This document shows positions 1 to 64,000 of a stretch of DNA of 64,000 nt, one piece after another. How positions within the stretch are numbered: the stretch's first letter is position 1; each line of letters starts with the position of its first letter. Source of the DNA: an uncultured Candidatus Binatia bacterium (GTDB lineage Bacteria > Desulfobacterota > Binatia > Bin18). Below the pieces are notes generated by a model. It had not been told where the DNA came from. It ran no database searches and saw nothing but the letters and a program-made list of their open reading frames with translations. The stretch lies in the NCBI GenBank assembly GCA_965200965.1, contig OZ241744.1:2848001-2912000 (forward strand), given 5' to 3'. The position numbers were made by a program, and so were the translations under genes.

Positions 1-375
1 ATCGACATTCAGATTGAGGTCCCGGCCGTGGCCTACAAAGAGCTGAGCGAAGAGCAAACGGCTGAGGACTCGGCTACGCTGCGGGGGCGGGTGAACCGCG
101 CCCGACAGGTCCAGCTCGGGCGCTTTGCCGGGCGACGGGTGTTCTGCAACGCCCATATGATCAGCCAGGACATCGGCCAGGTCTGTCAGCCCGACGAGGC
201 CGGCGGAACGCTGCTGGAGAGCGCCATGACCCGGCTCGGGCTGAGCGCCCGGGCCTATACCCGGATTCTGAAAGTCGCCCGGACGATTGCCGACCTGGCC
301 GACGAGGACCACATCGGCGGGGCGCACATTGCCGAAGCGATTCAGTACCGGGCACTTGACCGCAAGTTGGGCTGA
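1..375 (+). CDS. comM: YifB/ComM family Mg-chelatase-like AAA+ ATPase, C-terminal part (5' end outside window)
   Basis: IDIQIEVPAV...LSARAYTRILKVARTIADL...HIAEAIQYR is the conserved ComM/YifB C-terminus. Confidence 0.9.
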   Translation: MDIQIEVPAVAYKELSEEQTAEDSATLRGRVNRARQVQLGRFAGRRVFCNAHMISQDIGQVCQPDEAGGTLLESAMTRLGLSARAYTRILKVARTIADLADEDHIGGAHIAEAIQYRALDRKLG

Positions 376-406
376 GGGACGGCAGGGGTCGCGCCGATAT
401 ACAAGC

Positions 407-826
407 GTGCTGATTGAGATTGACACCGTCAGGCGGCGACAGGCCGAGATTGAGGCCGAGTTGACCAGCCTGCGCGCGACCACGCGGGCCGCTGAAACAC
501 CAGGTGCCCGGCTGGAAGTACTCAAGGCCCGGGCCGATGTGCTGCGCACCCTGTCCCTGGTTCATGCCCGGCTCGCCCGGGGGGAGCCGGAGAATCTGGC
601 CCGGCTGGCCGACTACCGCCCCCCGGACAGCGAGCGGCTGTATGTCTTTGTCGTGGCGCGTCCTGCTGGAGGTCTCGCTGGTGGCCGGGCCGAGCGCTTC
701 GCCACTCTCAGCCCGGAATTTGCTCAGCACCTTTTGTGTCTATCCGCAACGGGTCGGCAGCAGCGCGTTTGTGTTTCGCAGCTTTCCTGTCTGGCTGCCC
801 GAGACCGTATCAGCCGAGTGTGTTGA
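407..826 (+). CDS. hypothetical protein with coiled-coil-like N-terminus, possibly frameshifted (an alternative frame runs to 956)
   Basis: GTG start after comM; amphipathic stretch RRRQAEIEAELTSLR; no recognised family. Confidence 0.3.
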   Translation: MLIEIDTVRRRQAEIEAELTSLRATTRAAETPGARLEVLKARADVLRTLSLVHARLARGEPENLARLADYRPPDSERLYVFVVARPAGGLAGGRAERFATLSPEFAQHLLCLSATGRQQRVCVSQLSCLAARDRISRVC

Positions 827-1032
827 GGAGGCCGTATGCCGGTTTTTCCGGGAGAATTTTCCGATACCCGGCGGCCCTGGTGTAGGATCATCCCAATTTT
901 CATCGCGTCGCCGAACTCATGCGGCTGGGCTGGTGGGAGAGGCTGCATGTGCATAAAGCCGGAAAGGAGCCGGAGCCTCACCGAGACTCCGGCTTTGGAC
1001 GCCGCTGAGTTGTCCGGGGCCGGACCGAGACG

Positions 1033-2328
1033 CTAGGCGGCCTTGAGATCAGGCACGACGGGGTCGCGTTTGCCCGAGGCCGGCAGCGGGCGGGTACCGG
1101 GCTGCTGTTCAAACGGACCGGGCAGGTTGAACTCTTTGGCCATCTCGCGCATGGCCGGCAGGACTTCTTCACCCAAGAGCCGCAGGCAGGTCTTGCGCTC
1201 CTCAAAGGTCATCGGGCCGTGGTGGTACCAGATGCCGAAGATCCCCGGCCGGAGCTGTTCAAGCATATGCCGGAGCTTGGCAATGACGGTCTTGGGCGTG
1301 CCGGCGATAATCAGGCCGGCCTCTTTGGCGTTCTTGTAGTTCTCGTCAATGCTGTCCAACACTTCCTGGACGTTGATGTTGCCCTCGGTCTGGCGGATGA
1401 TTTCGGTTCCGGTCCGTGGGTCGGTCAGGGCTGCGGCCAGCCGCTTGGTGGCTGCTTTGGAGTTGTAGCCCGGCGGGAACATCCACTCGGGCCGGGCAAA
1501 CGAGCCAAACCCGCCGCCGTACACAAAGCCGCGGCCCAAGCGTTCGGCCTCTTCCTCGGTCTCAGCCACCACCACATTCTGGAGATAGCCGAAGTTCTCC
1601 GGTCCGGCCTGATAGCCCTCCCGCTCGGCCACATCGGCGTACAGGTTGACCATCTCAATGGTCGGCTCCAGGTTGGTGCCCAGCGCAACATAGGGGTAGC
1701 GGTGCTGGGCCGACCACACCACGGTTTCGGGGCTGACAAGGCCGGGAATCCACTGCTGGGGCACCGGCTTCTGGACCGGCAACTGCCAGGGGTTGACGAA
1801 ACGATAGTGAAAATGCTTGCCCTCGTAGCGCCACGGGCCGGGCCTGGTCCAGGCCTGGTTGATGAAGTCGTGGGCTTCGTTGAAGCGCTCGCGGTTGTGG
1901 GCCGGGTTGATGTTGTTGGCGAGCTGCTCACTGCCCGCGCCGCGCACCCAGCCGGGCACGAGCCGCCCGCCCGAGATCATGTCGATGGTGGCCAACTCTT
2001 CGGCCAGCCGCAGCGGGTCGCCCACCGGCAGGGGGTTGCCGAGCAGGACGATTTTGACCCGGTTGGTGATCCGGGCCAGAATTGAGGCTTCAACGTCCAT
2101 CACCCCGCCGCCGCAGAACGGGGTCTGGTGGTGTTCGTTGAGCATCACCCCGTCAAAGCCCAACTCTTCGGCGTAGACCCGCTCGTCGAGGTACTCGTTC
2201 ATGAGTTGGCCGCCGCGTTGGGCGTCAAACGCCGTGTTGGGGATGCCGAAATAGCTTGGACCATTTTCGATGATGGCCTTTTCCGGGACATCGATATATT
2301 CCCGTTCCGAGAAAGACATGATGTGCAT
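1033..2328 (-). CDS. LLM class flavin-dependent monooxygenase
   Basis: AEELGFDGVMLNEHH, RLAEELATIDMISGGR, WQLPVQKP motifs; AGGAGG RBS. Confidence 0.92.
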   Translation of the reverse strand: MHIMSFSEREYIDVPEKAIIENGPSYFGIPNTAFDAQRGGQLMNEYLDERVYAEELGFDGVMLNEHHQTPFCGGGVMDVEASILARITNRVKIVLLGNPLPVGDPLRLAEELATIDMISGGRLVPGWVRGAGSEQLANNINPAHNRERFNEAHDFINQAWTRPGPWRYEGKHFHYRFVNPWQLPVQKPVPQQWIPGLVSPETVVWSAQHRYPYVALGTNLEPTIEMVNLYADVAEREGYQAGPENFGYLQNVVVAETEEEAERLGRGFVYGGGFGSFARPEWMFPPGYNSKAATKRLAAALTDPRTGTEIIRQTEGNINVQEVLDSIDENYKNAKEAGLIIAGTPKTVIAKLRHMLEQLRPGIFGIWYHHGPMTFEERKTCLRLLGEEVLPAMREMAKEFNLPGPFEQQPGTRPLPASGKRDPVVPDLKAA

Positions 2329-2505
2329 ACTACTTCCTCCTTTGCTGTCTGACAGACATGGTTAGTAGCTCTTCCTTAGCACCAAATGGCCGGCGCGGCA
2401 ATGAGAGGCGGCCCGCACTTGAAGAAAAGGTTTAGCGCAAGTGAAACTGGCGGAGGACGCCCGCCACTTCGGGCACCACTTCGGGGTGTGCTGGCCCAAG
2501 GCCCG

Positions 2506-3087
2506 TCAGGCTTCCACCAGGGCGTCCAGCCGTCGGCGATTGTTACCGATGTCTTCCTCCAGGCTGCGGACGCTGCGCTCAAAGGGCCGCAGCATGGTCC
2601 GCCGGTCCCACAGGGCAAAGCCGAGAATGGCCGCGACCAGGGTACTGAAGGCGGCCAGCAGGGCCAGGGTGAGGTGGAACTGCCGGGCAAACTGCCCGGT
2701 CATCTCTTCCCGCAACTGCTGCATCTGTTGGCCGATGTCGGTGCGGAGTTGCTCGTTCTGCCGGTTCATATCTTCCCGGAGTTGCTCGTTCTGCCGGTTC
2801 ATATCTTCCCGGAGTTGCTGCATATCCGCACGGAGTTGCTCGTTCTGCCGGTTCATATCTTCCCGGAGTTGCTGCATATCCGCGCGGAGTTGCTCGTTCT
2901 GCCGGTTCATATCTTCCCGGAGTTGCTGCATATCCGCACGGAGTCCGCCCTGCCCCTCTTCAAGCCGTGCCAGCCGCTCGGCGATCTCCCGGTCAGGCAA
3001 GGCCGGCGTGGCCTCCACCGCCCCGGCCGGGTGAGGCAGGAGCAGCCCGGTCAGGAGGACGAGCCAGGCGACACGCAGCTTGCTCAT
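2506..3087 (-). CDS. signal peptide + coiled-coil repeat + TM protein, copy 3; C-terminally truncated by TTG>TGA
   Basis: LRADMQQLREDMNRQNEQ x3 plus an 11-aa partial unit, then a TM helix; paralog of 18770-19273; decayed tail continues to about 2432. Confidence 0.8.
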   Translation of the reverse strand: MSKLRVAWLVLLTGLLLPHPAGAVEATPALPDREIAERLARLEEGQGGLRADMQQLREDMNRQNEQLRADMQQLREDMNRQNEQLRADMQQLREDMNRQNEQLREDMNRQNEQLRTDIGQQMQQLREEMTGQFARQFHLTLALLAAFSTLVAAILGFALWDRRTMLRPFERSVRSLEEDIGNNRRRLDALVEA

Positions 3088-3093
3088 GGGGCT

Positions 3094-3122
3094 ATTCAAG
3101 GCCGGGCCAGCGGGAATGTCAA
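3094..3122 (-). promoter_or_regulatory. sigma70-like promoter, probably leaderless, of the coiled-coil gene
   Basis: TTGACA-17 nt-TTGAAT-6 nt-ATG with no SD; same at 12950-12978 and 19280-19308. Confidence 0.5.
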
Positions 3123-3164
3123 GCTGCGGGCAGAGCCTTGAGCGGGCGGGGCCGGCCAGCCCCG

Positions 3165-6100
3165 TTACTCAAGGTTCGTAATCACAAAGTTCTGGGAGGA
3201 TTGCTGCCAGTCCAGGGTGACGGTCTCGCCGGCCCGCGGAAAGTCGGCCACCACCGCTTGGCCGCTGGCCCCGCGGACGAACTCCTCGCCTAAGGTCGTC
3301 ACGATGAAGGTCGCCCGGCTGAACTCCACCCCATCGGCCAAGGCCCGGATGGTATGTTCGCCGTCACCGATCAGGTTCCAGTTGAACAGCAGCCCAAAGC
3401 CGTTGTTGCCGTCGTTGCCGCACGCCTCAGCCGTATCGGCCCGGCCCGTGCCAGAGGCCGCCGCCAGCCGGTGGATGGCGTTGATCTCAAGCTCGACCCT
3501 CCCGGCCTCACACACCCAGCCCGAGATCACGCTGATACCACTCTGGAAGGAGCCGCCGGCCGGGTTTTCCAGGACGCCGTTCTGCCCGGTCGGCGGCGAG
3601 ACAGCCACGGCGGCCGAGAGCGGGGCCAGCCTGAAGCTCTGGCTACCCTCTTGCCACACCAGCCGGACCTGCTCGCCCGGGGATGGAAAGTCGGGCACAC
3701 GGGTCTCGCCACTGGCCCCCCTGATGAACTCCTCGCCTAAGGTCGTCACGGTGAAGGTGGCCCGGTCAAACTCGACCCCGTCGGCCAAGGCCCGGATGGT
3801 ATGTTCGCCGTCACCGATCAGGTTCCAGTTGAACAGCAGCCCAAAGCCGTTGTTGCCGTCGTTGCCGCACGCCTCAGCCGTATCGGCCCGGCCGGTACCA
3901 GCGGCGGCTTCCAGGATATGCGTGCCGTCCACCTCTAAGGTGATCGCCCCCCTGGCGCACGTCCAGCCCGAGATCAGCCCAATGCCGCTCTGGGAGGAAT
4001 CCGGCTCGGGGTTCTCCAGGACCCCGACCAAGACGGTGACGGTGAAGGTGGCCCGGTCAAACTCGACCCCGTCGGCCAAGGCCCGGATGGTATGTTGGCC
4101 AGCACCGATCTCGTCCCAGTCAACCTGCAACGCAAAACCCACATCGGCCTGGCCCCCGCAGTTTCCGGCCGCATCGGCCCGGCTGGTGCGAGCGGCTGTT
4201 CCGATAGACATGCCGTCCACCTCCAAGGTGATCACCCCCTGGCTGCACGTCCAGCCCGAGATCCGCCCGGTGCCACCGTGCGAGGAACCCTGACCGGGGT
4301 TCTCCAGGACCCCGACCCCGTCCAAAGACTGGGGGGGAGGGGGAGTACCGCCCCCGCCACCGCCCCCGCGGCCGGTGTTATCTGGGGGGGTCTCCGGGGG
4401 AGTTTCCACCTGGGGGGGGGTCTCCGGCCGGGGAGGGTCTGGAGGGTCTGGGGGGGTCTCCGGCCGGGGTGGGACTTCGGTGAAGGACGGGAACCCGAAG
4501 ATATTGGCGCAGAGTTGACCGCTGGAGTGCTCTGAGGACAGGACGCGCCAAGTGGTTCCGGCCCGCCCGACGATCCGGGGGGCGGGGGCGTTACTCAGGT
4601 CGCCCAGCAGGGGCAAACACACCCGCACGGCTTGGCTAGGATTGAGGGGGACTACATTCCCCGCCGCATTCCGGAAAAGGATGTTGGCGAAGACGGGGAG
4701 CGTCCCGAAATCCAGCGGGGGGGTCGGACTGGCCACCACGGAGAAGGGGCGCGCGTTCGCGTGGCCCGGCGACAAGGCGGAAAAATACTCGACATCGGAG
4801 GTGAGGCCGGTGCCCGCCTCGGAGAGTGTGGCGGGCTGGTGTTTGTGAGCGGTGAAGCTGGCGGGCCAGTGATAGAGAGCCCACGCCGCCGGCGGGCGTT
4901 GGCGTTGAGCGGCCCGGTATGCCAGGCGGGTGAGGGTGTTATGGGCTTCCCCCGGGATAATGTTTCGGATGTTGAAGAGGGTGTGCTCGAGCCGCCCGCT
5001 CACATCAAACACGCTTCGGCCTGCTTGGCTGCCATTGATGCCATACTCGGAGGCATAGAGATCCAGCGTGCTGCTGCCGATGACCGTGTTCCAGGACCCG
5101 TCGACCGTGACGGTGTTACTCCCCCCGCTGCCATCAAGCCCCATCCTGATCCCAAAGCCTGCTCTGGTGATGTAATTGCGTGACAGCGTGGCGGCCACCT
5201 GACTGCGAGTCCCGGCACTGGTGGTGCTGGTGATATCAATCCCGGTGCCTGCGCCGGTGATGCGGTTGGCCGACAGCGTGGTGGCCAGGGTGCTTGTCGC
5301 CGTGTTGCGGAGAGAAGTCCGAAGGTACACGCCGGTCGCGCTGGTGGTGATCGTATTGTCGGCCACGATGAGGTCCACGCTACTCGTCGCCGTGCTGCTG
5401 AGGGTCTTGTGCAGGTACACGCCGGTCGCGTGGCTGCCGGGCGTCTGCGAGATATCATTCTCGCGGATGGTTACGGCGGCGCAGCCGGGGCCGCTGTCCA
5501 ACTCAATGGCGCGGGGCGTGGAAGTGGCTGTGGAAGAGGCGACCAGGACATTATCGGAGAGGGTGACCCGGGCAGTGAGCGGGCAGTTCGGGGAGGATGC
5601 GACGGCGATCCCCGCACCGGCGAAATTGACGATATCGAACCCCTGCACGGTGGCGGTGGGGGAGGAGATGTGCAGCACGCTACGCTCGGCAAGGGGGCGC
5701 GCTGAATCAGTGGGAAGCTGTGACCCATCAAGCGTCATATCGACAGGCCGCCCGGCTGGGTCCTGGGCGAGGAGCCGGGTGTTGCCAGCGAGCGGCAGCG
5801 GGCTGGTGGGTGTGATGGTGCCGCCGCTGAGAGTCGGGTCGAAGATGATCGCCGTTGGGGTCGAGGTGGCGTTGGCCAAGTTCAACAGATAGGGGAGGGA
5901 CCCCGGCGTAGCGGCATCATCGGTGAGGGTGGTGACGGTGGAGGTGGCCATGAACGGGGAGGAGGTGGCCGTAGACGGGGGGGGGCTGGGGGGCTGGCGC
6001 AGGCTGAAATCAGCGCAGATTTGACTGCCCGCCCGCTCCGAGGACAGGGCCCGCCACGACGCGCCGGCCCGCCCGACGATCCGGGGGGCGGGGGCGTCAC

Positions 6101-9100
6101 TCAGGTCGCCCAGCAGGGGCAAACACACCCGCACGGCTTGGCTAGGATCGAGGGGGACTACATTCCCCGCCGCATTCCGGAAAAGGATGTTGGCGAAGAC
6201 GGGGAGCGTCCCGAAATCCAGCGGGGGGGTCGGACTGGCCACCACGGAGAAGGGGCGCGCGTCCGCGTGGCCCGGCGACAAGGCGGAAAAATACTCGACA
6301 TCGGAGGTGAGGCCGGTGCCCGCCTCGGAGAGCGTGGCGGGCTGGTGTTTGTGAGCGGTGAAGCTGGCGGGCCAGTGATAGAGAGCCCACGCCGCCGGCG
6401 GGCGTTGGCGTTGAGCGGCCCGGTATGCCTGGCGGGTGAGGGCGTTATGGGCTTCCCCCGGGATAATGTTTCGGATGTTGAAAAGGGTATGCTCGAGCCG
6501 CCCGCTCACATCAAACCCGCTTCGGCCCCCTTGACTGCCATTGACGCCATACTCGGAGGCATAGAGATCCAGCGTGCTGCTGCCGATGACCGTGTTCCAG
6601 GACCCGTCGACCGTGACGGTGTTACTCCCCCCGCTGCCATCAAGCCCCATCCTGATCCCAAAGCCTGCTCTGGTGATGTAATTGCGTGACAGCGTGGCGG
6701 CCACCTGACTGCGAGTCCCGGCACTGGTGGTGCTGGTGATATCAATCCCGGTGCCTGCGCCGGTGATGCGGTTGGCCGACAGCGTGGTGGCCAGGGTGCT
6801 TGTCGCCGTGTTGCGGAGAGAAGTCCGAAGGTACACGCCGGTCGCGCTGGTGGTGATCGTATTGTCGGCCACGATGAGGTCCACGCTACTCGTCGCCGTG
6901 CTGCTGAGGGTCTTGTGCAGGTACACGCCGGTCGCGTGGCTGCCGGGCGTCTGCGAGATATCATTCTCGCGGATGGTTACGGCGGCGCAGCCGGGGCCGC
7001 TGTCCAACTCAATGGCGCGGGGCGTGGAAGTGGCTGTGGAAGAGGCGACCAGGACATTATCGGAGAGGGTGACCCGGGCAGTGAGCGGGCAGTTCGGGGA
7101 GGATGCGACGGCGATCCCCGCACCGGCGAAATTGACGATATCGAACCCCTGCACGGTGGCGGTGGGGGAGGAGATGTGCAGCACGCTACGCTCGGCAAGG
7201 GGGCGCGCTGAATCAGTGGGAAGCTGTGACCCATCAAGCGTCATATCGACAGGCCGCCCGGCTGGGTCCTGGGCGAGGAGCCGGGTGTTGCCAGCGAGCG
7301 GCAGCGGGCTGGTGGGTGTGATGGTGCCGCCGCTGAGAGTCGGGTCGAAGATGATCGCCGTTGGGGTCGAGGTGGCGTTGGCCAAGTTCAACAGATAGGG
7401 GAGGGACCCCGGCGTAGCGGCATCATCGGTGAGGGTGGTGACGGTGGAGGTGGCCATGAACGGGGAGGAGGTGGCCGTAGACGGGGGGGGGCTGGGGGGC
7501 TGGCGCAGGCTGAAATCAGCGCAGATTTGACTGCCCGCCCGCTCCGAGGACAGGGCCCGCCACGACGCGCCGGCCCGCCCGACGATCCGGGGGGCGGGGG
7601 CGTCACTCAGGTCGCCCAGCAGGGGCAAACACACCCGCACGGCTTGGCTAGGATCGAGGGGGACTACATTCCCCGCCGCATTCCGGAAAAGGATGTTGGC
7701 GAAGACGGGGAGCGTCCCGAAATCCAGCGGGGGGGTCGGACTGGCCACCACGGAGAAGGGGCGCGCGTCCGCGTGGCCCGGCGACAAGGCGGAAAAATAC
7801 TCGACATCGGAGGTGAGGCCGGTGCCCGCCTCGGAGAGCGTGGCGGGCTGGTGTTTGTGAGCGGTGAAGCTGGCGGGCCAGTGATAGAGAGCCCACGCCG
7901 CCGGCGGGCGTTGGCGTTGAGCGGCCCGGTATGCCTGGCGGGTGAGGGCGTTATGGGCTTCCCCCGGGATAATGTTTCGGATGTTGAAAAGGGTATGCTC
8001 GAGCCGCCCGCTCACATCAAACCCGCTTCGGCCCCCTTGACTGCCATTGACGCCATACTCGGAGGCATAGAGATCCAGCGTGCTGCTGCCGATGACCGTG
8101 TTCCAGGACCCGTCGACCGTGACGGTGTTACTCCCCCCGCTGCCATCAAGCCCCATCCTGATCCCAAAGCCTGCTCTGGTGATGTAATTGCGTGACAGCG
8201 TGGCGGCCACCTGACTGCGAGTCCCGGCACTGGTGGTGCTGGTGATATCAATCCCGGTGCCTGCGCCGGTGATGCGGTTGGCCGACAGCGTGGTGGCCAG
8301 GGTGCTTGTCGCCGTGTTGCGGAGAGAAGTCCGAAGGTACACGCCGGTCGCGCTGGTGGTGATCGTATTGTCGGCCACGATGAGGTCCACGCTACTCGTC
8401 GCCGTGCTGCTGAGGGTCTTGTGCAGGTACACGCCGGTCGCGTGGCTGCCGGGCGTCTGCGAGATATCATTCTCGCGGATGGTTACGGCGGCGCAGCCGG
8501 GGCCGCTGTCCAACTCAATGGCGCGGGGCGTGGAAGTGGCTGTGGAAGAGGCGACCAGGACATTATCGGAGAGGGTGACCCGGGCAGTGAGCGGGCAGTT
8601 CGGGGAGGATGCGACGGCGATCCCCGCACCGGCGAAATTGACGATATCGAACCCCTGCACGGTGGCGGTGGGGGAGGAGATGTGCAGCACGCTACGCTCG
8701 GCAAGGGGGCGCGCTGAATCAGTGGGAAGCTGTGACCCATCAAGCGTCATATCGACAGGCCGCCCGGCTGGGTCCTGGGCGAGGAGCCGGGTGTTGCCAG
8801 CGAGCGGCAGCGGGCTGGTGGGTGTGATGGTGCCGCCGCTGAGAGTCGGGTCGAAGATGATCGCCGTTGGGGTCGAGGTGGCGTTGGCCAAGTTCAACAG
8901 ATAGGGGAGGGACCCCGGCGTAGCGGCATCATCGGTGAGGGTGGTGACGGTGGAGGTGGCCATGAACGGGGAGGAGGTGGCCGTAGACGGGGGGGGGCTG
9001 GGGGGCTGGCGCAGGCTGAAATCAGCGCAGATTTGACTGCCCGCCCGCTCCGAGGACAGGGCCCGCCACGACGCGCCGGCCCGCCAGGCGATCCGCGGGG

Positions 9101-12100
9101 CGTCGGCGTCGGCCAGGTCGGCCGGCAGAGGCAGACACACCCGCACGGGATGGGTAACCCCGAGGGTGACCACTTCACCGGTAAACCGGCTCTGATCAGC
9201 GAGAATGAGTTTGACGGCGACAGGCATGGTCCCGAAGTCCGGCGGGGGGGTCGGACTGGCCACCACGGAAAAGGCGTGCTGGTTAGCGAAGATCTGGTTC
9301 GGCCCGAAGGTGATCTGATATTCCTGGCTAAGGGTTCCGCTGCGCCTGAGGAACGTGGCGGCCTGGTATCGGTGGACGGTGAAGCTGGCGGGGAACCGAT
9401 AGCGAGTCCAAGGGGGTGGAAAGCGCGGGGGGCGGACAGCGGCCCGGTATGCGGAACGGGTGAAGGGGCCGGGGGACTCCCCTACTGCAATGTTTCTGCT
9501 GTTGAAGAGGGTGTGCTCGAGCCGCCCGCTCACATCAAACCCGCTTCGGCCTGCCTGGCTGCCATTGACGCCATACTCGGAGGCATAGAGATCCAGCGTG
9601 CTGCTGCCGATGACCACATTGCCGGTCCCGTTGACCGTGACGGTGTTGCTCCCCTCGCTGCCGTCAAGATGAATCCTCATCCCAAAGTCGGCTCTGGTGA
9701 TGTAATTGCGTGACAGCGTGGCGGCCACCTGACTGCGAGTCCCGGCACTGGTGGTGCTGGTGATATCAATCCCGGTGCCTGCGCCGGTGATGCGGTTGGC
9801 CGACAGCGTGGTGGCCAGGGTGCTCGTCGCCGTGTCGCTGAGAGAGGTCCGAAGGTACACGCCGGTCGCGCTGGTGGTGATCGTATTGTCGGCCACGATG
9901 AGGTCCACGCTACTCGTCGCCGTGTTGCTGAGGGTCTTGTGCAGGTACACGCCGGTCGCGCGTCTGTCCGGCGTCTGTGAGATATCATTCTCGCGGATGG
10001 TTACGGCGGTGCAGCCGGGGCCGCTGTCCAACTCAATCGCGCGGGCCGTGGAAGTCGCTGTGGAAGAGGCAGAGGCGACCAGGACATTATCGGCGATCGT
10101 GACCCGGGCATTGACCGGGCAGTTCGGGGAGGATGCGACGGCGATCCCCACCTCGTCGAAGACGATATTGAATCCCGAAACGGTGGCGGTGGGGGAGGAG
10201 ATGGTCAGCACCCTACGCTCGGCAAGGGGGCGCTCTGAATCAACGGGATACGGAATGAGGGTGATATCGACGGCCATCCCGTCTGCATCCTGGGCGAGGA
10301 GCCGGGTGTTGCCAGCGAGCGGCAGTGGGCTGTTGGGCTGGATGGTGCCGCCGTCGAGGGCCGGGTCAAAGATGATCGCCGTTGGTGTGGATGTAGCGTT
10401 GGCCTGGTTCAACAGATAGGGGAGGGACCCCAGCGTATTGGCATTATCGGTGAGGGTGGTGACGGTGGAGGTGGCCATGGGGGGGGGTATGCTGAAGAGC
10501 GGGAACCCGCGGAAATCGGCGCAGATTTCACTGCCTGACCGAGCCGAGGGCAGGGTGCGCCAGACGGTTCCGTCCAGCCAGGCGAGCCGTGGGTTGGAAG
10601 CCGACAGGTCGGCCGGCACGGGCAAACACACCCGCACGGGGTGGGTCAGCCCGAGGGTGGCCATCCGCCAGTCTGCATCCCGGGGAATGAGTCTGGCGAC
10701 GACGGGGACGGTCCCGAAGTCCGTTGAGGTGGCCTGCCCGGACACCACGGACACGGCCCGCTCAACCGCCGCGCTCGGGGTAAACTGGACCGGGTCGGCC
10801 AGGACATAGGTTTCCCCAATGATGGTGACGGTTACGATCTCGGTCTCGCCGTACCGGGTCCGGCGTCCGCCTGTGATACCCGCGGGGGGGAGCCGGTCTA
10901 CCTGGTATCGATGGACGGTGAAGCTGTTGGCCCTCTCCCTCACGCCTGAAAGGTTTGCGGCGTTGAAGATGGTGTCCTCGATCTGCCCGTTTATCTCGTA
11001 ACCCCCCTCTGAGGCGAAGATATCCGTCCTGCTGCTGCCGATGACCGTGTTGCTGGAACCGCTGACCGTGGCTCCGCCGCTTCCCCCGCTGCCGCTAAAC
11101 GCAATCCTGATCCCATTGTTTGCTCCGGTGATGCGATTGAGCGACAGATTGGTGTTTGTCTCAGCGCTGGACCCATTATTGGTGGTGTCCAGCGAAATCC
11201 CATTGCTTGCTCCGGTGATGTGATTGGCCGTCAGCCGAGCGTCCACCCTGTTGCTACTGCTGTCGGTGATATTATCGATGATCCTGATCCCGTTTGTTGC
11301 TCTGGTGATGCGATTGACCTCCAGATCGACATCCACCCTGTTGCTACTCCCGCCGCTGAGGATGTTGGTCAACAAAATCGCCTGGCCCGGTGTGGTGATC
11401 GTATTGTCGGACACGAAGGCGGCCACGCTGCTACTCGCCGTGCTCTGGAGGATATGACCAATGTAAATGCCGGTCGAGTTGGTGGTGATCGTATTGTCGG
11501 ACACGAAGAGGTCCACGCTACTCGTCGCCATGTTGCGGAGGATCTTTTGCAGGTAAATGCCGTTCGCCAGGCCTCCCGGCGTCTGCGAGATATCATTCGC
11601 GCGGATGGTCACGGCGGTGCAGCCGGCACCATCGCCCACCTGAATCGCGTTGGCCGAGGAAGTGGCGACCAGGACATTATCGGAGATCGTGACCCGGGCA
11701 TTGGCCGGGCAGTTCGGGGAGGCTGAGACGAAGATCCCCGCGCCAGCGAAATTGACGATGTCGAACCCCTGCACGGTGGCGGTGGGGGAGGAGATGGTCA
11801 GCACACTACGCTCGGCAATGGGATGCGCTGAATCAGTGGGAAGCTGTGACCCATCGAGGGTCATATCAATGGACATCCCGGCTGCATCCTGGGCAAGGAG
11901 CCGGATGTTGGCAGCGAGCGGCAGCGGGCTGGCGGGCGTGAGGGTGCCGCCACTGAGGGCCGGGTTGAAGATGATCGCCGTTGGGGTCGAGGTGGCGTTG
12001 GCCCGGTTCAGCAGATAGCGGAGGGACCCCGGCGTACTGGCCTCATCGGTGAGGCTGGTGACGGTGGAGGTGGCTGTTTGTGCCCTGAGCGCGGGGGCGA

Positions 12101-12223
12101 GGGCCAGCAGCAGGCCGCACAGGAGCAGCAGGCCGACAAGTCGAGCGGAACGCATAGTCATCGTCACTATCTGTGATCTTGGGGGGGGGGGGGGGGGTAG
12201 GATTCCTGGCTGTTTGCAATCAT
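3165..12223 (-). CDS. giant secreted right-handed beta-helix repeat protein (5 modules of about 500 aa plus 3 C-terminal LENP..SG Ig-like domains); SD-led ATG out of frame across poly-C
   Basis: 3026-aa ORF; signal peptide RSARLVGLLLLCGLLLALAPALRA; CSLREA-like TVTSLTD..GSLRY; ITxNxI PbH1-like repeats; Pro/Gly linker. Confidence 0.85.
4558..9085. repeat. three near-identical tandem 1506-bp (502-aa) intragenic repeats
   Basis: identical shadow ORFs at 5221/6727/8233 (period 1506); only a few SNPs in the 3'-most copy. Confidence 0.95.
12181..12197. repeat. G17 homopolymer (C17 on coding strand), candidate phase-variation tract
   Basis: lies between SD-ATG (12223) and the signal-peptide coding sequence. 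Confidence 0.85.
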
Positions 12224-12253
12224 GGCTGCCTCCCTGAACCGGCATTGCAGGGT

Positions 12254-12282
12254 ATTTCAGTCTCCTGGTGTTTGTGTGTCAA
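12254..12282 (-). promoter_or_regulatory. sigma70 promoter of the 3026-aa gene with a degenerate -10
   Basis: TTGACA-17-TGAAAT; the paralogous promoter has TAAAAT. Confidence 0.6.
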
Positions 12283-12394
12283 AGCGGCCTTCCCTGATGA
12301 GAGGCGGCCCGCACTTGAAGAAAGCGCAAGTGAAACTGGCGGAGGACGCTCGCCACTTCGGGCACCACTTCGGGGTGTGCTGGCCCAAGGCCCG

Positions 12395-12943
12395 TCAGGC
12401 TTCCACCAGGGCGTCCAGCCGCCGGCGATTGTTGCCGATATCTTCCTCCAGGCTGCGGACGCTGCGCTCAAAGGGCCGCAGCATGGTCCGCCGGTCCCAC
12501 AGGGCAAAGCCGAGAATGGCCGCGACCAGGGTACTGAAGGCGGCCAGCAGGGCCAGGGTGAGGTGGAACTGCCGGGCAAACTGCCCGGTCATCTCTTCCC
12601 GCAACTGCTGCATCTGTTGGCCGATGTCGGTGCGGAGTTGCTCGTTCTGCCGGTTCATATCTTCCCGGAGTTGCTGCATATCCGCGCGGAGTTGCTCGTT
12701 CTGCCGGTTCATATCTTCCCGGAGTTGCTGCATATCCGCGCGGAGTTGCTCGTTCTGCCGGTTCATATCTTCCCGGAGTTGCTGCATATCCGCACGGAGT
12801 CCGCCCTGCCCCTCTTCAAGCCGCGCCAGCCGCTCGGCGATCTCCCGGTCAGGCAAGGCCGGCGTGGCCTCCACCGCCCCGGCCGGGCCGGGCAGGAACA
12901 GCCCGGTCAGGAGGACGAGCCAGGCGACACGCAGCTTGCTCAT
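12395..12943 (-). CDS. coiled-coil repeat TM protein, copy 2; truncated by the same premature stop as copy 3
   Basis: three 18-aa units; ends LDALVEA*. Confidence 0.8.
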   Translation of the reverse strand: MSKLRVAWLVLLTGLFLPGPAGAVEATPALPDREIAERLARLEEGQGGLRADMQQLREDMNRQNEQLRADMQQLREDMNRQNEQLRADMQQLREDMNRQNEQLRTDIGQQMQQLREEMTGQFARQFHLTLALLAAFSTLVAAILGFALWDRRTMLRPFERSVRSLEEDIGNNRRRLDALVEA

Positions 12944-13020
12944 GGGGCTATTCAAGGCCGGGCCAGCGGGAATGTCAAGCTGCGGGCAGAGCCTTGAGCG
13001 GGCGGGGCCGGCCAGCCCCG

Positions 13021-16000
13021 TTACTCAAGGTTCGTAATCACAAAGTTCTGGGAGGATTGCTGCCAGTCCAGGGTGACGGTCTCGCCGGCCCGCGGAAAGT
13101 CGGCCACCACCGCTTGGCCGCTGGCCCCGCGGACGAACTCCTCGCCTAAGGTCGTCACGATGAAGGTCGCCCGGCTGAACTCCACCCCATCGGCCAAGGC
13201 CCGGATGGTATGTTCGCCGTCACCGATCAGGTTCCAGTTGAACAGCAGCCCAAAGCCGTTGTTGCCGTCGTTGCCGCACGCCTCAGCCGTATCGGCCCGG
13301 CCCGTGCCAGAGGCCGCCGCCAGCCGGTGGATGGCGTTGATCTCAAGCTCGACCCTCCCGGCCTCACACACCCAGCCCGAGATCACGCTGATACCACTCT
13401 GGAAGGAGCCGCCGGCCGGGTTTTCCAGGACGCCGTTCTGCCCGGTCGGCGGCGAGACAGCCACGGCGGCCGAGAGCGGGGCCAGCCTGAAGCTCTGGCT
13501 ACCCTCTTGCCACACCAGCCGGACCTGCTCGCCCGGGGATGGAAAGTCGGCCACAAAGGTCTCGCCGCTGGCCCCGCGGATGAACTCCTCGCCTAAGGTC
13601 GTCACGGTGAAGATCGCCCGGTCAAACTCGACCCCGTCGGCCAAGGCCCGGATGGTATGTTCGCCGTCACCGATCAGGTTCCAGTTGAACAGCAGCCCAA
13701 AGCCGTTGTTGCCGTCGTTGCCGCACGCCTCAGCCGTATCGGCCCGGCCGGTACCAGCGGCGGCTTCCAGGATATGCGTGCCGTCCACCTCTAAGGTGAT
13801 CGCCCCCCTGGCGCACGTCCAGCCCGAGATCAGATTAATGCCGCTCTGAGAGGAACCCGGCTCGGGGTTCTCCAGGAACCCGACCAAAGGCTGGGGGGGA
13901 GGAAGGGCAGCACCGCCCCCGCCACCGCCCCCACCGCCGGGGTTACCTGGGGGAGTTTCCACTTGGGGGGGAGTCTCTGGTCGGGGGGGGACTTCGGTGA
14001 AGGCCGGGAACCCGAAGATATTGGCGCAGAGTTGACCGCCGGAGTGCTCTGAGGACAGGACGCGCCAAGTGGTTCCGGCCCGCCCGACGATCCGGGGGGC
14101 GGGGGCGTCGGCCAAGTCGCCCAGCAGGGGCAAACACACCCGCACGGCTTGGCTAGGATCGAGGGGGACTACATTCCCCGCCGCATTCCGGAAAAGGATG
14201 TTGGCGAAGACGGGGAGCGTCCCGAAATCCAGCGGGGGGGTCGGACTGGCCACCACGGAGAAGGGGCGCGCGTCCGCGTGGCCCGGCGACAAGGCGGAAA
14301 AATACTCGACATCGGAGGTGAGGCCGGTGCCCGCCTCGGAGAGCGTGGCGGGCTGGTGTTTGTGAGCGGTGAAGCTGGCGGGCCAGTGATAGAGAGCCCA
14401 CGCCACCGGCGGGCGTTGGCGTTGAGCGGCCCGGTATGCCTGGCGGGTGAGGGCGTTATGGGCTTCCCCCGGGATAATGTTTCGGATGTTGAAGAGGGTG
14501 TGCTCGAGCCGCCCGCTCACATCAAACCCGCTTCGGCCCGCTTGGCTGCCATTGACGCCATACTCGGAGGCATAGAGATCCAGCGTGCTGCTGCCGATGA
14601 CCGTGTTCCAGGACCCGCTGACCGTGACGGTGTTACTCCCCCCGCTGCCGTCAAGCCTCATCTGGATCCCAAAGCCTGCTCTGGTGATGTAATTGCGTGA
14701 CAGCGTGGCGGCCACCTGACTGCGAGTCCCGGCACTGGTGGTGCTGGTGATATCAATCCCGGTGCCTGCGCCGGTGATGCGGTTGGCCGACAGCGTGGTG
14801 GCCAGGGTGCTCCTCGCCGTGTTGCTGAGAGAGGTCCGAAGGTACACCCCGCTCGCGCTGGTGGTGATCGTATTGTCGGCCACGATGAGGTCCACGTTGC
14901 TCGTCGCCGTGTTGCTGAGGGTCTTGTGCAGGTACACGCCGGTCGCGCGGCGGCTGCCGGGCGTCTGTGAGATAGCATTCTCGCGGATGGTTACGGCGGC
15001 GCAGCCGGGGCCGCTGTCCAACTCAATGGCGCGGGGCGTGGAAGTGGCTGTGGAAGAGGCGACCAGGACATTATCGGAGAGGGTGACCCGGGCAGTGAGC
15101 GGGCAGGTCGGGGAGGCGGCGACGGCGATCCCCACCCCGGCGAAATTGACGATATCGAACCCCCGCACGGTGGCGGTGGGGGAGGAGATGCGCAGCACGA
15201 CGGGGAGTTGTGACCCATTGAGGGTTATATCGACAGACCGCCCGGCTGTATCCTGGGCGAAGAGCCAGATATCGCTAGCGAGCGGCAGCAGGCTGGTGGG
15301 CGTGATGGTGCCGCCGCTGAGGGTCGGGTCGAAGATGATCGTCGTTGGGGTAGAGGTGGCGTTGGCCTGGTTCAACAGATAGGGGAGGGACCCCGGCGTA
15401 TTGGCATCATCCGTGAGGGTGGTGACGATGGAGAGGTGGCGGATGCGGAAATCGGCGCAGATTTGATTGCCGGACCGAGCCGAGGGCAGGGTGCGCCAGA
15501 CGGGGCCGTCCCGCCAGGCGATCCGCGGGGCGTCGGCGTCGGCCAGGTCGGCCGGCAGAGGCAGACACACCCGCACATGATGGGTAATCCCGAGGATGAT
15601 CCTATCTGTATCAGCGGGAATGAGCCTGACGGCGACAGGCATGGTCCCGAAGTCCGGCGGGGCGGTCGGACTGGCCACCACGGAAAAGGCGCGCTGGTTA
15701 TTGGAGATCTGGTTCGGCGTGAAGGTCTGCTGATATTCCTGGGAAAGAGTGGTTGTGCGGGCCCCGAGGAACGTGGCGGCCTGGTAGCGGTGGGCGGTGA
15801 AGCTGGCGGGCCAGTGATAGAGAGCCCAGGCAGCCGGCGGGCGTTGGCGTTGAGCGGCCCGGTATGCCTGGCGGGTGAAGGGGGTATGCGCCTCCCCCGG
15901 GATAATGTTTCGGGTGTTGAAGAGGGTGTTCTCGAGCCGCCCGCTCACATCAAACCCGCTTCGGCCCGCTTGGCTGCCATTGACGCCATACTCGGAGACA

Positions 16001-18610
16001 TAGAGATCCAGCGTGCTGCTGCCGATGACCGTGTTCCAGGACCCGTCGACCGTGACGGTGTTGCTCCCCCCGCTGCCGTCAAGCCTCATCTGGATCCCGA
16101 AGTTGGCTCCGGTGATGTAATTGCGCGACAGCGTGGCGGCCACCTGACTGCTATTCCCGGAACTGGTGGTGCTGGTGATATCAATCCCGGTGCCTGCGCC
16201 GGTGATGCGATTGGCCGACAGCGTGGTGGCCAGGGTGCTCGTCGCCGTGTCGCTGAGAGAGGTCCGAAGGTACACCCCGGTCGCGCTGGTGGTGATCGTA
16301 TTGTCGGCCACGATGAGGTCCACGCTACTCGTCGCCGTGCTGCTGAGGGTCTTGTGCAGGTACACGCCGGTCGCGTGGCTGCCGGGCGTCTGCGAGATAT
16401 CATTCTCGCGGATGGTCACGCCGGCGCAGCCGGGGCCGCTGTCCAACTCGATCGCGCGGGCTGTGGAAGAGGCGACCAGGACATTATCGGAGAGGGTGAC
16501 CCGGGCAGTGACCGGGCAGTTCGGGGAGGCGGCGACGGCGATCCCCGCGCCGGCGAAATTGACGATATCGAACCCCCGCACGGTGGCGGTGGGGGAGGAG
16601 ATGCGCAGCACACTACCGTCAGCGGGGAGTTGTGACCCATCGAGGGTCATATCGACAGACCGCCCGGCTACGTCCTGGGCGCGGAGCTGGGTGTTGCCAG
16701 CGAGCGGCAGCGGGCTGGTGGGGGTGATGGTGCCGCCGCTGAGGGTCGGGTCAAAGAGGATCTCCGTTGGGGTAGAGGTGGCGTTGGCCTGATTCAACAG
16801 ATAGGGGAGGGACCCCAGCGTATTGGCCTCATCGGTGAGGGTGGTGACGATGTAGGTGATAAGGAGCCTCTGAAAGCTCAACTCGGCGCAGATTTCATCG
16901 CCTGACCGAGCCGAGGGCAGGGTGCGCCAGACGGTTCCGTCCCGCCAGGCGATCCGTGGGGCGGACGCCGACAGGTCGGCCGGCACGGGCAAACACACCC
17001 GCACGGGGTGGAGCAGCCCGCGGGTGGCCACCCGCCCGTCCGCAGTCTGGGGCAGCAGGCCAGCGACAACAGGCATGGTCCCGAAGTCCGTTGAGGTGGC
17101 CTGACCGGACACCACGGACACGGCCCGCTCAACCGCTTCGCGCGGGGTAAACTGGGCCGGGTCGGCCAGATAGGTTTCCTCAATGGTGGTGACGGTCACG
17201 ATCTCGGTCGTGCCGTCCTGGTTCTGGTGCCCGCCGGTGATCCCCCCGGGGGGGAGCCGGTCTACTTGGTAGCGGTGGACGGTGAAGCTGTTGGCCCTCG
17301 TCCCCACTGCCAGGCGTATGGTGTTGAAGATGGTGCGCTCGAGACGCCCGTTGATCTGGTATCTGTTCTCGGAGGCGGAGATATCTGTGTCGCTGCTGCC
17401 GAGGACCACATTGCCGGTCCCGTTGACCGTGGCGCTGTTGCTCGTCCCGTTGCCGCTGAGATCAATCTCAAGGCCCTTCCGCGCACCGGTGATGTAATTG
17501 CCCGACAGCGTGGCGTCCGTGCTCAAACTCGTCCCGCTGCCGAAGCTGGTGCTGGCAATCCTGATCCCCTTCTGCGTGCCGGTGAGGTGATTGCCCGACA
17601 GCGTGACCGTCGCGCTGTCAACAGCCCCGCGGCCAACACTGCCGAGGACCGCAATGCCGTCCTGCGGGCCGGTGATGCGATTGGCCGACAGTTGGGCAAC
17701 CAGGCGATTGCTCCCCCCACTGCCGATGGTGGAGACAAACGCAATCCCCTCCCGTGTGCCGGTGATGCGATTGGCCGACAGCCGGGCGGTCACCCTGGAG
17801 CTGTTATCCCCGGTGGTGGTGGAGCGACCAATGGAAATGCCGACAGCGGTGGTGATCGTATTGTCGGCCACGAGAGCGTCCACGCTGCTACTCGCCATAG
17901 TGTGGGAGGTGCCGGCATCGGTGCTGCGAATGGAAATGCCGGTCGCGCGGCTGCCCGGTGTCTGTGAGATATTATTCGCGCGGATGGTCACCGCGGTGCA
18001 CTGGTTGGTGACGCTGGTCACCTCAATGGCGTGGGGCGTGGAAGTGGCTGTGGAAGAGGCGACCAGGACATTATCGGAGAGGGTGACCCGGGCAGTGAGC
18101 GGGCAGTTCGGGGAGGATGCGACGGCGATCCCCGCGCCGGCGAAATTGACGATATCGAATCCCGAAACGGTGGCGGTGGGGGAGGAGATGTGCAGCACGC
18201 TACGCTCGGCAAGAGGACGCCCTGAATCAGTGGGGAGCTGTGACCCATCGAGCGTCATATCGACGGCCATCCCGGCTGCATCCTGGGCGAGGAGCCGGAT
18301 GTTGGCAGCGAGCGGCAGCGGGCTGGCGGGCGTGAGGGTGCCGCCACTGAGGGCCGAGTTGAAGATGATCGCCGTTGGGGTAGAGGTGGCGTTGGCCTGG
18401 TTCAACAGATAGCGGAGGGACCCCGGCGTACTGGCCTCATCGGTGAGGCTGGTGACGGTGGAGGTGGCTGTTTGTGCCCTGACCGCGGGGGCGAGGGCCA
18501 GCAGCAGGCCGCACAGGAGCAGCAGGCCGACAAGTTGAGCGTAACGCATAGTCATCACCATCTGTGATCTTGGGGGGGGGGGGGTAGGATTCCTGACTGT
18601 TTGCAATCAT
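13021..18610 (-). CDS. giant secreted beta-helix repeat protein (3 modules plus 2 C-terminal Ig-like domains); SD-led ATG out of frame across poly-C
   Basis: 1861-aa ORF paralogous to the 3026-aa gene; last ~530 bp appear identical to the 3165 end. Confidence 0.85.
18572..18584. repeat. G13 homopolymer (C13 on coding strand)
   Basis: same position relative to the start as G17 at 12181. Confidence 0.85.
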
Positions 18611-18640
18611 GGCTGTCTCCCTGAACCGGCATTGCAGGGT

Positions 18641-18669
18641 ATTTTAGCCTCCTGGTGTTTGTGTGTCAA
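18641..18669 (-). promoter_or_regulatory. near-consensus sigma70 promoter of the 1861-aa gene
   Basis: TTGACA-17 nt-TAAAAT, followed by GGGAGA SD and ATG at 18610. Confidence 0.75.
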
Positions 18670-18713
18670 AGTGGGCCTGCATCCGCTCCCACCGGACCCA
18701 CGGGCCCGGAGCA

Positions 18714-18760
18714 GCGTCAAACGCCGTGTTGGGGATGCCGCAATAGCTCGAACCGTTCTC
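18714..18760 (-). pseudogene. 47-bp diverged remnant of the 5' region of the LLM gene
   Basis: 42/47 match to 2222-2268 (ENGSSYCGIPNTAFDA vs ENGPSYFGIPNTAFDA). Confidence 0.85.
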
Positions 18761-18769
18761 ACGAAGGGC

Positions 18770-19273
18770 TTAGCGCAAGTGAAACTGGCGGAGGACGCCC
18801 GCCACTTCGGGGTCGTGCTGGCCCAAGGCCCGCAAGGCTTCCACCAGGGCGTCCAGCCGCCGGCGATTGTTGCCGATGTCTTCCTCCAGGCTGCGGACGC
18901 TGCGCTCAACGGGCCGCAGCATGGTCCGCCGGTCCCACAGGGCAAAGCCGAGAATGGCCGCGACCAGGGTACTGAAGGCGGCCAGCAGGGCCAGGGTGAG
19001 GTGGAACTGCCGGGCAAACTGCCCGGTCATCTCTTCCCGCAACTGCTGCATCTGTTGGCCGATGTCGGTGCGGAGTTGCTCGTTCTGCCGGTTCAGGTCT
19101 TCCCGGAGTTGCTTTAGATCGGTCCGGAGCCCGGTCTGCCCCTCTTCAAGCCGGGCCAGCCGCTCGACGATCTCCCGGTCGGTCAAGGCCGGCGCGGCTT
19201 CCACCGCCCCGGCCGGGCCGGGCAGGAACAGCCCGGTCAGGAGGACGAGCCAGGCGACACGCAGCTTGCTCAT
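18770..19273 (-). CDS. coiled-coil TM protein, copy 1 (intact, single repeat unit)
   Basis: signal peptide, coiled coil, TM helix, full tail ALRALGQHDPEVAGVLRQFHLR. Confidence 0.85.
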   Translation of the reverse strand: MSKLRVAWLVLLTGLFLPGPAGAVEAAPALTDREIVERLARLEEGQTGLRTDLKQLREDLNRQNEQLRTDIGQQMQQLREEMTGQFARQFHLTLALLAAFSTLVAAILGFALWDRRTMLRPVERSVRSLEEDIGNNRRRLDALVEALRALGQHDPEVAGVLRQFHLR

Positions 19274-19350
19274 GGGGCTATTCAAGGCCGGGCCAGCGGG
19301 AATGTCAAGCTGCGGGCAGAGCCTTGAGCGGGCGGGGCCGGCCAGCCCCG

Positions 19351-22041
19351 TTACTCAAGGTTCGTAATCACAAAGTTCTGGAAGGATTGCTGCCAGACCA
19401 GGGTGACGGTCTCGCCGGTGCTCGGAAAGTCGGCCACTACCGCCCGCCCGCTGGCCTCGCGGACGAACTCCTCATCCAAGGTCGTCACGGTGAAGGTCGC
19501 CCGGTCAAACTCGACCCCGTCGGCCAAGGCCCGGATGGTATGTTGGCCGTCACCGAGCAGGTTCCAGTTGAAGAGCAGCCCGAAGCCCACATCGCCCCGG
19601 CCCTCGCAGACTCCGGCGGCGGCCACATCGCCCCGGGCCGTGCCAGAGGCGGCTTCCAGGAGATGCGTGCCGTCCACTTCCAACTCAATCGCTTCCCCGG
19701 TACACACCCAGCCCGAGATCACGCTGATACCGCTCTGGAAGGAGCCGCCGGCCGGGTTTTCCAGGACGCCGAGCGGGCCGGCAGTGGTGGAGGAGGCCGC
19801 CGGCGGGGGGGCTGTGGTCGAGAGCGGGGCCAGCATGAAATTCTGGACAGCCTGTTCCCACACCAGCCGCGTCTGCTCGCCCGGAGACGGAAAGTCGGCC
19901 ACCACCACCTCGCCGCTGGCCCCGCGGACGAACTCCTCACCCAAGGTCGTCACGGTGAAGATCGCCCGGTCAAACTCCACCCCATCGGCCAAGGCCCGCA
20001 TGGTATGTTGGCCGTCACCGAGCAGGTTCCAGTTGAACAGCAGCCCAAAGCCCACATCACCCCGGCCCTCGCAGACTCCGGCGGCGGCCACATCGCCCCG
20101 GGCCGTGCCAGAGGCGGCTTCCAAGCGATGCGTGGTGCCGTCCACCTCCACCTCCACCTCAATCAATTCCCCGGTACACACCCAGCCCGAGATCACGCCG
20201 ATGCCACTGAAGAAGGCCGGCTGGGGGTACTCCAGGACCCCGACCACGCCTCCTGCTACGGTGCCGGTGGGGGGTGGAGCCACTGTGCCGCCCCCGCCAT
20301 TGCCCCCGAGGCCCGGGTTCTCTGGGGGAGTCTCCGGCCGGGGCTGGGAGGGCGTGAAGGGCGTGAAGGACGGGAACCCGGAAAGATCGGCGCAGATCTG
20401 GACGCCTGACCGAGCCGAGGGCAGGGTGCGCCAGACGGTTCCGTCCCGCCCGGCGATCCGTGGGTCGGGGGCGTCGCTCAGGTCGGCCGGCAGGGGCAAA
20501 CACACCCGAAAGGATTGGGTGAGGGTGACTACAGTCCCTGCCGCATTCCGGAAAAGGATGTTGGCGAAGACGGGGAGGGTCCCGAAGTCCGGCGGGGGGG
20601 TCGGACTGGACACCACGGAGAAGGTGCGCGCGTTCGCGTGGACCTGCGGCAAGGCGGAAACATATTCTTCATCGGAGGTGATTCCGGTGCCTGCCTGTGA
20701 GAGCGTGGCGGTCTGGTGTCTGTGGGCGGTGAAGCTGGCGGGCCACTGATAGGAAGGCCAAGTGGCCGACGGTTGGAGTTGAGCGGCCTGGTATGCGCTG
20801 AGGATGAGGCGCTGGGCCACCTCCACCGCATTCACATCCGGTCTGATGTTCTGGGTGTTGAAGATGGTGTTCCCGAGACGCCCGCTCACATCAAACCCGC
20901 TTCGGCCCGCTTGGCTGCCATTGACGCCATACTCTGAGGCGAAGAGATCCATCGTGCTGCTGCCGATGACCGTGTTCCAGGACCCGTTGACCCTGGCGAT
21001 GTTGCTCCCCCCGCTGCCGTCAAGATTAATCCTGATCCCAAAGCTTGCTCCGGTGATGTAATTGCGCGACAGCGTGGCGGTCACCCGACTGTCAGCGCTG
21101 GCGGCCTGGGTGGTGCTGTCTATATTAATCCCGGTGTGTGCTCCGGTGATGCGGTTGCCCGACAGCGTGGCAGTCGTTCTAGCTGTACTCGTCGCCATGC
21201 GGTGAGCAAGGTAAATGCCGTTCGCTCCGGTGGTGATCGTATTGTCGGACACGATGAGGTCCAGGGTGCTCGTCGCCATGCTGCTGAGGGTCTTATGCAG
21301 GTAAATGCCGTTCGCCTGGCTTCCCGGTGTCTGCGAGATAGTATTCTCGCTGATGGTCACGCCGGCGCAGCCGGGGCCACTGTCCAACTCAATCGCGTGG
21401 GCCGTGGAAGTGGCGACCAGGACATTATCGGAGATTGTGACCCGGGCATTGGCCGGGCAGTTCGGGGAGGCTGAGACGTAGATCCCCGCGCCGGCGAAAT
21501 TGACGATATCGAATCCCTGCACGGTGGCGGTGGTGGAAGAGATGCTCAGCACATTACGCCCGGCAAGGGAGATCTCTGTATTAGTGGGGAACTGTGACCC
21601 AGCGAGCGTTATATCGACAGACCTCCCGGCTGCATCCTGGGCGAGGAGCCGTATGTTGCCAGAGAGCAGCAGCGGGATGTTGGGCGTGATGGTGCCGCCG
21701 CTGAGGGTTGAGTCGAAGATGATTGTTGTCGGGGTAGATGTGGCGTTGGCCTGGTTCAACAGATAGCGGAGGGTCCCCGGCGTAGTGAGACCATCCGTGA
21801 GGCTGATGACGGTGGAGGTGGCCGTTTGCGCCCTGACCGCGGGGGCGAGGGCCAACAGCAGGCTGCACAGGAGCAGCAGGCCGACAAGTCGGGCGTAACG
21901 CCTATCCATCATCATCTGTGATCTTGGGGGGGGGGCGATCTCCCGGTCGGTCAAGGCCGGCGCGGCCTCCACCGCTCCGCTCGGGCGGGGCAGGAGCAGC
22001 CCGGTCAGGATGATACGCCAAGCGATACGCAGCTTGCTCAT
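19351..22041 (-). CDS. secreted beta-helix protein (1 module plus 2 Ig-like domains), N-terminally fused through C10 to the first 36 aa of a coiled-coil gene copy
   Basis: MSKLRIAW...LTDREIA|PPPRSQ; G10 at 21926-21935 keeps the frame. Confidence 0.85.
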   Translation of the reverse strand: MSKLRIAWRIILTGLLLPRPSGAVEAAPALTDREIAPPPRSQMMMDRRYARLVGLLLLCSLLLALAPAVRAQTATSTVISLTDGLTTPGTLRYLLNQANATSTPTTIIFDSTLSGGTITPNIPLLLSGNIRLLAQDAAGRSVDITLAGSQFPTNTEISLAGRNVLSISSTTATVQGFDIVNFAGAGIYVSASPNCPANARVTISDNVLVATSTAHAIELDSGPGCAGVTISENTISQTPGSQANGIYLHKTLSSMATSTLDLIVSDNTITTGANGIYLAHRMATSTARTTATLSGNRITGAHTGINIDSTTQAASADSRVTATLSRNYITGASFGIRINLDGSGGSNIARVNGSWNTVIGSSTMDLFASEYGVNGSQAGRSGFDVSGRLGNTIFNTQNIRPDVNAVEVAQRLILSAYQAAQLQPSATWPSYQWPASFTAHRHQTATLSQAGTGITSDEEYVSALPQVHANARTFSVVSSPTPPPDFGTLPVFANILFRNAAGTVVTLTQSFRVCLPLPADLSDAPDPRIAGRDGTVWRTLPSARSGVQICADLSGFPSFTPFTPSQPRPETPPENPGLGGNGGGGTVAPPPTGTVAGGVVGVLEYPQPAFFSGIGVISGWVCTGELIEVEVEVDGTTHRLEAASGTARGDVAAAGVCEGRGDVGFGLLFNWNLLGDGQHTMRALADGVEFDRAIFTVTTLGEEFVRGASGEVVVADFPSPGEQTRLVWEQAVQNFMLAPLSTTAPPPAASSTTAGPLGVLENPAGGSFQSGISVISGWVCTGEAIELEVDGTHLLEAASGTARGDVAAAGVCEGRGDVGFGLLFNWNLLGDGQHTIRALADGVEFDRATFTVTTLDEEFVREASGRAVVADFPSTGETVTLVWQQSFQNFVITNLE

Positions 22042-22195
22042 GGGACTATCAAGGCCGGGCCGGCGGGAATGTCAAGCTGTGGGTAAGAACGTCTCCCCTC
22101 TGCGGTCCTGCTGAACGGCATCTTCCCCCCGCTCTTCTTTTTTGTCAAGCTGTCTGCCAGGTGGAGGGCCTTGCCGGAACAGGGAGGGACAGACC

Positions 22196-22870
22196 ATGTG
22201 TGGCCGCTATGCCTTGACCTCAGACGCAGAACGCCTGGAAGAACGCTTTGGCTGCTCCCTGTCCGGCGTGGCCTGCTCCCCCCGCTATAACATCGCCCCC
22301 AGCCAGCCGGTGCTGGCGCTGATCAATACGGCTGACAATGCCGAACGGCGGGCCGGCTTCTTGCGCTGGGGGCTGATTCCGGCCTGGGCCACAGACCCCG
22401 CGGTCGGCACCAGGATGATCAACGCCCGGTCTGAGACGGTGGCCGAAAAGCCCAGCTTCAGGCATGCCCTGCGCCGCCGGCGGTGCTTGATCGTGGCCAA
22501 CGGCTTTTATGAGTGGAAAAAAGACGGCCCGACCAGGACCCCGCTGTATATCAGCCTGGGCTCGGGCGAGCCGTTCGCCTGTGCCGGGCTGTGGGAAAAA
22601 TGGGTTGCCGAATCCGGCCAGGCGATCCATTCGTGTACAATGCTGACCACCGGCCCCAACGCGCTGATGGCCCCCATCCACCACCGTATGCCGGTGATCC
22701 TGCCGCCCGAGGCCGAGGCGCGCTGGCTGGACCGGACCGTTCAGGAGCCCGGCTCGGTCTTGCCCCTGCTCGTGCCCTGTCCGGCCGAGGCCATGAGGGC
22801 CTATGCCGTGTCTGCGCTCGTCAACTCCCCCCGCAACGACAGCCCTGAGTGCCTGAGGCCGCTCGGCTGA
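22196..22870 (+). CDS. SOS response-associated peptidase (SRAP/YedK/HMCES family)
   Basis: MCGRY N-terminus, NARSET, GFYEW, IHHRMPVIL. Confidence 0.95.
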   Translation: MCGRYALTSDAERLEERFGCSLSGVACSPRYNIAPSQPVLALINTADNAERRAGFLRWGLIPAWATDPAVGTRMINARSETVAEKPSFRHALRRRRCLIVANGFYEWKKDGPTRTPLYISLGSGEPFACAGLWEKWVAESGQAIHSCTMLTTGPNALMAPIHHRMPVILPPEAEARWLDRTVQEPGSVLPLLVPCPAEAMRAYAVSALVNSPRNDSPECLRPLG

Positions 22871-22891
22871 GCGTGGCGTCATCCGCCCTCC

Positions 22892-23704
22892 TCAGGGTGA
22901 AAGGTTCCAGCCGTGGGATGTGCCAAACGCGGGCGGGCGTTTTTCCAGGAACGCGTTCATACCCTCTCGGGCGTCCGCGGACAGAAACAGCTCGGCCTGG
23001 CTGTCGTGTTCATAGCTGAGGGTTTCCTCCAGGCCGGCGCTGGCCCCGAGGTAGACCCCGCGTTTGATATGGGCCAGGGTCTGGGGCGGGCCGGCAGCCA
23101 CCCGCCGGGCAAACGCGAGGGCGTCGGTCCGAAAACTCTGGTGTGGATAGACCCGGTTCAGCAGACCTAGACGCAGGGCCTCGGCGGCATCAATCTGCTC
23201 GCCGGTCAGCATCAGCTCCAGGGCTTTGGCCGTCCCGACCAGGCGGGGCAGTGACGAGAAACCCGCCCAGTCCGGGATAAGCCCGATTGTGACAAAGCTC
23301 TCGGCAAAGCGGGCTGTGTCTGCGCCCAGCCGCAGGTCACAGCCCAGGGCCAGGTTCATCCCTGCCCCGGCCGCGGCCCCGTTCACCGCGGCAACGACCG
23401 GCTTGGCCATGCCGCGGATGAGCCGGATGATCTTGCCGCCAACGACCGTGCGTTCTTTGATCACGCCGTTGTTGTTGTCGGCCTGGAGTTCGGCCATACT
23501 GGCAATATCGCCGCCGGCGCAGAAGGCGCGGCCCGCGCCGGTAATCATCACGCAGCGCACCGCCCGGTCGTCTGCCGCCTGTTCCAGTGCGGCCAGGAGT
23601 TCTTCGCGCATCGTGCCCGCAAAGGCGTTCAGCACTTCCGGGCGGTTGAGGGTGATGAGGGCCACCCGGTCGGACACTTGGCTGATAATTCGCTGTGTTG
23701 ACAT
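22892..23704 (-). CDS. enoyl-CoA hydratase/isomerase
   Basis: ITLNRPEVLNA, AFCAGGD, AAVNGAAAGAG, AFLEKRPP. Confidence 0.92.
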   Translation of the reverse strand: MSTQRIISQVSDRVALITLNRPEVLNAFAGTMREELLAALEQAADDRAVRCVMITGAGRAFCAGGDIASMAELQADNNNGVIKERTVVGGKIIRLIRGMAKPVVAAVNGAAAGAGMNLALGCDLRLGADTARFAESFVTIGLIPDWAGFSSLPRLVGTAKALELMLTGEQIDAAEALRLGLLNRVYPHQSFRTDALAFARRVAAGPPQTLAHIKRGVYLGASAGLEETLSYEHDSQAELFLSADAREGMNAFLEKRPPAFGTSHGWNLSP

Positions 23705-23735
23705 GTTCCTCTCTCCGTACAGAGCGTTGTGAGTG

Positions 23736-23846
23736 CGGCAATCCGCGCCGACAGGCCGTCGTAGACGCCGGGGGCGGTGATGAGACCGCCGCGACTGAGC
23801 AGGGCGCGAAGCTGGCCCGGGCCTTGGCTGGTGTGCGGGATGGCTA
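23736..23846 (-). pseudogene. N-terminal remnant of an isocitrate lyase/PEP mutase family gene
   Basis: LRALLSRGGLITAPGVYDGLSARIAA, then homology breaks off. Confidence 0.75.
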
Positions 23847-25358
23847 TGCTCGCTGCTCGCGGGCGGACCGGGCCGCGTGCGTTCCGGCCAGCCGGCCAAA
23901 GACCGCCCCGCGCATGAGGCCGGCCCCGCCCGGATAGTTGTGATAGAAGAATCCGCCCGTCATTTCGCCGCTGGCGAACAGGCCCGGAATCGGCCGCCCG
24001 AGCTGATCGACGACCGCGGCGTCGGTGCTGATCCGAATCCCGCCGAAGGTGAAGGTGATGCCGAGGCTGACCGCGCAGGCGCAAAACGGCGGCGTCTCAA
24101 TGCGGGTGGCCCAGTTGGTTTTGTCGGGCCGCAAGCCCCGGGTGTGCTTGCCGTCCAGCCTGTCGGGGTTGAAATCGCCGTCTTGCACCGCGGCGTTATA
24201 GGCCCCAAGCGTGGCCAGGAAGCCGGCTTTGCGAAAGCCGAGATGGCCGTAGCGTCGCTCAATGCCGTCGGCCAGGCCGGCCAGGCTGTCGGCCACCACC
24301 GGCGTGGCGGTGCTGTAGCGCGTCTCTAGCAGCGGCGTGGTCGTCCGGTCAAAGACCTGAAAAACGGTCGCCCTGGGCTGGCCAAGAATCTCCCGGCCCA
24401 TTTTGGCGTAGGTGTACAGCGTAGAATCCTCGCCCTCGTCAACAAAGCGTTCGCCGTCAAGGTTCACCATCACCGAGAAGGGATAGGACAGGCGGTTGGT
24501 CTTGTCGGTCAGCCGCAACTCGCCGTAGCTTGGCGCGTCGGCGTCAATTGGCGTGGCGTGACAGCCGGCCCATTCGCCGGAGCGCTGGGCACCGATGTCG
24601 AGCGCCTGGCGAATCATCTCACCGGTATTAAAGCGTGTGCCGCGAACCTTGACCAGGCTCCAGCTCGGACCCAGGTAGGCCGTTCGCATGGCGGGGCTGG
24701 CCTGAAACCCGCCGCTGGCCAGCACCAGCGCCCGGCAGGCCAGGGTGCGGACGCCCTCAGGTCCGCGCACCTCAAGACCGCGCACCCGTCCGCCCGGGCC
24801 GGTCACAATCCGTCCGGCCTTGGTTTCGTACAGCACCGGAATATCAGCCTCGTCGGCCAGCCCGAAGAGCGTACTGGACAGCGCCCTGCCCTCGCCCTTG
24901 GCGCGGAGCGCCCCGCCCCGCGACAGCCTGAGCTTTGCCGCGCCGGCCAGCCTGACCGCTCCCACCGCCCGGCTGAATTCCCACGCCACCCCCAGGTCGG
25001 CCATCCAGCGCACGGTATCATACGACCGATCGACCAAGGTCCGACTCAGCGCCGGGTCGGTCCGCCCCCCGCTTACCCGCTCCAAGTCGCGCAGATAGTC
25101 TTCACGGGTGTAGGGCTCGAGCGACACGGCGCTGGGATCATCGTTGTCCCGGACCACCGCGACCAGTTCTTCGAGGCTGTTATACACGCAGCGGAACACG
25201 CCGCCGGTAAAGCGCGTGTTGCCGCCCCGGAGTTTGTGGCTGGCCTTCTCCAGCACGACAACCCGGGCACCTTCGGCGCGGGCGGCCAGCGCCGCGGTCA
25301 ACGCCGCGTTGCCCGCCCCGACCACGATGACATCAAACGCTTCGTCTGTACGCGGCAC
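23844..25358 (-). CDS. FAD-dependent oxidoreductase, TcuA (tricarballylate dehydrogenase)-like
   Basis: DVIVVGAGNAA, GGNTRFTGG, ITFTFGG, NYPGGAGLMRGAVFGR. Confidence 0.85.
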   Translation of the reverse strand: MPRTDEAFDVIVVGAGNAALTAALAARAEGARVVVLEKASHKLRGGNTRFTGGVFRCVYNSLEELVAVVRDNDDPSAVSLEPYTREDYLRDLERVSGGRTDPALSRTLVDRSYDTVRWMADLGVAWEFSRAVGAVRLAGAAKLRLSRGGALRAKGEGRALSSTLFGLADEADIPVLYETKAGRIVTGPGGRVRGLEVRGPEGVRTLACRALVLASGGFQASPAMRTAYLGPSWSLVKVRGTRFNTGEMIRQALDIGAQRSGEWAGCHATPIDADAPSYGELRLTDKTNRLSYPFSVMVNLDGERFVDEGEDSTLYTYAKMGREILGQPRATVFQVFDRTTTPLLETRYSTATPVVADSLAGLADGIERRYGHLGFRKAGFLATLGAYNAAVQDGDFNPDRLDGKHTRGLRPDKTNWATRIETPPFCACAVSLGITFTFGGIRISTDAAVVDQLGRPIPGLFASGEMTGGFFYHNYPGGAGLMRGAVFGRLAGTHAARSAREQRA

Positions 25359-25511
25359 GCGCTCGTCCTCCTGTCTTGATCCTCCCCCGGCCAACTACAC
25401 TGTTTCCGGCCCTGCATCAACACGCTTGGGTGACGGAGGCTTGACCCGGGCGTGTTGAGTAGCGTACAGGAGGAGAAAGCGATTGCCGCCTGACACACAA
25501 GGAGGGTTGTT

Positions 25512-26042
25512 ATGGCACGACCGAGAGGAATGTCCCATGTAGCGCTCTGCGCCCGCGACTTTGACCGCTCGCTGCACTTCTACCGTGATCTGCTCGGCTT
25601 CAAGGTTGCTCAGGAGGGCACCAACGTCGAGGGTCGGGGCGAGGATGCGGGCATCTACCGGGTCAAAAACCGCAAGGTGCGCTTTGCCACCCTGCGCTAT
25701 GGCGCGGCAAAAAAAGGGCCATACGGCATGACCGAAGACGCCCCGATTGTGGTCATCATCGCCCCTGAAGGCAAGCCGCCGACCGGACGCAGCATCAAGG
25801 TTGACCAGGTCGGCATCTCGCACATCGGCTTCTGGGTCAAAGGGCTGAACGCGATGTATACCGACCTCAAGGCCAGGGGGGTGACATTTGCCGCCGCCCC
25901 GCACGTCCTGGCCCGGACCAAAGAGGGCACAATCCGCAGCGCGTTTGCCGAAGACCCGGACGGCATTCTGATCCAGCTTGACGAAATGATACCGGCCAGG
26001 AAGACCGCCTCAGCGCGGGCCGCCCAGGCGCGGTTCAGCTAG
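25512..26042 (+). CDS. VOC/glyoxalase family protein
   Basis: SHVALCARDFDRSLHFYRDLLGF, SHIGF, EDPDGILIQL. Confidence 0.9.
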   Translation: MARPRGMSHVALCARDFDRSLHFYRDLLGFKVAQEGTNVEGRGEDAGIYRVKNRKVRFATLRYGAAKKGPYGMTEDAPIVVIIAPEGKPPTGRSIKVDQVGISHIGFWVKGLNAMYTDLKARGVTFAAAPHVLARTKEGTIRSAFAEDPDGILIQLDEMIPARKTASARAAQARFS

Positions 26043-26122
26043 CGAAACTCGGGCATGACTTCCTGGGCGAAGACCTCCAGCCCGCGCGTGGCCCGGGCCG
26101 GGTCACGCGCCCCGGCGTGCAT
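26039..26122 (-). pseudogene. separated C-terminal 27 aa of the LLM gene at 26722-27681
   Basis: MHAGARDPARATRGLEVFAQEVMPEFR* is a typical LLM terminal helix; its stop overlaps the convergent VOC stop. Confidence 0.85.
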
Positions 26123-26162
26123 ATGGTGCTCCTCCTCTCCCCATCTGCACACCCCGAATAAG

Positions 26163-26729
26163 TCAAGTCTCAGAGAGACTCAACAACTCCTCGACTGAAT
26201 CGTGCTTGCCGCCTTGGCTTTCCAATTCAGGATTGACCGGCAAGCCTAGGGTCGAGAGGACGATCTTGTGGAACAGGACGTTGATCTCCTGCTTGGCCTT
26301 GATCCCTGCGCCATTCCGCCGGCCGTCATACTTGCCTGGTTTGGCCTTGTTCCGCCCGCGTTTCTTCATATCCGCCATGTTCTCGGACTGGCGGATTTTA
26401 TTCAGGTGGGTTATCTGGCAGCAGCTTGGCTCGTCGCAGTCGTGACCGATGACATAGCCTTCTAGTTCCTTGCCCCAAACGCTGTTCCCGTTCATCACGG
26501 CGTAACGGAGCCTGTGAAAGTAGGTGTTGCCCTTACTCCCGTCCGCCCGTGGAACGCACTGGACGATTTTGTAGCCAGTCTTGTTGATTTCCAAATCAGG
26601 GATTATGCAGTCGCCAGGAAGGTTTTTGTATTCATCTCCTGGCGGCTTGGGCTGTTCGACCGCTGTTGCCATAAACCAGTCAACGATCTCGGCCTCGCTC
26701 ATGTTCGGTGGACGCTTTTTCCTAGGCAT
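26163..26729 (-). CDS. phage-type HNH (HNH_3-like) endonuclease inserted in the LLM gene
   Basis: HRLRY...VIGHDCDEPSCCQITHL...SENMADMKKRGR; lower GC than flanks. Confidence 0.8.
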   Translation of the reverse strand: MPRKKRPPNMSEAEIVDWFMATAVEQPKPPGDEYKNLPGDCIIPDLEINKTGYKIVQCVPRADGSKGNTYFHRLRYAVMNGNSVWGKELEGYVIGHDCDEPSCCQITHLNKIRQSENMADMKKRGRNKAKPGKYDGRRNGAGIKAKQEINVLFHKIVLSTLGLPVNPELESQGGKHDSVEELLSLSET

Positions 26730-27681
26730 AGAAGGCCACCTGCTCTATACCGAACTCGTCCCGCAGCTCGGCCAGCCGCCGTCGGCAGTCCTGCGGGCTG
26801 CCGACAAGCGCCCGCTCCTCCACATGCTCGGGCAGGGATTGGACCAGGTCCAGGAAGGCTTTGAGCGGGTCGCCCGAGCGGAGTTGGGCCACCGCCTCGG
26901 GCGGGATAAACGACGAGATCAGGCGGACATAGTTGCGGGTGCAGGCTTGGGCTTCGGCCATCGCCCGCTGGCGGTCGTGGTCCACAAACAGAAAAAAGAT
27001 AAAGGTGGCCTGTCGGCCGCGGTGGCCGTGCTCTTTGAGCAGGCCGCGGTAGCGTTCAACCCGGCGGCGGACCTCGGGGTGCGGGGCGGACAGCCAGGGC
27101 ACGACAAAGGCGTTGTCGCCGGCCGCCGCGGCCGCCTCAAAGGACTCCAGGCTGAGCGTACCGCGGTAGATCGGCGGGTGGGGTTTCTGGACCGGCTTGG
27201 GCGACAGGGCCAGCTCTGGGACCTGCCAGAAGCGGCCCTGGTAGGAAAAACGGTCGTGGGTCCAGGCGTGGCGGATAATCGCCAGGGCTTCTTCGTAGCG
27301 GGCCTGACTCTCCTGCGGTGGCACCCCGAAGCCCTCGAAATGTTTGGGGATGATGCCGCGTCCGACCCCGAAGTCGAGGCGGCCGTCGCTCAGAATGTCG
27401 AGCATGGCGAAGTCCTCGGCTTTGCGGAGCGGGTTTTCAAACGGCAGCAGGCTGATGGCGGTACCCAGCCGCAGGCGTGTGGTCTGCCGAGCCAGGGCGG
27501 TCAGAAAGAGTTGCGGGCTGGGACAGATGCCGAAGGCGTAAAAGTGCTCCTCGCCCAGCCAGACCGAGTCAAACCCGAGTTGTTCGGAACGGAGAATCAG
27601 GTCAAGGGTGTCCTGATAATAGCGGACCTCGTTCTGGCGGTCCTGGAAAAAGTCAAACAGAGAGAACAGCCCGAATCTCAT
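26722..27681 (-). CDS. LLM class flavin-dependent oxidoreductase, truncated by the HNH insertion
   Basis: LGFDSVWLGEEHF, AEDFAMLDILSDGRLDFGVGRG, PKPVQKPHPP. Confidence 0.9.
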   Translation of the reverse strand: MRFGLFSLFDFFQDRQNEVRYYQDTLDLILRSEQLGFDSVWLGEEHFYAFGICPSPQLFLTALARQTTRLRLGTAISLLPFENPLRKAEDFAMLDILSDGRLDFGVGRGIIPKHFEGFGVPPQESQARYEEALAIIRHAWTHDRFSYQGRFWQVPELALSPKPVQKPHPPIYRGTLSLESFEAAAAAGDNAFVVPWLSAPHPEVRRRVERYRGLLKEHGHRGRQATFIFFLFVDHDRQRAMAEAQACTRNYVRLISSFIPPEAVAQLRSGDPLKAFLDLVQSLPEHVEERALVGSPQDCRRRLAELRDEFGIEQVAFYA

Positions 27682-27692
27682 ACTGCTTCCTT

Positions 27693-29366
27693 TCAGAACA
27701 TGCCCGAAATTTTGCCCTCCGCGTCCATTTTCATGCCACAGGCGGCCGGCTGAGCGGCCAGGCCCGGCATGGTCAGCATGTTTCCGGTCAGCGGCACACA
27801 GAAACCCGCCCCGGCCGACAGGCGAATCTCACGCACCGACAGGGTAAAGTCCCGCGGACGACCGTAGCGTTTGGGATCGTCGGACAGCGACATCTGGGTC
27901 TTGGCTATGCAGACCGGAAGGTGGCTGTAGCCGAGTTCGTCTATCTGTTTGAGGTCGGCCCGGGCGCGCGGCAGCAGGCTAATATCCGCGGCACCGTAGA
28001 TCGTGTGGGCGATGGTGCGAAGTTTGTCCGCAATCGGCATGTCTGAGGAATACAGAAAGCGCGGCTCGGGCGGGTCTGGCCGACACGCCTCGACAATCGT
28101 TTCGGCCAGGGCCAAGCCGCCCTCTCCGCCCTGGCCGAACACATCAATGACCGTGGCCGCCGCGCCCAGGGCCTGGCACTCGTCTACAATCAGATGCAAT
28201 TCGTCCGGGCTGTCGGACGCAAAGCGGTTGACCGCAATGACCGGCTGGAGACCATAGGCGCGGACGCTCTCGGCGTGTTTGCCCAGATTATCCATGCCGG
28301 CCTTGAGGCTGCCCAGGTCGGGCCTTGTCACCTCGGCGACGGGCGTGCCGCCGTGCATTTTGAGCGCTTTGGCGGTAGCCACGAGCACCACCACCGACGG
28401 CCAGATACCGGCCTCGCGGCACTTGATATCGAGAAACTTCTCGCCGCCCAGATCAAAACCGAAGCCGGCTTCAGTGACCACATAGTCGGCGTACTGCAAG
28501 GCCATGCGGGTCGCCAGCACACTGTTGCAGCCGTGGGCAATGTTGGCAAACGGGCCGCCGTGGACAAAGGCCGGGACGCCTTCGACGGTCTGCACCAGGT
28601 TCGGCTTCAGGGCGTCTCTGAGGATGATCGCCATCGCGTCGGGTGCGCGGACATCGCCGGCCAGGACCGGTTTGCGCTGCCGGGTAAAGCCGACCACAAT
28701 CCGTGACAAGCGCTCAAGGAGGTCGGCCGGGCCGCTGCTCAGCGACAGAATGGCCATGATTTCAGACGCGGCGGTGATATCAAAGCCGTCTTCACGCGGC
28801 ACGCCCATCAGCCGCCCGCCCAGCCCCAGGACGATCTGACGCAGCGCCCGGTCGTTCATATCCATGACCCGTCGCCAGCGGACCTGGCGCACATCGCAGT
28901 CGGTCTGGCTGTGAAACAGGGCGTTATCGAGCATGGCGGCCAACAGATTATGGGCCGAGGTGACGGCGTGTATGTCGCCGGTGAAGTGCAGATTGATGTC
29001 CTCCATCGGCAGCACTTGCGAGCGGCCGCCGCCACAGCCGCCGCCTTTGACGCCGAAGACCGGCCCCATTGAGGGCTCGCGGACGGCCACCGCGGCGTTT
29101 TTGCCCAAGCGCGCCAGGGCCTGGCCGAGGCCGATGGTGGTGGTGGTCTTTCCTTCGCCCGCGGGGGTTGGCGTCATTGCGGAAACGAGAATGAGGCGGC
29201 CCTGGGGTTGGGAGGCGGCCGTGGACAAGGCTTCAAGCCCGACCTTGGCTTTGACCCGACCGTAGAGTTCGAGGTGTTCAGGGGGAAGGGATAAGCCGGC
29301 CGCAATCTCCTCAATCGGTTTGAGGGTCACGGCTTGGGCCACAGCCAGATTCTGCTCACGGCTCAT
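27693..29366 (-). CDS. fhs: formate--tetrahydrofolate ligase
   Basis: TPTPAGEGKTTT, INLHFTGDIHA, HGGPFANIAHGCNS, TMPGL. Confidence 0.97.
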   Translation of the reverse strand: MSREQNLAVAQAVTLKPIEEIAAGLSLPPEHLELYGRVKAKVGLEALSTAASQPQGRLILVSAMTPTPAGEGKTTTTIGLGQALARLGKNAAVAVREPSMGPVFGVKGGGCGGGRSQVLPMEDINLHFTGDIHAVTSAHNLLAAMLDNALFHSQTDCDVRQVRWRRVMDMNDRALRQIVLGLGGRLMGVPREDGFDITAASEIMAILSLSSGPADLLERLSRIVVGFTRQRKPVLAGDVRAPDAMAIILRDALKPNLVQTVEGVPAFVHGGPFANIAHGCNSVLATRMALQYADYVVTEAGFGFDLGGEKFLDIKCREAGIWPSVVVLVATAKALKMHGGTPVAEVTRPDLGSLKAGMDNLGKHAESVRAYGLQPVIAVNRFASDSPDELHLIVDECQALGAAATVIDVFGQGGEGGLALAETIVEACRPDPPEPRFLYSSDMPIADKLRTIAHTIYGAADISLLPRARADLKQIDELGYSHLPVCIAKTQMSLSDDPKRYGRPRDFTLSVREIRLSAGAGFCVPLTGNMLTMPGLAAQPAACGMKMDAEGKISGMF

Positions 29367-29461
29367 GCGGGTGCTTCCTTTCAGGTGTCTCTGGTCTCTG
29401 CCGCGGGATTGTCCACCCGCAAGCAAAGGCTTGTCAAGAAGACGGCGCGTGATATATACAC

Positions 29462-29512
29462 AGGAGCGAAGGTGTCGCCTTCCGGGCGATCTGATGACAC
29501 GTTCACTCCTTG
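29462..29512 (+). repeat. 51-bp imperfect hairpin element, copy 1 of an inverted pair
   Basis: 44/51 identical to the reverse complement of 30618-30668. Confidence 0.85.
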
Positions 29513-29562
29513 GGCCGCCTGTCCCAGTGGGAAGAAGTGCGGGGCGGTTTGTCGGAGGAAGC

Positions 29563-30588
29563 ATGACAGCGGCACAGGGCGACTCGCATCGCCTACGCAA
29601 TCTGGCCCTCAGTCTGGTCGTCAGCGGCGGTTTTCTATACCTGGCCTTTCGGAATGTCGAACTCGACGAGTTGGGCCGGGCGCTGGCCCGGGTGGACGGC
29701 GGCTGGCTGCTGGTGGCGGTCGTCGTCAGCCTGCTCATCATGGTGTTTCGCGCTTGGCGCTGGCAGCTGGAGTTGTGGCCGCTGGAGCGCGTGCCGCTCG
29801 GCCGCCTGTGGGTCATCTCGTCGGTTGCCTATCTGGCCATCAACCTGCTGCCGGTCCGGCTGGGCGAGGTTGTCCGCCCCTGGCTGCTTTCGCGTCGCTC
29901 AAGCGTGTCCTTCTCGAATGTGGTCGGCAACCTGGTGGTGGAGAAAACGGTCGATCTCGTGGTGGTGGTGGTGTATATTCTGGTCGGGCTGCTGACGGTT
30001 GGTGCCCTCCCTCAGTGGGTGCGCCAACTGGCGCTGTTTCCCGCGGGGGTGGCCGCGGTCCTGGTCAGCCTGGTGCTGCTGTTCTGGTGGAAAGGCGAGG
30101 TGTTTGTTGAGCGCTGGGTGCTGCGGGTCCTGCCCCGGAGCTTTGGCGGGCGTCTCAGAGTGATCCTGGCCTCGGTTGCCGAGGGCATGAAGGTCATTCC
30201 CAACACGGGCCTCCTGCTGGCGGTGTTCGCAGTCTCGCTGGCGCTGTGGTTTCTGCCCATTGTGTCGAGCTACATCATGATCCGCGCCTTTGAGTTGGAC
30301 GCGCCGTTCAGCGCCGCCCTGGTGGTGTTTATTTTTATCGGCTTTGGCACCGCGCTGCCCAATCTGCCCGGCATGATCGGGCCCTACCAATATGCCTGTC
30401 AGTTGGCGCTGGGTCTGTTCGGGGTCAGTCAGGTGGACGGTCTGGCCTATGGTCTGGTGCTGAACGCCGTCCAGTTTCTGACCCTTGTGGCCCAGGGGTT
30501 ATGCGCCCTGCCCATTGCCGGCGTGCGCTTTGCCGATATTCGGAAGGCCGGCGATGAGGTTAAATTGGAAGGGGCGGCAGCCAGGTAG
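29563..30588 (+). CDS. lysylphosphatidylglycerol synthase TM / flippase-like membrane protein (UPF0104)
   Basis: RAWRW, NLLPVRLGEVVR, PNLPGMIGPYQ; multiple TM helices. Confidence 0.88.
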   Translation: MTAAQGDSHRLRNLALSLVVSGGFLYLAFRNVELDELGRALARVDGGWLLVAVVVSLLIMVFRAWRWQLELWPLERVPLGRLWVISSVAYLAINLLPVRLGEVVRPWLLSRRSSVSFSNVVGNLVVEKTVDLVVVVVYILVGLLTVGALPQWVRQLALFPAGVAAVLVSLVLLFWWKGEVFVERWVLRVLPRSFGGRLRVILASVAEGMKVIPNTGLLLAVFAVSLALWFLPIVSSYIMIRAFELDAPFSAALVVFIFIGFGTALPNLPGMIGPYQYACQLALGLFGVSQVDGLAYGLVLNAVQFLTLVAQGLCALPIAGVRFADIRKAGDEVKLEGAAAR

Positions 30589-30607
30589 GGGGAACCGCAT
30601 GACGCCT

Positions 30608-31276
30608 CTACTGTTGACAAGCAGTGAACGTGTCATCCAATCGACCGGAAGGCGACCCGTTCACTCCTCGCGGCGCGGCCCGTCGGGCGTACAGGAAAAA
30701 CCGGAGCCGCAGACCCATCGCCAGCAGCAGATAGGCCAGCCACAGGCCGAGCAGGCCACGCTCAACGAGACCCGGCAGGAGTTGCTGGCCGAGGGCCGTA
30801 TGCAGCCCCAGTGCGCCGGTCCCGATAAAATTGAGAATCCCCGCCCAATGGCCAACGGGATTGGACACCAGCACGACACTGGTATCGCGGTCTGACAGCA
30901 GCCAGGAGTCGAGCACATACTGGCCGAAGGCTACGGCCACGCCGGCTGGAATCCACCACGGCAGCGTGCCCAGGTAGACCAGATAGCCGAGCGTTACCAG
31001 CAGAAAGCTGATATCGGCCAGGTTATCGAACATTTTCCCCCGCTCGGAACTCAGCCCCAGCGTCCGGGCGACCGGACCGTCGTAATAGTCAGTGGCACAG
31101 ATCAGGACAAACAGGCCGGCCACCAGCCCGGCATTGCCCACACTTGGCCGCCGCCACCCGGTGTCAACAGCGTACACAAAAAGCGGGGTCAGGAGCAGCC
31201 GCAGAGCGGTCAGCGCATGGGCAAAGTTGAACGGCCGCCGGTCGGGAAAAACGTTGACAGAATGCCTCGTTGCCAT
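30608..31276 (-). CDS. CDP-alcohol phosphatidyltransferase (PgsA-like)
   Basis: LTALRL, TDYYDGPVAR...GKMFDNLAD signature. Confidence 0.9.
   Translation of the reverse strand: MATRHSVNVFPDRRPFNFAHALTALRLLLTPLFVYAVDTGWRRPSVGNAGLVAGLFVLICATDYYDGPVARTLGLSSERGKMFDNLADISFLLVTLGYLVYLGTLPWWIPAGVAVAFGQYVLDSWLLSDRDTSVVLVSNPVGHWAGILNFIGTGALGLHTALGQQLLPGLVERGLLGLWLAYLLLAMGLRLRFFLYARRAAPRGVNGSPSGRLDDTFTACQQ
30618..30668 (-). repeat. 51-bp imperfect hairpin element, copy 2 (inside the 3' end of the pgsA-like gene)
   Basis: inverted copy of 29462-29512. Confidence 0.85.
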
Positions 31277-31427
31277 CCCTCCAGTGTAGACGGGAGGGGT
31301 GGGAAACGGAACGGCCGCGCGGATAAATGGGCAGCTGGAGACGCGCCTGTTGGCCTTGCTCGGGGCATTGTCCCTGACTATGATTGGTCAAAACTCGTTC
31401 GAGACCCGGCGGATACAGGGGAACGAA

Positions 31428-32309
31428 ATGGCGAATTGGGACGCAGACTCAGTGAGACAAGTCCTCAAAGAGAAGGGTTGGTTCGATTCCGAGCGAGAAA
31501 TCGAGCACGCTGTCCAGTTCACACTGACCGATGGAACCACCAAGGTCAATTGCTACCGCACCGGTCGGATCCAAGTGCAGGGAAAAGATACGTCAGTCAA
31601 GGAGGAGGCAAGCACGGTATGTCATCACCGCCTCCTACTCACCGAGACACGCCGGGGAAAAGATACGTCAGTCAAGGAGGAGGCAAGCACGGTATGTCAT
31701 CACCGCCTCCTACTCACCGAGACACGCCGGGGAAAAGATACGTCAGTCAAGGAGGAGGCAAGCACCCTGTTTGCCGCTTCCTCTGCGCTATCCAAGGCCG
31801 CCGTTTCGAGGGGAACCACCCCCGGTGCTCAAGAAGCAGCCCCTAGGCGTGTGTTCATCGTCTATGGACATGACATCCAAGCGCGAGAACAGCTTGAACT
31901 TCTCCTTCGCCGCCTCAGGCTGGATCCGATCGTGCTTCAGAACATTCCTGGTGGTGGCGACACAATCATCGAAAAGCTCGAAGTACTGACGGACGCCGAT
32001 TATGCTTGCGTGTTGGTCACGCCGGATGATGAGGGGCGTAAGCGCTCTGAGGTGTCGGATAAAGATGCGGATTTGCGTCCTCGCGCCAGACAAAATGTCG
32101 TCTTGGAGCTTGGAATGGTTCTCTCGCGTTTGGGGAGAAGCAGGGTAGCCGTCCTAGTGAAGGGTAGCGATGATATAGAACGTCCCTCTGACATCGACGG
32201 TTTGCTCTATATCGAGTTCTCGGATCATGTAGACGGAGCGAAGAATCAACTCGCTGCGAACCTACAGAAGGCTGGTTTCGATATCCAGATCGAGGACTTG
32301 GCGTCTTGA
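31428..32309 (+). CDS. TIR-like nucleotide-binding protein (COG4271/CAP12-type TIR) with an N-terminal TBP-like domain
   Basis: [40 protein letters not shown]; N-terminal [14 protein letters not shown]. Confidence 0.88.
31580..31765 (+). repeat. 36-bp direct repeat x3 separated by two identical 39-bp inserts (75-bp period, in frame)
   Basis: repeats at 31580-31615, 31655-31690, 31730-31765. Confidence 0.95.
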
Positions 32310-32320
32310 CGAGGCAAGCG

Positions 32321-32803
32321 GTGAGTCGTAAGCAAGTGATGATCTACACAGATGGGTCCTGTCTCGGAAACCCCGGGCCTGGCGGGTATGCCGCCATCCT
32401 GGATTACAAGGGACACCGCAGAGAACTGTCGGGTGGTTTCAGAGAGACGACGAATAACCGGATGGAACTGTTGGCTGTCATTGAGGGCCTTGCCGCCCTG
32501 AAGGAACCGTGTGACGTAACCCTGCATAGCGACTCTGAATATGTCGTTCGTGCAATGCGTGCGGGGTGGCCTGACACATGGAGAAAGAAGGGCTGGCGAC
32601 GCAATGGTAAAAAGAGCGTTGCCAACCGTGATCTCTGGGTCGAATTGATGAAAATGTGTGACAAGCACGATGTGCAATTTGAATGGGTGAGAGGCCACTC
32701 AGGACACCCGGAGAACGAACGCTGCGACCGGCTCGCCCTGACCGCTGCGCAGACGCCTGACCTTCCTGCCGATGAAGCCTATGAACACGCACTGCCTCAT
32801 TAG
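32321..32803 (+). CDS. rnhA: ribonuclease HI
   Basis: [46 protein letters not shown]. Confidence 0.96.
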
Positions 32804-33002
32804 TCCCCGCAGGTGCAAGCGGCCGGCTATGGCCCGGATTCGGCGGGGACGGAGGGCGGCAGTTCTATGCGCTGGGCGGCGTTTTCGACTTTGAGGATGG
32901 TGACGGCGAAGGTCAACTCCCGGCCGGCCAGGGGATGCCTGGTGTCGATTGTGGCGCTGGTGTCGTTGACCGCGGTGACCCGGGCGAACAGCGTCTGTCC
33001 GC
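32803..33002 (-). pseudogene. diverged duplicate of the FKBP gene 3' end
   Basis: matches 34225-34430 with several substitutions and a 6-bp deletion. Confidence 0.9.
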
Positions 33003-33282
33003 TTCCCCCGCTCGGAACTCAGCCCCAGCGTCCGGGCGACCGGACCGTCGTAATAGTCAGTGGCGCAGATCAGGACAAACAGGCCGGCCACCAGCCCGGC
33101 ATTGCCCACACTTGGCCGCCGCCACCCGGTGTCAACAGCGTACACAAAAAGCGGGGTCAGGAGCAGCCGCAGAGCGGTCAGCGCATGGGCAAAGTTGAAC
33201 GGCCGCCGGTCGGGAAAAACGTTGACAGAATGCCTCGTTGCCATCCCTCCAGTGTAGACGGGAGGGGTGGGAAACGGAACGG
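33003..33282 (-). pseudogene. duplicate of the pgsA-like 5' end and upstream region
   Basis: matches 31035-31314 with one mismatch seen. Confidence 0.92.
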
Positions 33283-33365
33283 ATGGGTGTGAGAGCCCCA
33301 GTCGGGTGGGCAGTGACACCGTGTTTACAGTTCGTCCGGCTGCTCTGCGAGGATTTGCCGCTGAC

Positions 33366-33983
33366 TCAGCGTGAGCGCTGGCGCAAATTCAGCGGTACCA
33401 CATAGCGCGGGGTGGCGGCCGGCTGGCCCGGTGTGGGTGATTCCAGAAAAGTGACGCTCTCGTAAAAATCGTCCAGCGCGATGAACTGCCCGTTGTCTTC
33501 CGCCCATTCCCGCATCCGGCGGCTGCAACTGTGGTGCCACGACAGCACTTCTATACGCCATTCCTTACGGTGCATGCGTTCCAAGTCAGCGTGAAAGCCA
33601 ACACCGTCAGCGAAGCCGGCCCCGTCTCCGGTCAGTATGACCGCGATTCCCGGATCACCGTTGTAGTCTACGGTATCGCGGAGCATATAGGTTTGGAGGG
33701 CCTGATCCACGCCCTGTTCACGACCGTGCAGCGCGCCCCGCTCTAATAAATGGATGGTGACGCCTTCGTTTTCCAGGCGATTCCAGACGTGACGCAACTC
33801 CGGCGGAATAGAGCCGACAGCGATAGCCCGATGAATCGGTCGCCCCGCGTGCGCTAATTCCAGAAGATTGCGGAAATGGATGCGTACCCGCGAGCGCGTA
33901 TTCTCGCCTTCACGCTCTGCCGCGATTTCTTGCGCACTCATGAAAATGTTGGAATTGTCCCAGTAGATAAAAACTTTTTTCAT
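33366..33983 (-). CDS. NYN domain (PIN-fold) nuclease
   Basis: VFIYWDNSN, EQGVDQAL, ILTGDGAGF, IEVLSW. Confidence 0.88.
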   Translation of the reverse strand: MKKVFIYWDNSNIFMSAQEIAAEREGENTRSRVRIHFRNLLELAHAGRPIHRAIAVGSIPPELRHVWNRLENEGVTIHLLERGALHGREQGVDQALQTYMLRDTVDYNGDPGIAVILTGDGAGFADGVGFHADLERMHRKEWRIEVLSWHHSCSRRMREWAEDNGQFIALDDFYESVTFLESPTPGQPAATPRYVVPLNLRQRSR

Positions 33984-34248
33984 CTCACCCTCTACGCTCC
34001 GGGCGGATTGATCCCAGTGGGGGCGGGGTTTGATTAGTCGCCGCTTGGCCTCGGCTGCAACTCCAGAGACTACCGCTTGCCCTGCTTGGGCTCCGGCTGG
34101 TCTGGCTTTGGCCTGGGGGGTGGTGGAGGCGGCGAACTTTTGCCTGACCTGCTCTCAGGCCATTCTACTCTGCTCAATCGTCCGCGCAAACCGACTTACG
34201 CTAAGCTGGAACCTTACCCGGTGGGTCCCCGCATGTGCAAGCGGCCGG

Positions 34249-34821
34249 CTATGGCCCGGATTCGGCGGGGACGGGGACGGAGGGCGGCAGCTCTATGCGC
34301 TGGGCGGCGTTTTCGACTTTGAGGATGGTGACGGCAAAGGTCAGCTCCCGGCCGGCCAGGGGGTGGTTGGTGTCGATTGTGGCGCTGGTGTCGTCGACCG
34401 CGGTGACCCGGGCGAACAGCGTCTGTCCGCCCGGTCCTCTCCCCTGGAGCTGGGTGCCGACCTTGCGCGCCTGCTCAGGAATCTGCTCGATCGGCACCTG
34501 CTGGGTGCGGCTGGGGTCGCGCTCGCCGTAGCCGTCCTGGGGCAACACCACAATCTGTTTTGTGTCACCGGCCTTGAGGCCGAGCAGGCCGCGCTCCAGC
34601 CCTTTGACAATCTCGCCCCGGCCGTGGACATAGACCAGCGGCTCTTGGCCGATGTTGGTACCGGCCTGGGTGCCGTCGCCCAAGGTCAGGGTATACTCGA
34701 AGGAGACCTGTTTGCCGTTGGCAACCGCCAAGTCTCCGCCGGCCTCGTCCTCAGCCCAGCCCGGCAGGGCGATGAGGACGGCCACGAGTACCGCGCCTAT
34801 GCTCCAGATTGAACGTGTCAT
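34249..34821 (-). CDS. FKBP-type peptidyl-prolyl isomerase (SlyD-like) with signal peptide
   Basis: VSFEYTL, GLERGLLG, GYGERD, IDTNHPLAGRELTF. Confidence 0.92.
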   Translation of the reverse strand: MTRSIWSIGAVLVAVLIALPGWAEDEAGGDLAVANGKQVSFEYTLTLGDGTQAGTNIGQEPLVYVHGRGEIVKGLERGLLGLKAGDTKQIVVLPQDGYGERDPSRTQQVPIEQIPEQARKVGTQLQGRGPGGQTLFARVTAVDDTSATIDTNHPLAGRELTFAVTILKVENAAQRIELPPSVPVPAESGP

Positions 34822-34869
34822 AGTGTGTCTCCTTTCAAAAGGTGTGGCTGGGGCACCGGCGCGGGAGTT

Positions 34870-35772
34870 CTACAGCATCCGCGGCGGGTTCAGATGGGAG
34901 CCGAGGGTGCTCTTGAAGACTTTGAACAGGTGGTCAAGGTCCCACGGACCTGGACTGTAGATCGTCTTTTCCGGCTCCAGGTGGGTGTAGAGGGCGATCC
35001 GGTAGCCGCTGGCCCCAAACGCCTGGCCCGTCACCTCCCGGGCGTCGTCGCTGGCCAGGAAGACTACAATCGGGGCGATGTTGGTCGGGTCCATCGGGCT
35101 GGCCTGCTCCTGGGCGGCTTCGCTGCTCTCGGTCAGGCCCATCTGCTGGGCGAAGTTGGCTGGAATGGTATCGGTCATGCGGGTGGCCGCCCCGGGCAGG
35201 ATGGCGTTGCAGGTGACGCCGTATTTTTTAAGGGCGTTGGCGCAGCTATAGGTCAGCCCCAGAATGCCGGCTTTGGCCGCGGCATAGTTGGGCTGGCCGG
35301 GCGCGCCGAGGGCTGAGCCTGAAGAGAAATTGATGATCCGACCGCCTTTCTGCTGGCGCATCAGAGCCGAGGCCGGGCGGATGGTGCAGAAATGGCCCTT
35401 GAGATGGACGGCGATCACCGCGTCCCACTCTTCTTCGCTCATGTTGAAGATCATCCGGTCGCGCAGAATCCCGGCGCAGTTGACCAGAATATCCAGCTTG
35501 CCAAAGCTGTCGGCCGCGGTCTGGATCAGGCTCTCGCCGCCCTGGACGGTGGCCACGCTGTCGGTACTGGCCACGGCCTGGCCGCCGGCGCGGGTGATCT
35601 CGTCCACTACCTGCTGGGCCGGGCCGGCGTCCTGCCCCTCACCGTCCACGCTGCCGCCAAGGTCATTGACCACAACCTTGGCCCCCTCTTGGGCCATGAG
35701 CGTGGCAATGCCACGGCCAATGCCGCGACCCGAGCCGGTCACGACTGCAACTTTTCCGTCAAGTTTGCCCAT
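34870..35772 (-). CDS. short-chain dehydrogenase/reductase (can also be read as an in-frame fusion from ATG 36006)
   Basis: TGSGRGIG, NCAGILRD, YAAAK. Confidence 0.93.
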   Translation of the reverse strand: MGKLDGKVAVVTGSGRGIGRGIATLMAQEGAKVVVNDLGGSVDGEGQDAGPAQQVVDEITRAGGQAVASTDSVATVQGGESLIQTAADSFGKLDILVNCAGILRDRMIFNMSEEEWDAVIAVHLKGHFCTIRPASALMRQQKGGRIINFSSGSALGAPGQPNYAAAKAGILGLTYSCANALKKYGVTCNAILPGAATRMTDTIPANFAQQMGLTESSEAAQEQASPMDPTNIAPIVVFLASDDAREVTGQAFGASGYRIALYTHLEPEKTIYSPGPWDLDHLFKVFKSTLGSHLNPPRML

Positions 35773-35781
35773 TGGTGTTCC

Positions 35782-36025
35782 CTCATGCCGTTCAACGAAG
35801 CCATCCCTGACCAAACCGCGAAGCAGGCCGGCACGGTATCCAGGCAAGGCTTCAATCTGTTGTTGCGTGAAGCTCTTGTTTTTGCTTGCCTTGACGGCTT
35901 GCACAAACATCCTGGCAGCGCCGCGCTTAGTCCCAAACGGCGGGTCTTCCGTTTGCCATTTGCTGGTCTTGGCAAAATTCGTTACCACCTTTTTTGTCTT
36001 TGCCATACATACCTCCGTTGTTGAA
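35782..36025 (-). other. 244-bp foreign insert with RBS and a basic ~76-aa ORF fused to the SDR
   Basis: GGAGGT SD, ATG 36006, lower GC, sits between 249-bp direct repeats. Confidence 0.8.
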
Positions 36026-36274
36026 CTCGCCGCCCTGGGCGGTGGCCACGCTGTCGGTACTGGCCACGGCCTGGCCGCCGGCGCGGGTGATCTCGTCCAC
36101 TACCTGCTGGGCCGGGCCGGCGTCCTGCCCCTCACCGTCCACGCTGCCGCCAAGGTCATTGACCACAACCTTGGCCCCCTCTTGGGCCATGAGCGTGGCA
36201 ATGCCACGGCCAATGCCGCGACCCGAGCCGGTCACGACTGCAACTTTTCCGTCAAGTTTGCCCATTGGTGTTCC
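36026..36274 (-). pseudogene. duplicated 5' fragment of the SDR gene
   Basis: 249-bp copy of 35533-35781, one mismatch seen. Confidence 0.93.
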
Positions 36275-36286
36275 TCCTTATGTCTT

Positions 36287-37471
36287 TCATCCTTTTGGTA
36301 AGCCCAAGACCCGGTCGCCCAGGATGCCGCGCTGAATCTCGGAGGTACCGCCGGCGATGGTCAGCAAACGACAGGCCAGGGCGGCCTTGGGCCAGCGGCC
36401 GTTTCTGAGCGTATAGTCCGAGCCTTGAACAAGCTGGGCGTAGGGGCCGAGCAGTTCGGTGGCAAACAGGGCCAGCCGCATATTCAACTCAGAGCCGGCC
36501 AGTTTGTTGACCGAGCCTTCGGGGCCGGGCGGATTGCCCTGAATGCGTTTGCTGAGGCTACGGAACATATTGCAGGTGAGGGCCTTGCACTCAATCGAGA
36601 ACTGGACCAACTGCTGGCGCACCGCGGGGTCTTGTGTGGCCGGCCGGCCGTTCAACTCAAGCTCTCTGGCCAGGCTGATGAGTTCGTCGAGGTGGCGGTG
36701 AACCGGCAGTTCGTTGCCAATCCCGGCCCGCTCGTGCATCAGGGTTGTCACCAGGACCTTCCAGCCCTCGTCTTTGGGGCCGATCAGATTGGTGCGTGGC
36801 ACGCGCACATCTTCAAAAAAGACCTCGTTGAACTCGGCGTCGCCGGTCATCTGCACCAGCGGCCGCAGGCTGAGCCCGGGTGTGTTCATATCGACCATCA
36901 GGCAGCTGATGCCCTTGTGTTTGGGAGCGTCCGGGTTGGTGCGCACGAACAACTGGATGTAGTCGGCGCGGTGGGCAAAGCTGGTCCAGACCTTCTGGCC
37001 GTTGACCACAAAATAGTCGCCCTGCTCAACCGCCCGGGTCTGCATCGAGGCCAGGTCAGAGCCGGCGCTGGGCTCCGACAGGCCCTCACACCAGATTTCC
37101 TCCCCGGACAGAATCTTGGGCAGGTGGTCTTGTTTTTGCTCGTCCGTGCCCCAGTGGATCAGGGTCGGGCCGGCCATCATCAGGCCCAGCGTATTGGCAA
37201 ACCGCGGCGCGCGGGCCTTGGCCATCTCCTGCTTATAGATGAACATCTCCATCAGGCTGGCCCCGCGGCCGCCGTACTCCTTGGGCCAGTGAATCCCGAC
37301 CCAGCCTCCCGCGGAGGCGGTCTTTTGCCAAGCGCGCTGGTACTCAAAGCGGGCGTCGGCGTCAATCTCGTCAAAGTGCTGCGGATCATAGCCTTGCGGC
37401 AAATTGGTTTGCAGCCAGACCCGCACTTCCTGGCGAAAGGCTTCCTCTTCGGGGGTAAAATGAAAATCCAT
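36287..37471 (-). CDS. acyl-CoA dehydrogenase
   Basis: SEPSAGSDLAS, NGQKVWTS, TIAGGTSEIQR. Confidence 0.95.
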   Translation of the reverse strand: MDFHFTPEEEAFRQEVRVWLQTNLPQGYDPQHFDEIDADARFEYQRAWQKTASAGGWVGIHWPKEYGGRGASLMEMFIYKQEMAKARAPRFANTLGLMMAGPTLIHWGTDEQKQDHLPKILSGEEIWCEGLSEPSAGSDLASMQTRAVEQGDYFVVNGQKVWTSFAHRADYIQLFVRTNPDAPKHKGISCLMVDMNTPGLSLRPLVQMTGDAEFNEVFFEDVRVPRTNLIGPKDEGWKVLVTTLMHERAGIGNELPVHRHLDELISLARELELNGRPATQDPAVRQQLVQFSIECKALTCNMFRSLSKRIQGNPPGPEGSVNKLAGSELNMRLALFATELLGPYAQLVQGSDYTLRNGRWPKAALACRLLTIAGGTSEIQRGILGDRVLGLPKG

Positions 37472-37611
37472 GTCGGTCCCTCCGCGGCGGTCAGCTTAAC
37501 CGCTTCGCCAGCCAGGGTAAAGGGTCGGAGCAGGACGTGCGATTGTGGCCGCGGTGCGCCACAAGGGCGTCTACAGCACAGGCTCCGGTCAGGACCCCGT
37601 GCCGCTGCGCC

Positions 37612-37833
37612 CTATTTTTCCCGATACAGTGTGTCCAACTGGGCCAGAAGGTCGGCCCGGCTGCCGGGCGGAGGGTTTTCCCCGGCTGGCGGCGGACGGT
37701 CAGGCGCGCCGGCCTGAAGCCGGGCCAACTGGCTTTGGAGCTGGGCAATACGCCGGTCCTGATCGGCCAACTCGTGCCGCAAGCGGCGGACTGAGGCTTG
37801 CAGCGCAGCCAGGTTTGTCTGGTGGGTCGCCAT
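37612..37833 (-). CDS. small coiled-coil hypothetical protein
   Basis: heptad pattern LQASVRRLRHELADQDRRIAQLQSQLARL; fills the intergenic gap. Confidence 0.45.
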   Translation of the reverse strand: MATHQTNLAALQASVRRLRHELADQDRRIAQLQSQLARLQAGAPDRPPPAGENPPPGSRADLLAQLDTLYREK

Positions 37834-37941
37834 GCGCCAAAGGGAAACGATTGGGGTGCTCCCCATCGTTCTCATCACACGCCGTCGGCCTTTGCAAGCC
37901 GGCTTTGACAAGCCACCGCCCGATTGCTAGTCGGTACGAGT

Positions 37942-39009
37942 ATGAACACGGCCGTGCCGGATGGGCTGGGGGTGGCGGTGGAGCGAACCTGGGGGGCTGA
38001 GATTGCCGCGGTTGAGCCCCTGGCCGGTGACGCCTCAAGCCGCAGTTACCTGCGTTTGCGCCTGCGCGGCCGCGGACCGCAGAGTGTGGTGGTGATGGTC
38101 TTGGCCGAGAGCGCCCTGCCGCTGTCGTCGGAAGAACTGTCGGTTTTTTCTGAGCCGCTGACCGAGCTGCCGTATGTGAACCTCGATCGGTTTCTGCGAC
38201 CGCTCGGCATGCGTATTCCAGACCTGTATTACGACGGGCCGGGTTTTCTGCTGCTCGAAGATATTGGCGACATGCCGCTCCGCGAGGCCGCCCAGGATTG
38301 TTCAGAGGCCGACGCCGAAGCCCTGTACCGCCGGGCTGTTGACCAATTGCTGTTGCTCCAGATTACCGGTACCCGCAAGCGCGATGCCGACTGTATTGCC
38401 TTTCGGCAACGCTTTGACCGGCGGCTGTTTGTGTGGGAGTTTGAGCATTTTGTTGAGTGGGGGCTGGAAAAGCGGGTCGGCAGACCGCTGAGCGTCGCCG
38501 ACGGTCATGTCCTGCGCCCCCTGTTTGAGGACATTGCCGGCCAGCTCGATCGCGCCCCGATGTTTCTCAACCACCGCGACTATCACAGCTGGAATCTGTT
38601 TGTGCATGGCGGGGAGATTCGCGTCATTGATTTTCAAGACGCGCTCCTCGGTCCGGCCACCTATGACTTGGCGACCCTGCTGAACGACCGGGATACGCCG
38701 GCGGTCGTCACCCCGCACTTGGAGCGCAGGCTGGTTGAGTATTATTATGATGCCTGGCACCGGGCCGGTGGGGCGGCCCGCTCGCACGACGCTGTGTGGC
38801 ACGAGTACAACCTGTGCCTGCTCCAGAAAGCCTGCAAAGTGGTCGGTCGGTTCTGTTATCTGGAGCTGGAAAAGGGCAAGACCGGCTACAGCCGCTATAT
38901 CGCGCCGACCCTGGCCACCATCCGTCGGGCGCTCGATCGACTACCCCAGTATCGCCCCTTGCAGGATATCGTGGCCCGACATTTTCCCGACGAGCCATGC
39001 GCGCCATGA
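37942..39009 (+). CDS. amgK: aminoglycoside phosphotransferase family, AmgK-like anomeric MurNAc/GlcNAc kinase
   Basis: LAGDASSRSYLR, HRDYHSWNL, IDFQDA; adjacent to murU-like gene. Confidence 0.8.
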   Translation: MNTAVPDGLGVAVERTWGAEIAAVEPLAGDASSRSYLRLRLRGRGPQSVVVMVLAESALPLSSEELSVFSEPLTELPYVNLDRFLRPLGMRIPDLYYDGPGFLLLEDIGDMPLREAAQDCSEADAEALYRRAVDQLLLLQITGTRKRDADCIAFRQRFDRRLFVWEFEHFVEWGLEKRVGRPLSVADGHVLRPLFEDIAGQLDRAPMFLNHRDYHSWNLFVHGGEIRVIDFQDALLGPATYDLATLLNDRDTPAVVTPHLERRLVEYYYDAWHRAGGAARSHDAVWHEYNLCLLQKACKVVGRFCYLELEKGKTGYSRYIAPTLATIRRALDRLPQYRPLQDIVARHFPDEPCAP

Positions 39010-39734
39010 TTCTGGCCGCGGGTCTGGGAACCCGCCTGCGGCCGCTTACCCACACCACGCCCAAGGCCCTGGTTCAGGTGGCCGGCCGGCCGCTGATCGA
39101 GTATGCCCTGCGCTTTGTGTGCGCACAGGGCATCCGCCGGGTGGTGATTAACCTGCATCACTTAGGCGACCAGATTCGGGCCAAGCTGGGCAACGGGCGG
39201 GCCGGCGGCCTTCAGATCAGCTACTCTGTTGAGGAGCGCTTGCTGGAGACCGGGGGCGGGGTGAAGCAGGCCCAGGTATTACTCGAGGACGGTGGGCCGT
39301 TTCTGGTTGTCAACTCGGACGCCATTCTTGATATTGACTTGGCGGCGGTGGTCAGCGCCCACCGCCGCAGCAGGGCGGTGGCGACCCTGGTCCTGCGGCC
39401 CGACCCTGAGGCTGCCCGCTACGGCCTGCTGGAGATTGACGCCAGCGGTCGCTTACGCCGCGTGCGCGGCCAGCCGGCCACGGTAGACGCCGGGCCGCTG
39501 TCGGCCTATATGTTCACCGGCTGTCAGATTCTTGAGCCGCGCATTTTTGATTTCATGCCACAGGGCCGGGCCTTCAGCCTCACCCGCGACACCTATGTCG
39601 GCCTGCTGCGGGCCGGGGAGCCGCTGTGTGGCTTTGTGCATACCGGGGCGTGGATGGTGGTGGACGATGCCAGGGGCGTGGAGCGGGCAACGCAGGCGAT
39701 TCGCTCCGGCCGGCTGTGCCTGTCCTACCTCTAG
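38997..39734 (+). CDS. murU: nucleotidyltransferase, MurU-like
   Basis: AMILAAGLGTRLRPLT, LETGGG, VVNSD. Confidence 0.8.
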   Translation: MRAMILAAGLGTRLRPLTHTTPKALVQVAGRPLIEYALRFVCAQGIRRVVINLHHLGDQIRAKLGNGRAGGLQISYSVEERLLETGGGVKQAQVLLEDGGPFLVVNSDAILDIDLAAVVSAHRRSRAVATLVLRPDPEAARYGLLEIDASGRLRRVRGQPATVDAGPLSAYMFTGCQILEPRIFDFMPQGRAFSLTRDTYVGLLRAGEPLCGFVHTGAWMVVDDARGVERATQAIRSGRLCLSYL

Positions 39735-40450
39735 GCTCCGATGCGGGCGAAGTGCTCCACACAGGCTTGGGCCGCGGGGGCGTCCCGGACGCGAGACAGC
39801 AGCCACTCGCGCAGGGCTTGCCGGGCCGGCTTGGCCGGGAAGGCTTCGGGGGGCAGGGCTGAGGACAGGGAGTGAATCAGGTTGCGCACTATCGTCGGGG
39901 TGAACTCGGGATGAAACTGGGTGCCCCAGATGCGCTGGCCGAGTCGAAACGCCTGGCAGGGCCAGTGCCCGTTGTCGGCCAGCACGACCGCGCCCGGGGG
40001 CAGGCTGGTGACGACATCGCCGTGGCTCATGTGGGCCACAAAGGAGTCTCCGAGGTGTGAGAGCAAGGGGTCGGCCCGTCCCTCGGCAGTCAGGCTGAGG
40101 CTGACCGTTCCCAGTTCCCAGCCCCGGGGGCAAGGTTCGACCGTGCCACCAAAGGCTTGGGCGATGAGCTGATGGCCGAAACATACGCCATAGATCGGCA
40201 CCTCCCGGTCCGCGGCACGCCTCAGAAAGTCCTCGCTGCCGGCGATCCAGTCTTCGTCGTCATAGGTGGAGGCCGGCGAGCCGGTGGCGATGATGCCGGC
40301 CCAATCGGTGTCGGCCGGCACTTCCTTGCGGGCGTCAACCACCGTGCAGCGATCGTCACCGAGCAGGTTCAGAAACGCCCGCTCATAGGGGCCGAGTTGT
40401 TCGGTCACACGCCGCGGCAACTCGCCGGTCTTGAGAATCAGGAGTTTCAT
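39731..40450 (-). CDS. class I glutamine amidotransferase
   Basis: TGSP, GVCFGHQ, QFHPE. Confidence 0.92.
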   Translation of the reverse strand: MKLLILKTGELPRRVTEQLGPYERAFLNLLGDDRCTVVDARKEVPADTDWAGIIATGSPASTYDDEDWIAGSEDFLRRAADREVPIYGVCFGHQLIAQAFGGTVEPCPRGWELGTVSLSLTAEGRADPLLSHLGDSFVAHMSHGDVVTSLPPGAVVLADNGHWPCQAFRLGQRIWGTQFHPEFTPTIVRNLIHSLSSALPPEAFPAKPARQALREWLLSRVRDAPAAQACVEHFARIGA

Positions 40451-40454
40451 GTGT

Positions 40455-41558
40455 TCAGCGGTCCCGATGGTCGCGCGTCTGGCCGGGGGCTTTGGGGTGG
40501 GCATAGGGGTGGGGGCGGTCGGCGGCAACCTCAAAGGGGATGGCCTCCAGGCCGGCCATGCTGTCTTTGTAGGCGGCGATGAGACGGTCCTCACCGGCGT
40601 AATCAAACGGGTCCTGGAGCCGCTTCTCGATCTCTCCGCCGCGTTCCGGCTGATGCTCAACATACCACCTGACGGTGCTGGCCAGGGCGTCTTCAACGCT
40701 GGAGACATCGCTGTAGCCGAGTTGGCGCTTGATTTTGCTCAGGTCCACAACCCGATGGTGGGAGCTTTGCTGCATGGCGTAGGGATGGGCCGGGCGGGCA
40801 ATACGGTGGGGCATACTGACAATCTCCCACTCGTAATCCAGTTCTTTGGCGATGAGCTCAACGACTTGGCGCAGGCTGAACTGGTGTTCGTCGCCACAGT
40901 TGTAGAGCTGGCCGGCCGAGGCGTCCGGCTGGTCCACGGCCAGCAGGACGGCGTGGGCCAAGTTGCCGGCATAGCCGTGGGTGAACAGCATCAGGCCGGC
41001 GTCGGGAAGAATAATATGCGGCCGCTTGTCCAGAATGCGCCGGATGACGCTCCACTCACGGGGCACGAGTTGATACGGGCCGTAGACATAGGGATAGCGG
41101 AAGTAGGCGGCGGTCGGGTGGGTTTCTAACACCGCCTGTTCGGTCTGGGCGATCAGATAGGCGAAGCGCAACTCGTGTTCGCTGTCCACTACCGGCGCGT
41201 CTTCTGGAACCGCCACTTTGAGGCCGGGCGGGAACACGGCGTAGGCGTCCATATAGCCCCGGTAGCTGGCCACGCCACCAACGCCGACAAAGCGCCCGAC
41301 CTTGCCGACCAAGGCTTCGGCCACAAAGCGGATGCGGCCGTAGGTGACGACCGCGAGGTCAAAGGTCCGCCCATTGAGGGCCTCGTCAATGGTCTCCCGG
41401 AAATGCGGGTCGCCGTGGATGTGTTCAACCTGGGGTGGAATCTCGGGAATTTCGTGGGTCCCGCGGTGAAAAATTGTCACCTCATAACCCCGGTCAATCA
41501 GGCCATTGACAATAAACGGGCCGGTCGGGCCGGTCCCCCCAACGACAAGTGCTTTCAT
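40455..41558 (-). CDS. NAD-dependent epimerase/dehydratase
   Basis: LVVGGTGPTG Rossmann motif, RYPYVYGP. Confidence 0.88.
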   Translation of the reverse strand: MKALVVGGTGPTGPFIVNGLIDRGYEVTIFHRGTHEIPEIPPQVEHIHGDPHFRETIDEALNGRTFDLAVVTYGRIRFVAEALVGKVGRFVGVGGVASYRGYMDAYAVFPPGLKVAVPEDAPVVDSEHELRFAYLIAQTEQAVLETHPTAAYFRYPYVYGPYQLVPREWSVIRRILDKRPHIILPDAGLMLFTHGYAGNLAHAVLLAVDQPDASAGQLYNCGDEHQFSLRQVVELIAKELDYEWEIVSMPHRIARPAHPYAMQQSSHHRVVDLSKIKRQLGYSDVSSVEDALASTVRWYVEHQPERGGEIEKRLQDPFDYAGEDRLIAAYKDSMAGLEAIPFEVAADRPHPYAHPKAPGQTRDHRDR

Positions 41559-41568
41559 TGAGAACCTC

Positions 41569-41597
41569 TTTCGGAGGCAGCTTGTTGGCTGCCGAAA
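41569..41597. terminator. hairpin, possible terminator
   Basis: GGCAGC/GCTGCC stem extended by TTTCGG/CCGAAA, just downstream of ORF 41612-41872. Confidence 0.35.
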
Positions 41598-41611
41598 CGG
41601 GGGCCGTTGTT

Positions 41612-41872
41612 TCAGGCGGCGTGGGGTTTGACTGCTTTGGCTTCTTCATTCACGATTCCCATCGCTTTATACATATCATGTCCGATGCGTTCCTGATCCC
41701 GCAGCCGGGCATCTTGCGGATAGCGGGGGGGATTGAAGCGTCGCGGGTTCAGGTCGCCCAAGGCCCCAAAACCTCGTACGAACCCTCTCCAGAAAGGATT
41801 TTTCCTTCTTCGATACCGTGTGGCCCCGAGCGTGTGGCCCAGATATCTTTGCCGATACGATTCATCCTCCAT
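41612..41872 (-). CDS. small hypothetical protein, lower GC
   Basis: GAGG RBS; FWRGFVRGFGALGDL...DQERIGHDMYKAM. Confidence 0.6.
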   Translation of the reverse strand: MEDESYRQRYLGHTLGATRYRRRKNPFWRGFVRGFGALGDLNPRRFNPPRYPQDARLRDQERIGHDMYKAMGIVNEEAKAVKPHAA

Positions 41873-41977
41873 TGCAGAATCCTCCTTGTGCCTCTCTTTA
41901 TCAAAATGGCTTCAAGCTGAAAACCACCACAGACCCGCCCTTGTACTGGGCTGGGCAAGGGCATACAAGCGTGAGCT

Positions 41978-44900
41978 ATGCCGGCGGGAGTGGCTGTCAG
42001 ACCAAAAGACATCCGGGAATACTACGCCGCCCTCGACGCGTACGCCAGGCAGGGCGTGACGCATGAGGGGGCGGTCCGCTCAGCCTTTCAGAACCTGCTG
42101 GCCGAGACCGGCCGGCGGGTCGGCTGGACGCTCATCCCGGAGATGTCGATCGGGCCTATCCGGCCTGATGGCACGTTCCGGGATGAGTATTTTCTCAACC
42201 GTGGCTACTGGGAAGCCAAGGACACCGGAGACCGGCTTGAAGCCGAAATTGACAAGAAAAGAGACAAAGGCTATCCGCTGACAAACACGATCTTTGAAGA
42301 CACCCGGCGTGCCCACCTGTACCAGAACGGGCAGGTCGCCATGCAGGTTGATCTCGGCCAGCGGGCGCAACTCAGCAGCCTGCTCATCGCCTTTTTCTCC
42401 TATACCGAGCCGGCCCATGAGGACTTCAGTACTGCGGTTGACGATTTCAAGCAGCGCGTCCCGGACCTTGCGCGTGGCCTCGTCCAGATCATCGGGGACG
42501 CCCACGCCACCAACGCCCGATTCAAGCGAGCCTTTGCCAGCTTCTTTGCCCTGTGCCGCGAGTCCTTGAACCCCAACCTGAGCGAAGCCGCGGTGGATGA
42601 GATGCTGGTGCAGCATCTGTTGACCGAGCGGCTGATTCGGACGATTTTTGACAGTCAGGACTTTACCCGCCGGAACGTGATTGCGCGCGAGGTGGAAACA
42701 GTCATTGATGCCCTGGTCAGCCGGGCCTTCAACCGGCCGGCATTCCTCAAACGGCTTGACCCGTTCTATCTGGCGATTGAGTCCGCGGCGCAGACGATTG
42801 CGGACTTCCGCGAAAAGCAGCGTTTCCTGAACGCCGTCTATGAGCGTTTCTTTCAGGGCTATTCGGTCAAGGCCGCGGATACGCTGGGCATTGTCTACAC
42901 ACCACAGGAAATTGTCGATTTCATGTGCGCAAGCGTCGAGCGGGTGCTGAAAGACGAGTTCGGCAAGACCCTCAGCGACCCCGGGGTGAACATCCTTGAC
43001 CCCTGCACGGGAACCGGGAACTTTGTGGTCAACCTGTTGCGGCGCATCCCCAGCCGTGAGTTGCACCGGGTCTACACCACGCAGTTGTTTGCCAACGAGG
43101 TCATGCTGCTTCCGTACTACGTTGCCGCCCTCAACATTGAGCACGCCTATTATGAACGCACAGGCGTGTATGAGCCGTTTGACGGCCTGTGTTTTGTGGA
43201 TACGCTTGAGCTCGCCGAGGACAGCGAGCGACAATTTGCGTTTATGACCGAAGAGAACACCGCGCGGGTAGAGCGGCAAAAGACCGCACCCATCACCGTC
43301 ATCATTGGCAACCCGCCCTACAACGTCGGCCAGATCAACGAAAACGACAATAACAAGAACCGCAAGTACAAGGTCATAGATGAACGTATCAGAGTCACTT
43401 ACGCGAAGGATTCGAAGGCAACGCTAAACATGCAGCTCTATGACGCTTATGTGAAGTTCTTTCGCTGGGCGGTGGAGCGGCTGGAAGACCGGGACGGGAT
43501 TGTGTGCTTTGTGACAAATAATAGCTTCGTAGACGGTATTGCCTTTGATGGTATGCGGAAGCACCTCCTGCGAGACTTTACATATCTATATCATGTGGAC
43601 CTCCACGGCAACGTGCGTAAGAGTTCCAAAGGCGGGAATGTGTTCGGAATCCGGGTTGGGGTCGGAGTCACAGTTGCCGTTCGTAATTCAGAGCATATGA
43701 ATCACAAGCTGCTATACTATCGCGTTCCTGAAAACTGGCGTAAGGAAGAAAAGCTCTCTTGGTTAACAAAAAAGCGGGGCATTGAGGATGTGGATTGGCG
43801 GCCGTTACTGCCTGACGACAATCATACTTGGCTTGTTCCTGCCTATGCGGACGAGTTTGGTGCATTGCTGCCATTGGGCTCAAAAGAGGCCAAATCAGGC
43901 AAAGACAAGCCTGGAGAGATTATATTCAGAATATACTCTTCGGGAGTATGTACTAATTCAGACGCTTATGTGTACGATTTCGATTCATCCTCGCTTATTG
44001 ATCGCGCCAAAAACATGGTTGAGAATTTCAACACCGAACTTGACCGTTGGAAGCGGAACGACGAACCGAAAGACCTCAATACATTCTTGAAAGTCGATGA
44101 GACGGTCTTGAAGTGGATTCGTAATACCAAACGTGTTTTTCTGCGTGGCAATTATGTTGACTTCGACCTTGCTTCCATCCGAAATAGCCTGTATCGTCCT
44201 TTCACCAAACGTTCCCTATTTTTTAACCCAGTTTTCAACGAAGACACATACCGCTTGCCGTCAATATTCCCAACGATTTCCAGTGAAACGGAAAATCGTC
44301 TCATTTGTGTCAGTGATATAGGCCATAGGGCAGATTTTAGCACTTTAGTGATAGATACTCTGCCGGATCAGCATCTTCTTGCGAGTCTCGACCGTTTTCA
44401 GTTTTTCCCCTTCTACGTCTACGACGAAGAGGGAGGCAATCGGCGGGAGAATATCACCGAGTGGGCGCTGTCACAGTTCCGCAGGCACTATGCTGAGGCC
44501 AGCATCAGCAAGTGGGACATATTCTACTATGTGTATGGGCTGCTGCATCATCCCGGCTACCGGGAGCAGTTCGCCGAGAACCTGAAACGCGAGCTGCCGC
44601 GTCTGCCGTTTGCCCCGGACTTCCGGGCCTTTGCCGCTGCCGGCAAGCAGCTCGCCCGGCTGCACCTCGAGTACGAGAGCCTTGAGCCGTATGACTTGCA
44701 GTGGCTCGAAGCGGACGATGTGCCGCTCTCGCAGCGCGTGGAGCGCATGAAGCTCAGCAAGGACAAGACCGCCCTTGTTGTCAATGACTCGCTCACCCTG
44801 GCCGGGATTCCCCCGGAGGTGTTCGCCTACCGGCTCGGCAATCGCAGCGCGCTGGAGTGGGTGATTGACCAGTACCGCATCAAGACCGACAAGCGCAGCG

Positions 44901-45031
44901 GCATCCGCTCTGACCCCAACCGCCTTGACGACGAAGCCTACATCGTCCGCCTCGTCGGCCAAGTCGTCCGCCTCAGCCTGGAAACCGTCAGCATTGTGGC
45001 CGGTCTGCCGGCGGAGCTGGGGGCCGCTTAG
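41978..45031 (+). CDS. single-chain restriction-modification enzyme (N6-adenine MTase; Type IIG / Type ISP-like without helicase)
   Basis: RPDG...WEAKD nuclease motif, YTPQEIV, DPCTGTG, GNPPY, LlaBIII-like C-terminus (DIFYYVYGLLH, GNRSALEWVIDQY). Confidence 0.9.
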   Translation: MPAGVAVRPKDIREYYAALDAYARQGVTHEGAVRSAFQNLLAETGRRVGWTLIPEMSIGPIRPDGTFRDEYFLNRGYWEAKDTGDRLEAEIDKKRDKGYPLTNTIFEDTRRAHLYQNGQVAMQVDLGQRAQLSSLLIAFFSYTEPAHEDFSTAVDDFKQRVPDLARGLVQIIGDAHATNARFKRAFASFFALCRESLNPNLSEAAVDEMLVQHLLTERLIRTIFDSQDFTRRNVIAREVETVIDALVSRAFNRPAFLKRLDPFYLAIESAAQTIADFREKQRFLNAVYERFFQGYSVKAADTLGIVYTPQEIVDFMCASVERVLKDEFGKTLSDPGVNILDPCTGTGNFVVNLLRRIPSRELHRVYTTQLFANEVMLLPYYVAALNIEHAYYERTGVYEPFDGLCFVDTLELAEDSERQFAFMTEENTARVERQKTAPITVIIGNPPYNVGQINENDNNKNRKYKVIDERIRVTYAKDSKATLNMQLYDAYVKFFRWAVERLEDRDGIVCFVTNNSFVDGIAFDGMRKHLLRDFTYLYHVDLHGNVRKSSKGGNVFGIRVGVGVTVAVRNSEHMNHKLLYYRVPENWRKEEKLSWLTKKRGIEDVDWRPLLPDDNHTWLVPAYADEFGALLPLGSKEAKSGKDKPGEIIFRIYSSGVCTNSDAYVYDFDSSSLIDRAKNMVENFNTELDRWKRNDEPKDLNTFLKVDETVLKWIRNTKRVFLRGNYVDFDLASIRNSLYRPFTKRSLFFNPVFNEDTYRLPSIFPTISSETENRLICVSDIGHRADFSTLVIDTLPDQHLLASLDRFQFFPFYVYDEEGGNRRENITEWALSQFRRHYAEASISKWDIFYYVYGLLHHPGYREQFAENLKRELPRLPFAPDFRAFAAAGKQLARLHLEYESLEPYDLQWLEADDVPLSQRVERMKLSKDKTALVVNDSLTLAGIPPEVFAYRLGNRSALEWVIDQYRIKTDKRSGIRSDPNRLDDEAYIVRLVGQVVRLSLETVSIVAGLPAELGAA

Positions 45032-45054
45032 TCTGCCAAGCGCTGACTGACCGG

Positions 45055-45423
45055 CTAGGTCGCCTGGAGTCGTTGGTCGGCGGTCCATTCTTCTTCGCTG
45101 TACAGAACGAAGCAGCAGAACTGTTCGGGGTCTCGTCTTGCTTCCTGCTCAAGGACGCGGAGGGACGCGGCTTTGCACTGCGCAACGACATCCTGCCAGC
45201 GGACTGTTTGCAAGAACTCTGACCAATCCGCTGAATTGATCGGAACCCGGGGATGAATCGCACCCTGCCGGATATGCACAAAGTCCATGCCAATCACCGC
45301 AAGCCCCTTTTGCGAACATTCCTCAACAAGCCGCCCAGCCTCTTGCAGGGAAAGATAGCGCTCGCCTCCTCTGACAATTCCCAGACCCTCATACCGCTCA
45401 ATGATCTGGTCAGTCATGCTCAT
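45055..45423 (-). CDS. putative immunity protein (Imm40-like)
   Basis: directly downstream of a toxin domain; LVEEC...AVIGMD pattern. Confidence 0.6.
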   Translation of the reverse strand: MSMTDQIIERYEGLGIVRGGERYLSLQEAGRLVEECSQKGLAVIGMDFVHIRQGAIHPRVPINSADWSEFLQTVRWQDVVAQCKAASLRVLEQEARRDPEQFCCFVLYSEEEWTADQRLQAT

Positions 45424-45437
45424 AAGCCCCTCGCTTT

Positions 45438-45713
45438 TCAGAACGGAAGCTGCCAATCAGGGTTATTTCGATCGCTGACCTGGACAATCCCTCCAGTTTC
45501 ATCATTCTGCACGACATAACTGCCATCGGCACGAATATAGGCGGTTGCTGGATCATCGCGTCTCTGCCCGTCCGGTTTATATCTGCTGTCCTTTGTTGTC
45601 TTTGTTCGGTGCGGATTATCTATTGTCTCGGTCACTAGCTCTTTATTCCAGCCTCGTCTGCCCATTTGCTTGCCAATTTTTTTCTCTATTGGCAAATTTC
45701 TTTTCTCAGCCAT
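45438..45713 (-). CDS. stand-alone colicin E5-type ribonuclease (tRNase) domain
   Basis: IEKKIGKQMGRRGW...DDPATAY...YVVQNDETGGIVQVSDR.PDW resembles the colicin E5 catalytic domain; AAAGGA RBS. Confidence 0.85.
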   Translation of the reverse strand: MAEKRNLPIEKKIGKQMGRRGWNKELVTETIDNPHRTKTTKDSRYKPDGQRRDDPATAYIRADGSYVVQNDETGGIVQVSDRNNPDWQLPF

Positions 45714-45782
45714 GTCTATTCCTTTCATAGTACATAAGAATTCTTGCGAGTTCTATTGATGCTGTTTTACGGCGAAAGTGGC

Positions 45783-46508
45783 TTAGCCCTGGGCGTCAAG
45801 CTGCTGACGGAAGCTGGCTGAACGTTGGATGAGGTCGGCGTACTGCTCCGGCGTCAGGCGGCCCCGCACGAGTTCAAGCCGCAGGAACAGAAAATAGGTC
45901 TGAATAACATCGCGGCGGCAATAGCGATGAATCTCGGCAAGGCGGCCGGCTTCCCAGTACTGCTGGACCTGCGAGCCATCAATCCCGACCTTGCCCGGCA
46001 GGCCGATCATTTTTGTCAGCAGGTTCAGCCCGCCCCGCAGGCGTTGAGCGCCGTAGTTGGTGACAAAATCGTACAGGTCATAGTGGCCCTCTTCGCTGAA
46101 GCGGTAGCGGGCTTTGCCGCTGAAGTAATGCGGGGCCGGACAGCCGTACCTGAGCGCGTGGAGTTCGAGGACGGGCAGGTCGAAACCGCGCCCGTTGAAC
46201 GTGACCAGCGCCCCCCGAAAGCGCTCGAAGCGCTGCCAGAAGGTCCGCACGATGGTTTCTTCGTCGGCGTCCTCCCCGCCGAGGGTCTCGACCGCGGCCA
46301 GACCGCGGTCCTCATCGACCTGGCCCACGCCAATAGAGACGGGGATATGAAATGGGACGGGAAAGAAGTCGCTGCCGTGCTCTTGCCTGAGGTGTTGCCG
46401 GACCTGGGCATAGGCCTCGTCGTCCGAGATGTCGGCGTCCGGGTGATAGACCTGCCGGACGAGGTGTTTGTCAATGCGGGTCTCAATATCGAGAATGGTG
46501 TAACGCAT
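45783..46508 (-). CDS. predicted 3'-5' exonuclease related to the PolB exonuclease domain
   Basis: ILDIET, TFNGRGFDLPVL, YCRRD (DEDDy). Confidence 0.9.
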   Translation of the reverse strand: MRYTILDIETRIDKHLVRQVYHPDADISDDEAYAQVRQHLRQEHGSDFFPVPFHIPVSIGVGQVDEDRGLAAVETLGGEDADEETIVRTFWQRFERFRGALVTFNGRGFDLPVLELHALRYGCPAPHYFSGKARYRFSEEGHYDLYDFVTNYGAQRLRGGLNLLTKMIGLPGKVGIDGSQVQQYWEAGRLAEIHRYCRRDVIQTYFLFLRLELVRGRLTPEQYADLIQRSASFRQQLDAQG

Positions 46509-46522
46509 GGACGAACTCGGGG

Positions 46523-47521
46523 CTACTGCGACACAAACTTGATGGAGCCGCCCTCGTGTATCCGCTCGACCTTGCCGTCGTACATGAGCAGGTGGAGATG
46601 TGCCAGGGTCTCAAACGCGGCGGCCATCAGATGAAAGATGGGCGGTTTGTCTTTGCCAAAGTCAAAGATGTTCATGGCGATGTCAAACGCGGTGATGGGC
46701 GTGGTGTGGGTCTGGTCGTGGATTTCCTTGAGCCGATAGATGTGGTGCTGGATGATCTGTCTGGCCCGGTAGCGGTGGTCCTTGAAATTGCCGCCGTGGG
46801 CCGGCAGGACGAGTTCCACGTCGAGCGCCTGGATTTTCTCGTGCGAGTTGATGAAATCCCTGAGCGGGTTCTGTGGCCCGGAGTAATACACGCCAACGTG
46901 GGGGGTGATTTTGGGCAGGAGATGGTCGCCGGCAATCAGCACCTTGTCTGTGGGAAAATAAAAGCAGCAGTGGCCGGGGGTATGGCCCGGCGTCCACACG
47001 GCCCGGAGTTCACGGTCTCCGACACACAGGGTGTCGCCGTCTTCAATCGGATGGTCCGGCATGACCGGCAGATAGCGCGTACCAAAATGGCTGGCCGGGC
47101 TGGGCAGGCCGTCTGGAAACTCGTCAAGCGGAATGCCGTGGGCACGGAAGAACGCCAGGGCCTCGGGCAAGGGCTGGGTGGACTGCATACGCTCAATCCG
47201 CTGTTTCTCGAGCGGGTTGAGATAGACCTCGGCCCCGGTCATCTCTTTGCAGGTCCGCGAGGTACCAAAGTGGTCGGCGTGGTGGTGGGTACAGATCAGC
47301 TTGCGAATGGCCGAGGGCCGACAGCCGACCCGGTTGAGGGCCGATGTGAGGGTGGCGACACTCTCTTTGGTGTGCATGCCGGTGTCAAACAGCGCCCATT
47401 CATCCCGGTCACGGACGAGGTGGATATTGACAATGCTGGGCCGCATCGGCAGCGGCATATGGATTTGATAGATATCCGCAGCAACTTCACGAATCTTGGC
47501 GTCTTGCATGGGGTTACTCAT
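46523..47521 (-). CDS. MBL-fold metallo-hydrolase
   Basis: THHHADH, TPGHTPGH, AGDH, LPAHG. Confidence 0.92.
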   Translation of the reverse strand: MSNPMQDAKIREVAADIYQIHMPLPMRPSIVNIHLVRDRDEWALFDTGMHTKESVATLTSALNRVGCRPSAIRKLICTHHHADHFGTSRTCKEMTGAEVYLNPLEKQRIERMQSTQPLPEALAFFRAHGIPLDEFPDGLPSPASHFGTRYLPVMPDHPIEDGDTLCVGDRELRAVWTPGHTPGHCCFYFPTDKVLIAGDHLLPKITPHVGVYYSGPQNPLRDFINSHEKIQALDVELVLPAHGGNFKDHRYRARQIIQHHIYRLKEIHDQTHTTPITAFDIAMNIFDFGKDKPPIFHLMAAAFETLAHLHLLMYDGKVERIHEGGSIKFVSQ

Positions 47522-47726
47522 GGACACGATCTTTGACCGGAAAGGTTGCCTTGATTTTGACCTTCCACAGGGCGATGCTGCCGTTCTCGACAATCGCTTT
47601 GATGTCGGTGACTTCGACCTGCTCAATACCGCTGATGGTCACCGTGGCGCGGGACACGGCCAGGGCCACCGCCTCTTCAATACCGGACTTTGAGTTGCCG
47701 GTAAGTTCTATTGTTTTCTCAACCAT
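47514..47726 (-). CDS. dodecin family protein
   Basis: KTIELTGNS..GIEEAV..A...VENG.I..WKVKIKATF; 70 aa. Confidence 0.88.
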   Translation of the reverse strand: MVEKTIELTGNSKSGIEEAVALAVSRATVTISGIEQVEVTDIKAIVENGSIALWKVKIKATFPVKDRVHE

Positions 47727-47740
47727 TGTCGGACCTCCTC

Positions 47741-48370
47741 TCACTCCAGGGACGCAGCCGGCGGGTCGAATGTGGCCGGCACAAGCGGTGTATCAGGGGA
47801 AGACAGGTGGGCATAGATGACCTGCCGGGCGCGGGTCAGGATCCCGCGCAGGGTATCGGCGTTCTCCGGCTCAACAACCTGCTGGACCAGGACGCCGTTC
47901 AGCGCGGCCATGATCAGCGCCGCGTCTTCGGTTGGTTTGACGCGGCTGGTAAAGTGTCCGGTCTCTCGACCACGCTCAAGAATGGTAGCCAGCAGGCCCC
48001 GGTAGACCCGGTAGAGTTTGTTGACATGGGCCACTACGTCTTTGGAGTTTTCTTCTTCACGCACGACCTGGCTGAGCATGAACTTCACCGAATCAACGTT
48101 TGTGGCGATGAACTCCGAGTAGTCGGTGATCAGCTTCTCCAACTGCTGCCGGGCGTCGAGGCCGCGCAGCGTCTTCTCATCAATCGCGTAGGGGGCGAGA
48201 AAGTGTTGCAGCGCGGTCCGAAACAGCTGCTCTTTGGTCTCGAAATACCACAGGATGAGCGCTTTGCTGACCTGGGCTTCCCGGGCAACCTGGGCCAATG
48301 AGGTATCGGCATAGCCGTGGGTGGCAAACAGTTGGCCCGCGGTTTCCAGTATTCTTTCGCGTGCAGCCAC
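47741..48370 (-). CDS. TetR/AcrR family regulator
   Basis: RERILETAGQLFATHGY...VAREAQVSKALILWYFETKE. Confidence 0.9.
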   Translation of the reverse strand: MAARERILETAGQLFATHGYADTSLAQVAREAQVSKALILWYFETKEQLFRTALQHFLAPYAIDEKTLRGLDARQQLEKLITDYSEFIATNVDSVKFMLSQVVREEENSKDVVAHVNKLYRVYRGLLATILERGRETGHFTSRVKPTEDAALIMAALNGVLVQQVVEPENADTLRGILTRARQVIYAHLSSPDTPLVPATFDPPAASLE

Positions 48371-48467
48371 GCCGACAGCCTAGGGAAAATGCCCCGCACT
48401 GTCAACGAGAACGGCGGGGGCAGGCCCGCGGCGAGCCAACCCGGGTGGGCTTGGCTCGCGCCCCCGC

Positions 48468-51095
<2,628 letters not shown>

Positions 51096-51202
51096 AGTGT
51101 TCCTCCCTGGGTACGCGCCGGTTGGTGGCTCGTGGCTGTTCAAAAGCTAAGCCGGTGAGGGGGAGTGTCAAGCCGGGAAGGAACGGGCTGGACCGTCGGT
51201 GA

Positions 51203-52114
51203 TCAGGTCAGACAGGTATTAAACCGCTCATTGACTTCCTGCTGGATATAAAACACTGCCCTGCCGAACTGATCGGCCGTCCAGGTGATGCACGGGAAGT
51301 CGGGATAGGTCGTATAGCCGCCCGAGAAGACCTCGTTGCGATTGCCGTTCGGACCAAAGAAATAGATCGTCGTCCCCCGGGTAATGCCATGACGGGTCGG
51401 TCCCATATCGATCTTCAGATTGTTGCGCGACAGGGTATCGCCAGCCCGCAGAATATCGTGCCAGCTATCCAGCCAAAAGGCGTAGTGGTGCAGCTTTCCG
51501 TTCGGGCCTCTGACAAAGGCGATATCGTGCGCCTTGTTGGAGCAGAACAGAAAAGCGGCCAGCAGTTCATCGCTGTGCCGGTCTGGGACAATCCGCTCAC
51601 TCATCCGAAAGCCCAGCGCCCGGGTAAAAAAATCAACGCTGGTCTGGACATCTTCGGCCGTCAGCAGCAGATGGTCGAGGCGGGACGGGGCGATACCCGT
51701 CTGCCGGTCCGGCCAGGGGGCCGGGTTGAGTACGCCGACGCTGGTGCCCGGCTGCTCGGCCTCGGCGTACAATTCCAGCACATGGTCCGAGGGCAAGGTA
51801 CAGCGGAGCGCCTCCCCCTGGCCCGGGTTTTCTCCGCATGACAGCCGCTTGACGGTCAGGCCAAAGGTCTGGGCGGCGTGTTCTATACGCTCCAGGTCGT
51901 CCGGGCTCTCGACCTTATAGCCCATTTTGACCAGCCCCAAGCCGCCGTTTTCAATCACGACACTGTGGTGGTCGTACTCGTCCCAGCATTTGAAGTAGCG
52001 CTTGCCGTCCTGACGGGTGACCTCGTGGAGACCCAGAACCTGGGTATAGTAGTGGCTGGCTCTATCAAGGTCGGTTTCGCGCACATGGACAAACCCCAGT
52101 CGCATCACACCCAT
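51203..52114 (-). CDS. catechol 2,3-dioxygenase
   Basis: MGVMRLGFVH, CWDEYDHHS, HDIAF, GPTRHGITRGTTIYFF..GNRNE. Confidence 0.93.
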   Translation of the reverse strand: MGVMRLGFVHVRETDLDRASHYYTQVLGLHEVTRQDGKRYFKCWDEYDHHSVVIENGGLGLVKMGYKVESPDDLERIEHAAQTFGLTVKRLSCGENPGQGEALRCTLPSDHVLELYAEAEQPGTSVGVLNPAPWPDRQTGIAPSRLDHLLLTAEDVQTSVDFFTRALGFRMSERIVPDRHSDELLAAFLFCSNKAHDIAFVRGPNGKLHHYAFWLDSWHDILRAGDTLSRNNLKIDMGPTRHGITRGTTIYFFGPNGNRNEVFSGGYTTYPDFPCITWTADQFGRAVFYIQQEVNERFNTCLT

Positions 52115-52174
52115 GATATCCCTCCGCTGCGGTAATGGGTGCAGGTGTAGCAGGAAAGCGGCCCAAGGGGAAAT

Positions 52175-52576
52175 GTGGCCCTGAAGAACTCATCGTTCCC
52201 TTTTCAGCCCGGAGCGGCTAAGGTCTGGCCTGTGAGATGCCGCTACTGCCGCGACCGCGCCGGTTTTCGCCGGGTGTGTGCCGACTGCCGGCGCTTGCTG
52301 GCTCTTTACACCCGGTGCCAGGGCCGGCTGAGCCTGCTCCAACTCGTGGACCTGTACATTGACGCGGGTGTGTCTCGGGAGAAGATCGAGGCCTTTCTGA
52401 ACGCCGACCCTACCGGTCAGGGCAGCCTCAAAGACCGGATTACGGCCGACATGAGTACCGAACTGCTGGGCGCGATGGGGATCAACGCACGGCAAACCGC
52501 CCACGATGTCAAACGGCTCCGCAACCAGGGCAACTGGCGAAGCATGGATGCACGACCCGAAGAGGGGAAACACTGA
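52175..52576 (+). CDS. hypothetical protein with CxxC..CxxC motif
   Basis: CRYC...CADC; fills the gap; start uncertain. Confidence 0.6.
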   Translation: MALKNSSFPFQPGAAKVWPVRCRYCRDRAGFRRVCADCRRLLALYTRCQGRLSLLQLVDLYIDAGVSREKIEAFLNADPTGQGSLKDRITADMSTELLGAMGINARQTAHDVKRLRNQGNWRSMDARPEEGKH

Positions 52577-52722
52577 TACACGCTGCCAGACTTTTCGGTA
52601 AGGGAGACGCCCCGGCGTTTCCCGTGCGGCTCAGCATGCGCTTGGGAGTGTCAACTCGTCTTGATTCCTGCGGCCCCCGGGGGCTATGACAGGGGGGGCA
52701 CATTCACGAGCAGGAGGACTCT

Positions 52723-53637
52723 ATGGCAGAAATTGAATTTGGCACCGCGCTACCGGGAACGGACAAGACCGCGGAGTTTGCCCGGCGGGCGGAAGAACTG
52801 GGGTTTAACTATTTGGGTTGTGGTGAGCATGTGATGTTCCACGGGCCGGTCGGCAATACTTTCATATCGCTGTCGGTGGCCGCGGGGGCGACCCAAAAGA
52901 TCAAACTCATCAGCTCGATTGTGTTGCTGCCGCTGTATCCCGCGGCTCTGGTGGCCAAGATGGGCGCGGCGCTCGATGTGGCCTCCAACGGGCGCTACCA
53001 TTTTGGGGTGGGCATCGGTGGTGAGTTTCCCAAAGAGTTCGAGGCCTGCGGGGTACCGGTCAAGCAGCGCGGCTCACGGACCAATGAGGCCCTGGAAGTC
53101 ATCACCCGCTTGTGGACCGAGACACAGGTGTCTTTTGCCGGCAGGTATACAACACTCAATGAGGTCACGATTGAGCCTGCCCCGGTTCAAAAGCCGCGCC
53201 CGCCGATCTGGGTTGCCGGCCGCAAAGAGCCGGCCATGCGGCGCACCGCCACCTACGCCGATGGCTGGCTGCCGTATATGTATACGCCCGAGCAACTGCA
53301 CGACAGCATTGAGACAATCAAAGCCTACCGGCGGGAAGCCGGCCGTGATGTTGAGTCCTTTATTCCCGGGGTGTTTATTTTTACCGCCACCCACGCCAAG
53401 GGCGACACCGGCCGTGAGATGGTCGCCGCCCGGCTGGGCAGACAGTACGCCCAGGATTTCTCAAAGCTGGCCGGAAAATACGCCCTGGCCGGTACGCCCG
53501 ATGAGTGCCGCAAACGCTTGCAGGAGTATATTGACGCCGGGGCAAAAATGGTCATGCTGCCGTCGGCCTGCCCCGCCGATTATATTGAGGAAAACACCCG
53601 GCTTATCGCCCAGGAGATAATGCCGGCATTTCGGTGA
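52723..53637 (+). CDS. LLM class (F420/flavin-dependent) oxidoreductase
   Basis: AEELGF...GEH, PAPVQKPRPPIWVAG, ADGW. Confidence 0.92.
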   Translation: MAEIEFGTALPGTDKTAEFARRAEELGFNYLGCGEHVMFHGPVGNTFISLSVAAGATQKIKLISSIVLLPLYPAALVAKMGAALDVASNGRYHFGVGIGGEFPKEFEACGVPVKQRGSRTNEALEVITRLWTETQVSFAGRYTTLNEVTIEPAPVQKPRPPIWVAGRKEPAMRRTATYADGWLPYMYTPEQLHDSIETIKAYRREAGRDVESFIPGVFIFTATHAKGDTGREMVAARLGRQYAQDFSKLAGKYALAGTPDECRKRLQEYIDAGAKMVMLPSACPADYIEENTRLIAQEIMPAFR

Positions 53638-53904
53638 TCAGTCGGGCTTATGCCGGCGTTGCCTATCGCCGGCCCGACACTCAGGGCTGCAAAAGGTGCG
53701 CGCTTTGCCGCCCACCAGGGCACGAATCGCCTCCGGCTCGGGGATAAACTGCTCGCACTGCGCGCATTGCACAAGCGGCGTTCCGCCCGTTGTCGGCGGG
53801 TCTTGCCGCCCGGCGGGGGCGGGCGAGCGGAAGAGGCGGCGTACCCCACGCGAGATGAGGTACACCGCCCCGGCGATAATCAGGAGGCGGACCAGCCCTC
53901 CCAT
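53638..53904 (-). CDS. small membrane-anchored zinc-ribbon protein (PP0621-like)
   Basis: N-terminal TM, LVQCAQC..FIP, FCSPEC. Confidence 0.8.
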   Translation of the reverse strand: MGGLVRLLIIAGAVYLISRGVRRLFRSPAPAGRQDPPTTGGTPLVQCAQCEQFIPEPEAIRALVGGKARTFCSPECRAGDRQRRHKPD

Positions 53905-53906
53905 AC

Positions 53907-54866
53907 CTAGCCTTCGCGTGGGTCCTGCTGCGCGCCCGGCCCGGCTTGGGGAGCGTTGTTGTCGGTGCTGCTTTCCTGTACCACCGGTATCTCATTCTCC
54001 TGGTTGTAGTCGCTGCCCGGGCTTTGCAGGTAGTTGAGCAGTTCCGAGTTTGCCGGCAGCACCAGGGTAGTGCCGTCGGTCAGAATCTTCTCGTAGGTCT
54101 GCAAGCGACGGGTAAAAGCGTAGAACTCTTCGTCCTGCCCAAAGGCACCTGCATAAATCAGGGTTGCCTCGGCGTCACCCTCACCCTTGAGCTTTTCGCT
54201 CGTTTCGTAGGCGGTGGCCAGAATGATCTCGCGCTCACGTTCTGCCCCGGCCCGTACCTCGCGGGCCTTTTCATCGCCTTCGGCCCGATAGCGTTTGGCG
54301 ATACGTTCCCGTTCAGCCCGCATACGGGCAAAGACGCTGGCCTGGACTTCCTTGGGCAGGTCGAGGCGTTTGATGCGTACATCACGGACCTCAATGCCAA
54401 ACGACTTTGAGGTCTCAATGGTGTCTTTGGTCACGACCTGCATGATATTCTCCCGCTCTTCTCGAATCACGTCCAGAAAATTGTGCTTGGCGATCTCCTG
54501 GCGCAGACGGGCCGAGATAATTGCGTCAAGGCGGGTCCGGGCCTGCTCTGGATTCCGCACGCTGCGGTAGAACTCGAGCGGCTGCTCAATCCGCCAGCGC
54601 GAGACATGGTCAATCAACACCCGCTTTTTGTCGAGCGTCAGATACTCCGCGGGGCGGGCGTCGGTGGTCAGGACGCGCTTATCGAACCGAATCAGCTGCT
54701 GCATGAAGGGGATTTTGAAATACAGGCCAGGGTCGCGCAGGGTCCGTTGCCACTGACCGAACTGGAGGATCATCCCCTGTTCCCACTCGCCGATAGTGAA
54801 GGCGGGTTGCAAGATCGCAAAGGCAAAAACAACAACCAAACTGATACCAACCAGCAGACGTGCCAT
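53907..54866 (-). CDS. hflC: FtsH protease modulator HflC
   Basis: PGLYFKIPF, TLDKK, RMRAERER, FYAFTRRL. Confidence 0.93.
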   Translation of the reverse strand: MARLLVGISLVVVFAFAILQPAFTIGEWEQGMILQFGQWQRTLRDPGLYFKIPFMQQLIRFDKRVLTTDARPAEYLTLDKKRVLIDHVSRWRIEQPLEFYRSVRNPEQARTRLDAIISARLRQEIAKHNFLDVIREERENIMQVVTKDTIETSKSFGIEVRDVRIKRLDLPKEVQASVFARMRAERERIAKRYRAEGDEKAREVRAGAEREREIILATAYETSEKLKGEGDAEATLIYAGAFGQDEEFYAFTRRLQTYEKILTDGTTLVLPANSELLNYLQSPGSDYNQENEIPVVQESSTDNNAPQAGPGAQQDPREG

Positions 54867-54879
54867 AGTGTCCCTCCTT

Positions 54880-55953
54880 TTAGTTACGCGGAGCGGCCTG
54901 GGCCGCTCCCGCGGCCGCGGTCATGCCTCCCAACTCCTTGAGCGGCAGGAGGGGCACGACGCCGTTGCTGTTGCCCGCATCGAGAATAATTTTTTCCACA
55001 GCGGGCATGATCCGCTCAACGCTCTCCAGGTACAGACGGTCTCGGGTGACCTTTTTGGCCTTTTTGTACTCGCCCAGGACCTGCAAGAAGCGATCGGCGT
55101 CCCCCTGAGCGCGGATGACCCGCTGGGCTTTGTAGGCCTCGGCCTGTTGGAGTATCTGGGCGGCCTCGCCCCGGGCCTTGGGCACGACATCTTCACGGTA
55201 GCCCTCGGCCTCCTTAATCAAGCGGTCGCGGTCTTCGAGGGCCCGGACCACATCATGAAACGCATCCTGGACCTCGCCCGGCGGATCGACGGCCAGCAGC
55301 CTGGCTTCTGTGACATACAGCCCGGTCTGATAGGCGTCGAGCAACTCCTGGAGCGCAACCCGGGCCTGCTCCTGGACCTCTAGGCGTCCGTCGGTCATGG
55401 TGTGGTCAATGGTGTTGCTGCCGACCGCGCTGCGGAGCGCCACCTCTGCCGAGGAGTGCAAGATACCTTCCGGGTCGGAAGCCCCGAACAGAAATTTGGC
55501 CGGATCGTTGACCAGATACTGCACAAAGAGCTGGAGCTGGACGATGTTTTCATCGCCGGTCAGCATCAGGGCTTCTTCCGGTCGGGCGTCGGCCTGACCG
55601 CGTAGACCCCGGCCCACTGCGCCGCGTGTCCGAAAGCCGATCTCGGCATTCCGAATCTGTTTGACATCAACCACCGCATAGCGCTGGATCGGCCACCAAT
55701 GCCAGCGCAAGCCCGGCTCGGTCAACTCCGACACCCGCCCAAACAGGAGCTCGACGCCCTGTTCGCCAGGGCCAACGATGTACAGCCCGACATAACACCA
55801 CAGGGCCAGGGCCAGGGCACCGACCAAGCCAAAGACGCCCCAGCCGCGGTTGAAGATTTTAAACCTCTGGGCTTTTCTTTTGAGCTCTTCGACGGCTTGG
55901 AAGAGTTCATCAGCCGGTGATGGGCCGTCTTGATTTCGCCATTGATCTGCCAT
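54880..55953 (-). CDS. hflK: FtsH protease modulator HflK
   Basis: MLTGDENIV, VQDAFHDV, ARGEAA, RLYLE. Confidence 0.93.
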   Translation of the reverse strand: MADQWRNQDGPSPADELFQAVEELKRKAQRFKIFNRGWGVFGLVGALALALWCYVGLYIVGPGEQGVELLFGRVSELTEPGLRWHWWPIQRYAVVDVKQIRNAEIGFRTRGAVGRGLRGQADARPEEALMLTGDENIVQLQLFVQYLVNDPAKFLFGASDPEGILHSSAEVALRSAVGSNTIDHTMTDGRLEVQEQARVALQELLDAYQTGLYVTEARLLAVDPPGEVQDAFHDVVRALEDRDRLIKEAEGYREDVVPKARGEAAQILQQAEAYKAQRVIRAQGDADRFLQVLGEYKKAKKVTRDRLYLESVERIMPAVEKIILDAGNSNGVVPLLPLKELGGMTAAAGAAQAAPRN

Positions 55954-56109
55954 GCCTGGCCTCCTTCCGCTGAGGGGAATAGGAAAAACGTTCCCCTCAT
56001 CCTACTCCATCTCCTCCGCCAACTCCAGCCTTGGTTTCTTGACTGGACACAGGCGGCGGCCGCGGGGTATTGTTCAGGCCATGCGCCTGTGACAGGGAAG
56101 GAGGAAACC

Positions 56110-56901
56110 ATGCCTGATCACGCCTTGCTCTTACACAAAGAGCCGCCTCTTGCCTGGCTTGTGTTCAATCGGCCCGAACGCCGCAACGCCGTCAGTCTGG
56201 AGATGTGGCAAGCCCTGCCCGACTTGGTCGCCGAGGCCGCTGAGGACCCGGCGGTGCGTGTGCTGCTTGTCCGGGGCGGGGGAGAAGAGGCGTTTATTTC
56301 TGGGGCCGATATCTCGCAGTTTGGCAAAGTCCGCTCTTCATCGGAGACCATGAGCGTCTATAACCGGGCGACCGGCGCTGCGCTGCACGCCCTCGAACAA
56401 CTGGAAAAGCCGCTGGTGGCCATGATCCATGGCTTCTGCCGGGGCGGCGGCTGCTCGGTTGCGCTGATGTGCGACCTGCGGCTGTGCGCCGATGACGCGA
56501 GTTTTGGGATTCCGGCCGCCCGGCTGGGTATTGCCTATGCCATTGAGACCGGGGTGGAGCGGCTGGTGCAGGTCGCAGGGGCGGCCAACGCGGCCGAGAT
56601 TCTGATGACCGCCCGGACCTATGACGCCGAAGAAGCCTGCCACATGGGCCTGGTGAACCGGGTCATCGCCAAGACCGAACTCGAATCCTTCACCCGCGAT
56701 TATGCTACCACAATGGCCGACAACGCCCCGCTCAGCGTAGCTGCCCATAAGTTCTTTATCCGCGAGAGCGCCAAAGCCGCGGCCCTGCGGGACGCCGACA
56801 AAATCCGCGCCCTGTCTGCCGCCTGTGCCGAGAGCGAAGACTACCGCGAGGGCGTGCGGGCGTTCATGGAAAAGCGCCGCCCGCGGTTTCAGGGCAGCTA
56901 G
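56110..56901 (+). CDS. enoyl-CoA hydratase/isomerase
   Basis: FNRPERRNA, AFISGADI, AFMEKRRPRFQG. Confidence 0.92.
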   Translation: MPDHALLLHKEPPLAWLVFNRPERRNAVSLEMWQALPDLVAEAAEDPAVRVLLVRGGGEEAFISGADISQFGKVRSSSETMSVYNRATGAALHALEQLEKPLVAMIHGFCRGGGCSVALMCDLRLCADDASFGIPAARLGIAYAIETGVERLVQVAGAANAAEILMTARTYDAEEACHMGLVNRVIAKTELESFTRDYATTMADNAPLSVAAHKFFIRESAKAAALRDADKIRALSAACAESEDYREGVRAFMEKRRPRFQGS

Positions 56902-56919
56902 GATCACGTCCGTGTGTCC

Positions 56920-57004
56920 GCGGTGGTGCTGACCCGAGTGCGTTCTTCAGTCTGATATTGAAGAAGCGAGGGCACGGTTGAAGAACTGGAATCTGAGACC
57001 TTAG
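56920..57004 (+). pseudogene. C-terminal remnant of a RelE/HigB-like addiction module toxin
   Basis: QSDIEEARARLKNW* just upstream of the antidote, with a frameshifted GGADPS before it. Confidence 0.5.
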
Positions 57005-57016
57005 ACCAATGATGGA

Positions 57017-57313
57017 ATGAGCAAAGAATTTGTAAAGGTAAAGCACAACGACTGGCTCTACGAACAACTGGGAGATCCGGGTTTTGCCGCAGCATATCTG
57101 ACCGCGGCGGCAGAAGACGAAGAACCAGCGGTATTCCTGCAAGCGCTTCGTAAGGTCGCCGAGGTCCGAGGCATGACGCAGGTCGCCAAACGGGCGGGGA
57201 TTCCACGCGAGAGCCTGTACCGGATGCTCTCGGCAAAGGGCAATCCGCGGTGGTCAACGCTCGCTCCGGTCGTCCGGGCGACGGGGCTGAAGCTTGAAGT
57301 GATTCGGCCATGA
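57017..57313 (+). CDS. addiction module antidote protein (HTH)
   Basis: AAYLTAA.ED, RGMTQVAKRAGIPRESLYRMLS..GNP. Confidence 0.9.
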   Translation: MSKEFVKVKHNDWLYEQLGDPGFAAAYLTAAAEDEEPAVFLQALRKVAEVRGMTQVAKRAGIPRESLYRMLSAKGNPRWSTLAPVVRATGLKLEVIRP

Positions 57314-57441
57314 GATATCGAGTGGGTTGGATGTCCTGAAAAAGCCTCCAGGCCAGGGGAGGAGGATGCTGGAAGCCTTATTTGAGGAGCGTTCGGGGCA
57401 GTCTAATCTGGGTTCAACAGGGGGGAGGCTTGACCGCAATT

Positions 57442-58095
57442 ATGACTGAAAATTCAGCCACTACAAAAGAGGAGATGTTGCGCGAGTTTCGCGTCCGGGA
57501 AATTCTGGATGCAACGTGTCGAGTGGTGTCGCGGCACGGCTTTCAGGGGGCGACCGTCGATCGCGTAGCAGAAGAGGCCAGGATCGCCAAAGGCACGATC
57601 TATCTCTATTTCCACAAAAAAGAAGAGCTGTTCAAAGCCGCGGTTGAGCAGGGCATGGAGAACTTCACCGACCAGGTTCGGGCCGAGGTGAAAGAAGTCA
57701 GCGCTCCGCTCGAAAAAATCGTGTGTCTGGTTGAAGCCGTTCTTGAGCTGAGCGATACCAACCGCGACTTTTTCAAGATGCTACTGCTTGAGCGCAACCT
57801 GCTGGCCGCCTCGCCGGACCATCCCGAGGCGTCCCATACGCTGGACCTCTATCTCGACTACATCCGGTTTATTGAGGAGACGCTTCAAGAGGCGGTTCAT
57901 GCCGGGGTGCTTCGTCCGCATAACACCGAAGCCTCAGCCTTTGCCCTGAGCGAGTCCATGCGGGGATGCTTCCAGCAGCGGGCCTTGGGGCTGACGGCGC
58001 GCTCGGCCACAGAGGACGCCGAGATTTTGCTTGACCTGCTGATGCACGGGGTGCTCAACCCCGATCAGAGCACCAACAAGGGGGTGTCATCGTGA
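57442..58095 (+). CDS. TetR/AcrR family regulator
   Basis: VDRVAEEARIAKGTIYLYFHKKEEL. Confidence 0.92.
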   Translation: MTENSATTKEEMLREFRVREILDATCRVVSRHGFQGATVDRVAEEARIAKGTIYLYFHKKEELFKAAVEQGMENFTDQVRAEVKEVSAPLEKIVCLVEAVLELSDTNRDFFKMLLLERNLLAASPDHPEASHTLDLYLDYIRFIEETLQEAVHAGVLRPHNTEASAFALSESMRGCFQQRALGLTARSATEDAEILLDLLMHGVLNPDQSTNKGVSS

Positions 58096-59213
58096 AACGC
58101 AGATCGGTCCTCCCACTGCTGGCGGTCCTGGGCGGCCTCGTAGCGGTCGGCTGCCAGGACGGAGATTCCAAGGTCGCCGAGGCCGAGGCGGCCAAGCCCG
58201 GCCAGGCTGAGCAGGCGGCCGCCCCGGGGCTTACCGTTCAGGTTGCCGCGCCGGTCGTGCGCCAAGTCCAGCGCACCGGCCACGGTCAGGGTGCGCTGTT
58301 TGCCCATGAGACGGTCGTCCTGTCAAACAAGCAGGACGGCTATGTCAGCACCGTCCATGTTGACTTTGGGGACGAGGTCCGCCGCGGTCAGCTCTTGGCC
58401 CAGATGGAACGCGAGGAGCTCGCCCTTGAGGTTGACGCCGCGGAAAGCGCGGTCAAACAGGCCGAAGCCCTGTATATCCGGGCCGAGGCCGAAAACCAGC
58501 GCATTCAAGAGTTGTTTGCCGAGCAGATCATTCCGCCCCAGCGCCGCGACACCGCGGAAGCCGAGTACAAAGTCGCCGCCGCCCAGGTCGAAACCGCCAA
58601 GAAAGCCCTGGCCTTGGCCAAGAAACGCCTGCGCGATACCCGCATTGTGTCGCCGGTCAACGGCTTTGTTCAACAGCGCTTCGCCAACCCGGGCGAGTAC
58701 AAACAGGCCGCCTCCAAACTGCTGGAGGTGGTGGTGGTCAATCCGCTCAAACTGCGCTCGCCTGTCCCGGAACGGTTTGCCGCGGTGGCCCGCATCGGCA
58801 TGGCCCTCCGCGTCGAGGTCGAAGCCCTGCCAGGCGAGATGTTTGAGGGCCGGCTGACCCGGATGGCCGCCCAGGCTGACCACCGGACACGCACCCTGCT
58901 GATCGAAGCCGAAATCCCCAACCCCGACCGCAAGCTGCGGCCCGGCTATTTTGCCCACATCACCGGGGTGCTGGGCGAAGAAGAAGCCCTGTTCATCCCG
59001 CGCGCCGGCCTCTCCCGCTTTGCCGGTGTGGAACGGGTCTTTGTCGTGCAGGACAATATCGTTGTCTCGCGCGAGGTGCGGTCCGGGGTTGAGGACGGGG
59101 ACTGGGTCGAGATCGCCGAAGGGCTGGCCCAGGATGAAGTGATCGCCGTCAGCCGCCTCAACCGTCTGGCCGAGGGCATGGCGGTGCAGGTCCACCGCGC
59201 GGAGGCCCCATGA
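58092..59213 (+). CDS. RND efflux periplasmic adaptor (lipoprotein)
   Basis: LVAVGC lipobox, VDFGDEV, IVSPVNG, LRPG. Confidence 0.92.
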   Translation: MKRRSVLPLLAVLGGLVAVGCQDGDSKVAEAEAAKPGQAEQAAAPGLTVQVAAPVVRQVQRTGHGQGALFAHETVVLSNKQDGYVSTVHVDFGDEVRRGQLLAQMEREELALEVDAAESAVKQAEALYIRAEAENQRIQELFAEQIIPPQRRDTAEAEYKVAAAQVETAKKALALAKKRLRDTRIVSPVNGFVQQRFANPGEYKQAASKLLEVVVVNPLKLRSPVPERFAAVARIGMALRVEVEALPGEMFEGRLTRMAAQADHRTRTLLIEAEIPNPDRKLRPGYFAHITGVLGEEEALFIPRAGLSRFAGVERVFVVQDNIVVSREVRSGVEDGDWVEIAEGLAQDEVIAVSRLNRLAEGMAVQVHRAEAP

Positions 59214-62200
59214 TTCTCGCCGATATCTGTGTTCGCCGGCCGGTCTTTGCCACCATGCTGATCGGCGTGCTGGTGGTGGCCGGCTGGTTCTCATACCGCA
59301 GCCTGACCCTGGAGTTGATGCCCAAGGTCGAGATGCCTGTTGTCACCGTGACCACCACCTTGCCGGGTGCCGGCCCGGAAGAAATTGAGGCCCAGATCAC
59401 CAAGATCATTGAGGAGGCCATCAATACGGTCAGCGGGATTGATGAACTGCGCTCGGTGACCCGAGAAGGGCTCTCGCAGGTGATCGTCCAGTTTGTCCTG
59501 GAAAAAGACCTCGGCGTTGCCGCCCAGGAAGTCCGCGACAAGGTCGGCACAATTCTGGCCGAGCTGCCCCAAGACGCCGACCCGCCGATTGTGGAGAAGT
59601 TTGATATTGACGCCACGCCTATTGCGACGATTACGGTCTCCGGCTTCCGGAGCCTGAAAGAACTGACCGAAATCGCCGAAAACCAGGTCAAGGAGCCGCT
59701 GGAGTCGGTGACCGGGGTGGGGGCGATTGACATTATTGGCGGGCGCAAGCGGGAGATACAGGTTTTGCTTGACCACGAACGCCTGATGGCCTACCGGCTG
59801 TCAATGCGCACGGTAGCCGAAGCGCTGGCCAAACAGAATGTCGAGTTTCCCGGTGGGCGGATCACCCAGGACAGCGGCGAGACCGTGCTGCGCACCCTCG
59901 GTCGGGTCAAGTCGGTCCGCGAGTTTGAAGATATTGTGGTGGCGACCACAGACGGCGTGCCGATCACCATCGCCGACATTGGCCGGGTCGAAGACGGGGT
60001 TGAAGAACCCCGCTCGCTGTCCCGCTACGACGGCAAGAATGCCGTGTCGCTGGTGATCCGCAAGCAGTCGGGGGCCAACACAGTGGATGCGGTTGAGGCC
60101 CTGCAGGAACGCCTGACCGAGGTCCAGAAGCTCCTGCCGCCCGGGCTGGACGCCCGCATCACCCGCGATCAGTCAGAGTTTGTCAAAGCCTCGGTCCACG
60201 AGGTTGAACAGCATCTCATCCTCGGCTCGATATTTGCCAGCATCATTGTGTTTTTCTTTCTGGGCAACCTGCGTTCAACCATTATTGCCGCGGTCTCCAT
60301 CCCGGTCTCGATCATTGCTACCTATACCCTGCTGGCCGCGGCCGGCTACTCGCTCAATCGGATCACGCTGCTCGGCCTGACCCTGGCCGTAGGCATTGTG
60401 ATTGATGACGCCATTGTCGTCCTGGAAAACATCTACCGCTACATTGAAGAGAAGGGCATGAACCCGTTTGAGGCGGCCCGGGCCGCCACCGCCGAGGTCG
60501 GCCTGGCGGTCAGCGCCACCACCTTGTCGCTGGTGGTGATTTTTGTGCCGGTCGGCTTCCTCAAAGGCATCATTGGCATGTGGCTCAGTAGCTTCGGCTT
60601 TACAATGGCCTTTGCCATCATGGTCTCGCTGCTGGTGTCGTTCACCCTGACGCCGATGATGTGCGCCCGCTTCCTGCCCAAGAATAGCGACCACAAGGCC
60701 CATTCATCGCGCGAGTCGCTCTTCTACCGACTCATTGACCGCAGCTATACGGCCATGCTGGCCTGGTCTATGCGCCACCGCTGGGTGGTCGTGTGTCTGA
60801 CCCTGGGGCTGTTTATCGCCACCCCGTGGATCGCCGGCCTCGTTCGGCCCAGCCTGATGGCCAGCGATGATCGGGGCGAGTTTGAGATCAACATCAAAAC
60901 CCCGCCCGGCTACTCGCTGGCCCAGACCGATGCCGTTACCCGCCAGATTGAGGCCGAGATTCAGCCCTTGCCGGGCGTTGCCCATCTGCTGACCGAGATC
61001 GGCTCGGTCGTTGGCGAGTCGGTCACCAGGGCCAAGATCGTCGTCCTGCTCAACCACTACACCGAACGCGACCTGAAGCAGCACCAGGTCATGGACTTGG
61101 CCCGGGAGAAGGTCCAGGGTTTTCCGGGTATGCGCATCAGCGTAGACCAGATTCTGCCGGTGAGCGGCGGCGGCGTGCAGAACGTTGACGTGTCCTACAA
61201 CCTGCGTGGCCCGGAATTGGAAACCCTGCACCACTACGCCGAGGCGTTGACAACCGAGGCCCGGCAGATTCCCGGTCTGCGCGATGTGGACTCGAGCTAC
61301 GAGGGCGGCAACCCTGAACTGCAAGTCCACCTCAACCGCCGCAAGTCTTCCGACCTTGGTGTTGAGGCCGCGGATATTGCCTCCACCATCCGCATCATGG
61401 TTGCCGGCGAGAAAATCACCACCTACCGCGAGGGCGACGAACTCTACGATGTGCGCCTGCGCCTCGCCCCCGAGAGCCGCAACCGGCCGGAGGTCATCCA
61501 GCAGGCCGCCATCCCCTCGGCCGCGGTCGGACAGGTCCAGCTCAGCAGCCTGGTGGACATGATTCCGGGCACCGGCCCGGTCCAGATTGACCGCCAGGAG
61601 CGCCAGCGCCAGATTACGCTGACGGCCAACTTGGCCAAGGGCAAGGCGCTGAGCGACGCGATTGCCGACATTGACGCCAAGGTTGAAGACATGGGCCTGC
61701 CGCCCGGCTATACGACCGGCGTCTCGGGTATGGGCAAGATGTTTGCCGAGATGATGGAGAGCTTCCAGCTTGCCTTTCTGCTGTCGATCATCGGCATGTA
61801 TATGATTCTGGCCGCTCAGTTCGAGAGCTTTCTGCATCCCATTACGATCATGCTGTCGCTGCCCCTGGCAGTGCCGTTTGCCCTGCTGGCCCTGTGGCTG
61901 TTCGATCAGCATCTGGCTCTGTTTGCAATTCTGGGTATGTTGCTGCTGTTCGGGATTGTGAAGAAGAACTCAATCCTCCAGATTGACCATACGATCAACC
62001 TGCGCGCCCAGGGCATCCCGCGTGACGAGGCCATCCTGCGGGCCAACCGTGAGCGCTTGCGACCGATTCTGATGACCACCCTGGCCCTGGTAGCCGGCAT
62101 GGTGCCGATCCTCATCGGTCAGGGGCCGGCGGCCGAGAGCCACCGCGGCATTGCAGTGGTGGTGATCGGCGGGCAGAGTCTGTGTCTGCTGATTACCCTG

Positions 62201-62359
62201 CTGGTGACGCCGGTCGCCTACTCGCTGTTTGACGACATGGAAGCCGGCTTGGCCAGGCTGCTTGAGCGGCTGCGCCGGGCCGTGGCTTGGCTGCGCTTCC
62301 GCCGTACGCCCGGCCCGGCCCATGTCGCCGGGGTCGGCGAAGAGCCTATTGCGGACTGA
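59210..62359 (+). CDS. RND efflux permease (AcrB family)
   Basis: GIVIDDAIVVLENI, RLRPILMTT. Confidence 0.96.
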   Translation: MILADICVRRPVFATMLIGVLVVAGWFSYRSLTLELMPKVEMPVVTVTTTLPGAGPEEIEAQITKIIEEAINTVSGIDELRSVTREGLSQVIVQFVLEKDLGVAAQEVRDKVGTILAELPQDADPPIVEKFDIDATPIATITVSGFRSLKELTEIAENQVKEPLESVTGVGAIDIIGGRKREIQVLLDHERLMAYRLSMRTVAEALAKQNVEFPGGRITQDSGETVLRTLGRVKSVREFEDIVVATTDGVPITIADIGRVEDGVEEPRSLSRYDGKNAVSLVIRKQSGANTVDAVEALQERLTEVQKLLPPGLDARITRDQSEFVKASVHEVEQHLILGSIFASIIVFFFLGNLRSTIIAAVSIPVSIIATYTLLAAAGYSLNRITLLGLTLAVGIVIDDAIVVLENIYRYIEEKGMNPFEAARAATAEVGLAVSATTLSLVVIFVPVGFLKGIIGMWLSSFGFTMAFAIMVSLLVSFTLTPMMCARFLPKNSDHKAHSSRESLFYRLIDRSYTAMLAWSMRHRWVVVCLTLGLFIATPWIAGLVRPSLMASDDRGEFEINIKTPPGYSLAQTDAVTRQIEAEIQPLPGVAHLLTEIGSVVGESVTRAKIVVLLNHYTERDLKQHQVMDLAREKVQGFPGMRISVDQILPVSGGGVQNVDVSYNLRGPELETLHHYAEALTTEARQIPGLRDVDSSYEGGNPELQVHLNRRKSSDLGVEAADIASTIRIMVAGEKITTYREGDELYDVRLRLAPESRNRPEVIQQAAIPSAAVGQVQLSSLVDMIPGTGPVQIDRQERQRQITLTANLAKGKALSDAIADIDAKVEDMGLPPGYTTGVSGMGKMFAEMMESFQLAFLLSIIGMYMILAAQFESFLHPITIMLSLPLAVPFALLALWLFDQHLALFAILGMLLLFGIVKKNSILQIDHTINLRAQGIPRDEAILRANRERLRPILMTTLALVAGMVPILIGQGPAAESHRGIAVVVIGGQSLCLLITLLVTPVAYSLFDDMEAGLARLLERLRRAVAWLRFRRTPGPAHVAGVGEEPIAD

Positions 62360-62389
62360 GCCGCGCCAGAAAAAACCCTTGCGGCCTTA

Positions 62390-62872
62390 TCAGAATGGGC
62401 CGGCCAGCGCCCGCAGGGCTTGGCCGCTGACCCGGTAGGACAGCCATTCCTCCAGGCACTCCAGACCGAGACGGCGGTAGAAGGTCCGGGCCGGGTTCCA
62501 GTCCAGGACCTGGAGCTCAAGCCGGGCATAGCCGCGACGGACGGCAATGGCGGCCAGTGCCCGCATCAGTTTTTCCCCGACCCCCTGGCCGCGTACCGCT
62601 TCCTCAACAAAGATATCTTCGAGATGAATGCCAGCCGTGCCTTCCCAGGTGGAGTAGGTCGGAAAAAAGAGGGCAAAGCCGACCGGAACACCGTCCAGCT
62701 CAGCAATCAGGGTTTCAAATTTGGGCTGTGGGCCAAAACCGTCGCGCAGCAGGTCCCGCGTCGTCGCCTTGACCGCCTCAGGCTTGCGCTCAAAGGCCGC
62801 CAAGCTCTTGATGAAGCACAGGATGATGTCAACATCGGCGGCGCTGGCCGGGCGGACAGTGACAGACGACAT
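62390..62872 (-). CDS. GNAT N-acetyltransferase (diamine acetyltransferase-like)
   Basis: YSTWEG, LEDIFV, RGQGVG, VLDWN. Confidence 0.92.
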   Translation of the reverse strand: MSSVTVRPASAADVDIILCFIKSLAAFERKPEAVKATTRDLLRDGFGPQPKFETLIAELDGVPVGFALFFPTYSTWEGTAGIHLEDIFVEEAVRGQGVGEKLMRALAAIAVRRGYARLELQVLDWNPARTFYRRLGLECLEEWLSYRVSGQALRALAGPF

Positions 62873-62914
62873 GGGCCAGGAATAGAACGGCCCAGGGCAA
62901 AGGGCAAGGGGATT

Positions 62915-63360
62915 TTAGGGATCTGTTTTCACCAGGCGGAACTCTCCCCTGACCGCATTCCGATACAGGGTGATCTGCCCGATGTGCCGCGCCCGGCCCT
63001 CTTCGTCGCTGACGCCCAAGCCATCCTGGGGGGGCGAGGCACAGGACGCCGATTTTGCCGATCTGCTTGTTGTGATGGACCTGCAAGGCGGCCTCCCCGG
63101 TGTCCTCCAGCAGATAGGTTTCTGACAGCAGGGGGTGAATGGCGCGTTTGACCACCAGCCGGTTGGCCTCCCAGGCCACGGGAGTTGGCGAACTGGGAGC
63201 CGATAATCTGCTTTTTGTTCATCCACAGATAGCGGTTGTCGTACTCATGGTCATAGCCGGCGGTTGAGGCGCAGGTCACGACCTTGCCGCCCGGTCGGGC
63301 CACAAAGACGCTGGCTCCGGTCTCCCGGCCCGGGTGCTCATAGACCACATCGTGGTCTTC
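62915..63360 (-). pseudogene. frameshifted C-terminal remnant of crotonyl-CoA carboxylase/reductase
   Basis: EHPGRET, TCASTAGY.HEYDNRYLWM, AWEANRL, GKIGVLCLAP, GLGVSD spread over three frames. Confidence 0.85.
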
Positions 63361-63368
63361 CTTGTTGC

Positions 63369-64000
63369 TCAGGGGTCAATCAGGACGCCGGGATTCAGCA
63401 GGCCCTTGGGGTCGAGTGACTGCTTGGCAGACCGCAGGGCGGTGGCGAAGAGTTCTGGACGCTGGCGGTCGTACTGGGGCCGATGGATACGCCCGACCGA
63501 GTGGTGGTGGGTGACTGTGCCGCCGTATTTGACTACGGCGTCCGCGGCCGCGGTCTTGAGTTCCTGCCACTGCTGGATGGCATCGGCGTGGCTGCCGAGG
63601 GCGGTAAAGGTGTAGTACGGGGCCGGGCCGTCTGGATAGACATGGGTGAAGCGGCACGACAGCAAGCCACCGCCGCACACTTCGTCAAGGGCGTTCTGGA
63701 TATCGGCCTGTACCCCGGCGTGAAACGCGGCAAAATCCTGCCACGGAATGGCACTCTCGACCGTATCGAAAATCGCCCCCATCGCCGCTGTCGTGCCCAT
63801 CTGATACGGCATCCGCAGAAAGGCATCGCGCCAGTCGCCGACCGAGCCGGCACGCCCGGCTGTCTGTCCGCCGCCTCGAATGACCGGACCGTGGAGGGTG
63901 GTCCCGCCGTAGTCGGCGCAGCACTCCAGGGCACGCGTGATCCAGCTTTCCAACGCGTGGTCGGCCGATTCAAAGCCCAGCATCAGCATCGCCCCCGGGC
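63369..64000 (-). CDS. FAD-linked oxidase (alkyl-DHAP synthase-like), C-terminal part
   Basis: THVYPDG, GGTVTHHHSVG, LDPKGLLNPG. Confidence 0.9.
   Translation of the reverse strand, partial: PGAMLMLGFESADHALESWITRALECCADYGGTTLHGPVIRGGGQTAGRAGSVGDWRDAFLRMPYQMGTTAAMGAIFDTVESAIPWQDFAAFHAGVQADIQNALDEVCGGGLLSCRFTHVYPDGPAPYYTFTALGSHADAIQQWQELKTAAADAVVKYGGTVTHHHSVGRIHRPQYDRQRPELFATALRSAKQSLDPKGLLNPGVLIDP

Follow-up and report, generated by a model that had tools for sequence, protein, structure and literature searches.

Predicted beta-helix giants with paired LENP domains and poly-C tracts form a tandem array in an uncultured Candidatus Binatia bacterium

Introduction

Parallel beta-helices of the pectin-lyase-like type are represented by PfbA (3zpp), the DHS dehydratase 8wm1, GH28 polygalacturonases and pertactin, and the giant proteins described here are predicted to share this architecture (Z 25-28, rmsd ~3 Å over ~295 residues). 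However, identity between the giants and these proteins is 11-17%, the giants repeat their modules one to five times, each with a C-terminal beta-sandwich, and they have neither a barrel nor an LPXTG motif; a catalytic site was not identified. A second point of comparison is provided by the SLH and CWB2 anchors, small conserved modules found in tandem at either terminus of many unrelated exported proteins. The LENP domain of the giants resembles them in its placement rather than by membership, since it has no profile match and a different fold, and this analogy suggests that LENP may likewise bind an envelope polymer. The T9SS CTD is also a small module with an Ig-like fold that is carried by many exported proteins.

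Contingency loci provide a third comparison. In the Neisseria genes pilC, pglA and lgtA, as here, a long G/C homopolymer lies early in the frame of surface-protein or glycosylation genes, and the available portion of PMC5953494 describes genic tracts of G9-21. Tract length in Neisseria is strain-dependent and the resulting frame decides between ON and OFF. In the present case, the host is an uncultured, likely sponge-associated Binatia bacterium rather than a vertebrate pathogen, and the array tract falls in multi-module giants, within the n-region of the signal peptide, where in-frame downstream starts may make a three-level switch. Sponge symbionts are themselves a source of eukaryotic-like proteins, as the accessible part of PMC13747020 describes.

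Here we report on giant proteins of 896, 1861 and 3026 aa (G1, G2 and G3, with one, three and five modules) whose genes are interleaved with coiled-coil (CC) genes on the minus strand of a 64,000-nucleotide stretch of DNA, hereafter the window. We propose with moderate confidence that local amplification produced this array of genes for predicted Sec-exported beta-helix giants, likely held on the surface by LENP and likely switched by poly-C tracts, with CC as a passenger.

Results and discussion

A sequence-only reading of the window had proposed a tandem array of giants and CC genes, and every ORF was found in its place on the minus strand. The counts of modules (1, 3 and 5), of LENP motifs (2, 2 and 3) and of 54-bp CC repeat units (1, 3 and ~3.6) were likewise confirmed. 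G1 (19351..22041) consists, in order, of a CC 5' fragment, a C10 tract, a signal peptide, one module, a Pro/Gly linker and a LENP pair (19354..20244). Its in-frame ATG comes from duplicated CC sequence that comprises the upstream element and the first 35 codons (21936..22083; 89% DNA identity to the CC1 region 19168-19316), and the adjoining tract (21926..21935) is in frame with this ATG at its length of 10. CC1 (18770..19270) is intact at 166 aa, and directly past its stop lies a 5' relic of LLM (codons ~18-39; 18704..18769; tblastn 73%, E 8e-8; DNA 89% over 47 nt).

The long frame of G2 (13021..18606) reaches 1861 aa from a TTG, with modules beginning near 18474, 16851 and 15429 and a LENP pair at 13024-13887 (model pLDDT 90.6, pTM 0.84). 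It is followed by CC2 (12395..12940; three units, frame-broken tail to about 12320). The long frame of G3 (3165..12245; 3026 aa, five modules) ends in a LENP pair (3168-4028) preceded by a partial core (~4030-4310), this third copy comprising about 95 aa without the beta-tail, and CC3 (2506..3084) follows. The array is flanked downstream by an LLM-class flavin monooxygenase gene (1033..2328, minus strand; PF00296) and upstream by a divergent SRAP gene (22142..22870, plus strand; PF02586).

This SRAP-LLM interval holds one giant-plus-CC insert in the host species and its sister, G007, and is an empty site in 6 of the 6 other congeners checked, where SRAP adjoins LLM without CC or giant. The LLM relic past CC1 is the scar of a duplicated unit made up of giant, CC and truncated LLM. 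Within G3, the last G2-type module is triplicated, and modules 3 and 4 share 1506 bp of identical sequence. The unit was duplicated first, and triplication of the last module in G3 followed. The sequence-only reading had offered the duplicated landing site as one explanation of CC. This was close, in that CC is a passenger of the duplicated unit, but CC was not an ancestral resident, because the six congeners have SRAP beside LLM without it.

The claim that the giants are built from beta-helix modules is supported by an AlphaFold2 model of the G1 module (about 500 aa, 20317..21828; pLDDT 80.9), which predicts an N-cap, a right-handed parallel beta-helix (~residues 1-370) and a small C-terminal beta-sandwich with an RVCLP motif. 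Structure comparison gave Z 27.7 to 8wm1 and Z 25.8 to PfbA 3zpp, and the alignment and model together show the Asn ladder and right-handed parallel beta-helix that mark the pectin-lyase-like superfamily. Each module is predicted to be a pectin-lyase-like beta-helix with variable loops, then a small beta-sandwich. For the latter, ZU5 is a lead only (Atlas score 0.84), with zero Pfam or PDB sequence matches. The modules are rich in Thr, Ser and Ala, and a single Asp is the sole invariant acidic residue among 16 aligned, closely related modules.

Signal peptides with n, h and c regions and an AxA site were seen in the giants by inspection. Also upheld was the earlier remark that barrel, RTX and sortase motifs are missing: none of the three giants matches any Pfam family at E ≤ 0.01, so models for these features are absent. 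Several known surface classes were considered and rejected. The N-terminal part of a classical autotransporter (T5aSS), with a Sec signal and a predicted beta-helix passenger, is present, but the C-terminal 12-stranded beta-barrel is absent, and the last 288 aa are modelled as two Ig-like domains with no Pfam match. Two-partner secretion is opposed by zero Pfam matches for the TPS domain of TpsA and by array neighbours (SRAP, CC and LLM) that include no adjacent TpsB. A T1SS/RTX giant adhesin is opposed by the Sec-type signal and by the absence of an RTX family match, and a sortase or exosortase (PEP-CTERM) substrate by a C-terminus formed by a LENP-tail beta-strand.

In each giant, a run of C10, C13 or C17 (G1, G2 and G3, respectively) lies between the likely start codon and the signal-peptide core. 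The sequence-only reading did not mention these tracts. G2 has a sigma-70-type promoter match (18641..18669; TTGACA-17-TAAAAT, 11/12) and an SD-like GGGAG before an ATG at 18610 (18608..18621), then its tract (18572..18584). Because shuffles give 1.6 matches, finding this sole match in 11900-22300 is not significant as a count, and its position is the evidence. G3 has a promoter-like TTGACA-17-TGAAAT with a weaker -10, an SD-like GGGAGG and an ATG at 12223 (12221..12282), then its tract (12181..12197), which at length 18 would yield the full protein. Neither ATG is in frame with its long ORF at the assembled tract length, and both are probably the real starts. The G007 orthologues of the array genes are tract-free and start at the aligned ATG. 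For another LENP gene, the near-identical homologue P0020 has its start called at the equivalent upstream ATG, in frame.

Tracts of this type are concentrated at LENP genes. Among LENP ORFs of at least 700 aa, 6/9 have a C or G run of 10-18 just 5' of the signal core. Genome-wide, 6/10 tracts of at least 13 lie inside LENP ORFs, where 0.17 would be expected (binomial P 4e-9), a figure to be read with the threshold having been picked after the data were seen and with G2 and G3 not being independent. Short C runs (38/367 runs of at least 7) are also inflated by Pro-rich linkers. In G007, 5/11 such tracts are at LENP genes, and one of these forms the spacer of a TTGACA...TATAAT promoter, a single case that parallels simple-sequence-repeat contingency loci. 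Four paralogous PMT_2-type glycosyltransferase genes carry the same tract, with three frameshifted and one in frame. However, such tracts are not a general property of LENP genes, because none of the 12 long tracts of G004 is in a LENP frame, and G002, G005, G006, G020, G024 and G133 have 0-1 long tracts.

Matching DNA was found in sequencing sets that are sponge metagenomes, where tract lengths differ. The G2 tract has 13 letters in X1, 15 in X2 and X3, and 11 in X5 and X8; the contigs from X1, X2 and X5, which are from three studies, each extend more than 31 letters beyond it in either direction. For G3, the tract is 17 in X1 and, if assigned correctly, 18, 19 and 20 within X3, where stutter or a strain mixture may contribute. 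The G1 tract is 8 in other runs, or 9 with a 44-nt deletion that again leaves the gene in frame. These lengths all come from assembled contigs whose library type is unrecorded, and X1 may be the source sample.

Taken as sequence evidence, these observations make slipped-strand phase variation of the giants likely, although it is unproven because alternative starts exist. Just 3' of the tract, G2 and G3 have an in-frame ATG or GTG, and in G2 a TTG 4 nt past the SD-ATG is also in frame; therefore, a tract could belong to the 5' UTR, or adjust expression instead of switching it. We judge it rather unlikely that the runs, though mutable, have no effect or only fine-tune translation, with initiation at the ATG or GTG just 5' of the hydrophobic core. 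Such a reading would draw on downstream in-frame starts in all three genes, stop/start overlaps in one frame, the calling of the G1 homologue P0037 from a downstream Met and the absence of the tract from the G007 orthologues. However, no SD is evident at the downstream starts, whereas the upstream ATG has both SD and promoter and lines up with the start codon of the tract-free orthologues. Furthermore, unrelated LENP genes have C or G runs at the equivalent position, one of them in a promoter spacer, and prokaryotic genes generally show an under-representation of poly-C/G runs, as far as the accessible part of PMC2831843 reports.

The LENP unit is modelled as an Ig-like domain plus a three-strand tail (~residues 99-137) and belongs to no curated family. 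Its residues 1-98 superpose best on the Ig domain of the Thermotoga mannanase 6tn6 (Z 11.6, rmsd 1.8, 85 aligned). Among the bacterial Ig/E-set domains, on which the core superposes, Big_7 (PF17957) is the nearest named Atlas set. In contrast to that group, the LENP tail is covered by zero matches and pairing is nearly obligatory. A Pfam search of 32 LENP members brought 0/32 to the cut-off, Big_7 included, and one homologue, P0038, bears a precomputed PF17957 mark. Generic Ig fold matches of this kind are uninformative on anchoring.

There are 35 LENP ORFs in genome G000 and 3669 representatives at E ≤ 0.001. Exactly two copies are present in 147 of the 150 best representatives, in which LENP is C-terminal in 105, N-terminal in 37, internal in 6 and the whole protein in 2. 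Passengers include M4, S8 and M14 peptidases as well as LRR, cadherin, Calx-beta, SRCR, FN3, LDL-receptor B and VWA domains, several of which recall the eukaryotic-like proteins of sponge symbionts (LRR, cadherin, FN3, Calx-beta, SRCR and VWA), whereas the giants of the window carry beta-helix modules instead. Within the class, LENP is confined to 2 of 19 sampled families (12/14 and 11/14 genomes, versus 0/92 elsewhere).

The sequence-only reading had regarded the domain as a possible undescribed anchoring or secretion tag at the C-terminus. The lack of a curated family and the many unrelated exported carriers agree with this idea, but the domain is not a strict C-terminal sorting signal, because it is N-terminal in 37/150 best representatives. 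The same positions, including the 6 internal cases, together with zero family matches, led us to reject identity with the T9SS CTD. Given its pairing, its occurrence at either end of unrelated passengers and its restriction to two families, the LENP pair is likely an anchoring or targeting module.

Many LENP passengers are enzymes, which would suit release no less than retention. The pair might be a folded type II secretion signal, with the giants released into the sponge matrix, possibly to bind or degrade glycans, rather than retained by the cell. A type II secretion system is encoded in G000, where GspD and GspF cluster with a PilN-domain gene, the passengers include secreted peptidases as well as a nuclease-like protein, the pair is rigid in the model and flexible in position, and polygalacturonases and lyases are among the nearest module folds. 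We nevertheless consider release improbable for the giants, given that most of the class is without LENP (the T2SS content of those 92 genomes not being part of the count), that the modules are Thr/Ser/Ala-rich with one invariant acidic residue, and that antigens which stay bound to the cell typically have multi-module stalks and contingency tracts.

Somewhat less probable still is that the pair docks to a ligand of the host or sponge extracellular matrix rather than to the bacterial envelope. The invariant polar and aromatic residues of LENP (R, D, N-W, F-P and W) and its conserved Cys pair would suit such a role, as would the expansion of LENP in the host genus (up to 108 matches per genome) and the sponge origin of the matching DNA. 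Against this, LENP also occurs in congeners and in a second family (f8), and a diverged form is N-terminal in G000 on proteins that we take, from their motifs, to be imelysin-like and di-haem-type, which suggests a housekeeping role in the envelope.

CC1 has a predicted signal peptide, one coiled-coil unit, a predicted TM helix, a WDRR motif and a C-terminal helix, and a conserved TTGAC element lies ~38 nt 5' of the CC ATG. Comparison with curated families gave generic coiled-coil scores (CCDC90-like, 17.7 bits versus 33.5; XhlA, 19.4 versus 34.7). CC1 alone is whole, with CC2 and CC3 cut short by the same TGA nonsense mutation and a frame-broken tail. In the 41 genomes searched, 10/25 LENP-positive genomes are without CC and 2/17 CC-positive genomes are without LENP. 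CC lies within 3 kb at 1/77 LENP-pair loci and is frameshifted there, and there was no CC match in the fetched stretches of large LENP genes from G006 (76 kb) and G005 (60 kb), or near same-module paralogues in G000 (1105, 1170 and 1231 aa). In G007, two giants have no CC between them, and other CC copies in G000, including a four-copy tandem array, are without an adjoining LENP gene.

The proposal that each CC membrane protein is a partner or ruler, binding the neighbouring giant or its LENP pair with a coil matched to giant length, can point to strict alternation, to unit numbers that rise with module numbers (in three non-independent copies), to a predicted signal peptide and TM helix that would face the coil outward, and to CC following giants in G007 too, but it is highly improbable and largely refuted by the genomics above. 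There, CC occurs without giants and LENP is unlinked to CC, the two findings that the sequence-only reading had named as refuting for CC; moreover, CC2 and CC3 are truncated and close CC homologues have 1-3 units. On present sequence comparisons, CC is a duplicated passenger, copied along with the giants.

Concluding remarks

For the array as a whole, we continue to favour surface-held, switchable giants. Their signal peptide would be cleaved at AxA-QTATST and the outer membrane then crossed, probably via the type II secretion system. The LENP pair would bind an envelope component non-covalently, as SLH/CWB2 repeats do in other bacteria, and the modules would form an adhesive stalk of variable length toward sponge tissue. 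Tract length would set the frame from the SD-ATG: in G2 and G3, a multiple of three would yield the complete protein, the +1 frame a dead-end peptide of 57-60 aa, and the +2 frame a stop overlapping a downstream start, from which coupled, partial expression may follow.

More tentatively, the LENP pair may be the address tag of an undescribed surface-display system of two Binatia families, placing dozens of enzymes, eukaryote-like domains and beta-helix adhesins on the outer surface, with a repertoire that in the sponge-symbiont lineage considered here is diversified by module number, duplication and homopolymer switches of both frameshift and promoter-spacer kinds, including those of PMT-type glycosyltransferases. 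If true, this would represent pathogen-style antigenic variation in a sponge symbiont.

Array layout and origin of the giant genes

The order, sizes and repeat counts that the sequence-only reading assigned to the minus-strand array are all present in the sequence. A giant gene of 896 aa with one module (G1) is followed by a coiled-coil gene (CC1), a giant of 1861 aa with three modules (G2), CC2, a giant of 3026 aa with five modules (G3), CC3 and an LLM monooxygenase gene, and a divergent SRAP gene lies upstream of the array. G3 is a G2-type gene whose last module has been triplicated. Its modules 3 and 4 have the same sequence over 1506 bp, with 37 base differences in module 5, each of the three has 91% protein identity to module 3 of G2, and the third copy of the C-terminal LENP domain is a partial core. 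The G2/CC2 and G3/CC3 units have 1255 bp in common at 98.4%. Contig depth over the shared module is about four times single-copy depth in two public sequencing runs (X1 and X3), which fits four copies, but depth is no measure of copy number and is given no weight here. Contig joints that leave out entire modules probably reflect cross-mapping from paralogues and were disregarded.

Directly after CC1 lies a relic of LLM codons 18-39, the scar left by duplication of a unit of giant, CC and partial LLM gene. The array is an ordinary tandem amplification. LLM is itself tandemly duplicated at the empty site, where no CC or giant gene is present, in three congeners (G005, L154; G006, L155; G002, L158), so the site is prone to duplication. 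Database homologues carry the labels Desulfurellaceae or Candidatus Binatia. Because the labelled members of the 14 runs listed with this DNA are sponge metagenomes, the source bacterium is likely to be a sponge-associated member of the Binatia. The runs listed include none of RNA, which speaks neither for nor against expression.

Three other features of the window deserve mention. A CAP12/Pycsar-type TIR domain protein (PF10137; 31299-32309, plus strand) has a perfect 75-bp repeat of 2.5 copies in its N-terminal half, and a low-GC, type ISP-like restriction-modification gene (41978-45031, plus strand) encodes N6 methylase, coupler and specificity domains. An HNH-like ORF (26163-26729, minus strand; PF13392, E 0.0017, below the cut-off) overlaps the end of an LLM gene.

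The coiled-coil gene as a passenger

Comparative genomics refutes the proposal that CC is a partner or ruler of the giants, and a paired-partner system is absent; by this comparison the gene is a passenger. At the corresponding locus of the sister species (G007), SRAP is followed by two giants that have no CC between them, then by a single frameshifted CC and by LLM. When 77 LENP-pair loci were scanned with 3-kb flanks (73 at least 5.4 kb long), a CC profile match was found at only one, which is this broken G007 locus. Among 41 genomes, LENP occurs in 25 and CC in 17, with LENP only in 10 and CC only in 2. In the source genome (G000), CC also occurs as a four-copy array and as single copies away from LENP genes. 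CC as an ancestral resident of the site was considered and rejected, since SRAP adjoins LLM without a CC or giant gene in all six other congeners checked.

Within the array, CC1 is whole, whereas CC2 and CC3 carry a common premature TGA and a broken tail; the four runs that cover this site list no change at the stop. Close CC homologues have one to three coil units, and the 396 homologues found belong to no curated family. The product is likely a signal-peptide-bearing, single-pass membrane coiled coil. A TTGAC element is kept just 5' of the CC ATG in 10 of 12 loci examined, with 14 copies in total, so the gene looks like a self-contained cassette. The four-copy array of the source genome (G000:C1 2391270-2393645, L058) consists of intact tandem CC genes with differing coil lengths and lies between fatty-acid synthesis and amidohydrolase genes; a separate TTGACA element precedes every copy.

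The beta-helix module

Structure prediction bears out the assignment of the giant proteins' modules as beta-helices. The AlphaFold2 model of one module (pLDDT 80.9, pTM 0.83, from a 16-row alignment) matches right-handed parallel beta-helices, with a best Foldseek E of 5e-9; VIA aligns it with 8wm1 (Z 27.7), polygalacturonase 1bhe (Z 25.9) and the adhesin PfbA (Z 25.8), at an rmsd of about 3 A for some 295 residues and with 11-17% identity. The fold gives no function because enzymes and adhesins are nearly tied as matches. The Thr/Ala/Ser-rich composition, the repetition and a single invariant Asp lead us to favour a binding stalk rather than an enzyme. A low-confidence variable stretch (residues 326-360) precedes a beta-rich domain that has an invariant Cys pair and bears the RVCLP motif; ZU5 is its nearest named Atlas family (score 0.84, a lead only). 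The module family appears narrow, as only six proteins matched among 7991 candidates scored in the search of longer proteins. None of the three giants has a Pfam match at E<=0.01, and their NCBIfam scores are all sub-threshold. Autotransporter, TpsA, RTX, sortase/PEP-CTERM and T9SS CTD assignments were each tried for the giants and set aside.

The LENP domain

The LENP pair is modelled with confidence (pLDDT 90.6, pTM 0.84). Its residues 1-98 match Ig-like domains (Z up to 11.6, rmsd 1.8), and the three-strand tail is covered by no structural match in searches with the pair model. Foldseek with the pair returned only generic Ig matches (TM about 0.2), the best PDB sequence match had an E of 0.11, and none of 32 members scored above the Pfam cut-off. 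Big_7 is the nearest Atlas set, with low recognition value. The R-x-D and N-W residues of the domain are invariant.

A profile search yielded 3669 representatives at E<=0.001. Exactly two copies are present in 147 of the best 150, a group of top scorers biased towards pairs, as the source genome has many single-copy ORFs among its 35 LENP ORFs. In these best 150 of 3669, the domain is C-terminal in 105, N-terminal right after the signal peptide in 37, internal in 6 and the whole protein in 2. The passengers are diverse; of the 37 N-terminal proteins, the scan for them covered 36. Across 120 other genomes of the class, matches at E<=1e-25 come from family f1 (12 of 14 genomes) and family f8 (11 of 14), with 0 among 92 genomes from 17 other families. 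The earlier suggestion of an undescribed anchoring or secretion tag survives in part: the module is uncurated and its passengers are diverse, but the 37 N-terminal examples argue against a strict C-terminal signal. In its positions, passengers and family distribution, LENP resembles a module shared for anchoring or targeting. The source genome contains a cluster of T2SS genes as well as a Tad-type secretin, which offer a plausible candidate route of export.

Two relatives (G006, L034-L037; G005, L038-L040) have long arrays of about 12 large genes for LENP-pair proteins of up to about 2770 aa. The N-terminal passengers of these genes are unrelated, and the arrays lack both CC and long tracts. 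In the source genome, small LENP genes are disrupted, both at G10/C10 runs and within Pro-rich linkers (G000:C1 128800-130000 and 3089900-3091700), and several LENP fragments and pseudogenes are present. Diverged N-terminal LENP-like domains, possibly the ancestral form, occur there on a gene pair, which we take to be imelysin-like/di-haem-type, and on a large beta-propeller protein (G000:C1 118937-122692 and 3234554-3237799).

Homopolymer tracts and likely phase variation

Every giant has a C run just 5' of its signal-peptide core, of 10 (G1), 13 (G2) and 17 (G3) nt. In G2 and G3 an ATG lies ahead of the tract, behind a TTGACA-17-T(A/G)AAAT promoter match and an SD-like GGGAG. From this ATG the full protein would be read only at tract lengths that are multiples of 3; both genes are therefore out of frame as assembled. 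Three unrelated LENP genes have runs at the same position (C15, G18 and G16), so that such a run is present in 6 of the 9 LENP ORFs that reach at least 700 aa. LENP ORFs make up 1.7% of the source genome and hold 6 of its 10 tracts of at least 13 (P 4e-9) and 9 of 32 of at least 10 (P 2e-9), values to be read with a post hoc threshold, non-independent copies and Pro-rich linkers that inflate the shorter runs. In G007, 5 of 11 tracts of at least 13 are at LENP genes, among them a C30 in a paralogue of the three giants and the G16 in a promoter spacer described below. According to passages of PMC2831843, prokaryotic genes in general have fewer long poly-C/G runs than expected.

Lengths also differ among public runs. 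The G2 tract is 13 in X1, 15 in X2 and X3, and 11 in X5 and X8; the G3-type tract is 17 in X1 and probably 18, 19 and 20 within X3; and the G1 tract is 10 in X1, 8 in X2 and X3, and 9 with a frame-restoring 44-nt deletion in X5. These lengths come from contigs rather than raw reads; stutter may account for the X3 variants, and X1 may be the source sample. A database homologue of another LENP gene (P0020) is called in frame from an ATG whose counterpart in the source genome is out of frame. Supported by these alleles, the giants and other LENP genes are likely to form a phase-variable repertoire, whose tracts would work like the Neisseria pilC and pglA contingency loci as passages of PMC5953494 describe them.

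Expression of the giants may instead be graded or tract-independent, through starts located after the tract. In-frame starts exist 3' of each tract, G2 also has an in-frame TTG beside its ATG, and in one frame the stop of the short peptide overlaps the downstream start. However, the upstream ATG of G2 and G3 falls, in alignment, on the start called for the G007 orthologues, which lack a tract. Assembly error is an unlikely source of the tracts, given that X1 contigs match the 17 and 13 runs gap-free (with the caveat that X1 may be the source sample) and that six other relatives with low contig counts have zero or one such tract. Loss of mismatch repair as the cause of the long tracts finds no support as far as MutS goes, which appears intact, with MutS_V matches in uninterrupted frames in all five genomes checked.

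Tracts are found in other settings as well. Another relative (G004) carries 12 long tracts without a single one in a LENP frame, which, like the zero or one tract in each of the six relatives above, speaks against the switch. Some long tracts of G004 are in genes that look similar to PMT_2-type glycosyltransferases. Other tracts of the source genome are in a sulfatase-domain gene and in four PMT_2-type glycosyltransferase paralogues (three frameshifted, one in frame), which have G12-15 mid-gene at G000:C1 285686, 1133714, 1137501 and 1164612 (L171, L175, L176). Orthologous runs also mark the 5' end of a TetR-family regulator gene located some 10 kb from a Tad-type secretin gene, G15 in G000 (C1 2767067, L152) and G23 in G007 (C1 1175090, L146). 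At G007:C1 ~869717 (L145:3700-3740), a perfect TTGACA is separated from a perfect TATAAT by 21 nt in the assembly, and a G16 fills most of this spacer, making it a candidate promoter-spacing switch; the gene 3' of it encodes 701 aa with an N-terminal LENP pair. A G20 in G007 (L144:2321) lies directly 5' of the ribosome-binding site of one gene, presumably minC.

Implications

Among the papers listed by literature searches on the LENP domain, Binatia secretion and sponge-symbiont phase variation, none describes the domain or phase variation in sponge Binatia. What retains interest is an uncurated, lineage-restricted candidate display module together with a likely phase-variable repertoire. A single uncurated module common to thousands of adhesin-like and eukaryote-like proteins offers a handle on the ways in which sponge symbionts export and display them, and its HMM lists a candidate surface proteome for an uncultured group. 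If the tracts do switch genes, a symbiont of one of the earliest-branching animals would rely on a contingency strategy familiar chiefly from pathogens of vertebrates, which would point to selection by host phagocytes or phage.

What the first reader, a model, noticed from the sequence alone, without database searches (positions are those of the whole stretch)
12181..21935. Poly-C tracts (17, 13, 10) form a likely ON/OFF translational switch for the three giant genes
In two copies the layout is promoter, SD (GGGAGG/GGGAGA), ATG ATT GCA AAC AGY CAG GAA TCC TA-C(n)-A AGA TCA, then the signal peptide. The frame is kept only if n is a multiple of 3. Both n=17 (12181-12197) and n=13 (18572-18584) are out of frame, whereas the fused copy with C10 (21926-21935) is in frame. 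Slipped-strand phase variation of surface proteins is well established; as sequenced, one of three genes would be ON. Downstream ATG/GTG codons (MTMR) might allow re-initiation.
Basis: partly seen in the sequence, partly recalled or inferred. Interest (0 to 1): 0.7.

Follow-up and report, generated by a model that had tools for sequence, protein, structure and literature searches.

The report
Poly-C switches on symbiont surface proteins
Runs of 17, 13 and 10 C's sit between the start codon and the export signal of three large secreted-protein genes of a sponge-associated bacterium, and at two of them closely related strains carry other lengths that flip the reading frame, so they likely act as random on/off (possibly three-level) switches of a kind well known from pathogens.

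Summary
Observation confirmed. On the minus strand C17, C13 and C10 lie between an upstream ATG and the signal peptide of three paralogous genes (about 3,000, 1,860 and 900 aa; predicted beta-helix repeats plus Ig-like C-terminal modules) of a sponge-associated Ca. Binatia. One run's contigs reproduce all three lengths; other assemblies or runs show C15 (in frame) at gene 2 and C8 (out of frame) or probably C9 at gene 3. The genome has 15 C/G runs of 12 or more (0.3 expected); 6 of 9 large proteins with this C-terminal module carry a run before the signal peptide. Best reading: slipped-strand phase variation. Switching within a population, start codons and expression are untested. The mechanism is known (Neisseria autA/autB, Gardnerella nanH3, Haemophilus licA); I found no paper on it in Binatia. 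This scan noted the same device before in other sponge symbionts (unchecked notes).

The parts
12181..12197 (-). C17 tract of gene 1 (n=3k+2: out of frame with the SD-led ATG; stop 11 nt behind the tract)
   Evidence: same length in a contig of run X1
12198..12234 (-). SD GGGAGG (12234-12229), ATG 12223 and leader codons MIANSQESY of gene 1
   Evidence: duplex with the genome's own 16S tail -10.9 kcal/mol
12243..12282 (-). promoter-like TTGACA-17-TGAAAT (A at -11 lost) and an ATG at 12245 that is in frame when n=3k+2 (possible leaderless start)
   Evidence: not scored as a promoter
12153..12169 (-). TAG TGA stops of the 3k+2 frame overlapping or abutting in-frame GTG 12167, ATG 12161, ATG 12155
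3165..12180 (-). gene 1 body: Sec-type signal peptide (12155-12081, by eye), five beta-helix-type repeat units, Pro/Gly linker, three Ig-like C-terminal modules; about 3,000 aa
18572..18584 (-). C13 tract of gene 2 (n=3k+1: 57-aa product, stop 132 nt behind the tract); C15 and in frame in another assembly
   Evidence: X1 contig identical, X3 contig +2; P0020
18585..18669 (-). sigma-70-like promoter TTGACA-17-TAAAAT (18669-18641), ATG 18632, SD GGGAGA (18621-18616), ATG 18610, TTG 18606
18547..18561 (-). downstream ATG GTG ATG ACT ATG cluster with overlapping TGA TGA; ATG 18549 has SD-like GGTGAT (-8.4 kcal/mol)
13021..18571 (-). gene 2 body: signal peptide, three beta-helix-type units, two Ig-like C-terminal modules; about 1,850 aa
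21926..21935 (-). C10 tract of gene 3, in frame here; C8 in run X3; probably C9 behind a shortened leader in P0013
21936..22041 (-). leader of gene 3: 5' end of the small coiled-coil gene fused to the tract, hydrophobic core broken by Arg substitutions
19351..21925 (-). gene 3 body: ATG ATG ATG (21915-21907), signal peptide, one beta-helix-type unit, two Ig-like modules; 854 aa from the first Met
12395..12943 (-). small secreted coiled-coil gene, part of the repeated cassette upstream of gene 1 (further copies 18770-19273 and 2506-3087)

Best explanation
The three C runs are length-variable tracts in the coding leader of large secreted-protein genes, and they likely work as slipped-strand phase-variation switches. 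Translation would begin at the upstream ATG; replication slippage would add or remove a C, and only one length in three joins that ATG to the signal peptide and the full protein. The two other lengths are predicted to differ: in genes 1 and 2 n=3k+1 gives a 57-58 aa dead-end peptide that runs over the downstream starts (off), while n=3k+2 stops on top of in-frame GTG/ATG codons and may restart (low). Gene 3 is predicted to be buffered, since both wrong frames stop beside ATG ATG ATG. The cells of one population would then show different mixes of related surface proteins. Shown: tracts, frames, length differences between assemblies, enrichment on this protein class. Inferred: start codon use, reversibility, restart, surface location, the selective agent (phage or sponge host).
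For: (1) Lengths vary while flanks barely do: run X3 (another study than X1) has +2 at a gene-2-type tract and -2 at gene 3, while six of its eight listed contigs over this stretch carry 0-2 other letters in 191-509 bases (the other two, with 4 and 17, lie over repeated parts and may be other copies). P0020 from a second near-complete assembly reads MIANSQESYPPPPPRSQ, i.e. C15 in frame, 97% identical to gene 2. Gene 3 cluster: 2 of 10 members are called from the upstream ATG, 8 of 10 from MMM. (2) A second tract gene of this genome (C1:3341943, G18, out of frame, no downstream start before its signal peptide) is in frame in 1 of 4 full-length cluster members. (3) 4 of 15 runs of 12 or more precede a signal-peptide-like segment of a long ORF, against 5 of 1,492 runs of 6-7 (Fisher p 8e-7; genes 1 and 2 are paralogues, so the p value overstates). 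6 of 9 ORFs of 700 codons or more with the Ig-like module have a run of 10 or more before the hydrophobic segment, C in some and G in others, in four unrelated leaders; none of the 25 smaller ORFs does. (4) Internal control: in two arrays of membrane-glycosyltransferase-like paralogues 20 of 24 copies have an interrupted G9 run, all in frame; the 4 copies with a pure run have 12, 13, 14 and 15 G and 3 of 4 are out of frame. (5) Upstream start: SD duplex -10.9 and -8.0 kcal/mol (4% and 6% of 936 internal Met codons reach -9 and -8); most downstream starts -0.5 to -4.7; five tract-less or short-run homologues start at one upstream ATG 14-22 codons before the signal core. (6) The position is kept in sister genome G007: C30 after a strong SD-ATG in a homologue, G28 against G18 at another gene.
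Against: No within-population switching was measured: only contigs were available, no raw reads and no RNA holder. X1 may be the source of the window, and X3 may be the same material as the second assembly, so there may be only two independent states for gene 2. Length differences between strains also fit slow polymorphism. MutS and MutL are intact, two copies each, so slippage may be rarer than in repair-poor pathogens. Downstream and alternative starts exist in every frame, and the annotators call gene 1 from ATG 12155 and gene 2 from TTG 18606. Many long runs in relatives lie outside signal-peptide genes (output partly cut), the crude 'ATG then C12' pattern is no commoner than its reversed control in this genome (14 against 16), and 3 of 15 long runs of G007 face a mixed purine stretch in G000, so these genomes also grow G runs for no visible purpose. 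Gene 1's -10 box is degenerate.
Confidence: 0.72

Rival explanations
1. The tract lies in a short upstream leader, the real start is the downstream GTG/ATG cluster (MTMR, MVMTMR, MMM), and tract length only tunes output through translational coupling; the genes are never fully off.
For: All four tract-bearing homologues seen (genes 1-3, G007 L022) keep 2-4 in-frame starts right behind the tract with overlapping stops in the 3k+2 frame. ATG 18549 has an SD-like GGTGAT at -8.4 kcal/mol. 8 of 10 gene-3 members are called from MMM. The gene-3 leader is decaying and is shortened in P0013. MR-x-A-R-L is a normal-length n-region.
Against: Runs of Met/Val codons create overlapping TGA by themselves, and the four copies share one origin. 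Other tract genes (C1:207048, 3341943, G007 L024 G28, G035 L180/L183) have no start between tract and signal core. In n=3k+1 genes 1 and 2 read 132-135 nt past the tract. P0013 is back in frame despite its shorter leader (one case, 1 in 3 by chance).
Confidence: 0.14
2. The runs are unselected mutational expansions in tolerant places (leaders, purine-rich stretches); frameshifted copies are simply decaying paralogues.
For: Three G007 runs replace mixed purine stretches of G000; many runs in relatives are intergenic or of unclear context; gene 1 has a weakened -10 box.
Against: The bodies behind out-of-frame tracts are open for 1,849 and 3,004 codons; the runs concentrate on one protein class with different leaders and both C and G; the position is kept in a sister species; in-frame states occur in other assemblies.
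Confidence: 0.09
3. The true lengths are in frame and the frameshifts are homopolymer errors of the assembly.
For: Long homopolymers are error-prone, also on Illumina above about 14 bases (PMC8808543, passage read). X1 may be the same data as the assembly. C30 and G28 in G007 could be miscounted.
Against: X1 contigs give 17, 13 and 10 without gaps at single-copy depth; 20 of 20 interrupted G9 runs are read alike and in frame; differences between data sets are +2 and -2, in opposite directions, and include a run as short as 8-10. An error would not explain why the runs exist (15 against 0.3 expected).
Confidence: 0.05

Closest known systems
Neisseria meningitidis autA/autB (AAGC repeats just downstream of the start codon) and nalP, ausI/mspA (poly-C in the coding region); PMC5472700, passages read
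   Same: Repeat near the 5' end of a large secreted or surface protein gene; frame decides full-length product.
   Different: Those are type V autotransporters of a human pathogen with switching shown; these proteins show no beta-barrel family hit and end in Ig-like modules; switching here is not shown.
Gardnerella nanH3 poly-C (8-14 C); bioRxiv 10.1101/2020.09.16.300947, passages read
   Same: Poly-C of similar length at the signal-peptide end of a secreted protein gene; annotators miss the upstream start when out of frame.
   Different: There the run follows the signal peptide, so no restart can rebuild export; here it precedes the signal core and in-frame starts follow it.
Haemophilus influenzae licA (CAAT repeats, three initiation codons in two frames); PMC2212159, passages read
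   Same: Several start codons make more than one of three repeat lengths productive.
   Different: licA uses upstream starts in different frames and a tetranucleotide repeat in an LPS-modifying enzyme; here the extra starts are mostly downstream and would need restart after an overlapping stop.
Campylobacter jejuni poly-G contingency genes (PMC8355987, PMC8437040; search listing and start of abstract only)
   Same: A genome-wide set of C/G runs in genes for surface structures, including glycosyltransferase-like genes.
   Different: This genome keeps mutS and mutL; lack of MutL-type repair in Campylobacter is recalled, not checked.
Neisseria opa (CTCTT in the leader peptide) and pilC (poly-G in the signal peptide); recalled, and named in earlier scan notes; not read here
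   Same: Repeat inside the signal-peptide coding region of each member of a paralogous surface-protein family.
   Different: Different repeat unit or protein family; pathogen.

Membership tests
Simple-sequence-repeat contingency locus (translational phase variation) | Long pure repeat inside the reading frame, far above chance | tested here: met
   C17, C13, C10; 15 runs of 12 or more against 0.3 expected
Simple-sequence-repeat contingency locus (translational phase variation) | Repeat length decides full-length versus truncated product from the upstream start | tested here: met
   (computed for n mod 3); start use itself is inferred
Simple-sequence-repeat contingency locus (translational phase variation) | Length differs among close strains, with both in-frame and out-of-frame states | tested here: met
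   genes 2 and 3; gene 1 seen in one state only
Simple-sequence-repeat contingency locus (translational phase variation) | High-frequency, reversible switching within a clonal population | tested here: inconclusive
   contigs of X3 and X8 end and begin inside the tract and depth falls from 66.6 to 47.3 in X3, which fits mixed lengths but also read errors or paralogues; no raw reads
Simple-sequence-repeat contingency locus (translational phase variation) | Protein level follows the repeat length | not testable with these tools
   uncultured organism; no RNA holder listed
Simple-sequence-repeat contingency locus (translational phase variation) | Concentrated on surface or envelope genes | tested here: met
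   signal peptides judged by hydrophobicity and by eye, no SignalP
Type Va autotransporter | C-terminal beta-barrel translocator | tested here: not met
   no Pfam family for the three proteins, no NCBIfam family over cut-off for genes 2 and 3; C-terminus resembles Big_7-type Ig modules (lead only)
Right-handed beta-helix proteins (pectin-lyase-like) | Parallel beta-helix fold | tested here: met
   AlphaFold model mean pLDDT 70.6, high over about the first 300 of 445 residues; Foldseek list dominated by beta-helix proteins, best E 8.6e-6, low TM-scores; homologue P0006 hits PF13229 at 9.8e-12
Right-handed beta-helix proteins (pectin-lyase-like) | Catalytic groove residues of a lyase or hydrolase | not tested
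   identities to solved enzymes 8-15%; adhesin versus enzyme left open

The most novel reading that the evidence does not exclude
The tracts form a three-level translational switch: in frame gives full output, 3k+2 gives reduced output by stop-start coupling onto a back-up signal-peptide start, 3k+1 gives none, and gene 3 has been rebuilt by fusion into a buffered version that never goes fully off. Together with independent C or G runs on most large proteins that carry the same C-terminal module, this would be a repertoire-wide, graded surface-variation system in an uncultured sponge symbiont, i.e. pathogen-style antigenic variation in a host without adaptive immunity.
Probability: 0.22. Interest if true: 0.68.

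Novelty: new member of a known kind. Interest (0 to 1): 0.47.

Why it matters
Repeat-driven phase variation is described mainly in pathogens and commensals of vertebrates. Finding it on the largest surface-protein candidates of an uncultured sponge symbiont points to which proteins are under fluctuating selection (phage receptors or host recognition) and gives a test that needs no culture: count tract lengths in long reads across sponge individuals and tissues. It also matters for annotation: such genes get wrong starts or lose their signal peptide in databases, and fragmented short-read genomes mostly lack the runs.

Tried and rejected
Read-level tract counts: only contigs were listed and no RNA holder was listed; one laying of contigs was obtained, in which six indel rows were not shown, so tract lengths in X7 and X8 are unknown, as is gene 1 outside X1. 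JGI metagenome scans with two patterns: 0 matches each. Pattern 'C12 then CTGCTGCT within 30 nt': 0 of 41 genomes including this one, the gap was too short. Pattern 'ATG then C12': matches in 17 of 61 genomes, but the reversed control matches as well, so it shows only where long runs occur. Single-sequence fold of gene 3: pLDDT 40, not used. Pfam: 0 families for the three proteins. Searches for further gene 1 or gene 2 N-termini: nothing new; the 57-aa off-state peptide is not in the protein collection. Earlier notes on this genome: none fit. Literature: 'Binatia + homopolymer' 0 papers; searches listed nothing on repeat-driven phase variation in sponge symbionts (listings only; the library lacks most subscription papers, and supplements were not searched). 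Rejected: homopolymer error as the whole story; autotransporter; programmed ribosomal frameshifting (not tested, no need for it once in-frame alleles were found).
Full report
Observation. The window holds G17 (12181-12197), G13 (18572-18584) and G10 (21926-21935), its only runs of ten or more. On the minus strand genes 1 and 2 read SD - ATG ATT GCA AAC AGY CAG GAA TCC TA C(n) A AGA TCA CAG, then a cluster of GTG/ATG codons and a signal-peptide-like segment. The frame holds only for n = 3k; 17 and 13 are out. Gene 3 has the same sequence behind the run, but in front of it the first 35 codons of the small coiled-coil gene that precedes each cassette; C10 is in frame. Gene 2 has a near-consensus promoter; gene 1 has G instead of A at -11.

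Organism and proteins. The nearest relatives of a neighbouring gene (94-97% identical) are mostly labelled uncultured Ca. Binatia; runs holding half or more of the sampled words include four sponge metagenomes. The genome is one 3.62 Mb contig. The three proteins have no Pfam hit. Their repeat unit folds as a right-handed beta-helix (homologue P0006 hits PF13229); the C-terminal modules resemble Big_7-type Ig domains (a lead) and gene 3 finds matches, mostly through them, in 36 of 61 genomes searched. Surface display is inferred.

Are the lengths real and variable? Contigs of run X1 reproduce 13 and 10 with no gap and 17 in the gene-1 copy, at single-copy depth; X1 may be the source data. Run X3, from another study, has two more G at a gene-2-type tract and two fewer at gene 3, with almost identical flanks. 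A second near-complete assembly encodes gene 2 from the SD-led ATG with five prolines, i.e. C15 in frame, while its gene 3 is called from the downstream Met-Met-Met; it may be the same material as X3, so I count it as one state. Of ten gene-3 cluster members two are called from the upstream ATG, one of them with a shortened leader and probably C9; eight are called from MMM, which can mean out of frame, a contig end or the caller's choice. Contigs of X3 and X8 break inside the tract, which fits mixed lengths but is not proof. Gene 1 was seen in one state only.

Genome context. There are 15 C/G runs of 12 or more against about 0.3 expected; 4 of 15 precede a signal-peptide-like segment of a long ORF, against 5 of 1,492 runs of 6-7 (paralogues inflate the p value; C1:207048 was missed by the rule but fits by eye). 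Of 34 ORFs with the C-terminal module, 6 of the 9 longest (700 codons or more) have a run of ten or more just before the hydrophobic segment, in four unrelated leaders and with C or G on the coding strand; none of the other 25 does, though one has a C9 upstream and one a C10 inside the gene. One of these genes (C1:3341943), with no start between run and signal core, is in frame in 1 of 4 full-length cluster members. In two arrays of membrane-glycosyltransferase-like paralogues (label by eye, not from a family search) the 20 interrupted copies are all in frame and 3 of 4 pure runs are not: short runs are read reliably and pure long ones drift. Sister genome G007 also has 15 long runs; 5 of them face a run of nine or more at the matching place in G000, 3 face a mixed purine stretch. 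mutS and mutL are intact.

Which start? Pairing with the genome's 16S tail is -10.9 and -8.0 kcal/mol for the upstream ATGs, -12.2 for the G007 homologue with C30, and weak for most downstream codons. Five homologues without a long run at this place start from one upstream ATG with an n-region of the same extended length. But the two wrong frames are unequal. For n = 3k+2 the stop falls 11-14 nt behind the run, overlapping in-frame GTG/ATG codons, the usual geometry of translational coupling (established knowledge, recalled); for n = 3k+1 ribosomes run 132-135 nt on. In gene 3 both wrong frames stop within 21 nt, beside ATG ATG ATG. Gene 2's last ATG has its own SD-like word (-8.4), a TTG next to the main ATG is in frame for C13, and an ATG eight bases behind the -10 box is in frame for C17; the small genes of the cassette look leaderless. 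As sequenced I predict gene 1 low, gene 2 off or nearly, gene 3 on; in the X3-like state gene 2 on and gene 3 low.

Mechanism. Most likely (0.72) slipped-strand phase variation of a paralogous surface-protein set, possibly graded. Rivals: leader tuning with downstream starts (0.14), unselected expansion and decay (0.09), assembly error (0.05). Against my reading: no within-population counts, possibly only two independent states at gene 2, intact mismatch repair, many long runs in relatives without a signal-peptide gene (partly cut from view) and no excess of the crude ATG-run pattern over its control.

Comparison. It works like Neisseria autA/autB, nalP and ausI (PMC5472700, passages), Gardnerella nanH3 (10.1101/2020.09.16.300947, passages) and, for several productive frames, Haemophilus licA (PMC2212159, passages). 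Four of six features of a repeat contingency locus were met; reversibility is inconclusive and protein output untestable here. The proteins are not autotransporters. Searches showed no paper on this in Binatia or sponge symbionts (listings only; supplements not searched). Earlier notes of this scan describe the same device in eight other genomes, described there mostly as sponge-associated bacteria and archaea; they are unchecked and were not used as support.

Verdict. Real feature, known kind of switch, new lineage and protein family: interest 0.47. The bolder reading, a three-level switch by stop-start coupling across a symbiont's surface repertoire, has probability about 0.22 and would deserve 0.68.

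Noticed in passing
G000:C1:273000-306000 and 1133000-1165000: Two tandem arrays of membrane-glycosyltransferase-like paralogues (24 copies matched); four have lost the T that interrupts a G run and three of these are frameshifted.
   Followed up: partly
L021:7340-7530 (G007:C4): A homologue is preceded by three tandem copies of a leader unit, each ATG AGT CTC CAG AG plus C11, C17 or C12, then a fourth copy with C5 that opens the gene: a possible chain of upstream switches.
   Followed up: no
L067:1490-1525 (G007:C1:869716): G16 lies between TTGACA and TATAAT in front of a gene with the same C-terminal module: a candidate promoter-spacing switch.
   Followed up: no
G000:C1:2767067-2767081 and L198:1591: G15 right after the ATG of a TetR-like gene (label by eye), G23 at the same place in G007; the G000 frame ends after 59 codons.
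   Followed up: partly
window 2506-3087, 12395-12943, 18770-19273: Small secreted coiled-coil gene repeated in each cassette, with a varying number of internal repeats and apparently leaderless starts.
   Followed up: partly
window 4507-10769: Gene 1 holds three near-identical 1.5 kb units, and genes 1-3 share mosaic segments at 75-96% identity; contigs of other runs join parts of different copies, which may be recombination or mis-laid paralogues.
   Followed up: no
G000:C1:1234860-1238959 and 3300721-3306041: Two intact mutS-mutL pairs.
   Followed up: no
L047:1501 (G014) and L179:558 (G033): C17 and C20 just after the SD-led ATG of a short peptide ending in a KKPWSKPT motif, possibly a modified-peptide precursor (recalled resemblance) under the same kind of switch.
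   Followed up: no
L180:2564, L183:514, L181:586 (G035): C15, C13 and C13 between an SD-led ATG and a signal-peptide-like segment of long ORFs in another genus of the family.
   Followed up: partly
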